A stretch of 48,875 nt of DNA, filler included, from Jimgerdemannia flammicorona (Eukaryota), in NCBI GenBank assembly GCA_003990765.1. It is 2 parts of 2 records of this genome, joined end to end, with 100 filler letters (N's around TTAATTAATTAA, not from the genome) between each part and the next. Parts side by side here need not be neighbours in the genome. Positions count along the whole stretch, not along the records: positions 1 to 24,390 come from RBNJ01000980.1; positions 24,491 to 48,875 come from RBNJ01000981.1. One strand, 5' to 3'. Under the pieces are notes generated by a model. The model ran no database searches. It worked only from the letters and a program-made list of their open reading frames with translations, and was not told where the DNA came from. Shown here piece after piece: positions 1-48,875 of this stretch. Numbering within the stretch: position 1 is the first letter of the stretch; each line of letters starts with the position of its first letter. Made by a program: the position numbers and the translations under genes.

Positions 1-263
1 GATATATAAACAAATTAAACAGCAGTTAAAATAAATATTGAGTTAAAATATTATTAGGATAAGAAGATATATAATATATAATATATATATTAAACAATAT
101 ACTTTTTAGTAAACCAAAATATATAAATTGCATATTATAATATATATATATATATATAATAGTAAAATTACAAATTTATAAAGTTATAGTAAATCAATCA
201 ATAAATATTTCTACGAAAACCATTTAATATCATAGTGTTCATACTTTTAAAGTTTACTGAGGT

Positions 264-727
264 TGTAACAATTTCACAGTCATATTTAGTCTTAGTACAT
301 TTTCATGTCTTTTAGTTAGTCTTTTCTTATTATTTCTTGAATATTCTACTATGTTCCACTATCTTCTACTTGTTTAGAAACCTTCTCTCAGCACCCAGAT
401 ACCACTAGAACATTCTTGTCTTTCCTTAGTACCAAGTATCTTATCTTAGCTAGTTATGAAACCTTTCAGAACATTATAGAATAGTATTAGTCAGCTTTGT
501 TAAGAACTTATTTCTTAGCATTTCTCTTTCTTTCCAAGATCCTTCCAGATCTTTTTTTCAGATTATATATAAATATTCTTATTCTCTGTCTGAATAAAGC
601 TCAGAATATTTTCTCCCAGAAATCCTTTGAGAATACTTGAACCTTTAAGTATCTCTTCAAGCTACTTTAGACTAACTAGAACTTCCATATTTAGCTACTT
701 TCTCTTAAAGAAACTAGAACTATTATA
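264..727 (+). repeat. Putative 5' LTR of element A
   Basis: TG start, TATATAAATA at ~565, AATAAA at ~593, and a PBS-like sequence directly after. No partner LTR is present in the window. Confidence 0.55.
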
Positions 728-909
728 CTTGATAGCAGTAGTATCATTATACCTTGTCTTATTAAGAAATCTCATACAAATTCAGAAACCAGTTACAACT
801 AGTCACACAAATCTGAAATAAGCTGTAAAGAGTCAACCTACTAGCCAGACCTCTCTGCTACAGAAGAAGTAGAAGAACTGTAAGTTAGTATAGAGAATAT
901 ACTCACTAT

Positions 910-3900
910 TATGGCTCACCAAATCCAAGAACTTCAAGTACAACTAGAACAGCAGAGAATAAGAACTACAAGTACATCATATGTATTCTACTATAGCATT
1001 AGTTAGTTTCAAGCTACTCAAGCCCAATACTTTTGATAGTCATTGAGGAGAACTATCTACAGATACATGAATCTTCTAGTTGGACCAATACTTTGAGCTC
1101 ACAAGAATGGAAGAAGATATGTAAGTCTAATTTGCCACTATACTTCTCTGAGAAAATACAGCCATTTGGTGGTACAATCATATTATGACTATGTCTATAC
1201 ACTCATATGCATGAATCAGAACTAGAAAGCTTTCAAGAGAGCTCTTTACAAGCAGTTTAAGTCTGCTAATACTACCAAGCTAGTCAGAGACAAGCTAGCA
1301 AACATCAAGCAACTCAAGTCTGTATAAAGCTACAATATATAATTCTTATCAATCTTATTCAAGCTACTAGTAATATCTGAGGATGAAAAGATAGACTACT
1401 ATATCTGAGGCCTGAAGAGAAATATATAAGTTAAGGTTGAGCTAGAAGAGCCCAAAACCTTAATGAAGCTATGAGAATTACTGATAGATTTGATATCATT
1501 ACCTTTGGTAACTACTTTGAACCAGAATACTACAAGAAGAACTACTTCGAGAACTGCCACAAGAACCAACCAAGGATAGTTGGCCTGGTACTAATGGACT
1601 TAGATACTATAAATAAAAGAACACCAAGCTTACTCCTGAAGAAAAGGACCATCTGAAGAAATCTGGAGTCTGTTTCTTCTATTACCAAACAGGACATATT
1701 GCAACCAAATATCCTAAGAAGACTAGTGAACCCTCAAGACCAGTCACTATATTGTCTAAGGATACATCTGTCAACCCCACTACTAGTTAATCTAAGCTCA
1801 AGATCAAGAAGCTTCATCTGAAGGCCCAGGTCTCTCAATATTAAACAGAAGGAGCTATTGGTCTTAATCTACACTCTATCAAACAAGTCACCATTCTAGT
1901 TAAGGGCTAAACTCTGATGCCTACTGGAATTGCAGTTCAATGTCCTGAAGGACATTATGCCAAAATTGTACTATGATCAGGACTTAGTATTAAATATTAT
2001 TTAGATGTAGATACTGGTGTCATTGATCTAAACTTTCAAGGACAAGTTCAAGTTCTGCTTATCAACCAGAAGAATCAAGACTACACAGTCAAGGAAGGAG
2101 ACCAAGTCATATAAATAATCTTGGAAAAAGCTAGTCAATTCAAGATCACAGAAGTCTAAGAACTCCTTGAAACCAAATAAGACCAAAAAGGTTTTGGTAG
2201 CACTGATTAAGTAGCAAGTCTTAGTAAAAATTGAGCTCAAGCTATACTCATTTTCAAAGGCCTAGTCAAAGGAAAAGAAGTTTAAGTACTCATAGACAAT
2301 AGAGCTATAGAGAACTTTATCAATTAGAACCTCATCAAAAGTCTCAAGATCCTTATCAAGCCTGCACCCAAGAACAATAGTAGAGTCACTGCAGATAGTA
2401 CTCTATACCCCATCAAGTCAATTACTGCCAAACTATCCATCAAGATCCAGAAATATTGGGAATGAGTAGACTTCAAAGTTGCACTACTAGGAGATCATAG
2501 TCTGATCCTAGGAAAACCCTGGCTTATAAAATACAACCCAGACATTAATTGGTATAAGAATGAAGTTATCTTATTTCAAGATGAAGCTAATATCACTATC
2601 AAGACAGACAACACCATGAGCAAGATCCAGATTGCAACACTATCAGCTATATAGTACAAGAGAGTACTTAAGAAGACAATGTATGCCTTTATTGTAATAG
2701 TCTGTCCCAAGAAATAAGACAAGAGACTATCAGTCAATAAAAGCATCAAGTTACTGCTAGAAGAATTTAAGGATGTCTTTCCAGATAAGCTACCTGGCCT
2801 ACCACCTATATGAGAAGTTGATCATGAAATCAAACTGACCCCAGAAGCTATACTACCTAAGAAATATATATACTATATATCACTACTTGAAATTGAAGTA
2901 GCCAAGAAGGAACTAGAAGAACTACTTACATGAGAAGCCATTAAGCCAAGCAAATCTCCTTATGGCTCACTAGTTCTATTTATTAAGAAGAAGGATGATA
3001 TTCTATAAATATATATAGACTATCATGCACTCAACAAATTCACTGTTAAGAACACTAATTGCTACTCTTGATTGATCAAATCTTTGATGCTCTTAAGAAT
3101 GCTAAGTACTTCACCAAGTTGGACCTCATGTCAGGATACCACCAGATCTGAATCAAGTCAGAAGATATTCTCAAGACTGTGTTCATGACTCTCTTTGGAC
3201 ACTATAAATTCCTAGTCTTAGTATTTGGTCTCACCAATGTACCCACCACATTCCAGACCCTGATAAATAAGATATTTAAGAACCAACTATTTATTTTCCT
3301 ATTGGTATATCTTGACAACATCCTGATCTTTAGTGTAACTAAAGAAGAATATCTCAATAGTCCTGGAGATCCTGTGAAAACACAAGCTTTATACCAAGCA
3401 CAAGAAGTATGAATTCTTCAAAAAATAAGTTAAATATCTTGGCCACATTGTCTCTGTCCAAGGAATTCAAGTAGACCCATACAAGATAAAAGCAATTGAA
3501 GAATAGCTCATTTCATCAAACTCTAATTCTTTCTTGGTCTAGCTGGCTACTACTGCTACTTTGTTAGAAACTTCTCTGATATTACTGAGTCACTGACTAA
3601 CCTCATGAGGAAGGCCCCACACTCAGACCACTATGTATCCTATACCTGAGATCTCTTCTATCAATAATCTTTTCAAGAACTCAAGAACTATCTGACCCAT
3701 GCTCCAGTTCTGTATAATGTAGATCAAGGTTTAAAATTTATAGTCACCACTGATGTATTGAATTTTGCCATAGAAGCAGTTCTGTTACAAGATGATGGTA
3801 AAATAAATCATCTTATTACTTTTGAGTTCTACAAGTTGGCCCCAGCTGAACAAAAGCTAGCCACTCATGAAAAGGAACTACTGGCAATAATACATGTACT

Positions 3901-4607
3901 AGACCACTAGCAATGCTATCTAGAAGGTATTGAGTTTGATGTTATTACTGACCATCAATCTCTCAAGTACATCAATACCCAACCTACTCTATTATATCTA
4001 TAAGTCAAGTAGAGCCTCAAGTTTCAAACCTTCAATCTGATGATCATCTATAAGCCTGGCAAGACACTGGTAGTACCAGATACCTTATCAAAATGCCCTG
4101 ATCTCACTACAATCATATAAGTCACCTTGGTATCAGAATTTCTAGACTAAATTAGGCAAGCTTATAAAGAAGATACAGTTGCCATTAGAGTTTTCTTGAA
4201 TGAGCTCAAGGATATATATACTGTTGAGAACAATCTGATCTATCATCAAGACCAAGTCTATCTATCTGAAAACATAAACCTATGCTATAAGATTTTGCAA
4301 GAATACCATAACTCCTCTCTTACCAATTATCTGGAAATCAAAAAGACTGTTAAGAATATTCAATGCCACTACTATTGGCCAAGCATGGTCAAGGAAATCA
4401 AGAATTATATTGCCAGCTATAATCTATGCCAGTACAACAAGTCTACCAACCAAGTACCTGCTGGTTTGCTATAACTACTGCCAATTCCTACTAAGAAATT
4501 TGAGCAAGTTATTATGGACTTTATAACTCAACTACTATGAACTCAATCTGGTACTAATACTATCATCATATTCATTGACCACCTGATCAAGACTATAGTT
4601 GCTAAAC
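910..4607 (+). pseudogene. gag-dUTPase-pol pseudogene of element A
   Basis: ORF fragments 3179-3412 (FGLTNVPTTFQ, YLDN) and 4196-4474 (YH...YYWPSM integrase zinc-finger region). Many premature stops. Confidence 0.85.
1796..2207 (+). pseudogene. dUTPase domain of element A, between gag and protease
   Basis: Manual translation gives PTGIAVQCPEGHYAKIVL*SGL, GVIDLNFQGQVQVLL, GDQV and KGFGSTD, which are the trimeric dUTPase motifs. Confidence 0.85.
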
Positions 4608-5174
4608 TGTAAGCACACAACCTCCAAGCTACCGAAATTACACATCACCCTCTGAACAAGCCACTGAAATCACACATGACCTCTGAACAAATCTGGAAAT
4701 CACCTGCTTGATCACGAAGCTGAGTCAATACGAAGTCACAGAATACAAGATTTACACAAATAGAATCTTACCAATCAGGACCAAATGCATATATACCGAG
4801 CACCGAGACATATCGAATCAGAGAACCAAAACAAACAACAACTACAACTTCTAAACATACAAACATGACCACCAAGATCTATACCCATATCCACACTGAC
4901 ATTTGGAATGCCATTGTTAACTGAGTCACACCCCCTCTGCCCCTCATGAATATCCATAGCCTAGCACCCCTCTACTTCATGGAAGCCTGATGGAATGCTC
5001 TGAACATGCTTAGTGAGGCCCACCGAATCGGACAAATCTCAAGCTACTACCAGATCGGCCACCTCCTGGAAGACATAATTGAACACTACCATGATACAGA
5101 CATCACCCAGATGTCTCAACACTAGAAGCTCATTGCCCACAAACATCGAGAACTCTTCTATGAGTAGTGCTCTC

Positions 5175-5370
5175 AAACAAATCAAATATATTCGAATTGA
5201 ATCAAATTGAGATTGATTCGAATTGAATGGAAATAGAGATTTTCATATTCGAATTGAATTCAAATCAAATCAAATTTGAATCGAATTGGGGGTTCAATTC
5301 GATTTGATATGAATCGAATTGGGGGTTTGATTCGATTCGATATGAATCGAATTAGAAGTTCGATTGAGGG
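5175..5370. repeat. hAT subterminal pentamer array (AATCG/AATTG/GATTC); counterparts at 9535-9600 and 9710-9805
   Basis: Directly visible runs such as GAATTGAATCAAATTGAGATTGATTCGAATTG. Confidence 0.85.
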
Positions 5371-5519
5371 TCTCAATTTGTCACATGTAACACATGCTAC
5401 AAAAATTTTTATTGCCAAGTAACTGAAATTCTTTTTATTGTCTATCTCCCTGCACCTGCAATGGTCTACTTCCTGCGATGCCTGGCTATAGCTGCCATCT
5501 GCTAAGCATTGTTATATGG

Positions 5520-6233
5520 TCATTTTTCAAGAGGAAGGTTTGGAGTCAATGGGTTTAACTTTTGGCAAATTTTGGGTAAGATACTGCATGTCTTTTCATA
5601 CCACTGGCAATTGAAGTAGTTCATGCAAGGCTTGCCTCTTGGCCTACTTGGAGCAGTGGCGGCCTTAGCAGCATCAGCAGCCTTGGTAGCATCAGCAGTC
5701 TTGGTGGCATTGGCAGCCTCATTGGTGGCCTTATTGGTAGCCTCATTGGCTGCCTCATTGGCAGCCTCATCATCTTGAATGGTAAGGATGGTGTTATTGT
5801 CTTGAATTGCAGTCTCGTCTTGAATTTCTTGAATGATGGTCTCATTGTCATCTTGAATAGTAATGATGGCCTTGTCATCTTGAATAGTAATGATGGCCTC
5901 ATCATCTTGAGTGGCCTTGTCATCTGTTAAAAGGAGAATAACCTCTTCTCCCTCGCTGCTGCTGGCTGAAAGGAGGATAGCCTCATCTACCTTGTCATCG
6001 TCTAAGTTGTCATCATCGTCTGAATGGAGGAAGATAGCATCATCTGTTGCCTTGATGAATTCTTCAATGGTATCTATAATTTTTCTTTTTTTCCTTTTAT
6101 ATTGAGCTTTGGTGGTGGTTGTTCCTTCTTCATTTAGCCATGTAACGATTCTGCCAATTCGATGATTCATCATTTCAAACACTCCAGAGATGGTTTCAAG
6201 ATAAGCGTGAAGGTTATTTGTGGGAGTATTCAT
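5520..6233 (-). CDS. Passenger ORF inside the hAT, 237 aa, unknown function
   Basis: Open from ATG, with TATAAATA ~70 bp upstream (6301-6308, minus strand). Contains a KRKKRK basic patch, an acidic tract, IITIQDD and ANEA/AADA repeats. Confidence 0.6.
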   Translation of the reverse strand: MNTPTNNLHAYLETISGVFEMMNHRIGRIVTWLNEEGTTTTKAQYKRKKRKIIDTIEEFIKATDDAIFLHSDDDDNLDDDKVDEAILLSASSSEGEEVILLLTDDKATQDDEAIITIQDDKAIITIQDDNETIIQEIQDETAIQDNNTILTIQDDEAANEAANEATNKATNEAANATKTADATKAADAAKAATAPSRPRGKPCMNYFNCQWYEKTCSILPKICQKLNPLTPNLPLEK

Positions 6234-6329
6234 TATGAAAGTTATTAGCGAGAGAAATGTTTTTTTTTTTTTTTTTCTTTTCTCACCATTAGAGACAGCT
6301 TATTTATACGTTTTACCTGATGTCATAGC

Positions 6330-6750
6330 CATAGCCATATCTGAAGTGCCATATCTGAAGCTCTTGACTATATATGTTTGAAGCACCACCTGACTATATA
6401 TGTTTGAAGTACTGCCATATCTAAAGCTCTTGGCTACATATATATTCAAAGCACCACCTGACTATGTATGTTCAAAGTGCCACCATATCTGAAGTGCTGC
6501 TATATCTGAAGCTCTTGGCTACATATGTTCGAAGTACCACCATATCTGAAGCTCTTGGCTATGTATATTTGAAGCACCACCTGCACTTAAATCTGTTAAG
6601 TATTTGTCTCAGCATTTGCTCACTGTCACTGACAAGAACCAAGAGTTTGCTCTTTGCTGCCATATTCGAAGCACTGCCATATCCACTTGGCTACGTATGT
6701 ACTGCCATATTGGAAGCTCTCGGTGCCACCACATCTGAAGCGGCTATCAT
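6330..6750. repeat. Degenerate tandem repeat with core GCCATATCTGAAGC inside the hAT
   Basis: About ten recurrences of (G)CCATATCTGAAG, interspersed with GCACCACCTGACTAT and CTCTTGGCTA blocks. Confidence 0.8.
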
Positions 6751-6854
6751 TTTGACCAAGGGGTTTTATTTGAAGGTATATGTATCAGAAATTACCAGAA
6801 AAAAAATATATATATATATTTTAAGATTTTGAGATTGACTAGCTTATTGGAATA

Positions 6855-7966
6855 TTAGACTGATTGCTATGCCTTTAAACACATATATTCACAAATTGTT
6901 TCAGGGTCTAAAGCATATCTTTTTAATGATACAAGATCTTTACCCTTTGAAAATATTCTTTCAATTGGCATGCTTATTATGGGGATGGCTAAATAGTCAC
7001 ATGCCATTTTTGTTAGATTTGGGAAATCTCCACTATGGCCCTAATATTTTTCATAAATGATTAAATCAAAAAGAAATTCTAAAATTTCAATTTGAATATA
7101 CATATATAAAAATTCTCAACTTACTTGCCACCAAGATAATATATCAACTCCTGGTGGATATTCAACAGTTTCATGTTTCAAATAAATATCTACCTCTTGC
7201 TCAGGAATCGCCGTCAGTTTCTGTCATTTGTTAAACATATGTTCTTGTAGTTCAGCATCCACATCATCTCTAGTATCTTCAATATTAGAACTTGCTCAAT
7301 AAACTGATCCAGCTAGAGGGGCATAGGTTGCATTATAGGTTATGTAAAATGCATTTTTCACCTCTTCAATCCACTCGGGTTCCCAATTGTGAGATATATA
7401 ATATTGTAATTTAAGCCTAGGATTGAGTACTGGTTTTATTCAAAAAAGAAAAAAATTAGTTTAATTTCGAAATATAGCCAACATTATTTTGAATATATAT
7501 ACTTACTGGTACCAATATAATAAATTGGAGTATCTGTCCTTTTATAATATTCTTTCAACTTAACAATAGCTGCTGTTAGTGCCAGGTGAATGGGATTCGA
7601 CTCTTCGGTATTATTATCCTCCAACTTATCTAGTAAGAAGTTGTAAATCAGAACAGTAGAATAAATTGTTGAATATTTATGCTGCATAGCAAGATCTATT
7701 GCTTGTTTGAAGCACTTTAGAATACCAACAATGTCTTTTAACACCTGCCAAGTATAATCTTCAATGGCATATTTTTGAAAATCCCTATCAGCAATAATGG
7801 TTGCAGTTAAGGGCTAAATATAATATATATATAATAGTAATTAATTTGTTAGATTATCACTCATAAATAAATTAAATATATTCAATTCAAAATATTTTGA
7901 AATATTTTGAATCGAATTGCCAATTCAATTTGATACTATTTGTTGGGAGTACTGATCTGAAGAATG

Positions 7967-7997
<31 letters not shown>

Positions 7998-9513
7998 CTT
8001 ACTTCTAATAATTCTAAGGCTTGTTCAATTATCGAATATGTTGAATTCCATCGAGTTCTAACATCCAATATGAGTTCTTTTGGATTGCTGATTCCAAAAA
8101 TTCTATATTACTTAGCAAATTGCTCTTGACACTGTAGTGAAGATCAGATCTTGGTAATAATCATTCAGAGCCTTGATATTTCTCCATTCTCAGTTATATT
8201 ATCATCTTCACTCTCAGCCTTCAGACAGATTAAAAATGCCTGAACAGCCAGGTTAATGATATGCACCAGGTAGTATACATGTTGTATTGGTGGATTGTTA
8301 AGGTAAGTGTGATCGAATTTCTCCTGAATTATTCGAAAAAACACATTATTGTTGGATGCATTGTCTATTGTTATAGCCAATATCTAGAGTGAAAATCAAT
8401 AATTTGAAATATAAGATAACTGTATTTCGAAATATATATATATTTTTTTAAAAAAAAAAATCACAATCTTTTTCATGTGAAAATATAAAACAAAACCACC
8501 TGTTTCCAAAATATGAAATTATATATCTTTATTGATATCCCAAAGTCTCTAATATAGTTCATGAAGGCATCAGCAAGATTTTCACCTGAATGAGGTCCTG
8601 ACAGCTTGACAAAATCAATCAACATACAGTTGAGTTGCTAATTCTGACTGATCTAATGTGCATTAATTTCAAGAAATACATGCATATTAGGTGATGTCCA
8701 TGTGTCAATAGTGAAAGATATTCGACCAAATACATTCTATTTCCAAATAAATTAATCGGAATGAGCTTAATTCGAATTAAGATTTGAATAAGTCAAAATA
8801 TTAAATCTTACCTGTAGCTTAATTTTGATGGCATCATGACTCCGTTGAAAAGCTAGTCTGATTTCATTTCGAATAGTTCCAGCAGAAGGAATAGTAATGT
8901 CTGGTTTCAGAAGACAAAAAATATCTTTCAGCTCTAAACTCTCAACAACTGTAAAAGGCTGATTATTATCAATAATCTAGCAAATGAGCTTGTCTTGAAA
9001 TAACTATATAGAGAATTTTGGCTATTTAAAAAAAAAGAGTTCTTAGGACACTCATCAGCATAGCCACCAGCTCCCCCAATTACAACATGGTCAAAAGGTA
9101 AACCATACTTGTAATAAGTACGAATCTATCATTCTAACCTGAAGACTCTTATGGTGTTTGTTGAAATGCATCCACAAATTTGTTGTTGAGCTACCTTTAG
9201 ACTTATATTTTACTTTACAGTGGTTATACTTCAGAATGACTTCTCTATCATCCTTGTGCACCTTCGTAAACTCCTTCCAAATATCAGAGTGTGTATGGTG
9301 TGCTCTTCCTTTTCCTTTTGCAGATTGTATTGAGGTTGTTACTACACTTATTGAAGTTGTATCTATTGACATCATGACTGTTATTATAGTATCCTCTGTA
9401 ACTAATAGTGGTGTAAAAGGCTCATCTGACATGCTTGAATACATTAAGGAAGGTAGTTGTATATTGTGAGTTTCAACGCATGTGAGTTTCCAATTACCAT
9501 ATTGAGTTTCCAA
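6855..9513 (-). pseudogene. Intron-containing hAT transposase with BED zinc finger
   Basis: BED-like SDIWKEF...NHC...SSTTNLWMHFNKHH; FTIDTWTS; GPHSGENLA; ITIDNASNN; DVRTRWNSTY; C-terminal dimerisation region LSWW...FPNLTKMACDYLAIPISSMPIERIFS. GT-AG introns, e.g. ~9004-9109 and ~8738-8811. Premature stops. Confidence 0.92.
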
Positions 9514-10746
9514 TTACCATATTGAGTTTTGAGGATCGAATTGAATTGATTTGATTTGACTTTGGAATCGAATCAAATTGATTTGATTCGATTCAATATT
9601 ATTGAGTTGACTGTCACATCATTTTATTTATATACTAGTATTGTAATATTTATAATTGGGCAGTGGCTTACATGACTATAATCCCTCATTCAGCTGATAG
9701 AGAAATCTTATCAAATCAAATTGAATTGAAACTTGAATCAAATTGGCCTCAATTCAAATCAAATCGAATCAAATTTGACTTATATTCAATTCGATTCGAT
9801 TCATTAAGAGCACTATCTACAAGTATAGCACCATTATTCTCTACCTCTAAGTTACTACAGCTGAAATGGTTGCTACCCAGTCCTATGGCCAAATTGATGA
9901 CATGATACAAGAACTCAATCACAAGTATCTCGAGTACGTCGAAACCACAGACAGAACCTTCCCACACTCCAATGATCATATCCTGCAAATGCCTCAAGTT
10001 GGATATACTATGAAGGACATCTACAATATAATCCACTTCAATGAAGATAAAGCAGAAGACAATGATCCCTCTGATGCTGACATGACCTCTAGTCAAGGAT
10101 CTCTGCCAACCCTGATCACACCACCAACCTTGCCAATAAACTTACAACAATTTATAACAGTATATGAGACTTATTGGGACAATGACCACTGGCATGAATA
10201 CCAACCCGCATTCACTCCTGATTACTTCAACTACAATGAAGAGACCAGAGAACATGACCTGTACCTCCAGACAACCCTCAAGATTGAACCAACCACTCCA
10301 CCACTCAAGTATGAGTGATATGAACCACAGCCACCAGCTTACTACAACCCCATGACTCATAGTGCTGTAACCTATAGAAGGTATGCAGACAGTGAATCTA
10401 ATGAAAGTGAAGATGATGCACTCCTCCTTCACCCACCAACACCTTATCCAGCATATGAGACAGATGATGCTATTCTGTGGGATAGTGATGAAGTTCCAAT
10501 GTATTATTACCTCAGTGAACAAGGAGAAGTAATCCACAAACCATTCTTCCTAGATGACTACTTCATCAGAGATGATACAATTGATGGTGATGTCATTGAA
10601 GACTACCCAGACAGTGCCTGAACCATAAATAGCCTAGCAGTCATAGTATAGTTAGATTAGCCTTGTACTATATGACTGTATTTCAACTCAGCAAGGCACT
10701 TAGTGCTATATCCATATTCAGCATAGTACAGATAGCCCCTCACTAG

Positions 10747-10754
10747 TATAAATA
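10747..10754 (+). promoter_or_regulatory. LTR TATA box of element B (second copy 19007-19014)
   Basis: GTATAAATACCCCC in both LTR copies; the same motif occurs in the LTRs of element E. Confidence 0.7.
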
Positions 10755-11223
10755 CCCCCTCCCCCAGATCTCAGAATCTCAGACTCGAACATATAAGAAC
10801 ATTCCTGAATACTTCCCCACAACATCCCTTCATACAACTACTCCTAGTATAGCAATATTATGAATAGCAAATAAACCTATTTAATAACCCACAAACCACT
10901 CTTAAGTAAATCCGCTCTCCATTAGGTCTCACTTCTAACCCCATCACGAAATTTCCTAATTGGGTATTGTCTGCAGTGATACACTAATTCAACTAAGCTG
11001 GTCTTAGTTTCTTGAACTTCCTGAAATACGGAAAATCCTGAACATCCAGAACTAGTCCAAAAAAGAACTTTGATTGAGACATCAACTCGATCTTGAAATC
11101 AATAAGTGTAGAGGATGTATTCCATATGAAATTGATCTTGACCAATAGAAAATAGTCTTCCAGAATATCCAGAACTTTCAGAACTACATAACAGTTACCC
11201 TAAAAAGCAACCCTCTTATAACT

Positions 11224-11236
11224 TGGTAGCAGCAGT
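11224..11236 (+). promoter_or_regulatory. Primer binding site of B1, initiator tRNA-Met type
   Basis: TGGTAGCAGCAGT three bases after the LTR end. TGGTAGC complements the 3' end (GCUACCA) of eukaryotic tRNAiMet. Confidence 0.8.
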
Positions 11237-13247
11237 TTATAATCCAATTCTGCTTCAAGACACTTCCTCACTCTACTACAAACCCTTCTGAGAATTCCTA
11301 CAAGTTGGTATAAAGCCCAACCTCTGAACTGGAATTTATCCCGAACTATCTGACAATCTGGAGAGAATTGAACCTGACATACAAGAACAATTTGACCTCT
11401 ACACCACAACAAGTGGGATAAACTTTATTCAAAGAAAGAAGTACTCCAGTTAAACTAGCAAATAGGTGAAACCCTATTTACTGAACTCCTTGCACTACAT
11501 CCAGCAAGTCAAGATGAAGAAGGTCTTATTGATGCCTTCTTTACTCTTCTCAATAAGAGTTTTATTAGCTCCACAAATCTGAGCGACCTAGGACAACCAG
11601 CAGCAGTCTTCCTAGCCTTAGTTCCTCACAAAGCCCAAGCCTCTGTAGTCAAGTGGCTCAACTCTACTGACTTTCACCATACCAGGACCAAGACTGCATT
11701 ATATTATTGATTCCAGAACAGCAAGGCCTACTATATTCTTAAAGAAGAAGTAAGAGAAACCCTTCATCAACTACCTGACCCTGAACCTGAAGCAGGCCCT
11801 GTTACAGCCCTACCTGAATCTGAAACCAATACCAAACCTGAACTTGACTTTGAATTAAGTCCATCTGAAATCAGATATACAACTGATTCTATCTACTTTG
11901 ATGCCAAGCAAACCCAATTACACAGGGATCAAACCGAAGAGAAAGAGGAGTATCTCAGTGAATTCGATCCCGGATATACCATAGAAGGAGAAGTACCTCC
12001 ATCAGGACAGAATATACCTACACAACAACAAACAGTTATCTATTAAGCCCTCACTCCAGACCCACAACTACTACTCCAGCAACTTATACAGACCCAAAGA
12101 ACTCCATCACACTCTGCACCAGTACCTCAAGTAGTACTAGTAACACCACTACCAGCAGTTCAACTGCCTCCAGTAAACAACATGGCGAACCAACAGATTC
12201 TAGACCTCACAGCTCAGGTAGCCATAATGGCAGCAACCATTACTGCCTTAGCTAAACAGACCCAACCCACCAAAAAATCTGAGCCTACCTACCTTCAATG
12301 ATACTGCACAAGAAGTCCAAAGCTTTATTAGTGTAGTTGACACAAACTTCGAAGCTAATCAATGGACCAATGAGTGAGTTACTGACTGCGTTCTGACAAA
12401 CAATCAAGACCATACTCTGGAACAACTCTTTGCTACCACTACAGCCTATATCCACTGAGTTGTTACATTCTTCCAAGGACCTGCTGAAGAATAGTGGCAA
12501 ACTCTTCCTGAAAAACCCCTCACATGGGATACCCAACCTGCAGTAGTTGCTCAGAATGTAGCAAACAATGCCCCAGGATATAGAGCCCATCCTGCAGCCC
12601 CTGGACTCAAACAACTCATGATTGCCCAATACTGCAGTGAAACCATGATCCCTGAATCCCGAGTAAAACTCCACAACCTCAAATTCAATATACATGGCAA
12701 AGAAGAATTCGAAACCTTCTGTACAAAACTCGAGTCATTCCTGAACACTGTTGGCCTAGGATATATCACCAATGATGAAGCATGAAATGGTATAAGAGCA
12801 GACCATTTATTTGATGCCCTGCCTGAACGGCTTACTAGAAAGATCCAAGAACAAGGCCGCCCAGTTGGTTGTGATCACCAACAATGGTGCCTGGCAAAAA
12901 TCAAGACTATGGTCAAGCAAATCCTAACAGCTGGACCAATTCTGCTCTGAAGACAATTCAACAATAAGGAAAGAACTTGGACCAAGAAAGAAGAACCTAA
13001 GCATGAAGCATCCCGAGCTCCCTCCACATCCACCTCTTGGACACCCAGAAATCACAAACCCACTCAGCCAAGTATCTTCAAGAAACTTATTGAAGGCGAA
13101 AGGAATGAACTTCGAAGAAGCAGAGCATGCTTCTATTGCTGAAAGACAGGACATATAGCCAGTACCTGCCCTAACCAAAAACCCTGAATAGCAACAAGAG
13201 CAACTATTACCACTCTGCACCACCTCAACAATCTGACCACCAGAACA

Positions 13248-13655
13248 CTAGACTTTGTGAAGTTAAGATAAACTGCTAAGGCCCCAACCAAAGGAAGCCA
13301 AAAAGCAGCTGGATATGACCTGTATACAGCCGAAAAAGCTACAGTTTTCAACTGAGAAGTCAAACAAGTCTATACAGGAATCAGCATCCAAATCCCTGAA
13401 GGACATGTTGGAAGAATATGCTGTTGCAGCAGCCTAGCATTGAAAGGACTCTCAGTAGAAGGAGGAGTTATCGATGAAGATTACACAGGCGAAATCATTA
13501 TCCTCATCTGAAACCATAGTTGGACACCCTTCAAGATCTCTATTGATTTCTGCATTGCCCAGATCCTATTCAAAAAAATCAAGTCAACCCAGACAGTCAA
13601 GGAAGTCTCTGAACTACTGCCCACCATCCAAGAATCCAAAGGATTTGGCTCATCA
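13248..13655 (+). pseudogene. dUTPase domain of B1 (B2 copy at 21509-21920)
   Basis: KAPTKGSQKAAGYDLY, TGISIQIPEGHVGRI, SSLALKGLSVEGGVIDEDYTGEI, IAQILF, KGFGSS. Confidence 0.92.
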
Positions 13656-16600
13656 AACAAGACTCCAACTCAACCTACTACAAGCAAAGAAGAACAATTC
13701 TACAAGAAGATCGAAGATAGATATGTATCAAGTGGCTGATGCCCTCATGGCATTGGAATGTACTCTTCCCAAATGATTGATGATTGCTTCTCTTGTATCA
13801 ATGAACTGGCTCAAAGAAGAACCAACAGAAGGAAAGCTCCTACAACTGAAATCACCACCATTGGATCAGACAAACTGCTCACACTTAAGGCTTTTGTCAA
13901 CCGAGCACCTGTCAAGATTATGATAGACAGTGGTGCCTCAGGCAACTTCATCAATGAAGAAACAGCCAATAGACTTAAGGTCTTCACCTCTCCGGTACAA
14001 CAAACCCAAGCAGTAGCTACAGCTGATGGAACCTCACATGTTATTAGCAAGGAAGTCCACAACCTACCCTTCCGAATTGGTGATTACTGAATATATGTTA
14101 CTCTCCAAATTGTACTACTTCCTGACAATAAAATCATCCTTGGGACTCCATGGTTAAAACAAGAGAACCCTATGATCGATTGGGTAAACCATTCTCTGAC
14201 CATCAAGAAAGGATGCCACAACTTCAAACTGCAAGGCGAGAAGGACCCACTCAATTCTAGTAATCCTGGACTAAAGATCACCCACATCAACAAGCTACAA
14301 CTTAAGAAATTGGCCAAGAAATGCCCTCTCTTTGCCATCTCCATCCATCCATCCAAAGGAGAACCCAAGAACTCTGAAGAAGATTTTTCCAAAGTTGATA
14401 GCCATGTCAGACCACTACTCCAGAAATTCCAAGACATATTCCTAAAGAAACTCCCAAAAGGCCTACCTCCTAAACAACCAGTAGACCATACCATCAAGAC
14501 TATCCCAGATGCCAAACCAGCCTTTAAGTCAATCTACCACATGTCTCTAAGAGAAATTGATGCACTCAAGAAAGAAATTGATAAACTCCTAGAATAAGAA
14601 TTCATCAGACCCAGCATATCACCTTATGGTGCACCAGTCCTATTTGTTGTTAAGAAAGGAGGAGACCTGTGAATGTGTATTGACTACCATGACCTCAATG
14701 AACAGACCATCAAGAACTGTTGCCCACTACCAAGAATCGATGAAATATTCAATAGACTCACTAACCCGCAATTCATGAGCTCCTTTGACCTGCAAAATGG
14801 TTACTGGCAAATTGCCATGAAAGAAGAAGACATCTACAAGACAGCTTTCTGAACTCACTATGGATACTTTGAGTTTCTGGTTATGCCCTTTGGCTTAACT
14901 AATGCTTCTGCAACCTTCCAGATCCTGATGAATACTATCCTGTACCCATACCTAGACAAATTCATTATTATCTACATTGATGATATCCTAGTCTTCAGCA
15001 AAACTCTGGAGGAACATCTTGAACACCTTGAACTAGTTCTACTGAAACTCCGAGAAAACCGACTCTTTGCAAAACTCAGCAAGTGTGAATTTCTTCTGAA
15101 AGAAATTCAATTCCTTAGACACATTGTCACTCCAAATGGAATCAAAGTGGACCCTAGCAAAATCTCTACAATCAAGGATTGGCCCAGACCCAAGAAGCTG
15201 AAAGACCTCCAGTCATTCCTGGGGTTAGCAAACTATTACAGGCAATTTGTTGCCAACTTTGCTAAAATCACTACTGCTCTCACCCAAATGACCAAGCACA
15301 GTAAGAAACAAGAACAACCCTGGACCATGAAACAAGAGAAAGACTTCAACAATCTTGTAAATTGGGGACCCGAGCAAGATACCACCTTTCAAGTACTGAA
15401 GGATGTCTTGATAACCACTCTAGTACTTCAAGTGGCAAACTCTGCACTGCCATATGAAGTTACCACTGATGCTTCTGACCTAGTCCTTGGAGCAGTACTT
15501 ATGCAGGAAGGACACCCTGTGGCCTATCACTCCTGTAAGTTCAATGATGCTGAAATTAACTATGCAACCCATGAGAAGGAAATGCTAGCCATTATAGATA
15601 CTCTGATCAAATAGTGACCCTATCTAGAAGGAGCACACTTCACCATATTAACTGACCACAAATCATTGGTCAATATCAAGACACAGGCTACCCTTTCTCA
15701 AAAGCAAGCCAGATGGATGAAAGTCCTTACCAACTTTGACTATGAAATCCAGTACTACCCTAGCAAGGAAAATATTGTTGCTAATGCAATCTCTAGAACA
15801 TCAATTGAAGAGGTTATCCAAACTCTCACCTTGGTTACAAACTCCATCATGGAACAAATTATCACAACATGTACCAATGATAAGGAAGCTCAAGCACTGT
15901 GAGAAATCCTGAACAGTAATGATGCCAACAAATATACACAGTATCACCAATACCAACTGAAAGACAATGCTATCTACTACAAAGATAGACTGTATGTCCC
16001 AAACACCTGAGACCTCTGAAGGACTATCCTATTCAAATGTTATGATGCCCCTACAGCTGGACATTTAGGATTTGATAAATGTTATGAAGTTATCTCTTGA
16101 AACTTCTATTGGCCCTGCATAGCAGATCAGCTCAAAACCTACATCACTTCCTGTAATGCCTGCCAATGAAGTAAGTCCTCAACACTAGCAAAACCCGGCT
16201 TACTTCACCCTATCCCAGTACCATCTGCAAATTGGGAACAAATCTCTATAGACTTCATTGTACAACTATCCTGAACCAAGAATGGGAAAGATGTAATTGT
16301 TGTCTTTGTAGACTATCTCAGCAAACAAGCCCACTTTATGCCTACTACTACTACTGCAACAGCACCAGACATAGCCACACTCTTATTTGACAACATCTTC
16401 CACTATCATGGTCTTCCTAAGATCATTGTTAGCGACCGAGATCTGAAATTCACCAGCCATTTTTGGAAAGCCCTCTATGCACACCTTGGAACAAAACTTG
16501 CACTATCCACAGCCTTTTACCCAGAAACTGATGGCCAAACTAAAAGAATGAACTGAACTCTAGAATAAATGCTAAGGAACTATGTTTCCTACAGACAAGA

Positions 16601-17147
16601 TAACTGACATGAACACCTCACTGCAGTCAAGTTTGCCTATAACAATAGCAAGCAAGCCTCTCTTGGAATGACCCCATTCTTTGCCAACACTGGACAAAAT
16701 CCAAACACCCCTTTGACACTTATCTGAACCACTGAAGAACCCTCTACAGTAGAAGCTATTGAAGAATTCTTACTTCAAATGCGCAATCTAAGCCAGATTG
16801 CCATCAAGAATTTATCATGAGCTCAAGAACAACAGTCATAGTATATTAACCAATACTGCCAAGAAGAAATCTTTGATATTGGAGAAAAAGTTCTACTGGA
16901 CATCAGAGGATACCGAGTTGACAACCTCAAGCACAGACCATCTACAAAGCTGAACAGCAAGTTCATTGGACCATTTGAAGTCATTGCACAAGTCTCTCCA
17001 ACCTCCTACAAATTGGCACTACTGGACACCATTAAGATTCATCTAGTCTTTAATGTTCAACATCTCAAGTGATACAATGAGAATGATGATGAGCTATTTT
17101 CAAACTGGACCACCAAACCACCTGTACCTGTCATTATTAATGATTAA

Positions 17148-17300
17148 GAAGAGTACGAAGTTGAACAAATCCTCAACAAACATGGCAACAAGAGCCACCC
17201 TGAGTATCTTGTCAAATGGAAAGGTTACCCAATCCATGATGCAATCTGGAAACCCAAGACCAATCTCCAGAATACTACTGACCTAGTTCAGGAATATGAT
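17148..17300 (+). pseudogene. Chromodomain at the C-terminus of the B1 integrase
   Basis: EEYEVEQILNKH...EYLVKWKGYPIHDAIWKP...NLQN. Confidence 0.9.
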
Positions 17301-17513
17301 TCCTTGAATAACTAGAACCAAGTACCCTACACCTATCCATACATACTATATATTATTCTCCTGAACATTATAATTATTGCAAACCAAACCAAGAACCCAG
17401 TAAAACAAGACAAGAATACTGACCCTCTGGAAAAATGGCAAAACTGAAAGCAAGCCTATTCCCCCTGTACCACTGAACAAAATTAGAAGGCCCCAATGAG
17501 GACATCAAAAGCT

Positions 17514-17527
17514 AAGAAGGGGAGAGT
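17514..17527 (+). promoter_or_regulatory. Polypurine tract of B1
   Basis: AAGAAGGGGAGAGT immediately before the TGTAAG start of LTR2. Confidence 0.85.
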
Positions 17528-19493
17528 TGTAAGTGCACAACCTCCAAGCCACCGAAATTATACATTACCCTCTGAACAAGCCACTGAAATCACACACAAC
17601 CTCTGAACAAATCTGGAAATCACCTGCTTGATCACGAAGCTGAGTTAATATGAAGTCATAGAATACAAGATTTACACAAATGAAATCTTACCAATTAGGA
17701 CCAAATGTATATATACCGAGCACCGAGATGCATCAAATCAGAGAACCAAAACAAATAACAACTACAACTTCCAAACACACAAACATAACCACTGAGATCT
17801 ATATCCATATCCACACTAACATTTGGAATGCCATTGTCAACTGAGCCACACCCCCTCTACCCCTCATGAATATCTATAGCCTAGCACCCCTCTACTTCAT
17901 GGAAGCCCGATGGAATGCTCTGAACATGCTTAGTGAGGCCCACCGAATTGGACAAATCTCAAGCTACTACCAGATCGGCCACCTCCTGGAAGACATGATC
18001 AAATACCACTATGATACAGACATTACCCAGATGTCTCAACACCAGAAGCTCATCACCTGCAAACATTGAGAACTCTTCTATGAGTATAGCACCATTATTC
18101 CCCGCCTCCAAGTTACCACAGCTGAAATGGTTGCTACTCTGTCCTATGGTCAAATCAACGACATGATACAAGAACTCAACCACAAGTACCTCGAGTACGT
18201 TGAAACCACAGACAGAACCTTTCCACACTCCAATAATCATATTCTGCAAATGCCCCAAGTTGGATACATTATGAAGAACATCTACAATATAATCCACTTT
18301 GATAAAGATGAAGCAGAAGACAATGATCCCTCTGATGCCGACATGACCTCTAGTCAAGGATCTCTGCCAACCCTGATTACACCACCAACCTTGCCAATGA
18401 ACTTACCACAATTCATAACAGTATATGAGACTTATTGGGACAATGACCACTGGCACAAATACTAACCCATGTTCACTTCTGATTACTTCAACTACAATGA
18501 AGAAACCAGAGAACATGACCTGTACCTCCAGACAACTCTCAAGATTGAACCAACCACTCCACCACTCAAGTATGAGTGATATGAACCACAGCTACCAGCT
18601 TACTACAACCCTGCAACTCATAGTGCTGTAACTTACAGAAGGTATACAGACAGCGAATTCGATGAAAGTGAAGACGATACACCCCTCCTTCACCAACCAA
18701 CACCTTATCCAGCATATGAGACAGATGATGCTATTCTGTGAGATGGTGATGAAGTTCCAATGTATTATTATCTCAGCGAACAAAGAGAAGTAATCTGCGA
18801 ACCACTCTTCTTAGACAACTACTTCATCAGAGATGATACAATTGATGATGATATCATTGAAGACTACCTAGATAGTGCCTGAACCATAAATAGCCTAGCA
18901 GTTATAGTATAGTTAGATTAGCCTTATACTACATGACTGCATTCCAACTCAGCAGGCACTTAGTGCTACATCCATATTCAGCATAATCCAGATAGCCCCT
19001 CACTAGTATAAATACCCCCTCCCTCAGACCTCAGAATCTCAGACTCGAATACACAAGAACATTCCTGAATACTTCCCCACAACATCCCTTCACATAACTA
19101 CTCCTAGTATAGCAATATCATGAATAGCGAATAAATCTATTTAATAACCCACAAACCACTCTTAAGTAAATCCATTCTCCATTAGGTCCCACTCCTAACC
19201 CCATCATGAAATTTCCTAATTGGGTATTGTCTGCAGCAATATGCCAATTCAACTAAGCTGGTCTTAGTTTCTTGAACTTCCTGAAATATGGAAAATCCTA
19301 AACATCCAGAACTAGTCCAAAAAAGGACTTTGGTTGAGACGTCAACCCGATCTTGAAATCAATAAGTATAGAGGACATACTCCATATGAAATTGATCTTG
19401 ACCATAAGAAAATGGTCTTCCAGAACATCCAGAATATCTAGAAAATCTTTCCAGAACTATGTAACAGTTACCCTAAAAAGCAACCCTCTTATA
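17528..19493 (+). repeat. LTR2 of element B (1966 bp), shared between the two internal regions
   Basis: Preceded by a PPT and followed by a PBS (TGGTAGCAGTAG at 19497). Confidence 0.95.
17785..18882 (+). pseudogene. LTR-encoded accessory ORF, copy 2 (365 codons)
   Basis: One frame containing ORFs 17866-18069 and 18127-18465. The start is ATA where copy 1 has ATG, and it ends DYLDSA*. Confidence 0.75.
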
Positions 19494-19495
19494 AC

Positions 19496-22400
19496 TTGGT
19501 AGCAGTAGTTTATAATCCAATTCCACTTCAAGATGCTTCCTCACCCTGCTACAAACCCTTCTGTGAATTCCTACAAGTTGGTATAAAGTCCAACCTCTGG
19601 ACTGGAATTTATCCTGAACCATCTGACAATCTGGAGAGAATTGAACCTGATGTACAAGGACAATTTGACCTCCACACCTACAACAAGTGGGATAAACTTC
19701 ATTCAAAGAAAGAAGTACTCCGGTTAAACCAGCAAATAGGTGAAACCCTATTCACCGAACTCCTTGCACTACACCCAGCAAGTCAAGATGAAGAAGGTCT
19801 TATTGAAGCCTTCTTTACTCTTCTCAACAAGAGTTTTGTCAGCTCTATAAATCTGAGTGATCTAGGATAACCAGCAGCAGTCTTTCTAGCCTTAGTTTCT
19901 CATGACGCCCAAGCCTCTGTAGCCAAGTGGCTCAACTCTACTGACTTTTACTGTACCAGGACCAAGACCACATTATACTACTGATTCCAGAACAGTAAGG
20001 CCCACCATATTCTTAAAGAAGAAGCGAGAGAAACTCTTCATCAACTACCTGATCCTGAACCTGAAGCAGGCCCTGCTATAGCCCTACCTGAATCCAAAAC
20101 CAATACCAAACCTGAACTTGACCTTGAATTAAGTCTCTCCAAAATCAGATATACAACTGATTCTGTCTACTTTAATGCCGAGCAAACCCAATTACACAGG
20201 GACCAAACCAAAGAGGAGGAGGAGTATCTTACTGAATTCGATCCTGGATATACTACAGAAGGAGATGTACTCCCATCAGGACAGAATATACCTACACAAT
20301 AACAAACAGCTATCTATCAAGCCCTTACTCCAACTACTCCAGCAACTTACACAGACTCAAAGAACCCCATCACACTCTGCACCAGTACCTCAAGTAGTAC
20401 CAGTAACACCACTACCAGCAGTCCAACCACCTCCAGCAAACAACATGGCAAACCAACAGATTCTTAATCTCACAGCCCAAGTAGCTATAATAGCAGCAAC
20501 CATTACTGCCTTAGCTGAACAGACCCAACCTACCAAAAATCTGAGCCTACCTACCTTCAATAGTACTGCACAAGAAGTCCAAAGCTTCATTAGTGTAGTT
20601 GACACCAACTTTGAAGCCAATCAATGGACCAATGAGCGAGTTGCTGACTACATTCTGACAAACAATCAAGACTATACACTGGAACAACTCTTTACTACCA
20701 CTACAGCCTATGTCTGCCAAGTTGTTACATTCTTCTGAGGACTTGCTGAAGAATGGTGGTGAACCCTTCCTGAAAAACCCCTCACATAGGATACTCAACC
20801 TACAGTAGTTGCTCAGAATACAGCAAACAATGCCCCAGGATATGGAGCCCATTCTGCAGCCCCTGGACTCAAACAACTCATGATTGCTCAATACCGCAGC
20901 GAAACCATAATTGCCAAATCTCGAGTAAAACTTCACAACCTCAAATTTGATGTACATGGCAAAGAAGAATTTGAAACCTTCTGTACAAAACTCGAGTCAC
21001 TCCTGAACACTGTTGGCCTAGGATACATTGCCAATGATGAAGCATGAAATGGTATAAGAGCAGACTACTTATTCGATGCCCTGCCTGAATGGTTTACTAG
21101 AAAAATCCAAGAACAAGACTGCCTAGTTGGTTGTGACCACCAACAATGGTGTCTGGCAAGAATCAAGACTATGGTTAAGCAAATCCTAACAGCTGGACCA
21201 ATCCTGCTCCGAAGATAATTCAACAACAAGGAAAGAACTTAGACTAAGAAAGAAGAACCCAAGCATGAAGCATCCCAAGCTCCCTCAACATCCACCTCTT
21301 GGACACCTAGAAATCATGAACCCATCTAGCCAAGTACCTTCAAGAAACTTACTGAAGGCAAAAGGAACAAACTTTGAAGAAGTGGAGCATGCTTCTATTG
21401 CTGAAAGACAGGTCACATGGCCAGTGCCTGCCCTAACCAAAAACCCTGAACAGCAACAAGAGCAACTGTTACCACTCTATACCACCTCAACAACCTGACC
21501 ACCAGAACACTAGACTTTGTCAAGTTAAGACAAACTGCTAAGGCCCCAATCCAAAGAAGTCAGAAAGCAGCTGGATATGACCTGTATGCAGCTGAAGAAG
21601 CTACAGTTTCCAACTGAGAAGTCAAACAAGTCTACACAGGAATCAGCATCCAAATCCCTGAAGGACATGTTCAAAGAATATGCTGTCACAGCAGCCTAGC
21701 ATTGAAAGAACTCTCAGTAGAAGGAGGAGTCATTGACGAGGATTACATAGGTGAAATTATTGTCCTTATCTGAAACCACAGTTGGACACCCTTTAAGATC
21801 TCTATTGGTTTCTGCATCGCCCAGATCTTATTTGAAAAAATTAAGTCAATCCTGACAGTCAAGGAAGTCTCAGAACTACTGCCCACTATCTAAGGATCCA
21901 AAGGATTTGGCTCATCAAACAAGGCCCCAGCCCAACCTACCATGAGTAAAGAAGAACAATTCTATAAGAAGATTGAAGATGGATATGTACCAAGTGGCCA
22001 ATGCCCTCATGGCATTGGAATGTACTCTTCCCGAATGATTGATGATTGCTTCTCTTGTGTCAATGAATTGGCTCAAAGAAGAACCAACAGAAAGAAAGCT
22101 CCTATAACTGAAATCACTACCATTGGATCAGACAAACTGCTCACACTTAAGGCTTTTGTCAACCGAGCACCTGTCAAGATTATGATAGACAGTGGTGCCT
22201 CAGGTAACTTCATCAATGAAGAGACAGCCAACAGACTCAAGGTCTTTACCTCTCCAGTACAGCAAACTCAAGCAGTTGCTATGGCTGATGGAACCTCACA
22301 TGTTATTAGCAAAGAAGTCTACAATCTACTACTCCAAATTGGCAACTACTGAGTACATGTTACCCTCCAAATCATACCACTTCCTGACAATGAAATCATC

Positions 22401-24390
22401 CTTGGGACTCTATGGTTAAAACAAGAGAACCCCATGATCGATTGGGTAAACTATTCTCTGACCATCAAGAAAGGACACCACAACTTCAAACTGTAAGGCA
22501 AAAAAGACCCACTTAATTCTGGTGACCCTGGACCAAAGATCACCCACATCAATAAGTTACAACTTAAGAAATTGGCCAAGAAATGCCCACTCTTCGCCAT
22601 CTCCATCTGCCCATCCAAAGGAGAACCTGAGAATTCTGAAGAAGATTTTTCCAAAGTTGACAGCTGTGTCAGACCACTACTCCAGAAATTTCGAGACATA
22701 TTCCTAAAGAAACTCCCGAAAGGCCTACCTCCTAAACGAGCAGTAGACCATACCATCAAGACCATCCCAGATGCCAAACCAGCCTTCAAGTCAATCTACC
22801 ACATGTCTCTAAGAGAAATTGATGCACTCAAGAAAGAAATTGACGAACTTCTAGAGTAAGGATTCATCAGACCCAGTGTATCACCCTATGGCACACCAGT
22901 CCTCTTTATTGTCAAAAAAGGGAGAGACCTGTGAATATGCATTGACTACTGCAATCTCAATGAACAGACCATCAAGAACTGTTGCCCACTACTGAGGATT
23001 GATGAAATATTCGATAGACTTACCAACCCACAATTTATGAGCTCCTTCGACCTGCGAAATGGTTACTAGCAAATTGCTATGAAAGAAGAAGACATCTACA
23101 AGACAGCTTTCCAAACTTACTATGGACAGTTTGAGTTCCTGGTTATGCCCTTTGGCTTAACTAATGCCCCAGCAACCTTTCAGACACTGATGAATACCAT
23201 TCTGCATCCATACCTAGACAAATTTGTTGTTGTCTACATTGACGACATCCTAGTCTTCAGCAAAACCCTGGAGGAACATCTTGAACACCTTGAACTAGTA
23301 CTACTGAAACTCTGAGAAAACCAACTCTTTGCAAAACTTAGCAAGTGTGAATTTCTCCTGAAAGAAATTCAATTTCTTGGACACATTGTTACTCCAAATG
23401 AAATTAAAGTAGACCCCAGCAAAATCTCTGCAATCAAGGATTGGCCCAGACCCAAGAAGCTAAAAGACCTCTAGTCATTCCTGGGATTAGCAAACTATTA
23501 CAGGCAATTTGTTGCCAACTTTGCTAAAATCGCTACCGCCCTCACCCAAATGACCAAGCACAGCAAAAAACAAGAACAACCCTGGACCATGAAACAAGAG
23601 AAAGACTTCAACAATCTTGTAACTTGGGGACCCAAACAAGATACCACCTTTCAAGCACTGAAAGATGCCCTGATAACTACTCCAGTATTTCAAGCGGCAA
23701 ACCCTGCACTATCATATAAAGTTACCACTGATGCCTCTGACCTAGCCCTTAGAGCAGTATTCATGCAAGAAGGACACCCAGTGGCCTATCACTCCTGCAA
23801 GTTCAATGATGCCGAAATCAACTACACAACTCATGAGAAGGAAATGCTAGCCATTGTAGACACTCTGATCAAGTGGCGACTATACCTAGAAGGAGCACAC
23901 TTCACTATATTGACTGACCACAAGTCATTAGTCAACATCAAGACCCAGGCTACCCTTTCTCGAAAGCAAGCTAGATGGATGAAAGTCCTCACCAACTTTG
24001 ACTACGAAATCCAGTACCACCCTGGCAAGAAAAATATTGTTGCCGATGCAATCTCCAGACCACTAATCGAAGAGGTTATCCAAACTCTCACCTTGGTTAC
24101 AAACTCCATCCTGGAACAAATTATCACAGCATGTGTCAATGATAAGGAAGCTCAAGCACTACGAGAAATCCTAAATAGTGACAATGCTGACAAGTATACA
24201 CAGTATCATCAATACCAACTGAAGGACAATGCTATCTACTACAAAGACAGACTGTATGTCCCAAACAACCAAGACCTCCGAAGGACTATCCTATTCAAAT
24301 GTCATGATGCCCCTACAGCTGGACATTTAGGATTTGATAAATGTTATGAAGTTATCTCCCAAAACTTCTATTGGCCCTGTATGGCAGATC
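19496..24390 (+). pseudogene. B2 polyprotein from leader to integrase zinc finger, truncated by the spacer
   Basis: ORFs 21942-22352 (DSGASG), 23079-23315 (YIDD) and 23550-24390 (RNase H, CHD...GHLG). Colinear with B1. Confidence 0.95.
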
Positions 24391-24490
24391 NNNNNNNNNN
24401 NNNNNNNNNNNNNNNNNNNNNNNNNNNNNNNNNNTTAATTAATTAANNNNNNNNNNNNNNNNNNNNNNNNNNNNNNNNNNNNNNNNNNNN
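24391..24490. other. Artificial assembly spacer N44-TTAATTAATTAA-N44
   Basis: Symmetric Ns around a palindrome that has stops in all six frames; exactly 100 bp. Confidence 0.97.
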
Positions 24491-24510
24491 AAAAAAAAAA
24501 AAAAAAAAAA

Positions 24511-24731
24511 AGACATGAGTGTGTCCACAGGACATGAGTGTGTCCACAGGACATGAGTGTATCCTCAGGACACAGATAAACAATCCTGATCTGGTATCTT
24601 GGCTAATTATAAGTATGGCAGGTATGAGTAACTATGATATACTGGAAGTCACATCATGCTGAGTAAGTATGCTAATTGTTCGCATCATCTGGCTAAGTTA
24701 TAATTCAGGTGGTACGTTTTGGTCTGTTACA
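24511..24731 (-). repeat. Partial 3' LTR of element D, with 19-bp tandem repeats CAGGACATGAGTGTGTCCA
   Basis: Matches ~33635-33873 with only transition differences seen. Confidence 0.93.
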
Positions 24732-24770
24732 TCAGCCTCCACTGAAGAGTAGTCTGTCCCAGACTATTCT

Positions 24771-25280
24771 TCAGTCATCATCCCAATAGGCATAAACAGC
24801 TTCTGCATCTATACCTATTCCATCATCATCTGAGCTACAGTTACTCCATTCCAGGGGCTCTTCTTCTTCCTCAGGAAATAGGGTCTCCACTTGGTGAATA
24901 ATGCTGAGGTAGGTGGGCAGTGTCATCCTTTGAAGGTCATTCAGGGAAAACTGGGCCTGGATTAAGGCAGAAGAATTTCATTTATATATTGTATATAGTC
25001 TGTCTGCAGCAGTAGTGTTCCTTCTGTTCAGGCCAGGGGTGTTTTGGACATAGGCTAGGTCTGGGAGAGGAAGATTCTGCAATTGTTCTCTAATTGCATA
25101 ATATGCCTGCAGCTGGTGGATCTGAAGTAGCCTCTCGGCCAAAGTGAGGTTCTCTTGATGAACTCGGATTCTCTGAAGATAGGTTCTATTGGGTTCCCGG
25201 AACTGAGGCAGAGGAACTGGTAGGGCTTGGAGGGAACTGAGAACAAGAGTTTGGAGGCAGTTGTCAATTCTCTGATTCAT
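24771..25280 (-). pseudogene. 3' accessory ORF of element D (~170 aa)
   Basis: ORF 24978-25280 continues in frame past one TGA into an acidic tail (PEEEEEPLEW...YWDDD*). It lies between integrase and the LTR. Confidence 0.65.
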
Positions 25281-27969
25281 GGTGTGAGAAGAAGTATATC
25301 TTAAGGTGATTGATATGTACTGGTGTTCTCAGGGTTCATCCATCCATGCTTCTTAAATAGATGCTGGTTTCTCTGATGTTGTGTATAAGATAAGGTCCTT
25401 CCCATTTTGGTTCTAGTTTGGTGGCAAAATTTGTCTCAATTATGCTTCTCCAAACTAGAACTTGATCTCCAATCTTGATCTCCTGATCCTTCTGTTTTTG
25501 GTTATAGTACTTCTTTTGTCTTTCCTGGGCTTTGATAATCTGTCCTTGGGCTTGATTTCGTAACTGTTCTGCCTTCTTGAGGAGGTCTCCAAGATTCTCA
25601 TGGTCAGCAGTTCTGGTTTTCTTGGCAAACATCATTTCGAATGGCTTTTGTTTAGTGAATGTGGCAGGGGTATTCCGAATTTCCCATAGGATCTCAGGTA
25701 AGCAGAGGTCCATATCTGAGTGTAAGTCCATGGAGGAGGCCTACAATAGTTAAGGCATCTGCGATTTCCATTGGGAAAGCCTCGGGCCACTTGGTCAGAT
25801 GTTCTACAAATGCAAGGATATATTTGTTTCTTCTTGGTATAACTGGTAGAGGTCCAATTACATCTACTCCCCATCTTTGAAAGATGTGAGGGGGTGGGGG
25901 AATCAGTTGCAGAGGGGCTTGATAGTTCTTCTTCCTTGGTACTTCTGGCAGATGTCACATTTCTGAATGATGTCACAGACTTGAGTTCTGAGGTGGGGCC
26001 AATGTTGATATTGTTTTCAAATCCCATCTTCTATGCTTGTTTGTCCTTAGTGGGCTTTCTGATGTTCTTTTCGAATGAGATCTTCTTGTGCTTTGATAGT
26101 CTGAGAAGCTTCCTTTAGGGTGTGGTTCCTTGGGACACCCTTCCTCTAATTCATTGGGGCTGGCGGGAAAGTACATCAACATTGTTGTGGGCTTTCCCTG
26201 CTTTGTGAATGATGGTGATTTTGTAATCCTGAAGGATAAGGATCCACCAGGCTAGAATTCCAGCAGGTTCCTTGTGGTTGAATAGCCATTTGAGGGCTAC
26301 ATAGTCTGTGATCAGGGTGAACCTTTTTCCGATGAGATAATGCTTGAACAGGGTGACTGCCCATATGACTGCAAGGCATTCCAGTTTGGTGCTACCATAG
26401 TTCATCTGCTGCTGATTGGTAGCTCTGCTTGCATAAGCTATCACGTGGTGCTGTTGGTCAGGTCCTTCTTGGGCTAGAACTGCTCCTAGGCCATCTTTGG
26501 AAGCATCTGTATACAAGATGAATGGCTTCTGTAGATTGGGGCATACAAGGATTGGTGCTGTAGTCATGTGGTTCTTGAGTTCTCTGAAGACTTTTTCCTG
26601 TGATTCTATCCATTTGAATGTCATTCCTTTCTTGAGAAGGATTCAGATTGGGGCAGCAATTTGGGCAAAATCCTTGATGAACCTTCTGTAGTAGGATACT
26701 AGTATCAGGAATGATAGTGTTTCTTTTGGAGTCTTGGGTACTGGCCAATTGTTGATCTTCTCGGTTTTCTTTGGGTCTGCATGAGTTCCTTCTTTTGAGA
26801 CCACAAATCCCAGGAATTCAAGTTTCCGTTTTCCAAAGTAGTATTTCTTTGCATTCAGTCTCAAGTGATTCTTGCAGGTAAGCTTGAAGAATTCCTCTAG
26901 GTGGTGTAGGTGTTCTTCGAAATTTGCTGAATAGATGTTGGAATCATCCATGTATACAATCAGACAGTGGTGGATCAAGGGGGCATAGACTGAATTCATC
27001 ATCCTCTGGAAGGTGGGGGGTGCATTGCAGAGTCCAAAGGGCATTCAGAGGTATTCAAACAGTTTTCCTAGAGCAAGGAAGGCTGTCTTTTGAATGTCCT
27101 TAGGGTCCATGGGGATCTCATGGAATCCCACGAAGAGGTCCATACTGCTGAAGTATCTGGCATCTTGTAACTGGTCCAAAAGGTCATCGATTCTGGGCAA
27201 AGGATAAGCATTCTTTTCAGTGACTGAGTTGAGTTTTCTGTAATCAATGCAGAGTCTCCATCCTCCTTTCTTTGGTACAATAAGTATAGGGCTGGCCCAG
27301 GGGCTGGTAGAGGGTCGGATGACTCTATTGTCTAAGAGTTCTTGGATGTGCTCCTTTTCGAATGTTTTCAAATGATGGGGTATTCTATAGGGTTTCCGCC
27401 AGATGGGTGTTGCACTTTCTGTATTTATGCTGTGGTGATATGATGGGTTGTATGGCAGGTTACTATAATTAGTGGTGAAGATATCTTGATATTTGTTGAG
27501 AAGTTCTACTAGTTGTTGCTATTGTTGAGGTGTAAATTCTTCTCCAATGTTGGTGGAAGGCTTCACTATCTCCTGGGTCGCAGAGGGGTCTTTCCTTTCT
27601 TCTGGGACCTTTTGCCGTTTCCCGATAGGTTTAGTTCATAAACTTCCCTATGAGTTCAGTTGAGAAAAGGCACCAGATGTCCTATGATGGTTCCTTTCGG
27701 CAGGATGATGGTCTCCCAACTTTGGTTGGTTGCTCAGGAGTGTACTGGGTTCATTTTGTCAGGGAATGTGTGTCCCTCTATGTCCAGGTGTGGGATATCT
27801 TCCTTGGGTTCAAAGAAAAGGTTCCTGGGGTCGGGTGGTGCAAATATTTCGAAGGTGGTTTGTTCTCTAGGCTCCAGGATGAGATTCTTGTGTAGTCTGA
27901 CTGGTTGCTGGTATACTTGCTGGGAAATATTCCTCTTGAGATGGTTGACTTGAAGGAGATGTACCTCTT

Positions 27970-28369
27970 TCCTGTCTGAACTTCCAAATCCCTTGGCTTG
28001 TCTTGTTCCTTCGGCTAGTTCAGAGACTTCCTGTAACTGTGGGGTCTTGACCTTCATGAAGACTGCTTGGGCAATCTTCTGTCCTCTAATGATTTGGTGC
28101 CATTCTGCACTGCTGTTGTGTAGGATAACCTTGATTTCGCCTATATATCCAGGGTCAATAGTTCCTCCTTCTACAGTTATTCCTTGTCTGGCAAGTCCGG
28201 ACCTTGAGGTCAGTTGAATATAAGCTCCTTGAGGTGGCTGTATGGCTAATCCAGTTCTGACCATGAAGGTTTTTCCAGGCTTGATGGATTCATCCTCTAG
28301 GCTGTGAAGATCATATCCTACATCCTCTGGGTGGGCTTTGGTCAGGGGTTTGGCCTTGGGGTACAGCAA
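27970..28369 (-). pseudogene. dUTPase domain of element D, between protease and RT; frame still open
   Basis: DVGYDL, TGLAIQPPQG, SRSGLA, GGTIDPGYIGEIKV, IAQ and RQAKGFGSS in ORF 27734-28369. Confidence 0.95.
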
Positions 28370-31300
28370 GGCATACTGGGCAATGTCCTTGCTGAGTTCA
28401 GGCTTTCCTAGGGCTAAAGCTCCACTAGCGGAAAGCCTCCAAGCTCTAAGGTTGAGGTGTGGCCATCTGGCTCCAGTAGAGGGGTCTCAGAGGTAATTGA
28501 TTCCCCTCCTTCCTATAGGGTCAAGGGCTTCTATGAAGTTGGTGGCATCTTCTGCTCATCCTTGGCAGGTTACATGTCTGATGAGAGCTAGGATGTCTTC
28601 TCCTAAATTGTAGATCTTGAGAATTCTTTTTCCAGGCTTCTTGGTCTGGCTTTTTCGAATCTGACTTTTTCGGATCTAGCTTCAGTTATCTCTTTTCTTC
28701 AAGGTGTATACTACAACATCATGACTGAGGTGAATCTTCTGATATCTGCAGTCTTGGCAGTCAGGGTGTCTTCTATGGTTGCAATATCCCATTGCTCGGA
28801 AATGATGTTCCTGGCTATTTATCTCTTGTTGTCTTGGGAATTGGTACCCATCCTGATCATAGGTTGGGGGAAGGGTAGACAAGGGGTATATTTCTGTCTG
28901 AGTAAAGAAGCCTTGTCCCCTAAATCGACTTTGTAATCTTGTAGTGACTTCTTGGAAGGTGGTAGACTGTGCAAGAGTAGTTGGGGGTTCTGGTCTCTGG
29001 GGTCTCTGTCTTTCTTATTGGTCCAATAGATGACACTGGTAGCAGTAGTCTCGGGGAGAGTGGAAGATCATTTGATGTAGACATCTTCCTAGCCAGAAAG
29101 CTTTCTCTTGGTGGGTTTCTTTCTTGGGGATAATGGTAATGGTGCTGGGTCCTTCCTCTGTATTCCAGGGGTCATTGTCTTCAGGTGGTATCCAGCGAGG
29201 GTCATTCCAGGGGATGAGTTCAGGGACTTCTTCTTCATTAGGTGCTTCTTGTTCAGAAACTTCTTGGTCAGAAGTTTCTTCTTCCTCAGATGATTCTTGA
29301 CCCCAAATTGCTTGTACTTCTGCAGCTTCAGTTGCAGGTATTTCTGGAACATGTCTGCATTTCTTCTTCTTTCTCCTGCATTCTGGGCAGGCTGCGCCAG
29401 GTGATTTCCTTGTTCCCATGATTTTGGAGGAGTGCTCAGGACACTTGTGTCTCTTGAGGCATGTGGGGCATCTCTTGGCTTCTCCTGCAATAGCTTCAAT
29501 GGTGATGGGGATGGTGTTCTCAGCCCACACATTGTCTTCTGGTCTGTCATCCACCAGGTTAATTCGAGGATTAAGTCTGGGATCATTTCCATCTTCAGAT
29601 TCTTCTTCCTCCTCTGTAGTAGACTCCTCACTGCTGGCATATTCTTCTTGGATGGTGACCTTCTTCTTCTTCTTTGATTGCTCATAGCTGGTCACCTTAA
29701 CTCTATACTTCTTGCCTTAGTAGTCAAACTTGAGTACTTGTTGGCTGATATCAACAACTGCATTCATTTCCTTCATCCAGTTGGTGTCAAGAATCATGTC
29801 ATAGGTGACAGCTTTGGTGACAACAGCTTTGGGGATGGAGAACTGAATGTGTCCAAGGGAGATGGTGATATTTCGTACTTCTCTAAGGGGTTGAGTTCGG
29901 GCTCCATCTGCTACTATGATGCTGAGGTTGGATGGTCCATCAATGGGCCATTGGAGGGTGTCCAGGAATCATTTGGCAATGACACAGACAGCTGCTTCTG
30001 TGTCTATGAGGATTTTCGCTTTTTGTCCTCCAATATCTCCATGTAAGTAGGTGCTAACATGTCTTTCAGCTGCTTGAACAGGAATAGGAGCTGGTTCTTG
30101 CTGTGGGATTGGAACTTGGCTGGTGCTAGACCTTGTGGTTCTCAGCAATTTGTTTTGAACTCCAGCTGGTGTCAATTGTAAGAACTGCAGGAGAGGAACT
30201 TCCATCTTGGCTTCTTGAATCTTCTGCCAGACTTCATTGTAAATGTCTCTAGGCATGGTCTTTGGAGTATACTTTTTCTTAGACTTTGGAACAGCAGGTT
30301 CCCATTCTTCTTGTTCCATTTCTTCATCTTCTGGTGGCAATTCATTTGTCTCGGGCACAAAGGGTGAGGGGGTGAGGGGAGGTGTTTCAACTTGTTCCTC
30401 CTCATGCTCTTCATCTTCTTCTTGAATAATTCTTCTGCTGATGTTCCTGGATGGTCTTCCCACAGATCTCTTTCTTTTTTCTGCTGGGTAGACTGTCTTT
30501 TGCATGGTAACCTTGGTAGGGTACAAGTCTAGGTCACTGTAGTCTTCACTGTTGCTTGCTTCCTCGAAATCTTCAACAGGATAGGCTTCAGTCTTCTTGT
30601 ACTGGGTGTCATTCCTTCAGTTTGGTGGTTCTGAGTCCCTGTGGTCACTTCTTTTGTTGTCACATTCAGTGGCATAGTGTCCGAATTGTCCACAGTGGAA
30701 GCATTGGACTTGGGCTCTGTCTCAGACAGGGTATCTTCTTTCTTCTTGCTGGTAATTCCTATTATCTCTTGGTGGATAACCTTGGCTCCTCTGTGGTGGG
30801 TATCCTCTGTTGTCTTGATAGCTCCAATTTTCACATATAGTGAGTTTTTCAATCTGGCCAACCAATCGATCTAACTTGGAGCTGAGGTCTTGGATTTCAC
30901 TTCTGTCCTTCTTTCCTTCCTTGGCTGGCCTTCTTTTCTCAGATCTTTCTTGTCCCTGAAGGAGTCCTTGTAGGGCTTTGACCAGGATATCCTCCTTATC
31001 TTCCTTTCTGTCATGATCACTCCAGATAGTTCCTTGCCTGACATCAAAGAATCCTTGGGCTGCATCTACTTGTTCTTCAGACCTTCTGATGTCTAGGGTG
31101 TGGACATGTTGGGCAATATTCGGAGGAATTCCATTCATGAAGGTCATTGGACCTATGATGTCTTGGTTGGTGGCATTGAACCCAGCAGAATGCATTCCCT
31201 TCTGAATTCTTGTGAAGAAGGCTCTGGGTGATTCTCTAAGATTCATCTTCATTCCCATGATAGATTCCTGAGCCTTATGGCGGGTTTCATTTCCTGCATA

Positions 31301-32094
31301 TTTTTTGATGAGCCAATGGACCATGGCCTCATATTCTAGCTCATCAGACATTGCTGCTTGTATCTGTCTTGCTAGTTCTGAGTCTCGGTTGTTTGCTATT
31401 CAGTGGAAAATTCCTCTGGCTGGTTCTCTGAGCTGGGCATTGTAGATGGCGATTTTTCTTTCATCTGAGAGGTTTCTCAAGGCTGTGATTCCTTCAATCC
31501 CATCAAGGAATTCTCTGGGGTCCTCCTCTGGGTATTCTGCAAAAGTTGGCAATGAAGTGGCCATTTCATCATCACTTTCTTCTGATTCTGATTCACTTTC
31601 TGAACTGTCACTAGAGACAGGGGTGCTTGGGTATCTTGAAGATGGTGTTCTAGTTCTTGGGCGGGGTGGAATAGGCCTAGGTATCCTTGTAGGAGCTACT
31701 TCTTGTTCTGCAAGAGGTTGTGGTAGGGGTTCTATTGGTGAGATTGGTGGGACTGGTATGGGGTGTCTGGCTGTAAAGTATTGGGTCCAGGTAATAAGAT
31801 CTTCTAGTTCTTGTGTAAGTTCTCCAAAATCTCTAGCAGGGCTGCCTGTATTGTCTGGTTGATCTGGTTGATCTGGTTGATCTGGTTGGGGATTTCGGGC
31901 TGACTGCCTCCTGCTTCTGGTTGGGATTCTTCTGATGCTGGGTAGTTGGCAAGTCTTGAGGTGATTACTTCTCTTCCTGTCCAAATGCTAGTGATGACTG
32001 GTTCTCCTGTAGTGGCAGAGGTTAGTGTTGTATCAAATGTATTCAGTTTGACTGTGGGTTCTTGTGAGCTGAAAAGTCACATCGATTTTGAAAT

Positions 32095-32113
32095 CTTCCC
32101 AGTTGAGCCCCCA
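32095..32113 (-). promoter_or_regulatory. Primer binding site of element D, tRNA-Pro type
   Basis: TGGGGGCTCAACTGGGAAG two bases after the LTR end TTACA. It resembles the tRNA-Pro PBS TGGGGGCTCGTCCGGGAT of murine leukaemia virus. Confidence 0.75.
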
Positions 32114-32115
32114 AA

Positions 32116-33873
32116 TGTAACGTGCCAGCTCAATAGAGGCAAATTACAAGGTTGGGGGTTGATGTAGTTTGGCATGAGCCCCCAGTTACTTTGTCAAAAA
32201 GCAACAAAATGTTTTAAGATTCCTGAGGTCCTTGGTGTTTAGCGGTATAATAGTTAAAGCTGGATATCTGCAAGCGATTTCCTTATTGGGACAGTTCTCT
32301 AGATATAGTAGCGATTTGTATGTCTTTTCCTTCTTGGGTCAACTGGGAATGGCACAATTTGTATATAGTGTGAGTGGCTTCCTTCTTGAGTAATGGGTGA
32401 TTTCTGTGTAGCGTGATGATCTCCTTGTGCATGACAGTCTGGCAATTTAGCAGTTCTCCTTATGCGATTTCTACATGACGATCTTGTGTAGCGCGATGAT
32501 CTCTATATAGCACGGTGGTTTCCAAAAGTATGCAATTTCTGGTATGACGGTCTGGGTGATATTCCTTATGCAGATGTTCTGATAATTCGGCGGATAACTC
32601 GATTTAGCTCACTGGGAATTGTATGGCATGGATTCTTCTTCTGGGAATAATGGCTCCGATAGTATGGATAATTCGAATAACTGGGAATAATGCTGGTGGT
32701 GGATTCTTCTCGGGCTCACTGGGAACGATGAATAACTTGGATATCGTGGTTTTGGCTTCAACTGAGAATACAGCGGGTAACTTGGAAATGGCGGATGATG
32801 CGGATTCTCCTGAATCGGTGGGCTTCTTGAAAACAGCAGCTTAACTGGGAATTTAACTCAGATGGCATGGATTCTTCCTGAATCGGCGGGGTTCTTCTGG
32901 GAATGCAGTGGATAACTCGAAAATGGCAGATGACATGGATTCTTCCTGAATTGGTGGGCTTCTTGAAAATGGCGGCTTAACTGGGAATTTAACTCGGATG
33001 GTGCGGATTCTTCCTGAATCGGCAGGGTTCTTCTGGGAATGCAGCAGATAACTCGAAAATGGCAGATGACGCAGATTCTTCCTGAATCGGTGGGCTCTAA
33101 CTGGGAAATGGGATGGTAGCTTGGAAAGGGTCTCTTGGCAAAGTTGCATCAAAGACTGGCTTCGTTTGCATGAACGGATCACTGCAAAGTTGCATCAGAA
33201 ACTGGCTTGGGCAAGGCAGCTTTCTTGGGGAGGTAGAGAATAACTTGGAAATGGCGGCTTATTTCTTAAGCGGCGGACTACTCAAACGGCGGCAAAGTTC
33301 TCTTTGAACTTAGACAGCAAATCTTCAGGCTTATCTGGCAAGTGAACCAATAGTTCCAAAGGCGGCAAAGTTCTTCCTCGAACTTGGCGGCAAAATCAGC
33401 TTTATATCGGAAAGTGGACCGGAGTGGAAAGGGGACCAATGCTCAATCTTTAGAGACTTCTTTGGTATTTATATTTCAGACTGAGGTTTTATTCACTCTC
33501 ATCTCTGGGGTAATTTATACAAGTTGGTTGCTATCTGATTACTATATGGCTAACTATAGATTTGCTATCTTCGGTAATGTTTGGGTGTATCCTCTGGGTA
33601 CAGGTGTGTCTATAGGACATAAGTGTGTCCACAGGACATGAGTGTGTCCACAGGACATGAGTGTGTCCACAGGACATGAGTGTGTCTGCAGGACATGAGT
33701 ATATCCTCAGAATACAGGTAAATAATTCTGATCTGGTGTCTTGGCTAATTATAAGTGTGGTGGGTATGAGTAACTATGATATACTAGAAGTCACATCATG
33801 CTGAGTAAGTATGCTAATTGTTCGCGTCATCTGGCTAAGTTATAATTCAGGTGGTACGTTTTGGTCTGTTACA
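32116..33873 (-). repeat. 5' LTR of element D (1758 bp)
   Basis: TGTAAC...GTTACA termini, TATA-like GTATAAATTACCCC at ~33508-33521, and internal tandem repeats. Confidence 0.9.
32770..33095. repeat. ~135-bp tandem repeat (~2.4 copies) inside the D LTR
   Basis: AAATGGCRGATGA recurs at ~32786, ~32921 and ~33057. The subunit GATTCTTCCTGAATCGG occurs five times. Confidence 0.85.
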
Positions 33874-34492
33874 ATATATACAAGTATATTTCTCCTAATG
33901 AGGTCTTGATAGACATAGTTTATTATTTACTGGAATAAAGTTAGTACATTGTAGAGTCTAAATGACATTCAGAGGTATTCATACTATTCTTATTTAGTAA
34001 TAAAGATTATCTTGTAGATATTATTCTTAATAATAGATATTACTTGGAATCCTTGAAACTGGTCAGTAGTGGTCATGAACTTGGCTTTTCTAAGAACATT
34101 GAGAAGGTCATCAATTCTTAGTAGTGGATAGGTATCTTTTATTGTAATCTTATTAAGTTTTCTGAAGTCTACAATTAGTCTCCATCCTCCTTTCTTTAGT
34201 ACTATGATTGCTAGTGAAACCCAGGGGCTTGATAAGGGTCTGATAATTTCATTTATATATTATTGTTCAAACTCAATCAGGTAGTATGGTGTTTGATAGG
34301 AGTATTGATGGATTGGTTTAGTATCTCCTATATATATAATATATTCTCTATATTGATATGGTGGAAAGTTATTATATGTAGTGGTAAATGTATCTTTATA
34401 TTCTTCTATCAACTTCTATATCTATTATTACTAATTCTTGATTAGAGTTGTTTTGATATTGACAGCTTTGATTACTGAGTCTTTCTCTCTAG

Positions 34493-34875
34493 TAGTGCTC
34501 CCAAACAAGTCAAATCAATTCGAATTGAATCGAATTGAGGGTTAAATGAGTCAAATCGAATTGGGGATTTTTCAATTCGAATCAATTCAAATTGAATCAA
34601 AAGTTGAATCAAATTGAGGGTCTAATTCGAACCCTAATTTTCAAAATGCAATAACTCAGCGTAACCTCATCCAAATTTAACATACTTTAGCTTGTTAGAA
34701 TCACATTAATACGGTGAATCTAACAAGCTAAAATACATTAAATTTGGATGAGTATTCATCGAGTTATTATATTTTGAAAATTAAGGTTCAAATCGAACTT
34801 CAAATTGAATTGGACCTTTGATTCGATTTGAATTGAATCAAATTGGACCCTTGATTCGATTCGTTGGGAGCACTA
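34493..34875. mobile_element. hAT-family MITE, 383 bp, fold-back structure
   Basis: TIR TAGTGCTCCCAA...TTGGGAGCACTA, perfect 8-bp TSD CTCTCTAG (34485-34492 / 34876-34883), GAATC arrays and a long central inverted repeat. Confidence 0.95.
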
Positions 34876-35279
34876 CTCTCTAGTACTGTCAGTCTCACTA
34901 GAGAGGGCTTGCTATTTTCCAAGAATTTAAAGACCTCTTCCTTGTAAGTATTTATCAGTGGTTCAAAATATCTCAATATTGTTCTTTTGAGAATTGTTAC
35001 TACTTCAAAGCTCAGGTTTTGAATAGAAATATAGATTAGTGACATCTGGTCATAGATTTATTTTTCAGTCAGGAGAAGGTAATACTTTTCTCAGAGTTCT
35101 ATTAATAGTTCAAATATCAGATTGTTAACATTTATAGGTAGGTATATATTAAGACTTCTTTATTGATATGGTTGAAGGAGGATATCTTTTCTTGCTTGAA
35201 TAGAGTAATAGATATATAGTTTCATTTAGCAGAACTGAGCTACTATTATCAAGTAAACTTCAATAGGTAGTTGAGACAT

Positions 35280-35695
35280 TCTATTAGTACTTCCAAAGCC
35301 TTCTTGTCCTCTCTTTATACTGCTAAGTTGGTTCACTTCTTAGATAATGAGCTATAATATCTTGATGAACAGAATTTGACAGATGGCTTCTAAGGGATTA
35401 AAGACTTGATAGTTTCTACTATTGTTATAAATAATAACTTTCAGAGGACCTTAGTAGTCCTGGTCAATGACTCCTCCTTCTAATGTAATTCCTTTGGCTA
35501 CTAGAGATGATCTTGATGCTAATTGTCCATAGTGTTCAGGTGGTATAGTAAGTATAATCTGAAGGTCAAAGGTTCTAGTGGTTCTGGGATAGAGTATTTC
35601 CTGATAGGAGAGACAGAGGTCATATTCTACTGACTCTTCTATCTGTATAAGCAGGGGTTGTATCCAAGGTGATAGCAGTTTAACTTGGATGATTT
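35280..35695 (-). pseudogene. dUTPase domain of element G
   Basis: SVEYDL, IPPEHYGQLASRSSLVAKGITLEGGVIDQDY*GPLKV, ICQILF, RGQEGFGST. Confidence 0.9.
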
Positions 35696-36415
35696 GCTGG
35701 ATCTTGAGGAATAATGTCTCAGTAGTTGCTATTGTAAGAAAGAATTCTATATATTCTGGCTTAAAGAATAGTCAATATTTGGATTTCTTATATAGTTGAA
35801 TTCAGTTTTTTCAAGTAGATCTAAGACTTTTATGAAGGAGAAGGTAAGGTTGACTCCTTGTTTGTCTTGGTGTGATCACCAATATCAATAAATGATAGCA
35901 AGAATTTCTAATAGTAGATTCCAGATAGAGGTCTTGTTCTTGACTTTATAATCTTCTTTATAATTAATCTCTTTGTATTTTCAACAGACTCAGCAGATTC
36001 AAGATTCTTGCAAAGTAGGGTTCTTTCTCTTAACTTGACTCTTATAAACATCATCACTAAGGTAAATACTTTGATATTTATACTAATAACAAATAAAGGT
36101 CTTTCTACAATCACAGTGTTCTTGTTTGATGAATTCCTCATTTCACTGTTTGACTTTTTTGCTTGTAGGATATCTCCTTCAATATTTATCATAGATGGGT
36201 AGAGTGATCTGAAGAGCTTAGGTAATAGTGTAGGTATTGTTATTATTGTCTTCAACTGTGAGAGTCTCTAAAGGTTGGTAAGAGAGAATCTTCTATTCTT
36301 CTTTGTAGGTCTTCTTGAAAACTTTGAGGGTAAGTGGTTGTATTTATATAAGAACTGAGGCTTGTTTTAACTCATCTTTATCTTTAATTACTGATATTGG
36401 GATCTTCTGAAGATC

Positions 36416-37208
36416 TGTAATAACTCTCACTTCTACCCCTCTCTTATCTTTTGGATAATTAGGGAAGTGGACTATTACTTAGGGACTTAGTACACAAAGT
36501 GTACCAAGAAGCCTTCAGTTTGAGGAAGTGCTTACTTGTAAGTAAGTGTAGTAGCAGTGCCTTCTATTTCAAAGGTCTTTCTCTATTGCCCTATTTTGAG
36601 AGTCTTGTTCTTTGCTGTGCACAGACTGAATTCACCTTGGAATTCAGGTTCAATGGGTTTACTTAAGTCTTTGGGGATTTATATACTGGTCTCAGTTCTG
36701 GCAAAAGTTAGCTAGGCTTCTGGAGTTTAGTCAGAAACACTAGAGTCACTTAGATGTCATTACTAAGACTTAGGGGAATGTGTGTATGTGGGGGAGGACC
36801 CGATTCTTGTATTAAGAACTGAACTAAAACTGCTTTATTTTGAGTGGAAACTGGGGGGTATTTATACAAGTTGGTCTGCGATTTCTGACTAAGTATGAGT
36901 GACTAATTTGGTAACTATAATGAGGTTTGTGATTGCGACCTTTGTTAGGTGGTTTTTGGCAAAAACAACTTTGTGATCAGGATCTCAATTACTAGACAAT
37001 GATCAGCTGCTATGGCAACTGTTGCTGCAGCACTGATTGTTGGGGATAAGCTGGATATCAATTTCCACATTGTTTTGCATCATTCACATCATTCATCATT
37101 CATAATTCATATATCGTGCTTTGTTTGTATGATGACATCATCGCTGCCAGATCACATGATCACTCATCTCATCATGTCCCATCTGTTCGTTCATTCACAT
37201 CTATTACA
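36416..37208 (-). repeat. 3' LTR of element E
   Basis: Colinear with 44780-45572; TATA at 36859-36866. Confidence 0.97.
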
Positions 37209-37219
37209 TTCTTCCCTCC

Positions 37220-38052
37220 TTAGAAATGAACATCCTCATTGATTCAGAAATTGAGAACCAGGGGAGAGAAATGTGGGGAATCCTCCTCTGGGTTGTTGCC
37301 ATCTTCTTCAGTAACAGGGAGGGTGGTTGCTGATGGTTTGCTGTCCAGAGTGGAGAAGTCAATGAGGTCTGCACATGGTTCTTGCATAGAAATGGGTGCT
37401 GGTGTAGGAGTTCTCCATCTGATGTAGTTGGGGCCATCCAAGTAGGGTTCTTGGTCCTCATGCCTGAGAATATCCATTTAGATAGGCAGTCCTTCAAAGA
37501 GGTCAGAGAGGTCTTGGAGCCATTGGTCTGGGTTATTATTCAGGAGGGGACTCCAGTAGGGTTCGCAGTCAGTAGACTGAAGAGAGATCCAGAAGTTGGC
37601 TTCTTGGGCTACCTTGATCTCAAGCTCATCAACCTTGGAGAAAGAGAGATTTTGGAAATCCTTCAGTTGGACATAGTTGAGGTTGGAGATTGCAAAGAGT
37701 GTATAGTGCATGATTTGCTGGCAAGTCTTTGCTCATGTCTATCCAGGTGGGTCCAGTCAGAGACCTGGTCAGTAGATAGATTCTTTGCCCATTGGAGGAG
37801 TTGATGGCCAATTTTATATTCATGCCAGATCTCTAGGTGGCTGGTAGCAAGGTAGGCCCTTTTAATGACCTTGCAGTGGTTGAGAACATAATGTTCTAGA
37901 TCCTGGCTGGAGAGGTTAAGGGCCTCTGAGTGGCAGTTTCTTCCTTGGATAGCAACCTGGATGTGTCCAAAGAGGCAGTCAACCTGGCTTGGGAGGGGCT
38001 AACTATGGCAGGCAGTTTGGTGGTAGGTAGCTTGGTTGCAGGTAGCAGGCAT
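37220..38052 (-). pseudogene. 3' accessory ORF of element E (~270 aa), frameshifted at ~37715
   Basis: ATG at 38052, then ...HLEIWHEYKIGHQLL..., then ORFs 37478-37711 and 37244-37477. Homologous to 47535-48350. Confidence 0.75.
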
Positions 38053-38116
38053 TCTTGTCTTATCTTTTCTTTGTGAAGAGAGAGGGATGAGGGTTGCAGG
38101 GTATTCTTGCCTTGGG

Positions 38117-38124
38117 TATTTATA
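38117..38124 (-). promoter_or_regulatory. Putative internal TATA box for the accessory ORF of E
   Basis: GTATAAATACCC, the same core as the LTR TATA, ~65 bp upstream of the ATG at 38052. Confidence 0.55.
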
Positions 38125-38274
38125 CTTATTCACCCATCTAGTGTGACCTTCCTTTGGTCATGCTTTCTAGCAAAATGTGTGACCTATTGCTGTAAACAGA
38201 GCATGTGCTGATCACATGAGAAAATTCTGATTTCCAAGATATCATCACTTATAGTTATGGTTACACAGGGTTAA

Positions 38275-38519
38275 CAGGTCTTGGTCCTCTTTTTTTTTGT
38301 CTGGTTGGTGCATTTGCAAGGACTGGCCATCCTTGTCTAGGGCAAGGGCTCTCATTGTCATGGTTGGGGGTTTGAACCTCTCAGAAATAGACTTTTCTTA
38401 TAATCCGAGGCAATTCCTAGTAACAATATCTGTCACATGGATGGACTTAGACTGGTTTTGACATTATTGGCTTTCCTAAGTTCCATATAAAGCATTCATC
38501 ATCATATAGCAGAGATGAC
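38275..38519 (-). ncRNA. Conserved non-coding element, candidate structured RNA (copy in E)
   Basis: Nearly gap-free nucleotide alignment to 46997-47244 of element F, with several hairpins in the CpG-restored consensus. RNA function is inferred only. Confidence 0.45.
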
Positions 38520-38719
38520 ACAGGTGGCATGAAATAGAGTTGTTCAAATGCATTTTGCTGTAATATGCTAGACTGTCCTTTACTCAGACTTCTTCATGTT
38601 GGTTATCTATAGTGTTCCTTTTTTCACAATGTTTGATATTATATGTTTCCAGATAAAATATGTAGTGTCCTTCTGCTCACTGTGTGCTCCAATACTTAGA
38701 GCTGTAGTTCTTTCCTTTG

Positions 38720-41700
38720 CTGGGGAGTGAGTGTTTCCATGTAGTCCTAGAGGGCTTCGCATGCATTCTTCAGGGCTTCTTCTTTTTCCCAGGTGGCATC
38801 ATGGGTGGGGTAACCCTTCCACTTGATCAGGATAAACTGCTTGACTGTTTTGGAGTATTTGCAGACCTTGTGGTCAAGTACTTCCTCAATTTTAAATTCC
38901 TCATGATCATTGATCCTAATTGGGAGTGGTGGTGGAACTGTATGCTCAGGGAATAGATTCTCATAGTAGTTCACTAATTGGCTGATATGGAATACTTGGT
39001 GTACTTGGATATTGTGGGGGAGTTGCAACTTGTAGTTGACTTCACTGATTTTTTTCCATGATCTTGTATGGTCCAATTCTTCTAGTGCAGAGTTTCTTAG
39101 CTGGTTGTTGTGCTAGAGTGTCTGGGTAGAGGTGGTCTGTTCTAAGCATGACCATATCACCAATGTTATAATGTTATAGGAGACTTCTCTTTGCTTCAAG
39201 TTTGTATACTTAATCTGATAGTCTTGTGCTTCTATGAGGGCATCTCTTGTTATTTGCATAAGATCAGAAATGGTCTCAGCCAGATCTTGGGCTGCTGGGA
39301 CTGCTGATTTTGCTGTAGTACTTGGGGTCCTTGGGTGTTGACTGTGGTTCAGGAAGAATGGAGTCTTCTTCATAGAAGTTTGCTGACTATTATTGTAGGC
39401 AAACTCAGCATGGGCTAGGTACTTGTCCCAATCATTTTGCTTGTAATAGCAGAAGATGCTAAGTATCTGTTTGAGAGTCCTGTTGGTTCACTCAGTTTGC
39501 CCATTAGTCTGAGGGTGGTAGGTAGTAGAGAACTTCAGCTTAGTTCTATGGAGAGAGAAGAATGCCTTCTAAAAGTTACTTGTGAACTTGGCATCTCAGT
39601 CAGATACAATAGTACTAGGCATGCCATATAGCCTGAATACTTGATTGAGGAAAATCTTGGCAATCTCTGGTGCTATAGTGGTGGTCTTGGTTGGTGCAAA
39701 ATGGGCTTGCTTACTTAGGTGGTCCACAAATACCACAATGACATCCCATCCTGCCTTGGTCTTGGGGAGTTGGACAATGAAGTCTATTGCAATCTGATCC
39801 CAGTTGTGGCTCAGGATAGGTAAGGGTTGCAGGAGTCCTGCTGGTAGCTTGTTACCACTTTTGAATCTTTGGTACATCTTGCATGAGGCCACAAAGTCTT
39901 TGATGTCCTTGGTCATCTTTGGCCAGTAAAACTCTCTTGAGAGGAGATTGTAGGTTTTTTCAAAACCAAAGTGTCCTGCCACAGGAGTGTCATAGAGTTC
40001 CTGCATGATCTTGAGTTGCAGAGTATCATTGTTGGGTATAACTACTCTATCATGGTCTTGGTAGATAAGTCTATCATGGTAAGTGAATCTCTTGACCATT
40101 TGCCTCATGGGTTCTGGGACCTTGGCTTCTGGGTCTTGGCAGAATTGAAGGAATTTCATCAGGGAGCTGTCTTGCTGGTAGCCAATCTTGATCATTTGGG
40201 TGAGATCTCCAATTACCTTGACCATGAAGACAAGTTCATCTTCCATATACCTGGAGAAACCATCAGCCACATGGTTGGTTTTGCCAGAGATATACTTAAT
40301 TTCCATATCAAAATTAGTAATGATTTCCATCCAGCAGGTTTGTCTGTAGGTCAGCATGGGCTGTGTGTGAATATACTGCAGTGCATGGTGATCAGTATAG
40401 GCCACAAATAGTTGTTCTAGAAGGAAATGTCACTATTCCTGGAGTGCAGTAACAATGGTCAGGAGTTCCTTCTCATGGGTGGTATACCAGATCTCAGCTG
40501 GCTTGAGCTTTTGGGAAAGATAGGCCACTGGGCAGTCCTCTTGGCTAAGCACTGCTCCAATAGCAATGTCAGAGACATCTGTGGTCAGGGTGAATGGTCT
40601 GATAGGGTTAGGTGTAATTAACACTGGAGCCTTGGTAAGGAGTCTTTTGAGATGGTCTATAGCCTGGGTGCATTCTGGGGTCCATTCAGCTTTGATGTTT
40701 ACACCTTTGCAGGCCAGGCTGGTCAGTGGGGCTGTAATAGCAGAGTATTCTTAGATAAACCTTCGGTAATAATCAGCAATACCCAGAAAGCACTAGAGTA
40801 GCTTGAGGGTAGTAGGGATGGGAATATTCTTAAGGGCTGATACCTTTCGGAGATCTACATTGATTCCTTCAGCAGAGATGATATGTCCTAGGTACTCTAT
40901 CTGGGCTTGATAGAACTTACACTTGCTCATCTTGGCATAGAGCTGGTGTTCTCACAGAAGGGTCAGTATCTGTCTGAGGTGGGTGTAGTATAGCTCTACT
41001 GTCTCACTATAGATTAGTATATCATCAATATACACAAGGACACAGATGTTGAGGAGTGGTCCAAAGATGTCATTCATCAGATACTGGAATGTTGCTGGTA
41101 CATTGGTCAATCCAAAGGGCATGACTCGAAACTGGTAGTGTCCAAACTGTATTTGGAAAGCTGTCTTCTCAATGTCCTTTTCATCAATGAGAATCTGGTG
41201 GTAGCTATTTCACAAGTCTAGTAGGGAAAAGGTCTTGGCCTTAAAGATTTGGTATAGCAACTCATCAATCCTAGACAAGGCATATTGGTTCTTGATGGTG
41301 ATCTTATTGAGGGCTCTGTAGTCAATACACATTTGCAGAGAGCCATTCTTCTTCTTGACAAATAGAATGAGGGCTCCAAATAGAGAGCAGCTGGGTTCAA
41401 TGTATCCTTGGGTCAGTAGTTTGGTCAAATCATCCTTGAGGGTCTTGAGTTCAGGTTGGGCCAGTTGGTAGATACTCTTGTATGGGGGTTCAGACTCTGG
41501 GATAAGATCAATTCCATATTGGATTTGGCACTTAGGTGGGAGTCCTTGAGGGTCTTGGAATATATCTTAGAATTCTTCAAACAGTTCTTGAGCTTCTGTT
41601 GGGATTGGGCTACTTGTAGCTTCAGTGACTTCTTGTACTATACAGATGAAGTAGGTGTTTCCCTTTTTTCGAGAGAGTCTCTTCATTTAAATGGCAGAGA

Positions 41701-44700
41701 TGATTTCGATTCCTTGGTGGTTGGTACCTTCCTGTGGTGTCAGGGTGATCTTTCTGCCTTCATGGGTCAGGTTAACCTCATTGGTTCTCCAGTTGATGTC
41801 TGGGTTGTGCTGGGTCAACCAGGCTTTTCCTAAGATAATATCTTATTCTGGGAGGTCTACAATACTGAAGTCCAACTTTTCTTGATATTTGCCAAACTTG
41901 AGCAAGAGATCCTTGCAGATCTTGGTCAATGGTGCAGTTTTTCTATCACTAAAGATAACACTTCTTTTCTCAGTGGCTGGCCTGCCTCGGGCTCCAATCC
42001 TCTTCACAGTCTTTGTGTTGATGTAGTTTCCAGTAGCACCACTATCAAGCAAGACATTGACATTCTGTCCATGGACTTGGCCTGTGAACTTGATGCAACT
42101 GTCCTCCTTCTTAATGGTGTTGAGCTCTTCATCTTCATTGTTGTTGTCCCAATTGCTATCAGTCTCCTCGAAGTCAGTTTCTCCCCATCCTTCACAAGGA
42201 GGGTTGTCTTGTTTGGGTTCCTCAGTCTGTTGAGCTTGGCATTTCTTGGATTGAATTTTGAAAACTTTGGAGAGGCATGCATGGCATTCACCAACATATT
42301 CCATGCAGTACATTTGAATAGAATGAGAGCATCATCTACATAGTACATATCCATCTGTAATTCTCTTATACCAGTTTTCATCATCTTCCTTCATGGTAGT
42401 GACCATTTGACTGAGAGGTTTGTTGGTTGATTCAAACCCTTTCTTGCCATGGTCTGTCTGGGAGAGTTCAGAGACTTCTTCAATGGTGAGATCTTTATGG
42501 ATTTCTTCAATGATTGCTTGGGCAATTCTTTGGCTTCAAATGATGTGTCTCCAAAATTTCGTAAGATGACACAGATTTCGCCAGTAAATCCTTGATCAAC
42601 TACTTCTCCTCCTAGTCCAATGTTGAACTCTTTGGCTAGGCTGCTTCGCTCAGCAAGACAGATGTATGTACCTTTGGGAGCTTGCATTACAATCCCTGTT
42701 CACACTGTAGCATTGGTACTTGGTGGAATTGTGAGGTCTTGGCTGCTGTAGAGGTCACATCCAGCATCAGTTAGGTGGGCCTTAGTGGAGATGGTAGCCT
42801 TATATCATATCTTCTGTACTTTGATGATATTCTTGGGGTTCTTCTTTTCTGGACCTTTTCTAATTACTGTAATGTTCTGGTTACTGGGTTCACCTGTTCT
42901 GTTCTTCTTCTCAGAGTATTAGAATGAGATGTGTCCTGCCTTTTTGCAGATGAAGCACAATCCTTTTTTGCAGAGCTGCTTCTTTTCATCCTCAGTGGGA
43001 GGTCTGGGTCCTCTGGGGTTTCACTGGTTCCTTTGCTCATTCCTTTGATCATATCTTTGGTCACTTCTTTGATCATTTCTCCTAGTAGAATTCCTTCTGT
43101 CTTGGTTATCCTTCTTGTATTCTTGATTTTGTGGGGCTTGTGCAGCAAGGATTTCACGGGCTCTTCTTTGTACTTGGGCAAAGCACCATGAGTAGTGGGG
43201 GCATCCTTGGGAAAGACCTTGTTCCTTGATCTTCTGAGTAAGCCAGTCTGGTAGGGCTGCAAAAAGGTGGTTGGCTCTAATACCATTGATGGCCAAGTTG
43301 TTCTCCTGGTAGGTGAGTCCAACAGTTTTGAGGTAGGCATCCATTCTGGTGGCAAAGGTTTCTAGGTCCTCTTTGCCATTCTTGTGGAACTTCATCTGGG
43401 AAAGCTTATTCTAAGTTTCTTGTATGTAGGCCACATTTTGGAATTTTGTCAGTAGTAAGGCCTTGAGTCCTGGGCCTACTTCATAGTCATCCCAACCTGG
43501 TCTATTGTTGGTAGGTGCTTGTCCATTGACTTGACAGCAGGCTTCCCAGGTTACTGGGTGTTGTTCCAAGGTTTGCCAGAATTTGGTTGCTGTTCCAGTG
43601 AAGAATGTGGCTACTGTTTCTACTTGTGCTGCTGATGTGGCAAACAGTTGTTGAAGAGTGCTGTTCTGGTTGTTGGTGAGCATTCCTATAGATACTCAGT
43701 TATCATTCCATTGGTTTTCTCAGTAGCCTGTATCAACTGCATTGATGAAGTTTTCAATGTTACTGTTTTTTTCACTAAATGTTGGGATTCGCAAGGTCTT
43801 GGTTGGCTTGTTCTGTTCAGCAATCTGTCCTACTATCTCTACTAGTGCTACTAGCTGGGTAGTCAGTGCTGCAATGTTGACATCTACCATTGTGTTGACT
43901 ATTGGTGGTGGGCCTATTGGGGTAGATTCTCCTGAAGATTGTTCTGCTTGGTGGGGTTGTGGTGCTGTATGACTTGGGGTTACTTAGTTCCTGGATATCA
44001 AGTCAAAGAGTCCTGTGAGAGAGGGTAGACCAAACCTCTATATAGGTGGCTGAGTTGGTTCTGGGGTCTGATCTTCTTGACCTGTGGTTCTTTGGTAAAT
44101 TTCTAAGCCTGCTGTTCCTAGTTAGCTATCATCAGACTGGTAACCTGTAGAGACTTCGTCTGACTCCTTTCCCTGATGAGATAGTGCATCCTCATACTGA
44201 CTAGGTCCTTCAAAGAGGATATCAGTCTCTGGCTAGGTAGATGGGCCTGCTTCTTGTTCAGCAGTAGGGGATGGTAGGCCTTTTTGCTTGTTCTTGTACC
44301 CGGTTATAGCAGAGGCATAGTATACAACTAGCCTGTAGTATAGAGAGGTCTTGGTTGGGGTATGATGATATCTATCAGAGATAATCTACTTGGCAGCTAC
44401 TTCTCTTATAGCAGGTGGTGTGATATAATCTAGAAAATCCTGGATGGCTACAGCAGTAGATTCTGGGGTCCTAGTAGTTCCAATATATCCTCAGAGGAGT
44501 TCATAGAACCTATGGTGGCTGACAATATTCCTAAGTCCTGGGTGGTATGTCCTAAAGGCCTGGTATAGATCCTTGTAAGCTTGGTCAATTACAAGCTGGT
44601 GGGTCCTTGGGTCTGTGGTTTCCTGGTACCACCTGGTCCTAATGGTAAGGGTTTCTCTGGCTCTGGTTTGAGGATCCACAGTTGATTCTGGAGGTTACTC

Positions 44701-44777
44701 CTGTCCAAAGTTGGTCTTATTCCAACTTCAGGAGTGTGTTCTTGGTGCCTTCTTGGCTGGTAATCCACTGCTACCAA
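38720..44777 (-). pseudogene. E polyprotein: leader-gag-dUTPase-protease-RT-RNaseH-integrase-chromodomain
   Basis: Gag ATG at 43890, CFICKKAGH, dUTPase ~42430-42830 (ERSSLA, VVDQGFTGEI), VLLDSGATGNYI, VYIDDIL, TTDVSDIAIGAVL, IAIDFIVQLP and chromodomain EEFKIEEVLDH...IKWKGYPTHDATWE. Confidence 0.95.
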
Positions 44778-44779
44778 GT

Positions 44780-45572
44780 TGTAATAACTCTCACTTCTAC
44801 CCCTCTCTTATCCTTTGAATAATTAGAGAAGTGGACTATTACTTAGGGACTTAGTACACAATGTGTATCAAGAAGCCTTCAGTTTGAGGAAGCGCTTGCT
44901 TATAAGTAAGTGTAGTGGCAGTGTCTTTTGTTTCAAAGGTCTTTCTCTGTTGCCCTATTTCAAGGGTCTTGTTCTTTGCTATGCACAGACTGAATTCACC
45001 TTGGAATTCAGGTTCAATGGATTTACTTAAGTCTTTGGAGATTTATATACTAGTCTCAGTTCTGACAGAAGTTAGCTAGGCTTCTAGAGTTTAGTTAGAA
45101 ACACTAGAGTCACTTAGATGTCATTACTAAGACTCAGGGGAATGTGTGTGTGTGGAGGGGGACTTGATTCTTGTATCAAGGACTGAACTAAAACTGCTTT
45201 ATTTTGAGTGGAAACTGAGGGGTATTTATACAAGTTGGTCTGCGATTTCTGACTAAGTATGAGTGACTAATTTGGTAACTATAATGAGGTTTGTGATTGT
45301 GATCTTTGTCAGGTGGTTTTTGGCAAAAACAACTTTGTGATCAGGATCTCAATTACTAGGCAATGATCAGCTACTGTGGCAACTGTTGTTGCAGTGCTGA
45401 TTATTGGGGATAAGCTAGATATCATTTTCCATATCATTTTGCATCATTCGCATTATTCATCATTTGTAATTCATATGTTACACTTCATTTGTATGATGAT
45501 GTCATTGCCACCGGGTCACATGATTGCTTGTCTCATCATGTCCCATCTGTTTGTTCATTCATGTCTATTACA
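44780..45572 (-). repeat. 5' LTR of element E
   Basis: Followed on the minus strand by the PBS; TATA at 45223-45230. Confidence 0.97.
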
Positions 45573-46996
45573 AGATCAAGGATTTGACAGTTACTACAGT
45601 CATCTCTTAGTGAGTAGAAATGATTACAGTGTTTATACATATCTTTCTGTTACACTATCTACCAGATCTCCAGATCTTATGCCCACCCTCTATTCAGATC
45701 CACCATTAATCATCACATTTGAATTTTTTTCCAGATTAGCAGTCCCCTTACTATCAGCAGTTTTACTCCCCCCAGCTACTACTTTCTCAGCCCTGCTACC
45801 CACACTGCTTCACCAGACCCTGCAGCCATTACCATCTTCTTACTCTTTCTCAGTCAGCCCTCTTATCTAGTTGTCAGATATCTCCCCTTCACCTTGTCCA
45901 CGAAGTTCATCCTCTTAGTCTTCTGTTCCCTAGTACTGCCTCCTCTCCTTTTACATTCTCTAGTCAGTAAGCCCTGCATACTTCCCCCCAAGCTATGACT
46001 TCTTCCTATATACTACTAGTCAAATATACTAAGATTACCCTGCCTAGTATATACTTTAGAATACTCAACAGTTGCTATGTTACTAGTACCTATTTTTCAA
46101 AAATAATATCTTGAGTATTGCCAGAAGTTTGTATAACCTAAATGTTACCAGAGAAAGGTATCTGACTTGGGAATAGATATCATTGACCCTTTGCTAGTAA
46201 CTAGCTAGAGAAAATATTATATTCTCACTATTGAAGATTATCTGATAAAATAGTCTAAAGTCTTTGCTATTGAGACTGCTGATGCTCAGACAATATTGAG
46301 ATCTTATATAATAAAATTTTCAGCTACCATAATATCTCCAAGGAAATCATCACAGACCAAGACTGGGAATTTATCAAGTATGAAAATCTTTGCAGCTAAC
46401 TTTAAAATCAAACTGCATCCAACAATAGTCTATTACCTATAAGTAAATAGACTTACTAAATAAATGAACCAGACCATCAGTAAGACTAGAGACCAATTGA
46501 ATTAGGATATCTACCTCTTAGTAATCTTATTTAGTATCTATACTTTAAAAGCTACTGCTACCCATCAGACCTCTTTCTATTTAGTATATAGCTAAGAAGT
46601 ACAAGATTCAGCTAAATCAATCTAGCTAAATTTGGTAAAACAGGTCACTGAAGAGATCACTCAGTTATATGAAGTATACTAGTAAGTATAAGGATTTATT
46701 ACTAAGATATAAGAATACCAAAAGAAGTACTATAACTATAAGACTGATCTTGAACCTCTACTTATTGGACAATAAGTCTTAGTGTACCATACCATCATAG
46801 AAGGAAACTGGAGTACTAAACTTAAACTGAAATAGAAAGGACCCTATCTTATTTACCAAAAGTTCACAAACCATACTTATTAACTCAAGACTCTGAATAG
46901 AGTTATACTCAAGACCAAGATATACTGCAATCATATAAGACCTTATTACTCAGCAGAAGCAAAATATATTTAAATAACTCTATTTACTCCATTTGT

Positions 46997-47244
46997 ATCA
47001 TCTCTATTAGAGAATGATAGATATTTCATATAGAACTCAAGAAAGCCAATATTATTGAAACCAATCTCAAGTTCATCTATATGATAGATATTACTACTAG
47101 AAATTACCTTAGATTATAGAAAATATTATTTCTGAGAGGTTCAAATTCTCAGCCATGATAATGAAAGCCCTTATCCTAGATAAGGATGACTAGTTCTCAC
47201 AAATGCACCAATAATCCAAAAAAAAAAAAGAGAATCAAGACCTG
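46997..47244 (+). ncRNA. Conserved non-coding element, candidate structured RNA (copy in F)
   Basis: Homologous to the reverse complement of 38275-38519. Confidence 0.45.
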
Positions 47245-47534
47245 CTATTTCTATATAACTATCTCTACTGAGAATAACTCTAATTTTACAAGGAGTAGAT
47301 ATAACAACATCTTAAAAACTGATAACATCAAAAGCTAGAAGATAGCTCAGACTTTATAAGCCTCTGGTTATAAATTGTAACTCAACTATAACTTATAGTG
47401 ACCTCAGTAGTATACTACTCCAAATTAGGTAACTCTACTCTCTAGACCAAAGAAAAAGACCCTTAGAATATAAAAGAGATATCAAAAGGAGTATAAGACA
47501 TTATCTATAAATAAGAAACTCACTATAAAATAAA

Positions 47535-48350
47535 ATGCCTACTATTTGCTAAACTGTAAGATCAAAGAATCACTAAGATTTATCAGTCCAATATCAGATA
47601 TTCTCTGATATCAAAAGAGCTATAAGAATATATATAAGAAGAACTCCAAGCCTAAACCTCTTTATAAGAGACCCATATCACTATACTCTCAACTACTATA
47701 AAATAGAAACAAGAATCTCTACTACTATCAAGTGCCTCTGGATGTGGTAAGAATACAAGTTGAGGCATCATCTCTGCCAAGATCTCTTACAGACCAGCTC
47801 TCAAGAAATTATAGATACCATATACCTGGTTAGGTATAAATAGAAGTTAGTTAAGAGAGTTTATCAGATCTTCAGGTATATACTCTGGACCATTCCCAAC
47901 TTGGAATATTTCAAGATTTCAGATATTCAAGAACTAATAAGCTACTCTATAGACCATCTTGAAGAAATAATTGCAGAAGAAGCCCAGTCTACTATTATAG
48001 TTAAGAGTAATGAGGTTCAAGATCTTTGGAATCTCATTCTAAAAGACAATCCAGATCAGTTTCTTCAAGGTCTGATTGTATTGTTCTAAGGCCCTCCTCT
48101 GAGAGTCCAATACTCTCAGAATTCTACAGATATACTCTACTTTGTAGATAACAATACTATTGATTGAAGATCTCAAAAACCAAAACAGAGTGAATCACTT
48201 ATTTCATAGGAAGAAGATCTTAACAACCTTCTGAAGGAATATATAAGTCTCCTATTATTACCCATAGAGCTCTTCACTAACCTCAGTATAACTGTAAAGA
48301 ATGCAGAAAATGATTTGGCTAGACTCTATGAAGAAAATAAGAAGAAGGAT
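47535..48350 (+). pseudogene. 3' accessory ORF of element F
   Basis: ATG at 47535 is in frame with ORF 47901-48089: MW*EYKLRHHL...RVYQIFRYILWTIPNLEYFKISDIQEL...NPDQFLQGL. TATAAATA at 47506. Confidence 0.7.
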
Positions 48351-48410
48351 GAGGATGGTATAATCTCAGTCATATTGAACTTCAAGTTGCATAAAGATAG
48401 CTCTATTAGC

Positions 48411-48595
48411 CAAATTTGAGTAAGTTAGTTAGTTGCATAAACAGTGACTACCTAACTAGCCAAATTTGAGTAAGTTAATTAGTTATATAAATAGTAATTA
48501 CCTAACTAATCAAATTTGAGTAAGTTAGTTAGTTATACAAATAGTGACTACCTAACTAGTCAAATTTGAGTAAGTTAGTTAGTTGTATAAATATC
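48411..48595 (+). repeat. 50-bp tandem repeat, ~3.7 copies, in the putative LTR of F
   Basis: CAAATTTGAGTAAGTTAGTTAGTT starts at 48411, 48461, 48511 and 48561. Confidence 0.95.
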
Positions 48596-48731
48596 CTTTT
48601 GACTTATAGTAAATAAACCTCAGTCAGCTTAAGTTTGAAGTAAAAAGAATTATAGAGAAACCCACTATCTCTAAGTGATTAGAATTATTCTAAGAAATAA
48701 GACAACTAGAGCAATAATTACTCAAGGTTTA

Positions 48732-48856
48732 TGTAAAAGAATTTACTTATTAGGGTAACCATTATGTAGTTCTGGAAGGGTTTTCTAGAAGTTCTGGATA
48801 TTCTAGAAGACTGTTTTCTTATGGTCAAGATCAATTTCATATAGAGTACATTCTCT
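48732..48856 (-). mobile_element. 3' end (U5) of a B-related LTR inserted into the LTR of F
   Basis: The reverse complement matches ~19370-19493 (ATATGAAATTGATCTTGACCATAAGAAAA...GTTACCCTAA) and ends TTACA with no PBS following. Confidence 0.85.
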
Positions 48857-48875
48857 TTTTTTTTTTTTTTTTTTT

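Follow-up and report, generated by a model that had tools for sequence, protein, structure and literature searches.

The retroelements B1, B2 and E, which lie in the window that we analysed (48,875 nucleotides of the Jimgerdemannia flammicorona genome, assembly GCA_003990765.1, in two parts joined by filler), are decayed Ty3/gypsy elements of the chromovirus type. Pfam domains in the order PR–RT–RNaseH–IN are present in B1, B2, E and a further element, D, and E also carries C-terminal Chromo and SH3_Tf2-1 domains (Pfam; 38750–39112). This domain order with a chromodomain, together with long terminal repeats (LTRs) that end in CA and adjoin a primer-binding site (PBS), places the elements in Ty3/gypsy. 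E has a pair of LTRs of 793 bp (90.8% identity) that end in ...TTACA, followed by AC and TTGGTAGCAG. The B1 LTR ends at 11220, followed by AC and then by the PBS TGGTAGCAGCAG (11224–11235, plus strand), a CpG-decayed form of TGGTAGCAGCGG. The primer is presumably the initiator tRNA-Met; no tRNA gene was found within the whole window. The ...CAGCGG form of the PBS occurs in 29 of 34 metagenome loci; the sole match to the PBS pattern in genome contigs, in a Photorhabdus genome (L035), was taken as chance. Alignment of B1 with B2 located a TATAAATA box in the B1 5′ LTR (10747–10754, plus strand), a putative promoter element whose position implies an R–U5 region of ~450 nt ahead of the PBS.

Between the PBS and gag, B1 contains a reading frame (11223–12181, plus strand) with no in-frame ATG, which runs from a TTG (11223–11225) overlapping the PBS to the gag ATG (12182–12184, plus strand), the equivalent of the usual Gag start in related elements. 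The same Met-free frame joins the PBS TTG to the gag ATG in B2 (19496–20444, plus strand; TTG at 19496, gag ATG at 20445–20447), and both observations agree with the original prediction. Both copies are damaged: the B1 frame has five stops (beginning at 11289, 11325, 11456, 11708 and 12044) and a one-nucleotide gap at 11405/06, and the B2 frame has three stops (beginning at 19868, 19982 and 20300) and a deletion after 20332 that measures 11 nt in the alignment, rather than the 10 nt at ~20330 described earlier. The copies had been proposed to complement each other to a single open frame; the one-nucleotide gap is present as described, but complementation is incomplete because one TGA (11708–11710, corresponding to B2 19982–19984, plus strand) is common to both, at a position that encodes Arg in E and in the metagenome locus L004. 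Between B2 19487 and 20332, the frame is interrupted by 3 stops over 282 codons; the best frame of 2,000 dinucleotide shuffles averages 13.9, and no shuffle had three or fewer. The frame also lacks ATG, with 3.6 expected (P = 0.025). Differences between B1 and B2 fall at the three codon positions in the ratio 23/13/30 (P = 0.036), a weak skew that is confounded by a 59:7 transition bias. Counted from the cap, the B leader is not AUG-free, because ATGs are present in R–U5, upstream of the PBS.

The E leader (43891–44777, minus strand) leads to a gag ATG at 43890–43888 and consists of a PBS-proximal frame of 62 codons and a main frame from 44694 of 268 codons with six stops, which opens independently 21 codons before a conserved Trp; one frame change is needed within ~60 codons of the PBS. 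E thus has the layout of B with a single frame change, as had been proposed, but its main frame is also interrupted by the six stops. The PBS-to-gag interval of B1, B2 and E is a true coding frame. D, for which ~180 Met-free codons downstream of a PBS had been claimed, differs from this description: only 141 codons are open before the ATG at 31564 (31562–31987, minus strand; proline- and acid-rich), with a stop at 31988–31990, no PBS of the B/E type was found, and the 220-bp 'LTR' matches prove to be tandem repeats next to a run of N.

The decisive evidence for a coding leader without an AUG comes from outside the window, from the soil metagenome locus L004, which together with L006 represents the only intact family found. 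L004 (CpG observed/expected, 0.88; zf-CCHC and dUTPase domains) has a frame that is unbroken for 964 codons and in which the first Met is codon 263. The 262 codons before this Met contain no stop, compared with a mean of 10.5 in shuffles (zero stops in 0 of 3,000), and the remaining five frames of the leader contain 9–20 stops. ATG is absent from every frame of nucleotides 1–900, and its absence from the leader contrasts with 4.6 expected (P = 0.003). An AUG start is unavailable in L004, because all frames ahead of its gag AUG lack this codon. The leaders of L004 and L006 differ at four sites (three synonymous, one not), which are too few for dN/dS. An open, AUG-less frame that is continuous with gag is found intact in L004, and with decay lesions in B1, B2 and E.

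The leaders of B and E encode homologous proteins, as originally predicted: the peptide matches that had been listed are present, and the local alignment of B1 with E scored 97 against 40.1 ± 6.9 in shuffles (z = 8.2), a score reached by 0 of 500. Several B–E differences inside conserved motifs are synonymous (for example, in HHT.TKT.LYY). The L004 leader has a weak likeness to that of B (z = 3.7, reached by 2 of 500 shuffles; hhalign E value, 0.033) and no significant likeness to that of E (z = 0.7). Because this resemblance is weak, position and gag homology are the main grounds for equating the L004 leader with those of B and E: in tblastn, L004 Gag, taken from its Met263 onwards, aligns with E from 43890 (E value, 1.6e-57) and with B2 from 20445 (8e-51). 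Gag proteins across the families with this leader layout are 32–34% identical, and ordinary relatives begin Gag at a Met homologous to the B1 gag ATG. Between families, identity is higher at codon positions 1 and 2 than at position 3; these values were not counted as evidence because the alignment was protein-guided.

Codon choice in the leader also fits a coding sequence. Codon frequencies of the L004 leader correlate with those of gag-pol in frame (r = 0.74) and far less out of frame (0.19 and 0.25). Before a codon starting with G, NAY codons of the leader are NAC in all 13 cases and never NAT, compared with 14 NAT and 22 NAC elsewhere (Fisher P = 0.0098); in L004 gag-pol, the same context has 18 NAT and 14 NAC. 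The rare AGG codon precedes the Trp codon in the L004 leader. Synonymous choice in this leader avoids out-of-frame ATG. The leaders of B1, B2 and E contain 14 ATGs in total, every one of the NAT|G type; three of the six in B2 correspond to NAC|A in B1, and two more have C in place of T in other copies of B (the table of variable places for these copies lists 40 of 212 places). In all 15 ordinary relatives with a recognizable Gag start, no ATG comes between the PBS and the gag ATG, which makes cap-scanning to the first AUG the rule of the family.

These data bear on two rival accounts of the leader. The first, that it is untranslated—its open frame either left over from a coding sequence that was once captured or a result of composition or RNA constraint, with ATG avoidance keeping a long 5′ UTR scannable—appears quite unlikely. 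The strand is poor in T and G, which lowers the frequency of stops and ATGs, no predicted protein matching the leader domain was found in the protein searches made, and conserved blocks near the PBS could be RNA signals; yet dinucleotide-preserving shuffles still expect 10.5 stops in L004 and ~14 in B2, the gag frame alone is open, the layout is kept across families with Gag of only 32–34% identity, and both codon usage and the choice of NAC before G are frame-specific. The second account, which we consider unlikely, has two forms: splicing, which the original prediction also named, or an alternative transcript could provide the extension with an AUG, or the leader could be excised from gag mRNA like an intron. 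Retroelements do make subgenomic RNAs by splicing, but R–U5 of L006 has no ATG from which to splice, and in an excised leader there would be no need for the frame to be open, for codon usage to resemble that of gag or for out-of-frame ATGs to be avoided.

An ordinary in-frame ATG near the PBS that had since decayed was one refutation named in the original prediction. In yeast Ty1, the gag AUG lies within U5 and the PBS is inside the ORF, and a similar start could have decayed in the present copies. B2 has an ATG in U5 (19412–19414, plus strand) that is in the leader frame, 28 codons before the PBS TTG, where B1 has ATA; the frame can be traced through the PBS in B2 and E, so that here, as in Ty1, the PBS can sit inside an open frame; and the differences between the QVGIKPNL and EVGIRPTL blocks are partly synonymous. 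The B2 ATG, however, is in frame only by means of a private 13-nt insertion that is missing from B1 and itself contains a TAG (19439–19441). X1 and X8 have loose ends at 19434/19440, a sign that other copies lack the insertion, in which case the ATG opens a 25-codon upstream ORF ending in the PBS, and at the triplet itself single X8 contigs read ATA (loose end 19399) and ACA (loose end 19428). In both LTRs of E, two in-frame TAAs lie within 20 codons upstream of the PBS. No ATG was found between the TATA box and the PBS of L006 or in 67 nt of U5 of L004, and the L004 PBS lies outside the long ORF, separated from it by a TAA that closes the frame. A conserved in-frame U5 ATG followed by a frame open through the PBS was thus not found, unlike in Ty1, and we regard a U5 start as highly improbable.

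The original prediction also held that the PBS doubles as coding sequence, and a start at the TTG embedded in the PBS would set binding of the tRNA primer and initiation of translation in competition. This TTG has a strong context (A at −3, G at +4), by construction in every element with such an LTR end and PBS; the frame is open from it in B2 and E, and in the metagenome locus L021 it is both open and in frame with the gag ATG. In L004 and L006, in contrast, the TTG is in a different frame from the ORF and meets a stop after 41 codons; B1 has a TGA 34 codons beyond the TTG, as does every one of the 12 contigs (four runs) that span 19600 in other B copies; and E requires a frame change to reach its main frame. 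With the TAA after the PBS in L004 and the TGA in most B copies, coding by the PBS fails as a general feature, and initiation at its TTG seems a decidedly unlikely explanation.

Because the transcript offers no upstream AUG, the extension would need a near-cognate start. In every family, the short open stretch ahead of the conserved Trp contains a near-cognate codon in strong context (A at −3, G at +4): CTG in the B family (11358–11360, plus strand; B2 19631–19633), GTG in the main leader frame of E (44677–44679, minus strand) and ACG in L004. As starts, these strong-context codons are only suggestive; the candidates of the three families are not at aligned positions, and by a rough estimate ~0.3–0.4 such codons are expected per interval searched.

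The extension would comprise a helical domain of ~140 residues and an acidic, proline-rich linker. The conserved N-terminal domain of B1 (11414–11776, plus strand) extends from the invariant Trp to just beyond a YY motif, and W, L, F, L, FL, K and YY are invariant in alignment A4 of the extension. An AF2 model of the equivalent L004 domain, based on a five-row alignment, predicts helices over residues 13–141 at a mean pLDDT of 50.5; a wide VIA search with this model gave a best Z of 5.4, mostly to single helices, and was uninformative. Relatives of the helical domain and acidic tail were undetected in the protein, structure and domain searches made. HMMER with the B2 leader against 1.84 billion representatives returned one match only and no credible relative; this match, a repeat protein with an 11-fold GDTLFSELLAL motif, was judged spurious. 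Searches for homologous proteins with the L004 leader (bands of 530–1687, 1688–4820 and 144–459 aa) returned none, ESM Atlas gave no usable match to it, and Pfam gave only a sub-threshold TPPII_C hit (E value, 0.0017). A sequence profile search of the PDB with the extension gave zero matches, the L004 leader has no similarity to its own gag-pol, and no relatives were found by scanning viral contigs, by a metagenome scan with protein alignment A3 or by a protein scan of genome contigs.

We consider it moderately probable that the PBS-to-gag interval of B, E and L004 encodes an extension of Gag and Gag-Pol that is translated from a near-cognate codon, with leaky scanning to the gag AUG. Some scanning ribosomes would start at a strong-context near-cognate codon shortly after the PBS, at CTG 11358 in B, GTG 44679 in E and the ACG in L004, adding the extension to the N terminus of Gag and Gag-Pol. 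Other ribosomes would scan through the AUG-free leader and begin ordinary Gag at the conserved AUG, so that a single RNA would yield two Gag isoforms. The proposed non-AUG-extended Gag is partly and indirectly supported by a coding, AUG-less leader in frame with gag, a layout that the intact L004 shares; we infer the non-AUG initiation itself, its position and the two-isoform outcome from sequence signatures.

The closest known parallel is glyco-Gag (gPr80) of murine and feline leukaemia viruses, in which a CUG-started extension of 88 residues lies ahead of the gag AUG, no in-frame AUG is present upstream and leaky scanning on genomic RNA gives two Gag isoforms. B, E and L004 likewise have an in-frame, AUG-less extension upstream of the gag AUG. 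The extension here is longer (~260–320 residues compared with 88) and its initiation is putative; it belongs to a Ty3/gypsy chromovirus-type retrotransposon in which env was not detected; and neither a signal-anchor (maximum 19-residue hydropathy, 0.51–1.31, with no 19-mer above 1.31) nor sequence similarity was found. The extension therefore does not belong to the glyco-Gag protein family: it shows no sequence relationship to gPr80, and Pfam, PDB sequences and protein databases gave no matches.

Additional coding capacity is known from other LTR retrotransposons, for example ORF1 of plant Ogre. Additional ORFs are described as occurring upstream or downstream of gag-pol (PMC7264820), and a figure legend lists an 'add. 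ORF' abbreviation and dUTPase domains for the fungal elements, and one spikemoss element, that it depicts (PMC2864245). The present elements likewise have extra, lineage-specific coding capacity downstream of the 5′ LTR and ahead of gag, and their dUTPase precedes PR, as in some fungal chromoviruses. The known additional ORFs are described as separate, whereas the leader here is fused in frame to gag; unlike Ogre ORF1, with its own start and stop, the L004 leader and gag have no ATG or stop between them.

PEG10, a mammalian gene derived from Ty3/gypsy, has a gag whose translation begins at the AUG and also at an in-frame CUG ahead of it; its 5′ UTR lacks an in-frame AUG, and its extension, of 34 residues, was demonstrated by mutagenesis (PMC2800197). 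The elements described here share a gypsy-type gag with an AUG-less in-frame upstream extension; compared with PEG10, they are mobile, their extension is a putative folded domain and linker of more than 260 residues, and they are known from their sequence signatures. A literature search with a few term combinations did not find a non-AUG-extended Gag in an LTR retrotransposon, which is weak evidence of absence.

A broader reading, which we hold possible though somewhat short of probable, is that a chromovirus-type clade of soil eukaryotes makes a longer second Gag and Gag-Pol solely by non-AUG initiation, on a leader kept AUG-free by synonymous choice; for the B/E lineage, even a start at the PBS TTG is conceivable, which would couple primer binding to translation. 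If the reading is true, freedom from AUG in all frames of the leader lets the same RNA still yield normal Gag, and retrotransposons would have an equivalent of glyco-Gag whose domain is unrelated and undescribed. Gene finders that require an ATG would miss this whole Gag domain if it is translated, and the mark of ATG avoidance (no ATG in 900 nt; NAC, never NAT, before G) is simple to compute and could serve to screen other retroelements for such concealed extensions. The extra domain might act in targeting, in control of assembly or in evasion of host defence, and dual-isoform Gag by leaky scanning, as in gammaretroviruses and PEG10, would be extended to free-living LTR retrotransposons.

Several decayed LTR retrotransposons of the Ty3/gypsy chromovirus type were found in the window by self-comparison and Pfam scans. 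Two plus-strand copies, B1 (9802–16128) and B2 (18064–24390), are 90.2% identical; the minus strand carries D and E, the latter between LTRs of 793 bp each (36416–37208 and 44780–45572; 90.8% identical). Domains follow the order PR, RT, RNase H and integrase, with a chromodomain in E and dUTPase in D and E. The dUTPase domains of D, E and L004 (a metagenomic relative) lie between gag and PR (window 27737–28486 and 42394–42699; L004 ORF residues 882–963), and an isolated dUTPase fragment (35454–35771) lies outside the annotated elements; a report on fungal chromoviruses describes such domains (PMC2864245). The LTR of B seems to measure about 1.9–2 kb (9802–11220 in B1, after an insertion; 17528–19493 in B2). 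Given the 92% match of 17528–18086 to 4608–5166, the 5′ LTR of B1 is apparently split by a 4.6-kb insertion (5167–9801). The LTR between B1 and B2 seems to be common to both (LTR–internal–LTR–internal), and an integrase fragment at 4151–4471 suggests another unit upstream. Because two N runs (assembly gaps; 24391–24434 and 24447–24490) lie at the B2/D junction, the apparent truncation of B2 and the end of D are unreliable. The 'LTR' matches of D (24512–24731, 32762–33096 and 33654–33873) consist of a short, tandemly repeated unit (ACACTCATGTCCTGTGGAC-like), and neither true LTRs nor a primer binding site (PBS) of D was found in the window. The CpG observed/expected ratio of the elements is 0.07–0.20, and the B1 and B2 leaders differ by 59 transitions and 7 transversion-type changes; this extreme depletion and almost transition-only divergence indicate that CpG sites in the host decay in a methylation-type or RIP-like manner. 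Across the window, AT-rich flanks included, the ratio is 0.02–0.20, and in L004 it is 0.88.

The leader, the interval between the PBS and the gag ATG, can be followed in frame with gag in B1 (11223–12181) and B2 (19496–20444). As originally predicted, a TTG at 11223 overlaps the PBS, gag begins with the ATG at 12182, and the frame joining them contains no ATG in either copy. That the copies complement each other holds in part: the 1-nt gap of B1 (11405/06) is present, but five stops also break its frame; the deletion in B2 is real, but removes 11 nt after 20332 rather than about 10 nt and is accompanied by three stops; and one TGA (11708 in B1, 19982 in B2) is common to both. E (leader, 43891–44777) shares the layout, although its main frame (268 codons) has six stops and the PBS-proximal frame joins it only through a frame change. 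The open stretch in D is shorter than claimed: 141 open codons, not about 180, precede its ATG, and no PBS of the B/E type was found in this element. The three stops in 282 codons of the B2 leader compare with 13.9 in the best frame of dinucleotide shuffles, none of 2,000 of which had three or fewer, so chance does not account for the frame. The predicted homology of the B and E leader proteins was borne out (alignment score 97 versus 40.1 ± 6.9, reached by none of 500 shuffles); as DNA the leaders are about 50% identical, and several differences within the conserved motifs are synonymous. Copies were compared one by one; B1–B2 differences fall 23/13/30 on the codon positions (P = 0.036) under strong transition bias, and this comparison by itself says little about coding.

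Further B-like copies were best represented in soil metagenome runs and in a coded organism A, and no RNA run was among those listed. Contigs from four public runs aligned on 19300–20500 (1,073, 88, 150 and 131 short contigs) indicate a high-copy family; 40 of the 212 variable places are listed. The B2 stop at 19868 reads C in 693.9 of 708 depth in run X1 and in all depth of the other three, and that at 20300 reads C in all depth of X1, X8 and X3 and in 12.3 of 14.3 in X2; nearly all other copies thus have sense codons where B2 has its two private stops. At the site of the B2 deletion, about 11 nt are present in some contigs (GATCCACAACT and GACCCACAACT in single contigs of X2 and X3, respectively). 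Position 19600 is A in all 12 covering contigs, which gives a TGA, as in B1, 34 codons past the PBS TTG.

A scan of metagenomes for the LTR-end/PBS motif yielded 34 loci, 29 with an undecayed PBS (...CAGCGG) and 20 with an ORF of at least 150 aa near it. In three of the latter (L002, L024 and L034) the ORF begins within gag; these were excluded, and L004 and L006 were treated apart. In all 15 remaining loci, the Gag Met lies 86–234 nt past the LTR end, is encoded by the first ATG past the PBS in any frame and is followed by a coiled-coil-like segment, the counterpart of MANQQIL... in B. L004 is open for 964 codons to the contig end, contains zf-CCHC and dUTPase domains, and has its first Met at codon 263. 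Starting at Met263, the L004 Gag aligns with E beginning at 43890 (34% identity, E = 1.6e-57) and with B2 beginning at 20445 (E = 8e-51), so an apparently intact relative shares the layout, with gag preceded in frame by 262 codons that lack Met. L006, at 99% identity, is a second copy with another U5 and one stop; one intact family with this layout was found among the metagenome loci. The L004 leader resembles that of B weakly (z = 3.7, reached by 2 of 500 shuffles; hhalign E = 0.033 over 121 colinear columns) and has no significant similarity to that of E (z = 0.7). W, L, F, L, FL, K and YY are invariant in a five-row leader alignment. The U5 ends of L004 (first 67 nt) and L006 (nt 267–333) are strongly divergent, with identity at 64 of 114 positions when the common PBS is counted, but the internal regions are about 99% identical; recombinant elements or chimeric metagenome assembly could account for this. 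The ordinary relative L021 (nt 546–1655, PBS on the plus strand) has an open frame that runs through the PBS (..SYNLVAAD..) and is the frame of its gag ATG, 127 nt downstream; there, too, a short extension could start at the TTG.

The L004 leader frame has no stops where 10.5 are expected (none of 3,000 shuffles lacked stops), and the other five frames have 9–20 each. Its codon frequencies correlate with those of gag-pol in frame (r = 0.74; 0.19 and 0.25 out of frame), and its composition is gag-like at all three codon positions. No ATG occurs in any frame in nt 1–900 (leader expectation 4.6; P = 0.003). Before codons starting with G, the leader has 13 NAC and no NAT codons, compared with 22 NAC and 14 NAT elsewhere in it (Fisher P = 0.0098); in gag-pol, 18 NAT and 14 NAC precede G. 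The codon before the conserved Trp is AGG, which accounts for 2 of the 23 Arg codons in the leader; A is the last base in 19 of the 23. Judged by this codon usage, the ATG absence is brought about by synonymous choice. The decayed window copies agree: all 14 ATGs in the B1, B2 and E leaders consist of NAT followed by G, and of the six in B2, three read NAC|A in B1 and two more have C in other copies.

An ordinary ATG in U5, since decayed, would make a non-AUG start unnecessary; the ATG at 19412 in B2 is such a codon, but it reads ATA in B1, the loose ends of single X8 contigs give ATA (19399) and ACA (19428), and it enters the leader frame only via a 13-nt insertion that itself contains TAG. 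E has two in-frame TAA codons just upstream of the PBS in both LTRs, and L006 has no ATG from its TATA box (163–172) to the PBS; a decayed ATG is thus not supported in B, E or L006. Another U5 ATG of the B family (11126 and 19386) opens a short upstream ORF (region 11126–11229 and 19386–19500), which in B2 ends at a TAG within the PBS (TGG TAG); in B1, the frame of the ATA replacing the 19412 ATG ends at the same TAG. The idea that the PBS doubles as coding sequence fits B2 and E, in which the frame is traceable to the PBS TTG and a longer form may start there, but it is not general. In L004 the frame is shut by a TAA that lies 15 codons upstream of the conserved Trp, and the TTG of the PBS belongs to a different frame; other B copies have a TGA 29 codons upstream of this Trp, and the E main frame opens 21 codons upstream of it. 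Each short stretch before the Trp contains near-cognate codons with A at −3 and G at +4, candidate starts only: ACG in L004, CTG (19631 in B2, 11358 in B1) and ATT (19640) on the plus strand in B, and GTG (44679, minus strand) in E.

The leader domain had no relatives in protein database, Pfam, ESM Atlas or PDB sequence searches, the L004 leader did not resemble the Gag of the element itself, and no membrane-type segment was found in the extension. An AF2 model (mean pLDDT 50.5, low overall) places six helices over residues 13–141 (block means mostly 53–85, one 48) before a disordered acidic tail; with this low-confidence model, a fold search gave an uninformative best Z of 5.4.

MLV glyco-Gag is a known case of the mechanism proposed here. 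The gypsy-derived gene PEG10 has been demonstrated to start at both an upstream CUG and an AUG (PMC2800197), and a report on plant elements describes extra ORFs upstream of gag-pol (PMC7264820). The mechanism of glyco-Gag and PEG10 would be the same as that of the B, E and L004 extension, which differs from known systems in its size, in having no homology to anything and in being fused to gag without an ATG or stop of its own; a limited literature search found no description of such an extension in an LTR retrotransposon. From these sequence signatures we infer translation of the leader and its start codon: an open, gag-like frame purged of AUG in every frame is what would be expected of a translated region through which ribosomes also have to scan to arrive at the gag AUG.

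Follow-up and report, generated by a model that had tools for sequence, protein, structure and literature searches.

What are the open reading frames (ORFs) that follow pol in four Ty3/Gypsy elements (B, D, E and F) of the window, the 48,875-nt stretch of Jimgerdemannia flammicorona DNA (filler included) analysed here? A sequence-only reading had placed sense-strand ORFs behind pol in all four and taken them for one accessory protein family. The positions given for them hold, except that the F frame ends at 48419 and not at 48350 (Table 1).

Reading frames behind pol

Elements B and E are chromoviruses (chromodomain-bearing Ty3/Gypsy elements), with Pfam domains in the order PR-RT-RNase H-integrase and a chromodomain at the integrase C-terminus. 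No chromodomain was found in D or F by Pfam scan or translation. The scan took in 167 of the 266 stop-to-stop pieces of at least 55 aa from the six frames; the other 63 plus-strand pieces (24500-45300) and 36 minus-strand pieces (10145-24001) lay outside it. The F integrase is 32-41% identical to that of D and has no match in E or B at an E-value of 1e-3 or below. Rfam gave 0 matches on the whole window.

The third ORF (ORF3) starts about 670 nt beyond the end of pol in E, about 580 nt beyond it in F, and 472 nt past the end of the chromodomain ORF (17312) in copy 2 of the B element. In D, pol and ORF3 overlap: the ATG of the latter is located about 17 nt ahead of the pol stop codon, in a different frame. 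The end of the E ORF, adjoining the purine tract AAGGAGGGAAGAA, is about 40 nt away from the 3' LTR (36416-37208), and 40 nt separate the D ORF from its 3' LTR (24512-24731). All copies in the window carry stops.

Table 1. Coordinates of the third ORFs and associated features in the window
Feature	Position	Strand	Remarks
B-type ORF3, copy 1 (B1), 5' part	4865..5166	+	ATG start; resumes at 9802 past hAT-like insertion
hAT-like insertion splitting B1 ORF3	5167-9801		
B-type ORF3, copy 1 (B1), 3' part	9802..10621	+	downstream of hAT-like insertion
B chromodomain, pol end	17148..17312	+	Pfam Chromo 5.9e-15
B spacer, pol end to ORF3	17313..17784	+	stops in all frames
B-type ORF3, copy 2 (B2)	17785..18882	+	365 codons, 4 in-frame stops; ATG changed to ATA
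D-type ORF3	24771..25280	-	169 codons, 1 in-frame stop
E ORF3	37244..38052	-	frames 38052-37711 and 37708-37247, 2 in-frame stops; one frameshift near 37710
Conserved non-coding block in E	38272..38559	-	220 nt upstream of E ORF3 ATG; stops in all frames
E integrase SH3 domain and chromodomain, pol end	38750..39112	-	Pfam Chromo 8.1e-11, SH3_Tf2-1 2.2e-8
F integrase remnant, D-like	46150..46957	+	no chromodomain behind it; from translation and protein comparison with D
Conserved non-coding block in F	46958..47247	+	from last F pol codons; 288 nt upstream of F ORF3 ATG
F ORF3 (E-type), heavily mutated	47535..48419	+	7 in-frame stops before terminal stop

In the encoded proteins, an N-terminal part of about 110-140 aa precedes a strongly acidic stretch in which Pro, Tyr and Asp abound: net charge is -7 to +8 over the first 140 aa and -10 to -34 over the remainder. 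Except in the degraded F protein, 19-residue hydropathy peaks below 1.0, and the hydropathy scan revealed no signal peptide or transmembrane anchor of the Gypsy env type. Charge and hydropathy thus bear out the acidic C-terminal tails and the lack of a hydrophobic segment seen in the sequence-only reading. Pfam, searched up to E 10 with the ORF3 of a metagenome contig (L001), two related proteins (P0001 and P0002, see below) and D pieces, returned only DUF7879 (E 0.14), and a PDB sequence search with the B alignment returned nothing. Matches to PDB sequences of a designed armadillo repeat (E 0.005, from repeated weak stretches) and of ATP synthase b (E 0.1-0.5) were judged helical-composition noise. 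The best ESM Atlas score for the L001 ORF3 was 0.92, to unnamed clusters, a recognition below the useful level; AlphaFold models were unusable (mean pLDDT 37.2 for the L001 ORF3, 33.9 for the B ORF3). The ORFs are accessory ones, distinct from gag and pol, and match no Pfam or PDB family, which supports the earlier reading on these points. ORF3 forms a cistron of its own behind pol and is neither an env gene nor a known domain.

Relatives and the question of a shared module

The B-type ORF has two intact relatives. P0001 (247 aa, no stops, E 1e-92) was the sole match among 354 candidates in a word search of proteins of similar length and is 62% identical to the C part of B2. P0002, an intact 128-aa N-terminus 82% identical to the N part of B2, opens with MTTEIY at the very start point given in the sequence-only reading. 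A B ORF3 profile run against 1.84 billion representatives yielded three matches below E 0.001, two of them true relatives; the third, P0003, has repeats and its relevance is doubtful. That profile comprised 272 of the 365 positions, its N-terminal columns having been dropped, so the putative shared N-terminal module discussed below lay outside the search. None of 92 metagenome pattern matches to P0002 was confirmed. A 35-aa match between P0002 and the N-terminus of E gag (E 0.26-0.38) was not pre-specified and was taken as chance.

For the E type, L001 was the sole match of the E/F alignment among 206 in metagenomes. Its ORF is intact, with 308 codons from stop to stop and 291 aa from MPAL, and the two E frames are 57% and 53% identical to it. 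No E ORF3 was found in viral contigs, and a word search of proteins with the C part gave 0 of 154 candidates. The by-eye alignment of the four window ORFs proved significant for E and F, at blastp E-values of 6e-17 and 7e-9 and a Smith-Waterman score of 253 against 34.6 +/- 5.3 for shuffles (z 41; reached by 0 of 1000). E, F and L001 all keep the start MP(A/T), and the motif NPDQ(W/F)LQ(D/G)L, noted earlier in E and F, recurs in L001 as well. By these comparisons the E and F ORFs are clearly homologous.

Relating B and D to this group proved harder. Whole-ORF comparisons of B-D, B-E, B-F, D-E and D-F are at chance against shuffled controls (z -0.9 to 1.1), and module windows chosen post hoc raise the values to z 2.9 for B-E (15 of 1000 shuffles) and 1.8 for D-F (66 of 1000). 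Profiles were searched against 972 six-frame windows, about 950 of which were decoys. The three best non-self matches of the E/F/L001 HMM were N-terminal windows of B ORF3 (E 0.3, 0.33 and 1.2), aligned to HMM positions 10-144 in the register of the sequence-only reading, with scores reached by 7 and 15 of 3000 shuffles. The C-terminal B window at 18001-18600 gave E 3, and the C-terminal halves do not align. When the B N-module was added, the two best non-self matches were D ORF3 windows (E 0.56 and 0.57; next decoy 2.9; score reached by 7 and 12 of 3000 shuffles). The shuffle p-values for B and D are thus 0.002-0.005, on low HMM scores of 5-6 bits and with mono-residue shuffles as controls, which may flatter helical proteins.

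Other searches were less consistent. With L001 alone, phmmer put B2 at the top of the non-self windows (E 1); with P0002 or D, the other ORF3s were not ranked first. The reverse search with a B HMM placed E 48th and F 54th. Single-family HMMs were at chance on D for E/F/L001 (354 of 3000 shuffles), the figure for B being 156 of 3000. The hhalign comparison of B with E/F/L001 gave a probability of 1% and a marginal P of 0.046-0.05, with 3 of 120 column shuffles reaching the score. Against D, E-values of 0.46 (E/F/L001) and 0.15 (B, in a different register) are not significant. The motif VY(x1-2)YWD(D/N)D, set post hoc, is confined, within the whole six-frame translation, to the ORF3s of B1, B2 and D, of which B1 and B2 count once because they are copies.

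These results could be read to mean that the B-, E/F- and D-type ORFs are three unrelated accessory genes lodged behind pol in one permissive slot ahead of the 3' LTR, their weak likeness reflecting helical composition. Pairwise tests at chance, hhalign probabilities of about 1% or less and failing reverse searches all fit such a reading, as do the unequal lengths (169, about 290 and 365 aa) and unalignable C-terminal halves; LTR elements of bdelloid rotifers are reported to have captured extra ORFs independently (PMC5408684). What makes it somewhat unlikely is that pre-specified targets topped about 950 decoys in two separate profile searches, with one register shared by both and starts near the N-termini. 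Moreover, the chromoviruses B and E are related and agree in domain order, so that inheritance is the simplest explanation for finding an ORF in one slot in both. A distantly homologous N-terminal module of about 110-140 aa, common to the proteins of the B type (365 aa), the E/F type (about 290 aa) and the D type (169 aa), is therefore probable, but not proven. The proposed single family is, to this extent, tentatively sustained by the profile tests for B and D and fails in the pairwise ones. The distantly related look of the different versions is a hint of a previously undescribed accessory protein in these Gypsy elements.

Coding status

Over 253 codons, E and L001 differ by dN 0.325 and dS 1.55, a dN/dS of 0.21, and identity at codon positions 1, 2 and 3 is 0.68, 0.76 and 0.53, lowest at the third. 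The estimate speaks for a gene: the E-type ORF3, which it concerns, evolved under purifying selection. Despite the similarity of the proteins, E and F yield no nucleotide alignment across ORF3. The intact relatives of the B and E types identify these ORFs as real genes, now decayed, and together with the dN/dS they point to a functional retrotransposon gene.

A different possibility is that ORF3 is a C-terminal extension of Pol, made by frameshift or readthrough and serving the integrase, for example by tethering it as a chromodomain does. The D ORF, with its overlap of about 17 nt at the pol stop and its position in the place of the B and E chromodomains, would suit this scheme, and an acidic tail might bind histones. 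Set against it are the spacers of 470-670 nt in B, E and F, with stops in all frames, the chromodomain already present in B and E, and the start codon and first residues kept in E/F/L001 as well as in B1 and P0002. In addition, the word search for B ORF3 among longer proteins brought up no fused form (0 of 761 candidates), which is weak evidence. The extension scheme is thus quite improbable. That chance alone opened these frames within decayed 3' untranslated regions, as the stops in all window copies and the 84-86% protein identity of B1 and B2 (about the neutral expectation at their 9% nucleotide divergence) might suggest, is scarcely credible in view of the intact relatives at 53-82% identity, the dN/dS of 0.21 with a least conserved third codon position, and an E-F protein likeness that outlasts any alignable ORF3 nucleotide sequence. 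On balance we favor the explanation that the B, D, E and F ORFs are decayed copies of a genuine ORF3 of fungal-type Ty3/Gypsy LTR retrotransposons.

A conserved upstream block, possible roles and known systems

Upstream of ORF3, E and F share a 288-nt non-coding block that is 77% identical; 42 of the 66 differences are G>A or C>T in F, and the block is partly present in L001. It shows no stable RNA fold (z -0.10). An identification as a central polypurine tract was dropped, the A-rich end of the block being unlike the 3' tract. The E-type tail (block and ORF3) stands behind two unrelated pol types, the chromoviral one of E and the D-like one of F, in keeping with the earlier claim that the ORF occurs in chromoviral and chromodomain-less lineages. 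The integrase of F matches that of D only, yet its tail resembles that of E; such a tail has the look of a cassette that elements can exchange. As the tails of E and F form one lineage, the two elements do not count as independent witnesses.

How ORF3 would be expressed can be sketched. A subgenomic message might arise from an internal promoter, for which the conserved block 220-290 nt upstream of the ATG would be the candidate, or by splicing; in D, translation coupled to that of pol, or a frameshift from it, could be the route. Acting in trans, the protein would serve the element in a regulatory or adaptor role. Our best guess, a rather doubtful one, is an acidic transactivator-like or chromatin-binding role. 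A bolder scheme, which we consider improbable, would have a portable 3' cassette of control block and ORF3 recombining between unrelated Gypsy lineages of one host, with a regulatory ORF3 expressed from its own subgenomic message, making these elements "complex" in the sense of complex retroviruses.

Extra genes are rare in LTR retrotransposons and are mostly env-like or enzymatic. Errantiviruses and Athila-type Gypsy elements also have, in the slot behind pol and ahead of the 3' LTR, a third ORF, which is env-like. Compared with env traits as generally known, the window ORFs differ in being acidic and shorter, with no hydrophobic segment and no Pfam match. An unexplained additional ORF in fungal Ty3/Gypsy elements is mentioned in PMC2864245 (2010), the paper that describes dUTPase-bearing fungal chromoviruses. 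This "add. ORF" is likewise an unexplained extra; as the Figure 3 legend and the text give no sequence, position or family for the comparison, it may or may not correspond to ORF3. Beyond that legend, the literature as far as covered contains no description of ORF3. For bdelloid rotifers, PMC5408684 describes LTR retrotransposons with captured additional ORFs across diverse retroelement types, much as the E-type tail is common to E and F; the hosts are other ones, and the likeness is one of description.

ORF3 has no Pfam model and almost no relatives in large protein libraries, and would provide a new annotation marker for these Gypsy families. If the favored explanation is right, it would be a non-enzymatic accessory protein kept by selection in chromoviral and non-chromoviral Gypsy elements, apparently swappable with its upstream block, and a new player in the control of element expression or in coping with host silencing. 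The foamy-virus transactivator Tas/Bel1 is the product of a 3' accessory gene with an internal promoter and has an acidic part. The window ORF3s differ from it in an N-terminal part that is not basic, and the PDB sequence search found no sequence or structural likeness to anything there. A working likeness to Tas/Bel1 is conceivable, in that ORF3 too may be a 3' accessory gene with an upstream control region of its own and a product with an acidic part.

Gypsy elements of the window and the position of ORF3

Old Ty3/Gypsy elements lie nested in the window; their coordinates are collected in the table. Element B encodes gag, dUTPase, protease, RT, RNase H, integrase and a chromodomain (17148-17312), in that order, and the order in element E is the same, chromodomain included. 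Element D encodes dUTPase, RT and RNase H together with an integrase that lacks a chromodomain. The hAT-like DNA transposon, which sits in the ORF3 of B1, one of the two copies in element B, carries a hAT dimerisation domain (4e-14) and a weak BED finger; a 140-nt piece elsewhere in the window is 74% similar to its end. The region of element F has a GC content of 31%, and its differences, where it aligns to E, are strongly skewed to G>A and C>T, a bias that suggests RIP-like decay or deamination of methyl-cytosine.

Features of the nested elements
Feature	Strand	Positions	Remarks
Element B	+	9802-16128 vs 18064-24390	90% match; tandem LTR-internal-LTR-internal array, period ~8262 nt
Element B array		9802-24390	ends at two N runs, 24391-24434 and 24447-24490
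Element B primer-binding site		11224 and 19497	TGGTAGCAG
Older B tail		4608-5166 plus 9802 onward	interrupted by hAT-like insertion
hAT-like transposon	-	5167-9801	ends TAGTGCTCT; diverged 8-bp target duplication
Piece similar to hAT-like end		34491-34630	
Element D	-	24512-24731 and 33654-33873	220-bp LTRs, 94%
Tandem repeats within D		32808-33079; around 33600-33690	136-nt unit (first)
Remnant G		33874-36415	further remnant, broken up by E and D
Element E	-	36416-37208 and 44780-45572	793-bp LTRs, 91%; 5-bp duplication AGATC
Element F	+	from about 46150	5'-truncated AT-rich remnant
AT-rich region of F		45573-48875	
Tandem 50-nt unit		48411-48593	three to four copies; overlaps last bases of F ORF3, extends downstream
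dUTPase domain upstream of protease		B 13512-13736; D 28486-27737; E 42699-42335; G 35771-35454	
Conserved non-coding block, 288 nt	- (E); + (F)	E 38272-38559; F 46958-47247	77% identity E vs F

Each of B, D, E and F carries an extra sense-strand ORF, ORF3, between pol and the 3' LTR. The sequence-only reading had placed these ORFs correctly, except that the one in F extends to 48419 and the one in E is frameshifted near 37710. In B, 472 nt separate the end of the chromodomain ORF from the start of ORF3; the distance from the end of pol is ~670 nt in E and ~580 nt in F, and all three spacers contain stops in all three frames. In D, the ATG of ORF3 precedes the pol stop by ~17 nt and lies in a different frame. 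ORF3 ends ~40 nt from the LTR in D and E.

ORF3 as a gene

The ORF3s are real genes. A word-index search with B ORF3 yielded a sole relative among 354 candidates, the library protein P0001 (247 aa, no stops, 62% identical), whose C-terminus coincides with that of B ORF3. A library-wide HMMER search with a B-type profile returned three proteins below E 0.001, namely P0001, P0002 and P0003. P0002 is an intact 128-aa N-terminus, 82% identical to B-type ORF3, and begins MTTEIY exactly at the start point proposed from the sequence. P0003 is a repeat protein and was distrusted as a relative. In this protein of 436 aa a unit, …LSFDKIADFIEKLN…, occurs six times and is similar to LSYGQIDDMIQELN in B ORF3, with an E of 9e-5 summed over repeats; stretches like LSFSKVDEL are found in E, F and D at the place aligned to this match. 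For the E-type, a metagenome search (one confirmed of 206 pattern matches) identified contig L001, whose intact ORF spans 308 codons between stops and encodes 291 aa counted from MPAL. Its identity to the two frames of E is 57% and 53%, and to F 36%.

A dN/dS comparison came out in favor of purifying selection: E and L001, over 253 aligned codons, gave a dN of 0.325 and a dS of 1.55 (ratio 0.21), with identities of 68%, 76% and 53% at codon positions 1, 2 and 3. The copies in the window are dead. The divergence of B1 from B2 is about that expected from neutral decay. ORF3 is a separate cistron at the 3' end of the element and is under selection, as measured on the E-type. Full-text literature searches, and passages of PMC2864245 and PMC3248453, turned up no account of ORF3; PMC2864245 mentions an 'add. 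ORF', possibly the same gene, and its supplementary table may bear on novelty. Within that literature, ORF3 looks like an undescribed accessory gene of Gypsy elements.

Relationships among the ORF3 types

Homology of the E and F ORF3s is, on their alignment, certain. The pair scores 6e-17 in blastp, and its Smith-Waterman score of 253 compares with 34.6 +/- 5.3 for shuffled sequences, none of 1000 reaching it. The motif NPDQ(W/F)LQ(D/G)L, first seen by eye in these two, is present also in L001. The wider proposal, of one family spanning all four elements, fared unevenly. Every pair other than E-F gave whole-ORF z-scores of -0.9 to 1.1, and pairwise tests of B or D are therefore null. Windows picked after the by-eye alignment gave z 2.9 for B-E (15/1000) and z 1.8 for D-F (66/1000). 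When a B alignment of five rows was compared by hhalign with E/F/L001, 88-118 columns aligned in the register read by eye (P 0.046-0.05, probability 1%), and 3 of 120 column-shuffled controls reached the score.

Profile ranks were obtained with the window itself as decoy set (972 overlapping 200-aa windows, all six frames). The top non-self matches of an E/F/L001 HMM were the N-terminal windows of B ORF3, from both copies (E 0.3, 0.33 and 1.2; HMM positions 10-144), scores reached by 7 and 15 of 3000 shuffles. With B added, the resulting N-module HMM placed two D ORF3 windows first among non-self matches (E 0.56 and 0.57; next decoy 2.9), with 7 and 12 of 3000 shuffles reaching the score. It also reproduced the D register of the sequence-only reading, setting LQAYYAIREQL on YxIGHxL and AADRLYTIYK on AxKxxxxF. 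Phmmer with L001 alone ranked B2 first among non-self windows. Other results speak against a single family: the B HMM put E no higher than rank 48 and F at rank 54, phmmer searches started from P0002 or from D did not bring other ORF3s to the top, and D was at chance under the single-family HMMs (354/3000 shuffles for E/F/L001, 156/3000 for B). All absolute HMM scores are low (5-6 bits). A motif defined post hoc, VY(x1-2)YWD(D/N)D, is confined within the six-frame translation to the ORF3s of B1, B2 and D. A 35-aa stretch of the E gag N-terminus (~44500-44620, minus strand) matched B ORF3 HQKLIARKHRELFYEYSTFIPRL by phmmer (E 0.26-0.38 among the 972 windows); this match had not been specified in advance and probably arose by chance. 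No alignment joins the C-terminal halves of different types.

From these ranks, it seems probable that B shares an N-terminal module of ~110-140 aa with E and F; that D shares it as well appears only slightly favored. Since B and E are related chromoviruses of the same architecture, inheritance would be a simple explanation for their ORF3s.

An unexpected result concerns F. The integrase remnant of F is 32-41% identical to the D integrase, matches neither E nor B at E <= 1e-3, and ends without a chromodomain. From the last pol codons on, the sequence turns E-like, with the conserved block followed by an E-type ORF3. ORF3 itself gave no E-F alignment at the nucleotide level; conservation is thus higher in the block than in the gene. 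Of the 66 E-F differences in the block, 42 read as G>A or C>T changes on the F side, a pattern that points to deamination or to decay of the RIP kind. The 3' end of the block is recognizable at positions 1-105 of L001. In E and F the block has stops in every frame and ends 220 nt (E) or 288 nt (F) upstream of the ORF3 ATG; its predicted RNA stability is unremarkable (z -0.10), and Rfam matched no family over the whole window. The block is a candidate control element for ORF3, acting at the DNA or RNA level, and a chromoviral and a D-like lineage may have swapped the block along with ORF3.

Protein character and possible role

Pfam gave no family for the ORF pieces at E <= 0.01 and DUF7879 (0.14) alone for the intact relatives at E <= 10. 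A PDB sequence search returned nothing credible, and an Atlas look-up matched unnamed clusters only. AlphaFold models have mean pLDDT of 37 and 34, and their helical N-halves carry no evidential weight. Hydropathy agrees with the earlier statement that transmembrane segments are absent, and the acidic C-terminal tails are real: net charge is -7 to +8 over the first 140 residues, near neutral, and -10 to -34 beyond them, and the overall pI is 4.0-4.9 where decay is slight. Lacking a membrane segment, and with a near-neutral N-part and an acidic remainder, ORF3 does not resemble env and shows no obvious character of a nucleic-acid-binding protein.

ORF3 would be made from a subgenomic message, through an internal promoter or splicing; in D, its expression may be coupled to pol. 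A trans-acting regulator or adaptor, with the acidic part as an activation or histone-binding region, is a guess and a rather unlikely one. The Tas gene of foamy viruses has an internal promoter. Tas might serve as a working likeness for ORF3 as a 3' regulator, the analogy being one of action and implying no common membership.

What the first reader, a model, noticed from the sequence alone, without database searches (positions are those of the whole stretch)
17528..19493. A 2-kb LTR contains a complete 365-codon gene in its U3 region
Seen: the accessory ORF of B lies wholly inside the LTR, downstream of the PPT and upstream of the main TATA (19007). It is therefore duplicated at each end. A TATATA box lies ~75 bp before its start (~4790 and ~17708). 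In D, E and F the homologue sits upstream of the PPT. Established: U3-encoded genes are known from retroviruses (MMTV sag, the HIV nef overlap) but are atypical of Ty3/Gypsy. Inference: a PPT shift captured the gene into the LTR, so even solo LTRs could express it.
Basis: partly seen in the sequence, partly recalled or inferred. Interest (0 to 1): 0.7.

Follow-up and report, generated by a model that had tools for sequence, protein, structure and literature searches.

The report
Protein gene inside fungal retrotransposon LTR
The long end-repeat of a very abundant fungal jumping gene carries its own selected protein gene of unknown family, probably a regulator; the copy in this window is a dead, mutated one, but intact copies exist elsewhere in the genome.

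Summary
The architecture is real, but the window copy is not a complete gene. 17528-19493 is a true 2-kb LTR of a chromodomain Ty3/Gypsy family in a probably early-diverging fungus. Its ends are fixed by the PPT, the PBS and solo LTRs with 5-bp target duplications. A 365-codon frame (17785-18882) lies inside it, upstream of the main TATA. Here it lacks a start codon and has five stops. Of 30 other copies picked by protein score, 13 are intact ATG-to-stop, one in a solo LTR. Stops track CpG loss (rho -0.73). Shared variants show strong purifying selection (dN/dS 0.10). The protein has a helical N-domain and an acidic tail, and no significant family or fold match. Element D's pre-PPT ORF is a probable remote homologue; the link to E and F is not significant. 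The 'PPT shift' has no relic, so its direction is unresolved. Expression is unshown. Best guess: a separately transcribed regulator, a Tas-like DNA-binding activator (about 0.4). The scan already noted this ORF family on other DNA of this genome (eight notes). Six literature searches listed no Ty3/Gypsy with a gene wholly inside U3.

The parts
17528..19493 (+). LTR-b of element B (1966 bp). 3' LTR of the first internal copy and 5' LTR of a second one
   Evidence: Ends fixed on 27 of 30 copies with both ends held, 5 of them solo LTRs with a 5-bp TSD; 91.8% identical to LTR-a
17510..17527 (+). Polypurine tract
   Evidence: Sequence; same tract before the LTR in 8 of 30 loci
17708..17715 (+). Upstream TATA-like box, candidate promoter of the U3 gene
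   Evidence: Present in 55 of 55 copies that covered it; A/T motifs are spared by CpG decay, so conservation alone is weak. Family E has TATAAATA 72-73 nt before its ORF3 ATG in 11 of 20 listed rows
17785..18882 (+). 365-codon U3 gene, decayed here (no start codon, five stops). Helical N-domain about residues 1-145; acidic Pro/aromatic-rich C-part 146-365
   Evidence: open relatives P0002 and P0004
19007..19014 (+). Main TATAAATA of the LTR
   Evidence: 50 of 51 copies
19130..19135 (+). AATAAA, candidate polyadenylation signal in R
   Evidence: 47 of 47 copies
19497..19505 (+). PBS-like TGGTAGCAG site, 3 nt after the LTR
   Evidence: follows the LTR in 13 of 30 loci; the primer was not identified
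4608..11220 (+). LTR-a (5' LTR), its copy of the gene split near codon 100 by a hAT-like DNA transposon (5165-9815)
   Evidence: Self-BLAST; inverted termini and 8-bp target duplication with 2 mismatches
11221..17527 (+). Internal region of B: gag-pol ending in integrase, SH3 and chromodomain
   Evidence: Pfam RVT_1, RT_RNaseH, rve, SH3_Tf2-1, Chromo E 2e-13
24771..25280 (-). Element D ORF3 (about 170 aa) just upstream of D's PPT; probable remote homologue of the B N-domain
37222..38053 (-). Element E ORF3 (start approximate), stop overlapping the PPT; clearly homologous to F's ORF, link to B not significant

Best explanation
B is a high-copy chromoviral Ty3/Gypsy family whose U3 holds a real accessory gene. 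SHOWN: the LTR boundaries, intact copies including one in a solo LTR, purifying selection in this frame only, and decay of most copies tracking CpG loss. INFERRED: the gene is a self-contained unit, transcribed from the TATA at 17708 and ended at the LTR's own AATAAA (about 1.4 kb), so 5', 3' and solo LTRs could each make it. INFERRED, weaker: the protein is a regulator of the element's own transcription. A helical, possibly helix-turn-helix N-domain would bind LTR DNA and the acidic aromatic tail would recruit host transcription machinery, as foamy-virus Tas does (Tas recalled, not from a call). That gives a positive feedback loop that can act in trans on all copies. The confidence given is for this whole chain; the gene being real and U3-borne is about 0.95.
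For: Shared transversion alleles across 57 copies: 34 synonymous and 19 non-synonymous, dN/dS 0.10, p 1e-15; shifted sense frames 0.62 and 3.69. 13 of 30 protein-selected loci intact. Two of 30 DNA-selected copies have a frameshift, with 1-9 stops in frame against 13-20 and 27-48 in the other sense frames. An open metagenome relative, P0002, is 66-70% identical to genomic copies. C-part is 22% Asp/Glu, 14% aromatic, net charge -42, with no clear membrane segment (best 19-residue hydropathy 1.14). D's ORF has the same layout, with a 43% acidic tail. The D model (pLDDT 64.5) is all-helical; ParB-type HTH cores recur over residues 58-138: SopB 3mkw Z 4.0, rmsd 4.4, 73 aligned; VirB 3vwb Z 3.6, rmsd 10.8, 84 aligned; KorB 8qa8 Z 3.3, rmsd 5.1, 76 aligned; Spo0J Foldseek E 0.98.
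Against: The fold matches are at noise level: no chain reached Z 5, and unrelated chains rank above SopB. The B N-domain model is unusable (pLDDT 46) and shared its alignment with D. The B N-domain is not basic (net -3). B~D homology is only probable (HMM E 0.021; hhalign probability 10%). The antisense frame that shares third positions also shows low dN/dS (0.26), as expected from overlap, but it carries a few stops per copy (3-9), close to the sense frame's count. No promoter, transcript or binding was shown.
Confidence: 0.42

Rival explanations
1. The protein is an RNA-binding or export factor (works like CERV of Cer1, or Rev) that helps unspliced genomic RNA leave the nucleus.
For: CERV is an accessory protein of a Ty3/Gypsy-like element needed for gRNA export (PMC10309623, abstract only). 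Helical bundles also bind RNA, and the fold searches do not discriminate.
Against: CERV comes from a spliced mRNA; here a separate TATA precedes the ORF. The large, strongly conserved acidic tail (codons 141-250 dN/dS 0.01) fits RNA binding poorly.
Confidence: 0.17
2. The protein counters host silencing: it binds the element or a host chromatin or RNAi factor and protects copies from methylation. Storage in the LTR multiplies its dose.
For: The genome is strongly CpG-depleted (observed/expected 0.16 in the window), so silencing pressure is high. Related or analogous ORF3s sit in three to four lineages here. The conserved acidic tail could be a host-binding surface.
Against: No match to any described suppressor family in Pfam. 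Copies did decay by CpG loss. Not separable from the activator model by sequence.
Confidence: 0.24
3. Structural or enzymatic helper of the particle, for example an env-like or Gag-associated protein.
For: Sense ORFs 3' of pol are often called env-like (PMC7264820, passages).
Against: No clear transmembrane segment; no enzyme family match; a promoter in U3 is not the usual route for a particle protein.
Confidence: 0.1
4. Not a gene: a chance open frame in an A/C-rich LTR.
For: The window copy is broken, and 0 of 30 DNA-selected copies are intact.
Against: dN/dS 0.10 in this frame, 13 intact copies, and an open relative at 66-70% identity.
Confidence: 0.02

Closest known systems
Sense additional ORFs (aORF/ORF3) of LTR retrotransposons (PMC7264820 passages; PMC5408684 passages; PMC11963269 passages)
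   Same: Extra conserved ORF 3' of pol, present in all copies of a family and shared between unrelated lineages, as in the bdelloid Juno/Vesta elements. A regulatory, DNA-binding role is proposed for Retand TRP28.
   Different: Those ORFs lie in the internal region before the PPT. Here the whole ORF and its TATA lie in U3, are duplicated and survive in solo LTRs. No env, GDSL, DEDDy or TRP28 match in Pfam.
MMTV sag and lentiviral nef (recalled, not from a call)
   Same: Protein gene in or overlapping U3 of an LTR, upstream of the main promoter.
   Different: These are vertebrate retroviruses with host-immune functions; sag is a membrane protein. No similarity was detected, and this is a fungal chromovirus.
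Foamy-virus Tas/Bel1 (recalled; also named in note e1-7508684)
   Same: Proposed mode: accessory gene with its own promoter, DNA-binding part plus acidic activation tail, acting on its own LTR.
   Different: Tas is driven from an internal promoter and is not wholly in U3. No homology was found; this is an analogy only.
Fungal chromoviruses with an additional ORF: 'add. ORF' in PMC2864245 (figure legend passage); Boty brtn (PMC8365987 passage)
   Same: Fungal chromodomain Ty3/Gypsy with an extra ORF of unknown function.
   Different: brtn is antisense. The passages read do not place either ORF inside the LTR.
CERV of C. elegans Cer1 (PMC10309623, abstract)
   Same: Regulatory accessory protein of an LTR retrotransposon.
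   Different: Spliced mRNA and RNA export; no similarity tested or seen.

Membership tests
Ty3/Gypsy chromovirus (element B) | RT-RNase H-integrase order with a C-terminal chromodomain | tested here: met
   RVT_1 and RNase H at 14883-15611; rve, SH3_Tf2-1 and Chromo E 2e-13 at 16200-17312
Ty3/Gypsy chromovirus (element B) | TG...CA LTRs, PPT, PBS, 5-bp target duplication | tested here: met
   5 solo LTRs with perfect TSD, 2 more
Ty3/Gypsy chromovirus (element B) | Placement in a named clade such as Tcn1 by an RT tree | not tested
   No named references were in hand; no tree was built
Sense additional ORF of LTR retrotransposons | Family-wide ORF under purifying selection, 3' of pol on the genomic RNA | tested here: met
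Sense additional ORF of LTR retrotransposons | Lies in the internal region between pol and the PPT | tested here: not met
   Lies downstream of the PPT, inside the LTR; hence a variant
env-like ORF | Transmembrane segment | tested here: not met
   Best 19-residue hydropathy 1.14
ParB-type helix-turn-helix DNA-binding domain | Structural match of the N-domain | tested here: inconclusive
   D model: Z 3.3-4.0 only; B model too poor to use
Tas-like transactivator | Binds its own LTR and activates transcription | not testable with these tools
   Only composition is suggestive
One ORF family shared by B, D, E and F | B homologous to D | tested here: inconclusive
   Probable: D-only HMM hits B at 11.8 bits, E 0.021, with 24 of 60 B loci above the best reversed decoy; hhalign E 0.003, 0 of 150 shuffles as high, but probability 10%
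One ORF family shared by B, D, E and F | B or D homologous to E/F | tested here: inconclusive
   B vs EF E 0.53, 48 of 60 shuffles as high; D vs EF E 0.014 (1 of 60) with one profile and E 0.45 (86 of 150) with a deeper one. E~F is firm, E 2e-22

The most novel reading that the evidence does not exclude
These fungal retrotransposons carry a portable, undescribed regulator cassette (own TATA, DNA-binding domain, acidic tail) that moves between lineages and, in family B, lives wholly in U3. Solo LTRs are then working genes, so excision by LTR-LTR recombination, the host's usual way to delete an element, leaves behind a trans-acting activator or anti-silencer for the remaining copies.
Probability: 0.25. 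Interest if true: 0.8.

Novelty: new variant of a known kind. Interest (0 to 1): 0.55.

Why it matters
LTRs, and solo LTRs above all, are annotated as non-coding. Here a family with thousands of candidate matches in a 231-Mb genome (4201 and 5172 first-look candidates; not copy numbers) keeps a selected 365-aa gene there. If it is expressed, solo LTRs are protein-coding units and a fungal chromovirus has a complex-retrovirus-like accessory gene. It offers a defined protein for asking how retrotransposons expand in heavily methylated early-diverging fungal genomes.

Tried and rejected
Pfam: no family for the window frame; nothing near a cut-off for natural B, D and E proteins. phmmer of P0002 against 1.84 billion representatives found only itself. 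Atlas: P0002 gave no usable hit and a poor model (pTM 0.15). B residues 1-150 gave a top feature hit of 0.92 to an unnamed 127-aa Mucoromycota cluster, next to unrelated 0.91 hits; a lead only. PDB sequence search with the D profile: best E 0.095, tissue factor, spurious. Fold searches found no significant match; absence is not evidence of a new fold. Expression: no RNA holder listed. Two runs only guessed to be RNA gave contigs piled on the part below the main TATA and a few short pieces on the ORF; not used as evidence. A degenerate motif scan for further families gave 505 matches against 137 for the control; of 15 loci translated, 5 were D-like and none showed a new family. L101 looked like a sister of B but is a decayed B LTR with a D element inserted. 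No relic PPT was found inside the LTR. A conserved ORF crossing U5 and the PBS was rejected: 18 of 19 copies have a stop at 19598 in that frame. One search timed out with no output. A look-up of earlier findings by sequence was empty. No tRNA gene in the window. Literature: six searches (listings only) showed no title or abstract on a Ty3/Gypsy gene wholly inside U3; subscription papers and all supplements were unseen, so a description there is possible.

Full report
SETTING. Window positions 1-24390 are contig C980 of G000, a 231-Mb assembly. The window is strongly CpG-depleted (observed/expected 0.16). The host has a fungal-type chitin synthase and a cobalamin-dependent methionine synthase, which points to an early-diverging fungus (marker logic recalled). 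Element B runs LTR-a (4608-11220, interrupted), internal region, LTR-b (17528-19493), then a second internal copy up to the contig end. Its pol has RT, RNase H, integrase, SH3 and a chromodomain, so it is a chromoviral Ty3/Gypsy.

Yes. Similarity among genomic copies starts at 17528 and ends at 19491-19494. Of 30 loci, 27 held both ends, giving LTRs of 1966-2104 bp. Five are solo LTRs with a perfect 5-bp target duplication, 8 follow the PPT and 13 precede the PBS-like site. Three loci lacked one end and were left out of the boundary count.

IS THE GENE COMPLETE? Not in this window. The frame 17785-18882 has 365 codons, but no ATG and five stops. LTR-a's copy has stops too and is cut by a hAT-like insertion. 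Among the 30 copies closest in DNA, none is intact: 1-9 stops each, against 13-20 and 27-48 in the other sense frames; 23 have ATG and 2 have a frameshift. A search with the natural metagenome relative P0002 picked better-preserved copies. Of those 30 loci, 13 have an unbroken ATG-to-stop frame, 2 are partial without stops and 15 are broken. The intact set includes a solo LTR with a target duplication (L034). This set is biased to young copies by the way it was chosen. Stop number falls with CpG count (Spearman -0.73, n 58), and 102 of 163 stops lie at sites where some copy has a CpG, so decay after insertion explains most of the damage.

IS IT A GENE? Yes. Using transversions only, to avoid CpG decay, alleles shared by at least two of 57 copies are 34 synonymous to 19 non-synonymous over 316 and 1752 sites: dN/dS 0.10, p 1e-15. 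The shifted sense frames give 0.62 and 3.69. The antisense frame sharing third positions gives 0.26, as overlap predicts. With singletons included the ratio is 0.27. Selection covers the whole length: 0.22, 0.01 and 0.09 for codons 1-140, 141-250 and 251-365. Outside G000, P0002 (247 aa, 66-70% identical) and P0004 (128 aa, 95%) are open relatives.

TRANSCRIPTION UNIT. TATATATA lies 77 nt before the frame (55 of 55 copies), the main TATAAATA 125 nt after it (50 of 51) and AATAAA at 19130 (47 of 47). A/T motifs escape CpG decay, so this conservation is weak alone. Family E gives independent support: TATAAATA 72-73 nt before its ORF3 ATG in 11 of 20 listed rows, three pairs of them duplicates. 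The inferred unit is a 1.4-kb mRNA contained in one LTR. No transcript was shown.

THE PROTEIN. Residues 1-145 are predicted helical; residues 146-365 are 22% acidic, 11% Pro, 14% aromatic, net -42, with no clear membrane segment. No Pfam, PDB or atlas family fits. The B N-domain model is poor (pLDDT 46). The D ORF model is better (64.5) and gives weak, recurring matches to ParB-type helix-turn-helix cores: SopB Z 4.0, VirB 3.6, KorB 3.3, Spo0J E 0.98. None reaches Z 5 and unrelated chains rank higher, so this is a lead only.

D, E AND F. D's 170-aa ORF ends about 40 nt before its LTR and E's stop overlaps its PPT. Plain tblastn links none of them to B. A D profile built without any B sequence hits B in register at 11.8 bits (E 0.021 in 2.3 million residues), with 24 of 60 B loci above the best reversed decoy; hhalign gives E 0.003 with 0 of 150 shuffles as high, though probability is only 10%. 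B~D is therefore probable. E~F is firm (E 2e-22). B~E/F is not significant (48 of 60 shuffles as high), and D~E/F flipped from 1 of 60 to 86 of 150 between profiles. D is a dUTPase-bearing lineage; E is the element whose pol matches B's in DNA.

PPT SHIFT. On the genomic RNA the ORF sits 3' of pol in B, D and E alike; only the plus-strand priming site differs, so a shift is an economical idea. But no purine tract remains between the ORF and the main TATA, and no sister family with the same gene before the PPT was found. Earlier notes report further families with the ORF inside the LTR (not checked here). Direction and mechanism stay open.

MECHANISM. Best guess (0.42): a Tas-like activator of the element's own LTR, made from the upstream TATA and able to act in trans. 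I held a regulatory reading; the Tas comparison with an acidic tail is reused from note e1-7508684 and was then tested only by composition and fold search. Rivals: anti-silencing factor (0.24), RNA-export factor like CERV (0.17), particle helper (0.10), not a gene (0.02).

WHAT IS KNOWN. Extra ORFs of LTR retrotransposons are well described, mostly between pol and the 3' LTR (PMC7264820, passages; PMC11963269, passages), can be shared across lineages (PMC5408684, passages), and occur in fungal chromoviruses (PMC2864245, passages; PMC8365987, passages). A fungal survey describes only gag and pol in the passages read (PMC3248453). CERV: abstract only (PMC10309623). U3 genes of retroviruses (sag, nef) and Tas are recalled. 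Six searches listed no Ty3/Gypsy with a gene wholly in U3; the library is incomplete and no supplements were read.

VERDICT. Real feature, overstated for this copy. New variant of a known kind: an unnamed accessory gene moved into, or kept in, U3 of a fungal chromovirus. The scan has noted this ORF family eight times on other DNA of the same genome. Interest 0.55.

Noticed in passing
window 5165-9815: hAT-like DNA transposon (short inverted termini, 8-bp target duplication, a BED-finger-like ORF at 9091-9444 by recalled motif, and an acidic repeat ORF at 5520-6233) inserted in the U3 gene of LTR-a.
   Followed up: partly
window 4608-24390; L040: Tandem LTR-internal-LTR-internal arrangement: LTR-b has both a PPT upstream and a PBS downstream. 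L040 shows the same junction, so it is not unique to this contig.
   Followed up: partly
window about 19615-20330, + strand: A second low-stop frame of 240 or more codons between the PBS and gag of family B, with no shared ATG and no Pfam match. Possibly a spliced exon or a Gag extension.
   Followed up: partly
window 38272-38559 and 46958-47247: Elements E and F share a 293-bp block at 77% identity upstream of their homologous ORF3, which suggests exchange of the whole cassette between lineages.
   Followed up: partly
window 27734-28264, - strand: Element D carries a dUTPase between protease and RT (Pfam E 5e-19).
   Followed up: partly
window 18912-18958: The window LTR is some 30-140 bp shorter than the other full-length copies; most differ by a segment between the ORF stop and the main TATA.
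   Followed up: no
G000:C14671 and C16748: Host has a fungal-type chitin synthase and a cobalamin-dependent methionine synthase, which points to an early-diverging fungus (marker logic recalled).
   Followed up: partly

Follow-up and report, generated by a model that had tools for sequence, protein, structure and literature searches.

Fungal chromoviruses that encode a dUTPase have been described, some of them with an "additional ORF of unknown function", and the position of the dUTPase varies between families (Novikova et al., 2010, PMC2864245). In the part of that account available to us, these elements have the same set of domains as the element E analysed here (PR, RT, RNase H, IN and chromodomain together with dUTPase), and a pol-ORF3 intergenic region or a shared non-coding block is not described there. 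The subject of the present analysis is such a block: a ~310-nt non-coding stretch common to two retrotransposon families, E and F, and situated between pol and a third reading frame, ORF3.

Several other systems bear comparison with this arrangement. Foamy viruses have an internal promoter for their accessory genes, which lies within env and depends on a transactivator. The likeness to our locus is a second promoter ahead of 3' accessory genes, giving an LTR-independent subgenomic mRNA and suggested here by a TATA box and a leader; the difference is that our putative promoter is read from sequence alone and belongs to a fungal retrotransposon whose ORF3 protein has no assigned function. Mosaic LTR retroelements, among them Ty1/Ty2 hybrids and the recombinants that retroviruses form by template switching, resemble our case in that the similarity of a patch conflicts with that of its flanks and in that the families involved live in one host genome. 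Here, by contrast, the patch is ~310 nt long, wholly non-coding and intergenic, and both flanks are highly diverged; a short patch between diverged flanks would call for a double switch or a short conversion tract. Finally, the retroviral RRE and CTE are cis-acting RNA elements that adjoin accessory genes. Like them, the block is conserved at the nucleotide level and is found close to an accessory gene, within the 3' part of the genomic RNA, but it shows no excess fold stability, covariation or Rfam match.

Carrier elements and their decay

The window, by which we mean the whole stretch of DNA analysed (48,875 nucleotides), is a nest of LTR retrotransposons. A comparison of the window with itself and a Pfam scan of 27 ORF translations were used, and the features of E and F outside the block and ORF3 are as follows:

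36416..45572, minus strand: element E, a complete LTR retrotransposon with LTR pair, target-site duplication, polypurine tract and Pfam domains
36416-37208 and 44780-45572: LTRs of E, 793 bp each, a 90.8% identical direct repeat (window self-comparison)
37209-37221: polypurine tract of E, AAGGAGGGAAGAA, adjoining the 3' LTR (37208)
38747..39112, minus strand: end of E pol, chromodomain (Chromo) and Tf2-type SH3 (SH3_Tf2-1); ORF 38750-39112, stop 38747-38749
39599-40429, minus strand: integrase zinc finger of E (Integrase_H2C2, Pfam)
40436-40750, minus strand: RNase H of E (RT_RNaseH_2, Pfam)
40955-41209, minus strand: RT of E (RVT_1, Pfam)
41846-42331, minus strand: aspartyl protease of E (Asp_protease_2, Pfam)
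42394-42699, minus strand: dUTPase of E (Pfam), ahead of PR
46170..46856, plus strand: region of F upstream of the block, similar at the protein level to element C (25870-25381, minus strand) and not to E

The LTR repeat of E begins with TGTAAT and finishes with ATTACA, and the target-site duplication is AGATC (5 bp). The order of its parts is dUTPase, PR, RT, RNase H, IN and chromodomain (the domains by Pfam), then ORF3. Since E combines an LTR pair, a target-site duplication and a polypurine tract with PR-RT-RNase H-IN and a C-terminal chromodomain, it is a chromovirus, that is, a chromodomain Ty3/gypsy element with a dUTPase. The insertion of E is hosted by F, a decayed element with a GC content of about 0.3. 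The 1.4 kb of F upstream of the block resembles the post-RNase H region of element C and has no detectable similarity to E pol; positions 46170..46856 are presumed to be the 3' part of F pol.

The two LTRs of E differ by 71 transitions and 2 transversions, mostly at CpA/TpG sites, and the ratio of observed to expected CpG in E is 0.07. Together these are the signature of RIP-like cytosine deamination, a process associated with fungi, and the host is probably a fungus with RIP-like deamination. In view of the LTR counts and the CpG ratio, the excess of transitions is a genome-wide property, and it forms the deamination background against which differences that are "mostly transitions" have to be read.

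A conserved block shared by E and F

The block was delimited by blastn, Smith-Waterman and binned global alignment:

38248..38559, minus strand: conserved block, E copy, intergenic
46958..47270, plus strand: conserved block, F copy, within decayed F
38306..38389, minus strand: 84-nt core of the block, differing from F (47127-47210) by transitions only

The reverse complement of 38248-38559 is ~78% identical to 46958-47270. When the window was compared with itself by blastn, 38272-38559 paired in inverted orientation with 47247-46958 (77.5% identity, 293 columns, E 2e-56). A transition-tolerant Smith-Waterman alignment of the two elements scored 443 for 38559-38257 against 46958-47262, compared with 75 and 55 for the next colinear segments and 45 for the best of 10 shuffles. 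A search of the window for a third copy gave none, all other places scoring 40 or less (36-44 in 5 shuffles). The likeness of the two copies is real and far beyond chance.

Across 286 aligned positions the copies share 224 identical bases and differ by 55 transitions and 7 transversions, with 6 gap columns. The longer, 312/313-nt version of the alignment has 11 transversions and 61 transitions, and at 50 of the transitions a G or C of E stands opposite an A or T of F; the indel events number four, three of 1 nt and one of 3 nt. The core (38389-38306 / 47127-47210) has neither transversions nor indels. In a global E/F alignment cut into 60-column bins, each bin within the block shows 1-3 transversions and 1-3 gap columns, the bin at its 3' edge has 13 gap columns, and bins outside it have 2-16 transversions and 0-28 gap columns; the flanks cannot be aligned as DNA. 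The sequence-only reading of this region had described a ~245-nt segment that aligns between E and F almost without gaps and differs mostly by transitions. Both statements hold, the first extending to 312/313 nt with four small indels, and the two strings quoted in that reading are present in the sequence.

ORF3 and the layout of the intergenic region

Each of the two elements carries an ORF3 downstream of the block:

37244..38052, minus strand: ORF3 of E, beginning with MPATCNQ and finishing with ...VLNF right before the polypurine tract
47535..48221, plus strand: ORF3 of F, with its ATG at 47535, tblastn matches at 47583-48221 and at least three in-frame stops

The E copy has one frameshift near 37720 and two in-frame stops. 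By tblastn, E and F are the only carriers of ORF3 in the window. We read the E frame through, with X at stops, and used it as a phmmer query against 1.84 billion representative proteins, four of which matched. P0004, P0005 and P0006, together with the cluster members P0007 and P0008, align over about 210-250 residues of ORF3. E ORF3 is nearest to P0004/P0007 (56-62%), and F ORF3 to P0006/P0008 (49% over 192 aa). A shorter-length word-index search returned one match, P0003, which was also the fourth phmmer match and proved to be an ORF in the wrong frame that overlaps the 3' end of an E-like ORF3, and a near-length word-index search gave none among 630 candidates. No Pfam family was found for five pieces of the E ORF or for P0004-P0007, neighbours in the ESM Atlas scored 0.84 or below, and the best PDB match in a profile search had an E-value of only 0.74. 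An AlphaFold2 model built from five sequences had a mean pLDDT of 36.1 and was unusable. ORF3 is a real protein family without an assigned function.

The N-termini of P0004 and P0005 (MPA/MPP) fall exactly at MPATCNQ of E. ORF3 therefore starts at 38052, which places the block upstream of ORF3 and hence in the intergenic region. We also considered the block as the start of ORF3, with an ATG at 38361 that is in frame with the first half of ORF3, and rejected this because five stops lie between and because the homologues begin at the later MPA. With respect to pol and ORF3, the earlier description of the block as non-coding is borne out. The same description had the flanks of E and F similar at the protein level only: this applies to ORF3 (31% over 87 aa) but not to pol, the 1.4 kb upstream of the F block being unlike E pol.

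In E, the pol stop is followed by 188 nt, the block, 193 nt and the ORF3 ATG. The layout of F is colinear, with about 123 nt before the block and 264 nt between it and the ORF3 ATG. This shared anatomy argues for a homologous position and not for two independent insertions.

A third element with ORF3 and part of the block

A profile of ORF3 was scanned against metagenome contigs, where it identified one locus (L001) among 196 pattern matches, and against viral contigs, where 0 of 73 pattern matches gave a locus. L001 and the contig carrying P0007 are both 1535 nt long, and the ATG of L001 ORF3 is at 376. The first ~110 nt of L001 align to the 3' part of the block. Within them, positions 10-54 form a 45-nt core match to E 38349-38306 and F 47175-47210, about 320 nt upstream of ORF3; the E segment is the 3' half of the 84-nt core, still recognisable in L001. 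This match scores 36 with E and 37 with F, compared with null maxima of 29 and 31 (200 shuffles each), and it is the only significant match of the 378 upstream bases of L001 to the E and F intergenic regions.

On these alignments the block appears as an old component of the pol-ORF3 spacer of this clade, and at least its 45-nt core seems to change more slowly than the spacers around it. The earlier proposal that the block travels with the accessory ORF is supported by this comparison: L001, a third ORF3-bearing element, keeps the core at a colinear place. A 43-nt purine/pyrimidine-degenerate pattern of the core had no matches in metagenome contigs and none in viral contigs. As for a central polypurine tract, the purine run is not kept among the relatives: E and F have A9-12 followed by GAGGA or GAGAA, and L001 has mixed sequence at the aligned place.

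Conflicting relationships of the block and ORF3

Transversion divergence is low in the block (7 in 286 positions) beside that of the ORF3 and pol flanks (2-16 per 60 columns). Over the ~105 block columns shared with L001, E and F differ by 5 transversions and 3 gap columns, E and L001 by 16 and 9, and F and L001 by 17 and 12. The L001 copy of the block is much more diverged, though L001 ORF3 is closer to E ORF3 than F ORF3 is. The block groups E and F against L001 while ORF3 groups E with L001, a conflict that points to the exchange of a patch; these block relationships draw on two full copies and one partial copy of about 100 nt, and rest on the ~105 columns. L001 comes from a different organism, and a faster rate there could mimic such a conflict; the E-F identity might in principle equally result from strong selection acting on the nucleic acid itself. 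The grouping of E with F in the block points to exchange within the genome rather than to vertical descent with uniform constraint.

We favour the reading, at a probability of roughly 0.45, that the block is an ancestral intergenic segment controlling ORF3, a ~310-nt patch of which would have been exchanged fairly recently between the co-resident E and F families. A segment recently exchanged between families had been offered as an alternative in the sequence-only reading, and it fits the conflict between block and ORF3 relationships. The block would have begun as an ancestral part of the pol-ORF3 intergenic region in a chromodomain-bearing Ty3/gypsy clade, and the ~310-nt patch would then have moved between the E and F families living in one genome, perhaps by a switch of template between RNAs packaged together, or by gene conversion among the master copies. 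On this reading the near-identity of E and F would not reflect extreme conservation of an RNA fold. After the exchange, the dead copies would have gained almost only C-to-T and G-to-A changes.

As to timing, the F block is as GC-poor (0.281) as the F flanks, and the pair of blocks has more transversions than the pair of E LTRs (7/286 and 2/793, respectively; Fisher p = 0.0019), so the exchange should predate the decay of the present copies. On both grounds we rejected recent gene conversion between these two nearby inverted copies.

The same conflict would be seen if the patch had no function, being a neutral by-product of recombination between related families, with the L001 core as residual ancestral similarity. 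The sharp edges of the patch and the lack of a structural or family signal also fit this account. Against it, the 378 nt upstream of L001 ORF3 match E and F significantly only at the core, which suggests constraint there. We regard a functionless patch as unlikely, though as an alternative to be taken seriously.

Contig depth over E was surveyed in run X1 (DNA contigs, share 0.09), in which 1948 short contigs fell over all 30 bins of the E interior. The bin with the block had the highest summed contig depth of the 30 (345, against 59.5-303.7), and position 38364 was covered by the most contigs among those listed, 22. This depth weakly fits a block present in more copies than the E flanks, such depths being of a kind that does not rank regions. 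Among the best-supported loose ends listed, none was at the block edges.

A putative promoter for ORF3 and a small reading frame

Between the block and ORF3, E contains a candidate promoter element:

38117..38124, minus strand: TATA box, TATAAATA, 72 nt before the ORF3 ATG; the 696-nt intergenic region of E has no other TATA[AT]A[AT]

L001 likewise has exactly one TATA[AT]A[AT] in 378 nt, at -80, and AT-rich F has five, one of them at -66. In E, F and L001 alike, the stretch from this TATA to the beginning of ORF3 is free of ATGs; farther upstream E has 20. A TATA at -66 to -80 followed by an ATG-free leader in three elements suggests that ORF3 has its own internal promoter. The agreement between the E and L001 positions is about a 1-in-20 coincidence given one TATA in each, and it was noticed after the fact.

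In E, the block sits about 120-435 nt upstream of the TATA box, a usual distance for the upstream activating sequences of fungi, and it includes a CCAAT box that is conserved between E and F. The most likely role of the block is that of a distal control region of the putative ORF3 promoter: it would form the distal part of the ORF3 control region, upstream of a positionally conserved TATA. Two observations are left unexplained by a promoter, namely an open reading frame of 38 codons that finishes at the 3' edge of the block, and a sole indel after its ATG that is of 3 nt. The reading frame is as follows:

38245..38361, minus strand: small ORF of 38 codons plus TGA in the 3' third of the block (ATG at 38361, TGA 38247-38245)

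Conceivably, a 38-residue peptide, or else an upstream ORF with a regulatory role, is encoded here, and what is conserved is a coding unit with its leader. The ATG is in a good start context (A at -3), the stop coincides with the block edge, and the one E/F indel after the ATG is a multiple of three where the three before it are each of 1 nt. In L001 the frame is open from the contig end, shares A-L..DGQ...MHQ and has three synonymous third-position changes. Against coding, conservation is just as high in the 200 nt upstream of the ATG, where indels break the frame; two stops interrupt the frame in the F copy (from 47155); and past MHQ L001 matches in nucleotides and not in peptide, and stops earlier. 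The peptide shares no words with any database protein (a word search returned no candidates), and 38 open codons are not unusual by chance. We consider the small ORF a minor and quite improbable rival to a distal control region.

Tests for a structured RNA

The sequence-only reading had proposed a hairpin-rich, structured RNA module (ribozyme, IRES, export or packaging signal, or Pol III-type unit). On such a view the block would be a structured cis-acting RNA in the genomic RNA, a packaging, export or response element constrained by its fold and possibly bound by ORF3 in the manner of Rev and the RRE. This would suit a non-coding block that adjoins an accessory gene in three elements. RNAalifold gave 57 pairs, none of them broken in either copy, and a consensus energy z of -3.05 against column shuffles (-1.48 for the antisense strand). 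The stems that had been listed depend on a hypothetical restoration of CpG; in the present sequence GTCATC/GATGAT and CCTTG/CAAGG exist, the latter still pairing in F (G-C to A-U) and having a shifted 4-bp version in L001.

The controls take much from these signs. Ten control pairs, from the E LTRs and from the 90%-identical A/B elements, gave z values from -0.48 to -6.64, 4 of the 10 at or below -2.67, and the value for the block lies within that range. The single sequences had z values of 0.12 (E) and -0.91 (F) against dinucleotide shuffles, with 48 and 14 of 100 shuffles, respectively, folding at least as well; the region as a whole folds no better than shuffled sequence. The consensus has four double-sided changes, below the mean of 6.4 in column shuffles (93% of 300 have at least four), and partner shuffles reached the observed covariation in 20 of 500 cases, on the two full copies only. 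Double changes are unremarkable here, since G-C to A-U changes at symmetric CpA/TpG sites are produced by deamination anyway.

A covariance-model search of Rfam, whose families include ribozymes, IRES, tRNA and snoRNA, gave zero matches at the gathering score over the whole window; with Rfam 15 in E-value mode, the best hits of both copies had E-values of 1.6-6.5, all above 1, and 13.8-19.4 bits against gathering scores of 39-90, and the sub-threshold families differed between E and F. Near-identity over 312 nt is also atypical of structured-RNA evolution, and the ORF3 model is too poor to judge RNA binding. With fold z, Rfam, ARAGORN and covariation all unsupportive, the structured-RNA reading has no support in any of the tests run, on two full copies, and we hold it to be distinctly unlikely.

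A B-box-like motif

The block might also be a Pol III-type or tRNA-derived unit inside the element, such as a SINE-like insert or a TFIIIC-binding site. The feature that suggests this is an 11-mer within the best-conserved 19-mer of the block:

38368..38378, minus strand: B-box-like 11-mer, GGTTCAAACCC in E; F copy GGTTCAAATTC at 47138-47148

The B-box consensus is GGTTCGAANCC, which both copies fit with one deamination-type change. A deamination-tolerant form, GGTTCRAANYY, which allows R at position 6 and Y at positions 10-11, matches only the two block copies in the window; these two matches compare with an expectation of 0.65, and 15 of 100 window shuffles give two or more. The likeness to tRNA-derived SINEs and Pol III type 2 units extends to a downstream T-run: TTTT occurs 14-24 nt past the block in both E and F, and L001 has one at a comparable position. 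The absence of TTTT inside the block was discarded as a Pol III sign because 30-41% of 313-nt background windows are likewise free of it.

The block differs from such units in having no A box, tRNA-like fold or target-site duplication. By eye, no TRGCNNA..GG-like string (transitions allowed) was seen 30-60 nt upstream of the B box, at 38445-38390; ARAGORN predicted no tRNA genes in the window, and no tRNA or SINE family appeared in Rfam at E-values up to 10. Neither in E nor in F is the block flanked by a target-site duplication, and it lies at a colinear place in three elements, not at scattered sites as tRNA-derived SINEs do. On this evidence a Pol III-type unit is very improbable.

A bolder proposal is that the block serves ORF3 as a portable recognition module. 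It would act either as an RNA response element to which the ORF3 protein binds, making a Rev/RRE-like pair in a fungal retrotransposon, or as a B-box boundary of the TFIIIC type, shielding an internal ORF3 promoter from silencing of the remainder of the element. This, too, seems to us quite improbable; if it were true, exchange between unrelated families would show a portable cassette.

Discussion

The block opens no new class of element; it is a conserved intergenic segment of the ORF3 module in a fungal-type chromovirus clade. If our reading is right, it also carries a caution for genome scans. Under RIP-like deamination, differences that are mostly transitions are expected by default and are not evidence of RNA structure, and the same default applies to "compensatory" G-C to A-U changes in palindromes.

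If our preferred reading of an exchanged ORF3-control segment is true, the locus would be a concrete case in which a non-coding control segment was exchanged patchwise between diverged LTR-retrotransposon families in one genome. It would also suggest that the third gene of fungal chromoviruses, widespread but uncharacterised, has a subgenomic promoter.

ORF3 encodes a conserved family of retrotransposon proteins

The third (accessory) gene of E, a complete chromodomain Ty3/gypsy element, and of the decayed element F into which it is inserted lies downstream of pol and belongs to a conserved family of retrotransposon proteins of ~250-340 aa, with 58 invariant columns across 5 sequences. The following members were found:

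Window 37244-38052, - strand: ORF3 of E
Window 47535-48221, + strand: ORF3 of F
Positions 376-1083 of metagenome contig L001: ORF3
P0004-P0008: family members in databases

Searches of Pfam, PDB and Atlas for the ORF3 family gave zero matches, and AlphaFold2 returned a poor model. Antisense to ORF3 of E runs a 156-aa ORF (37334-37801, +) for which Pfam gave no hit; it lies across from coding sequence, and its frame has probably stayed open by chance. The database protein P0003 (ENA, 602-nt contig) shares 69% identity with the 3' end of E's ORF3 translated in the wrong frame; we conclude that it is a gene-calling artefact whose source is another E-like copy. Directly 3' of F's ORF3 lie three tandem repeats of 50 bp each (48411-48593).

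Other coding regions

F and C, another retrotransposon of the window, have in common a coding region 3' of RNase H (46170-46856, +, and 25381-25870, -, respectively; 40-53% aa identity), which was negative in Pfam and has no detectable counterpart in E. Two dUTPase domains are located upstream of protease:

Window 42394-42699, - strand: dUTPase domain of E
Window 35454-35771, - strand: dUTPase domain of a second, C-like element immediately left of E

Repeats in the window

A 6.3-kb direct repeat with 90% identity (9802-16128 and 18064-24390; spacing ~8262 bp), accompanied by a further pair (4608-5166 and 17528-18086), may represent a tandem pair of elements from a single family, which possibly have an LTR in common. 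Two N runs follow it (24391-24434, 24447-24490). An inverted match to this A/B repeat (11110-11210, 19370-19483) starts at ~48743. C carries short LTR-like repeats (24512-24731 and 33654-33873), with 19-bp tandem repeats (GACATGAGTGTGTCCACAG-like; 24493-24591 and 33578-33733) at their inner ends. Near-contiguous inverted arms of 132 nt, 78% complementary, occupy 34573-34704 and 34714-34845 with a 9-nt gap.

Probable hypermutation of E

The LTRs of E (36416-37208 and 44780-45572) differ by 71 transitions versus 2 transversions, mostly CpA/TpG to TpA. GC is ~0.32 on both sides of E (33874-36415, 45573-48875), and CpG observed/expected is 0.07 within it. The transition excess between the LTRs, together with this low CpG ratio, thus indicates that E has undergone RIP-like hypermutation plus CpG loss.
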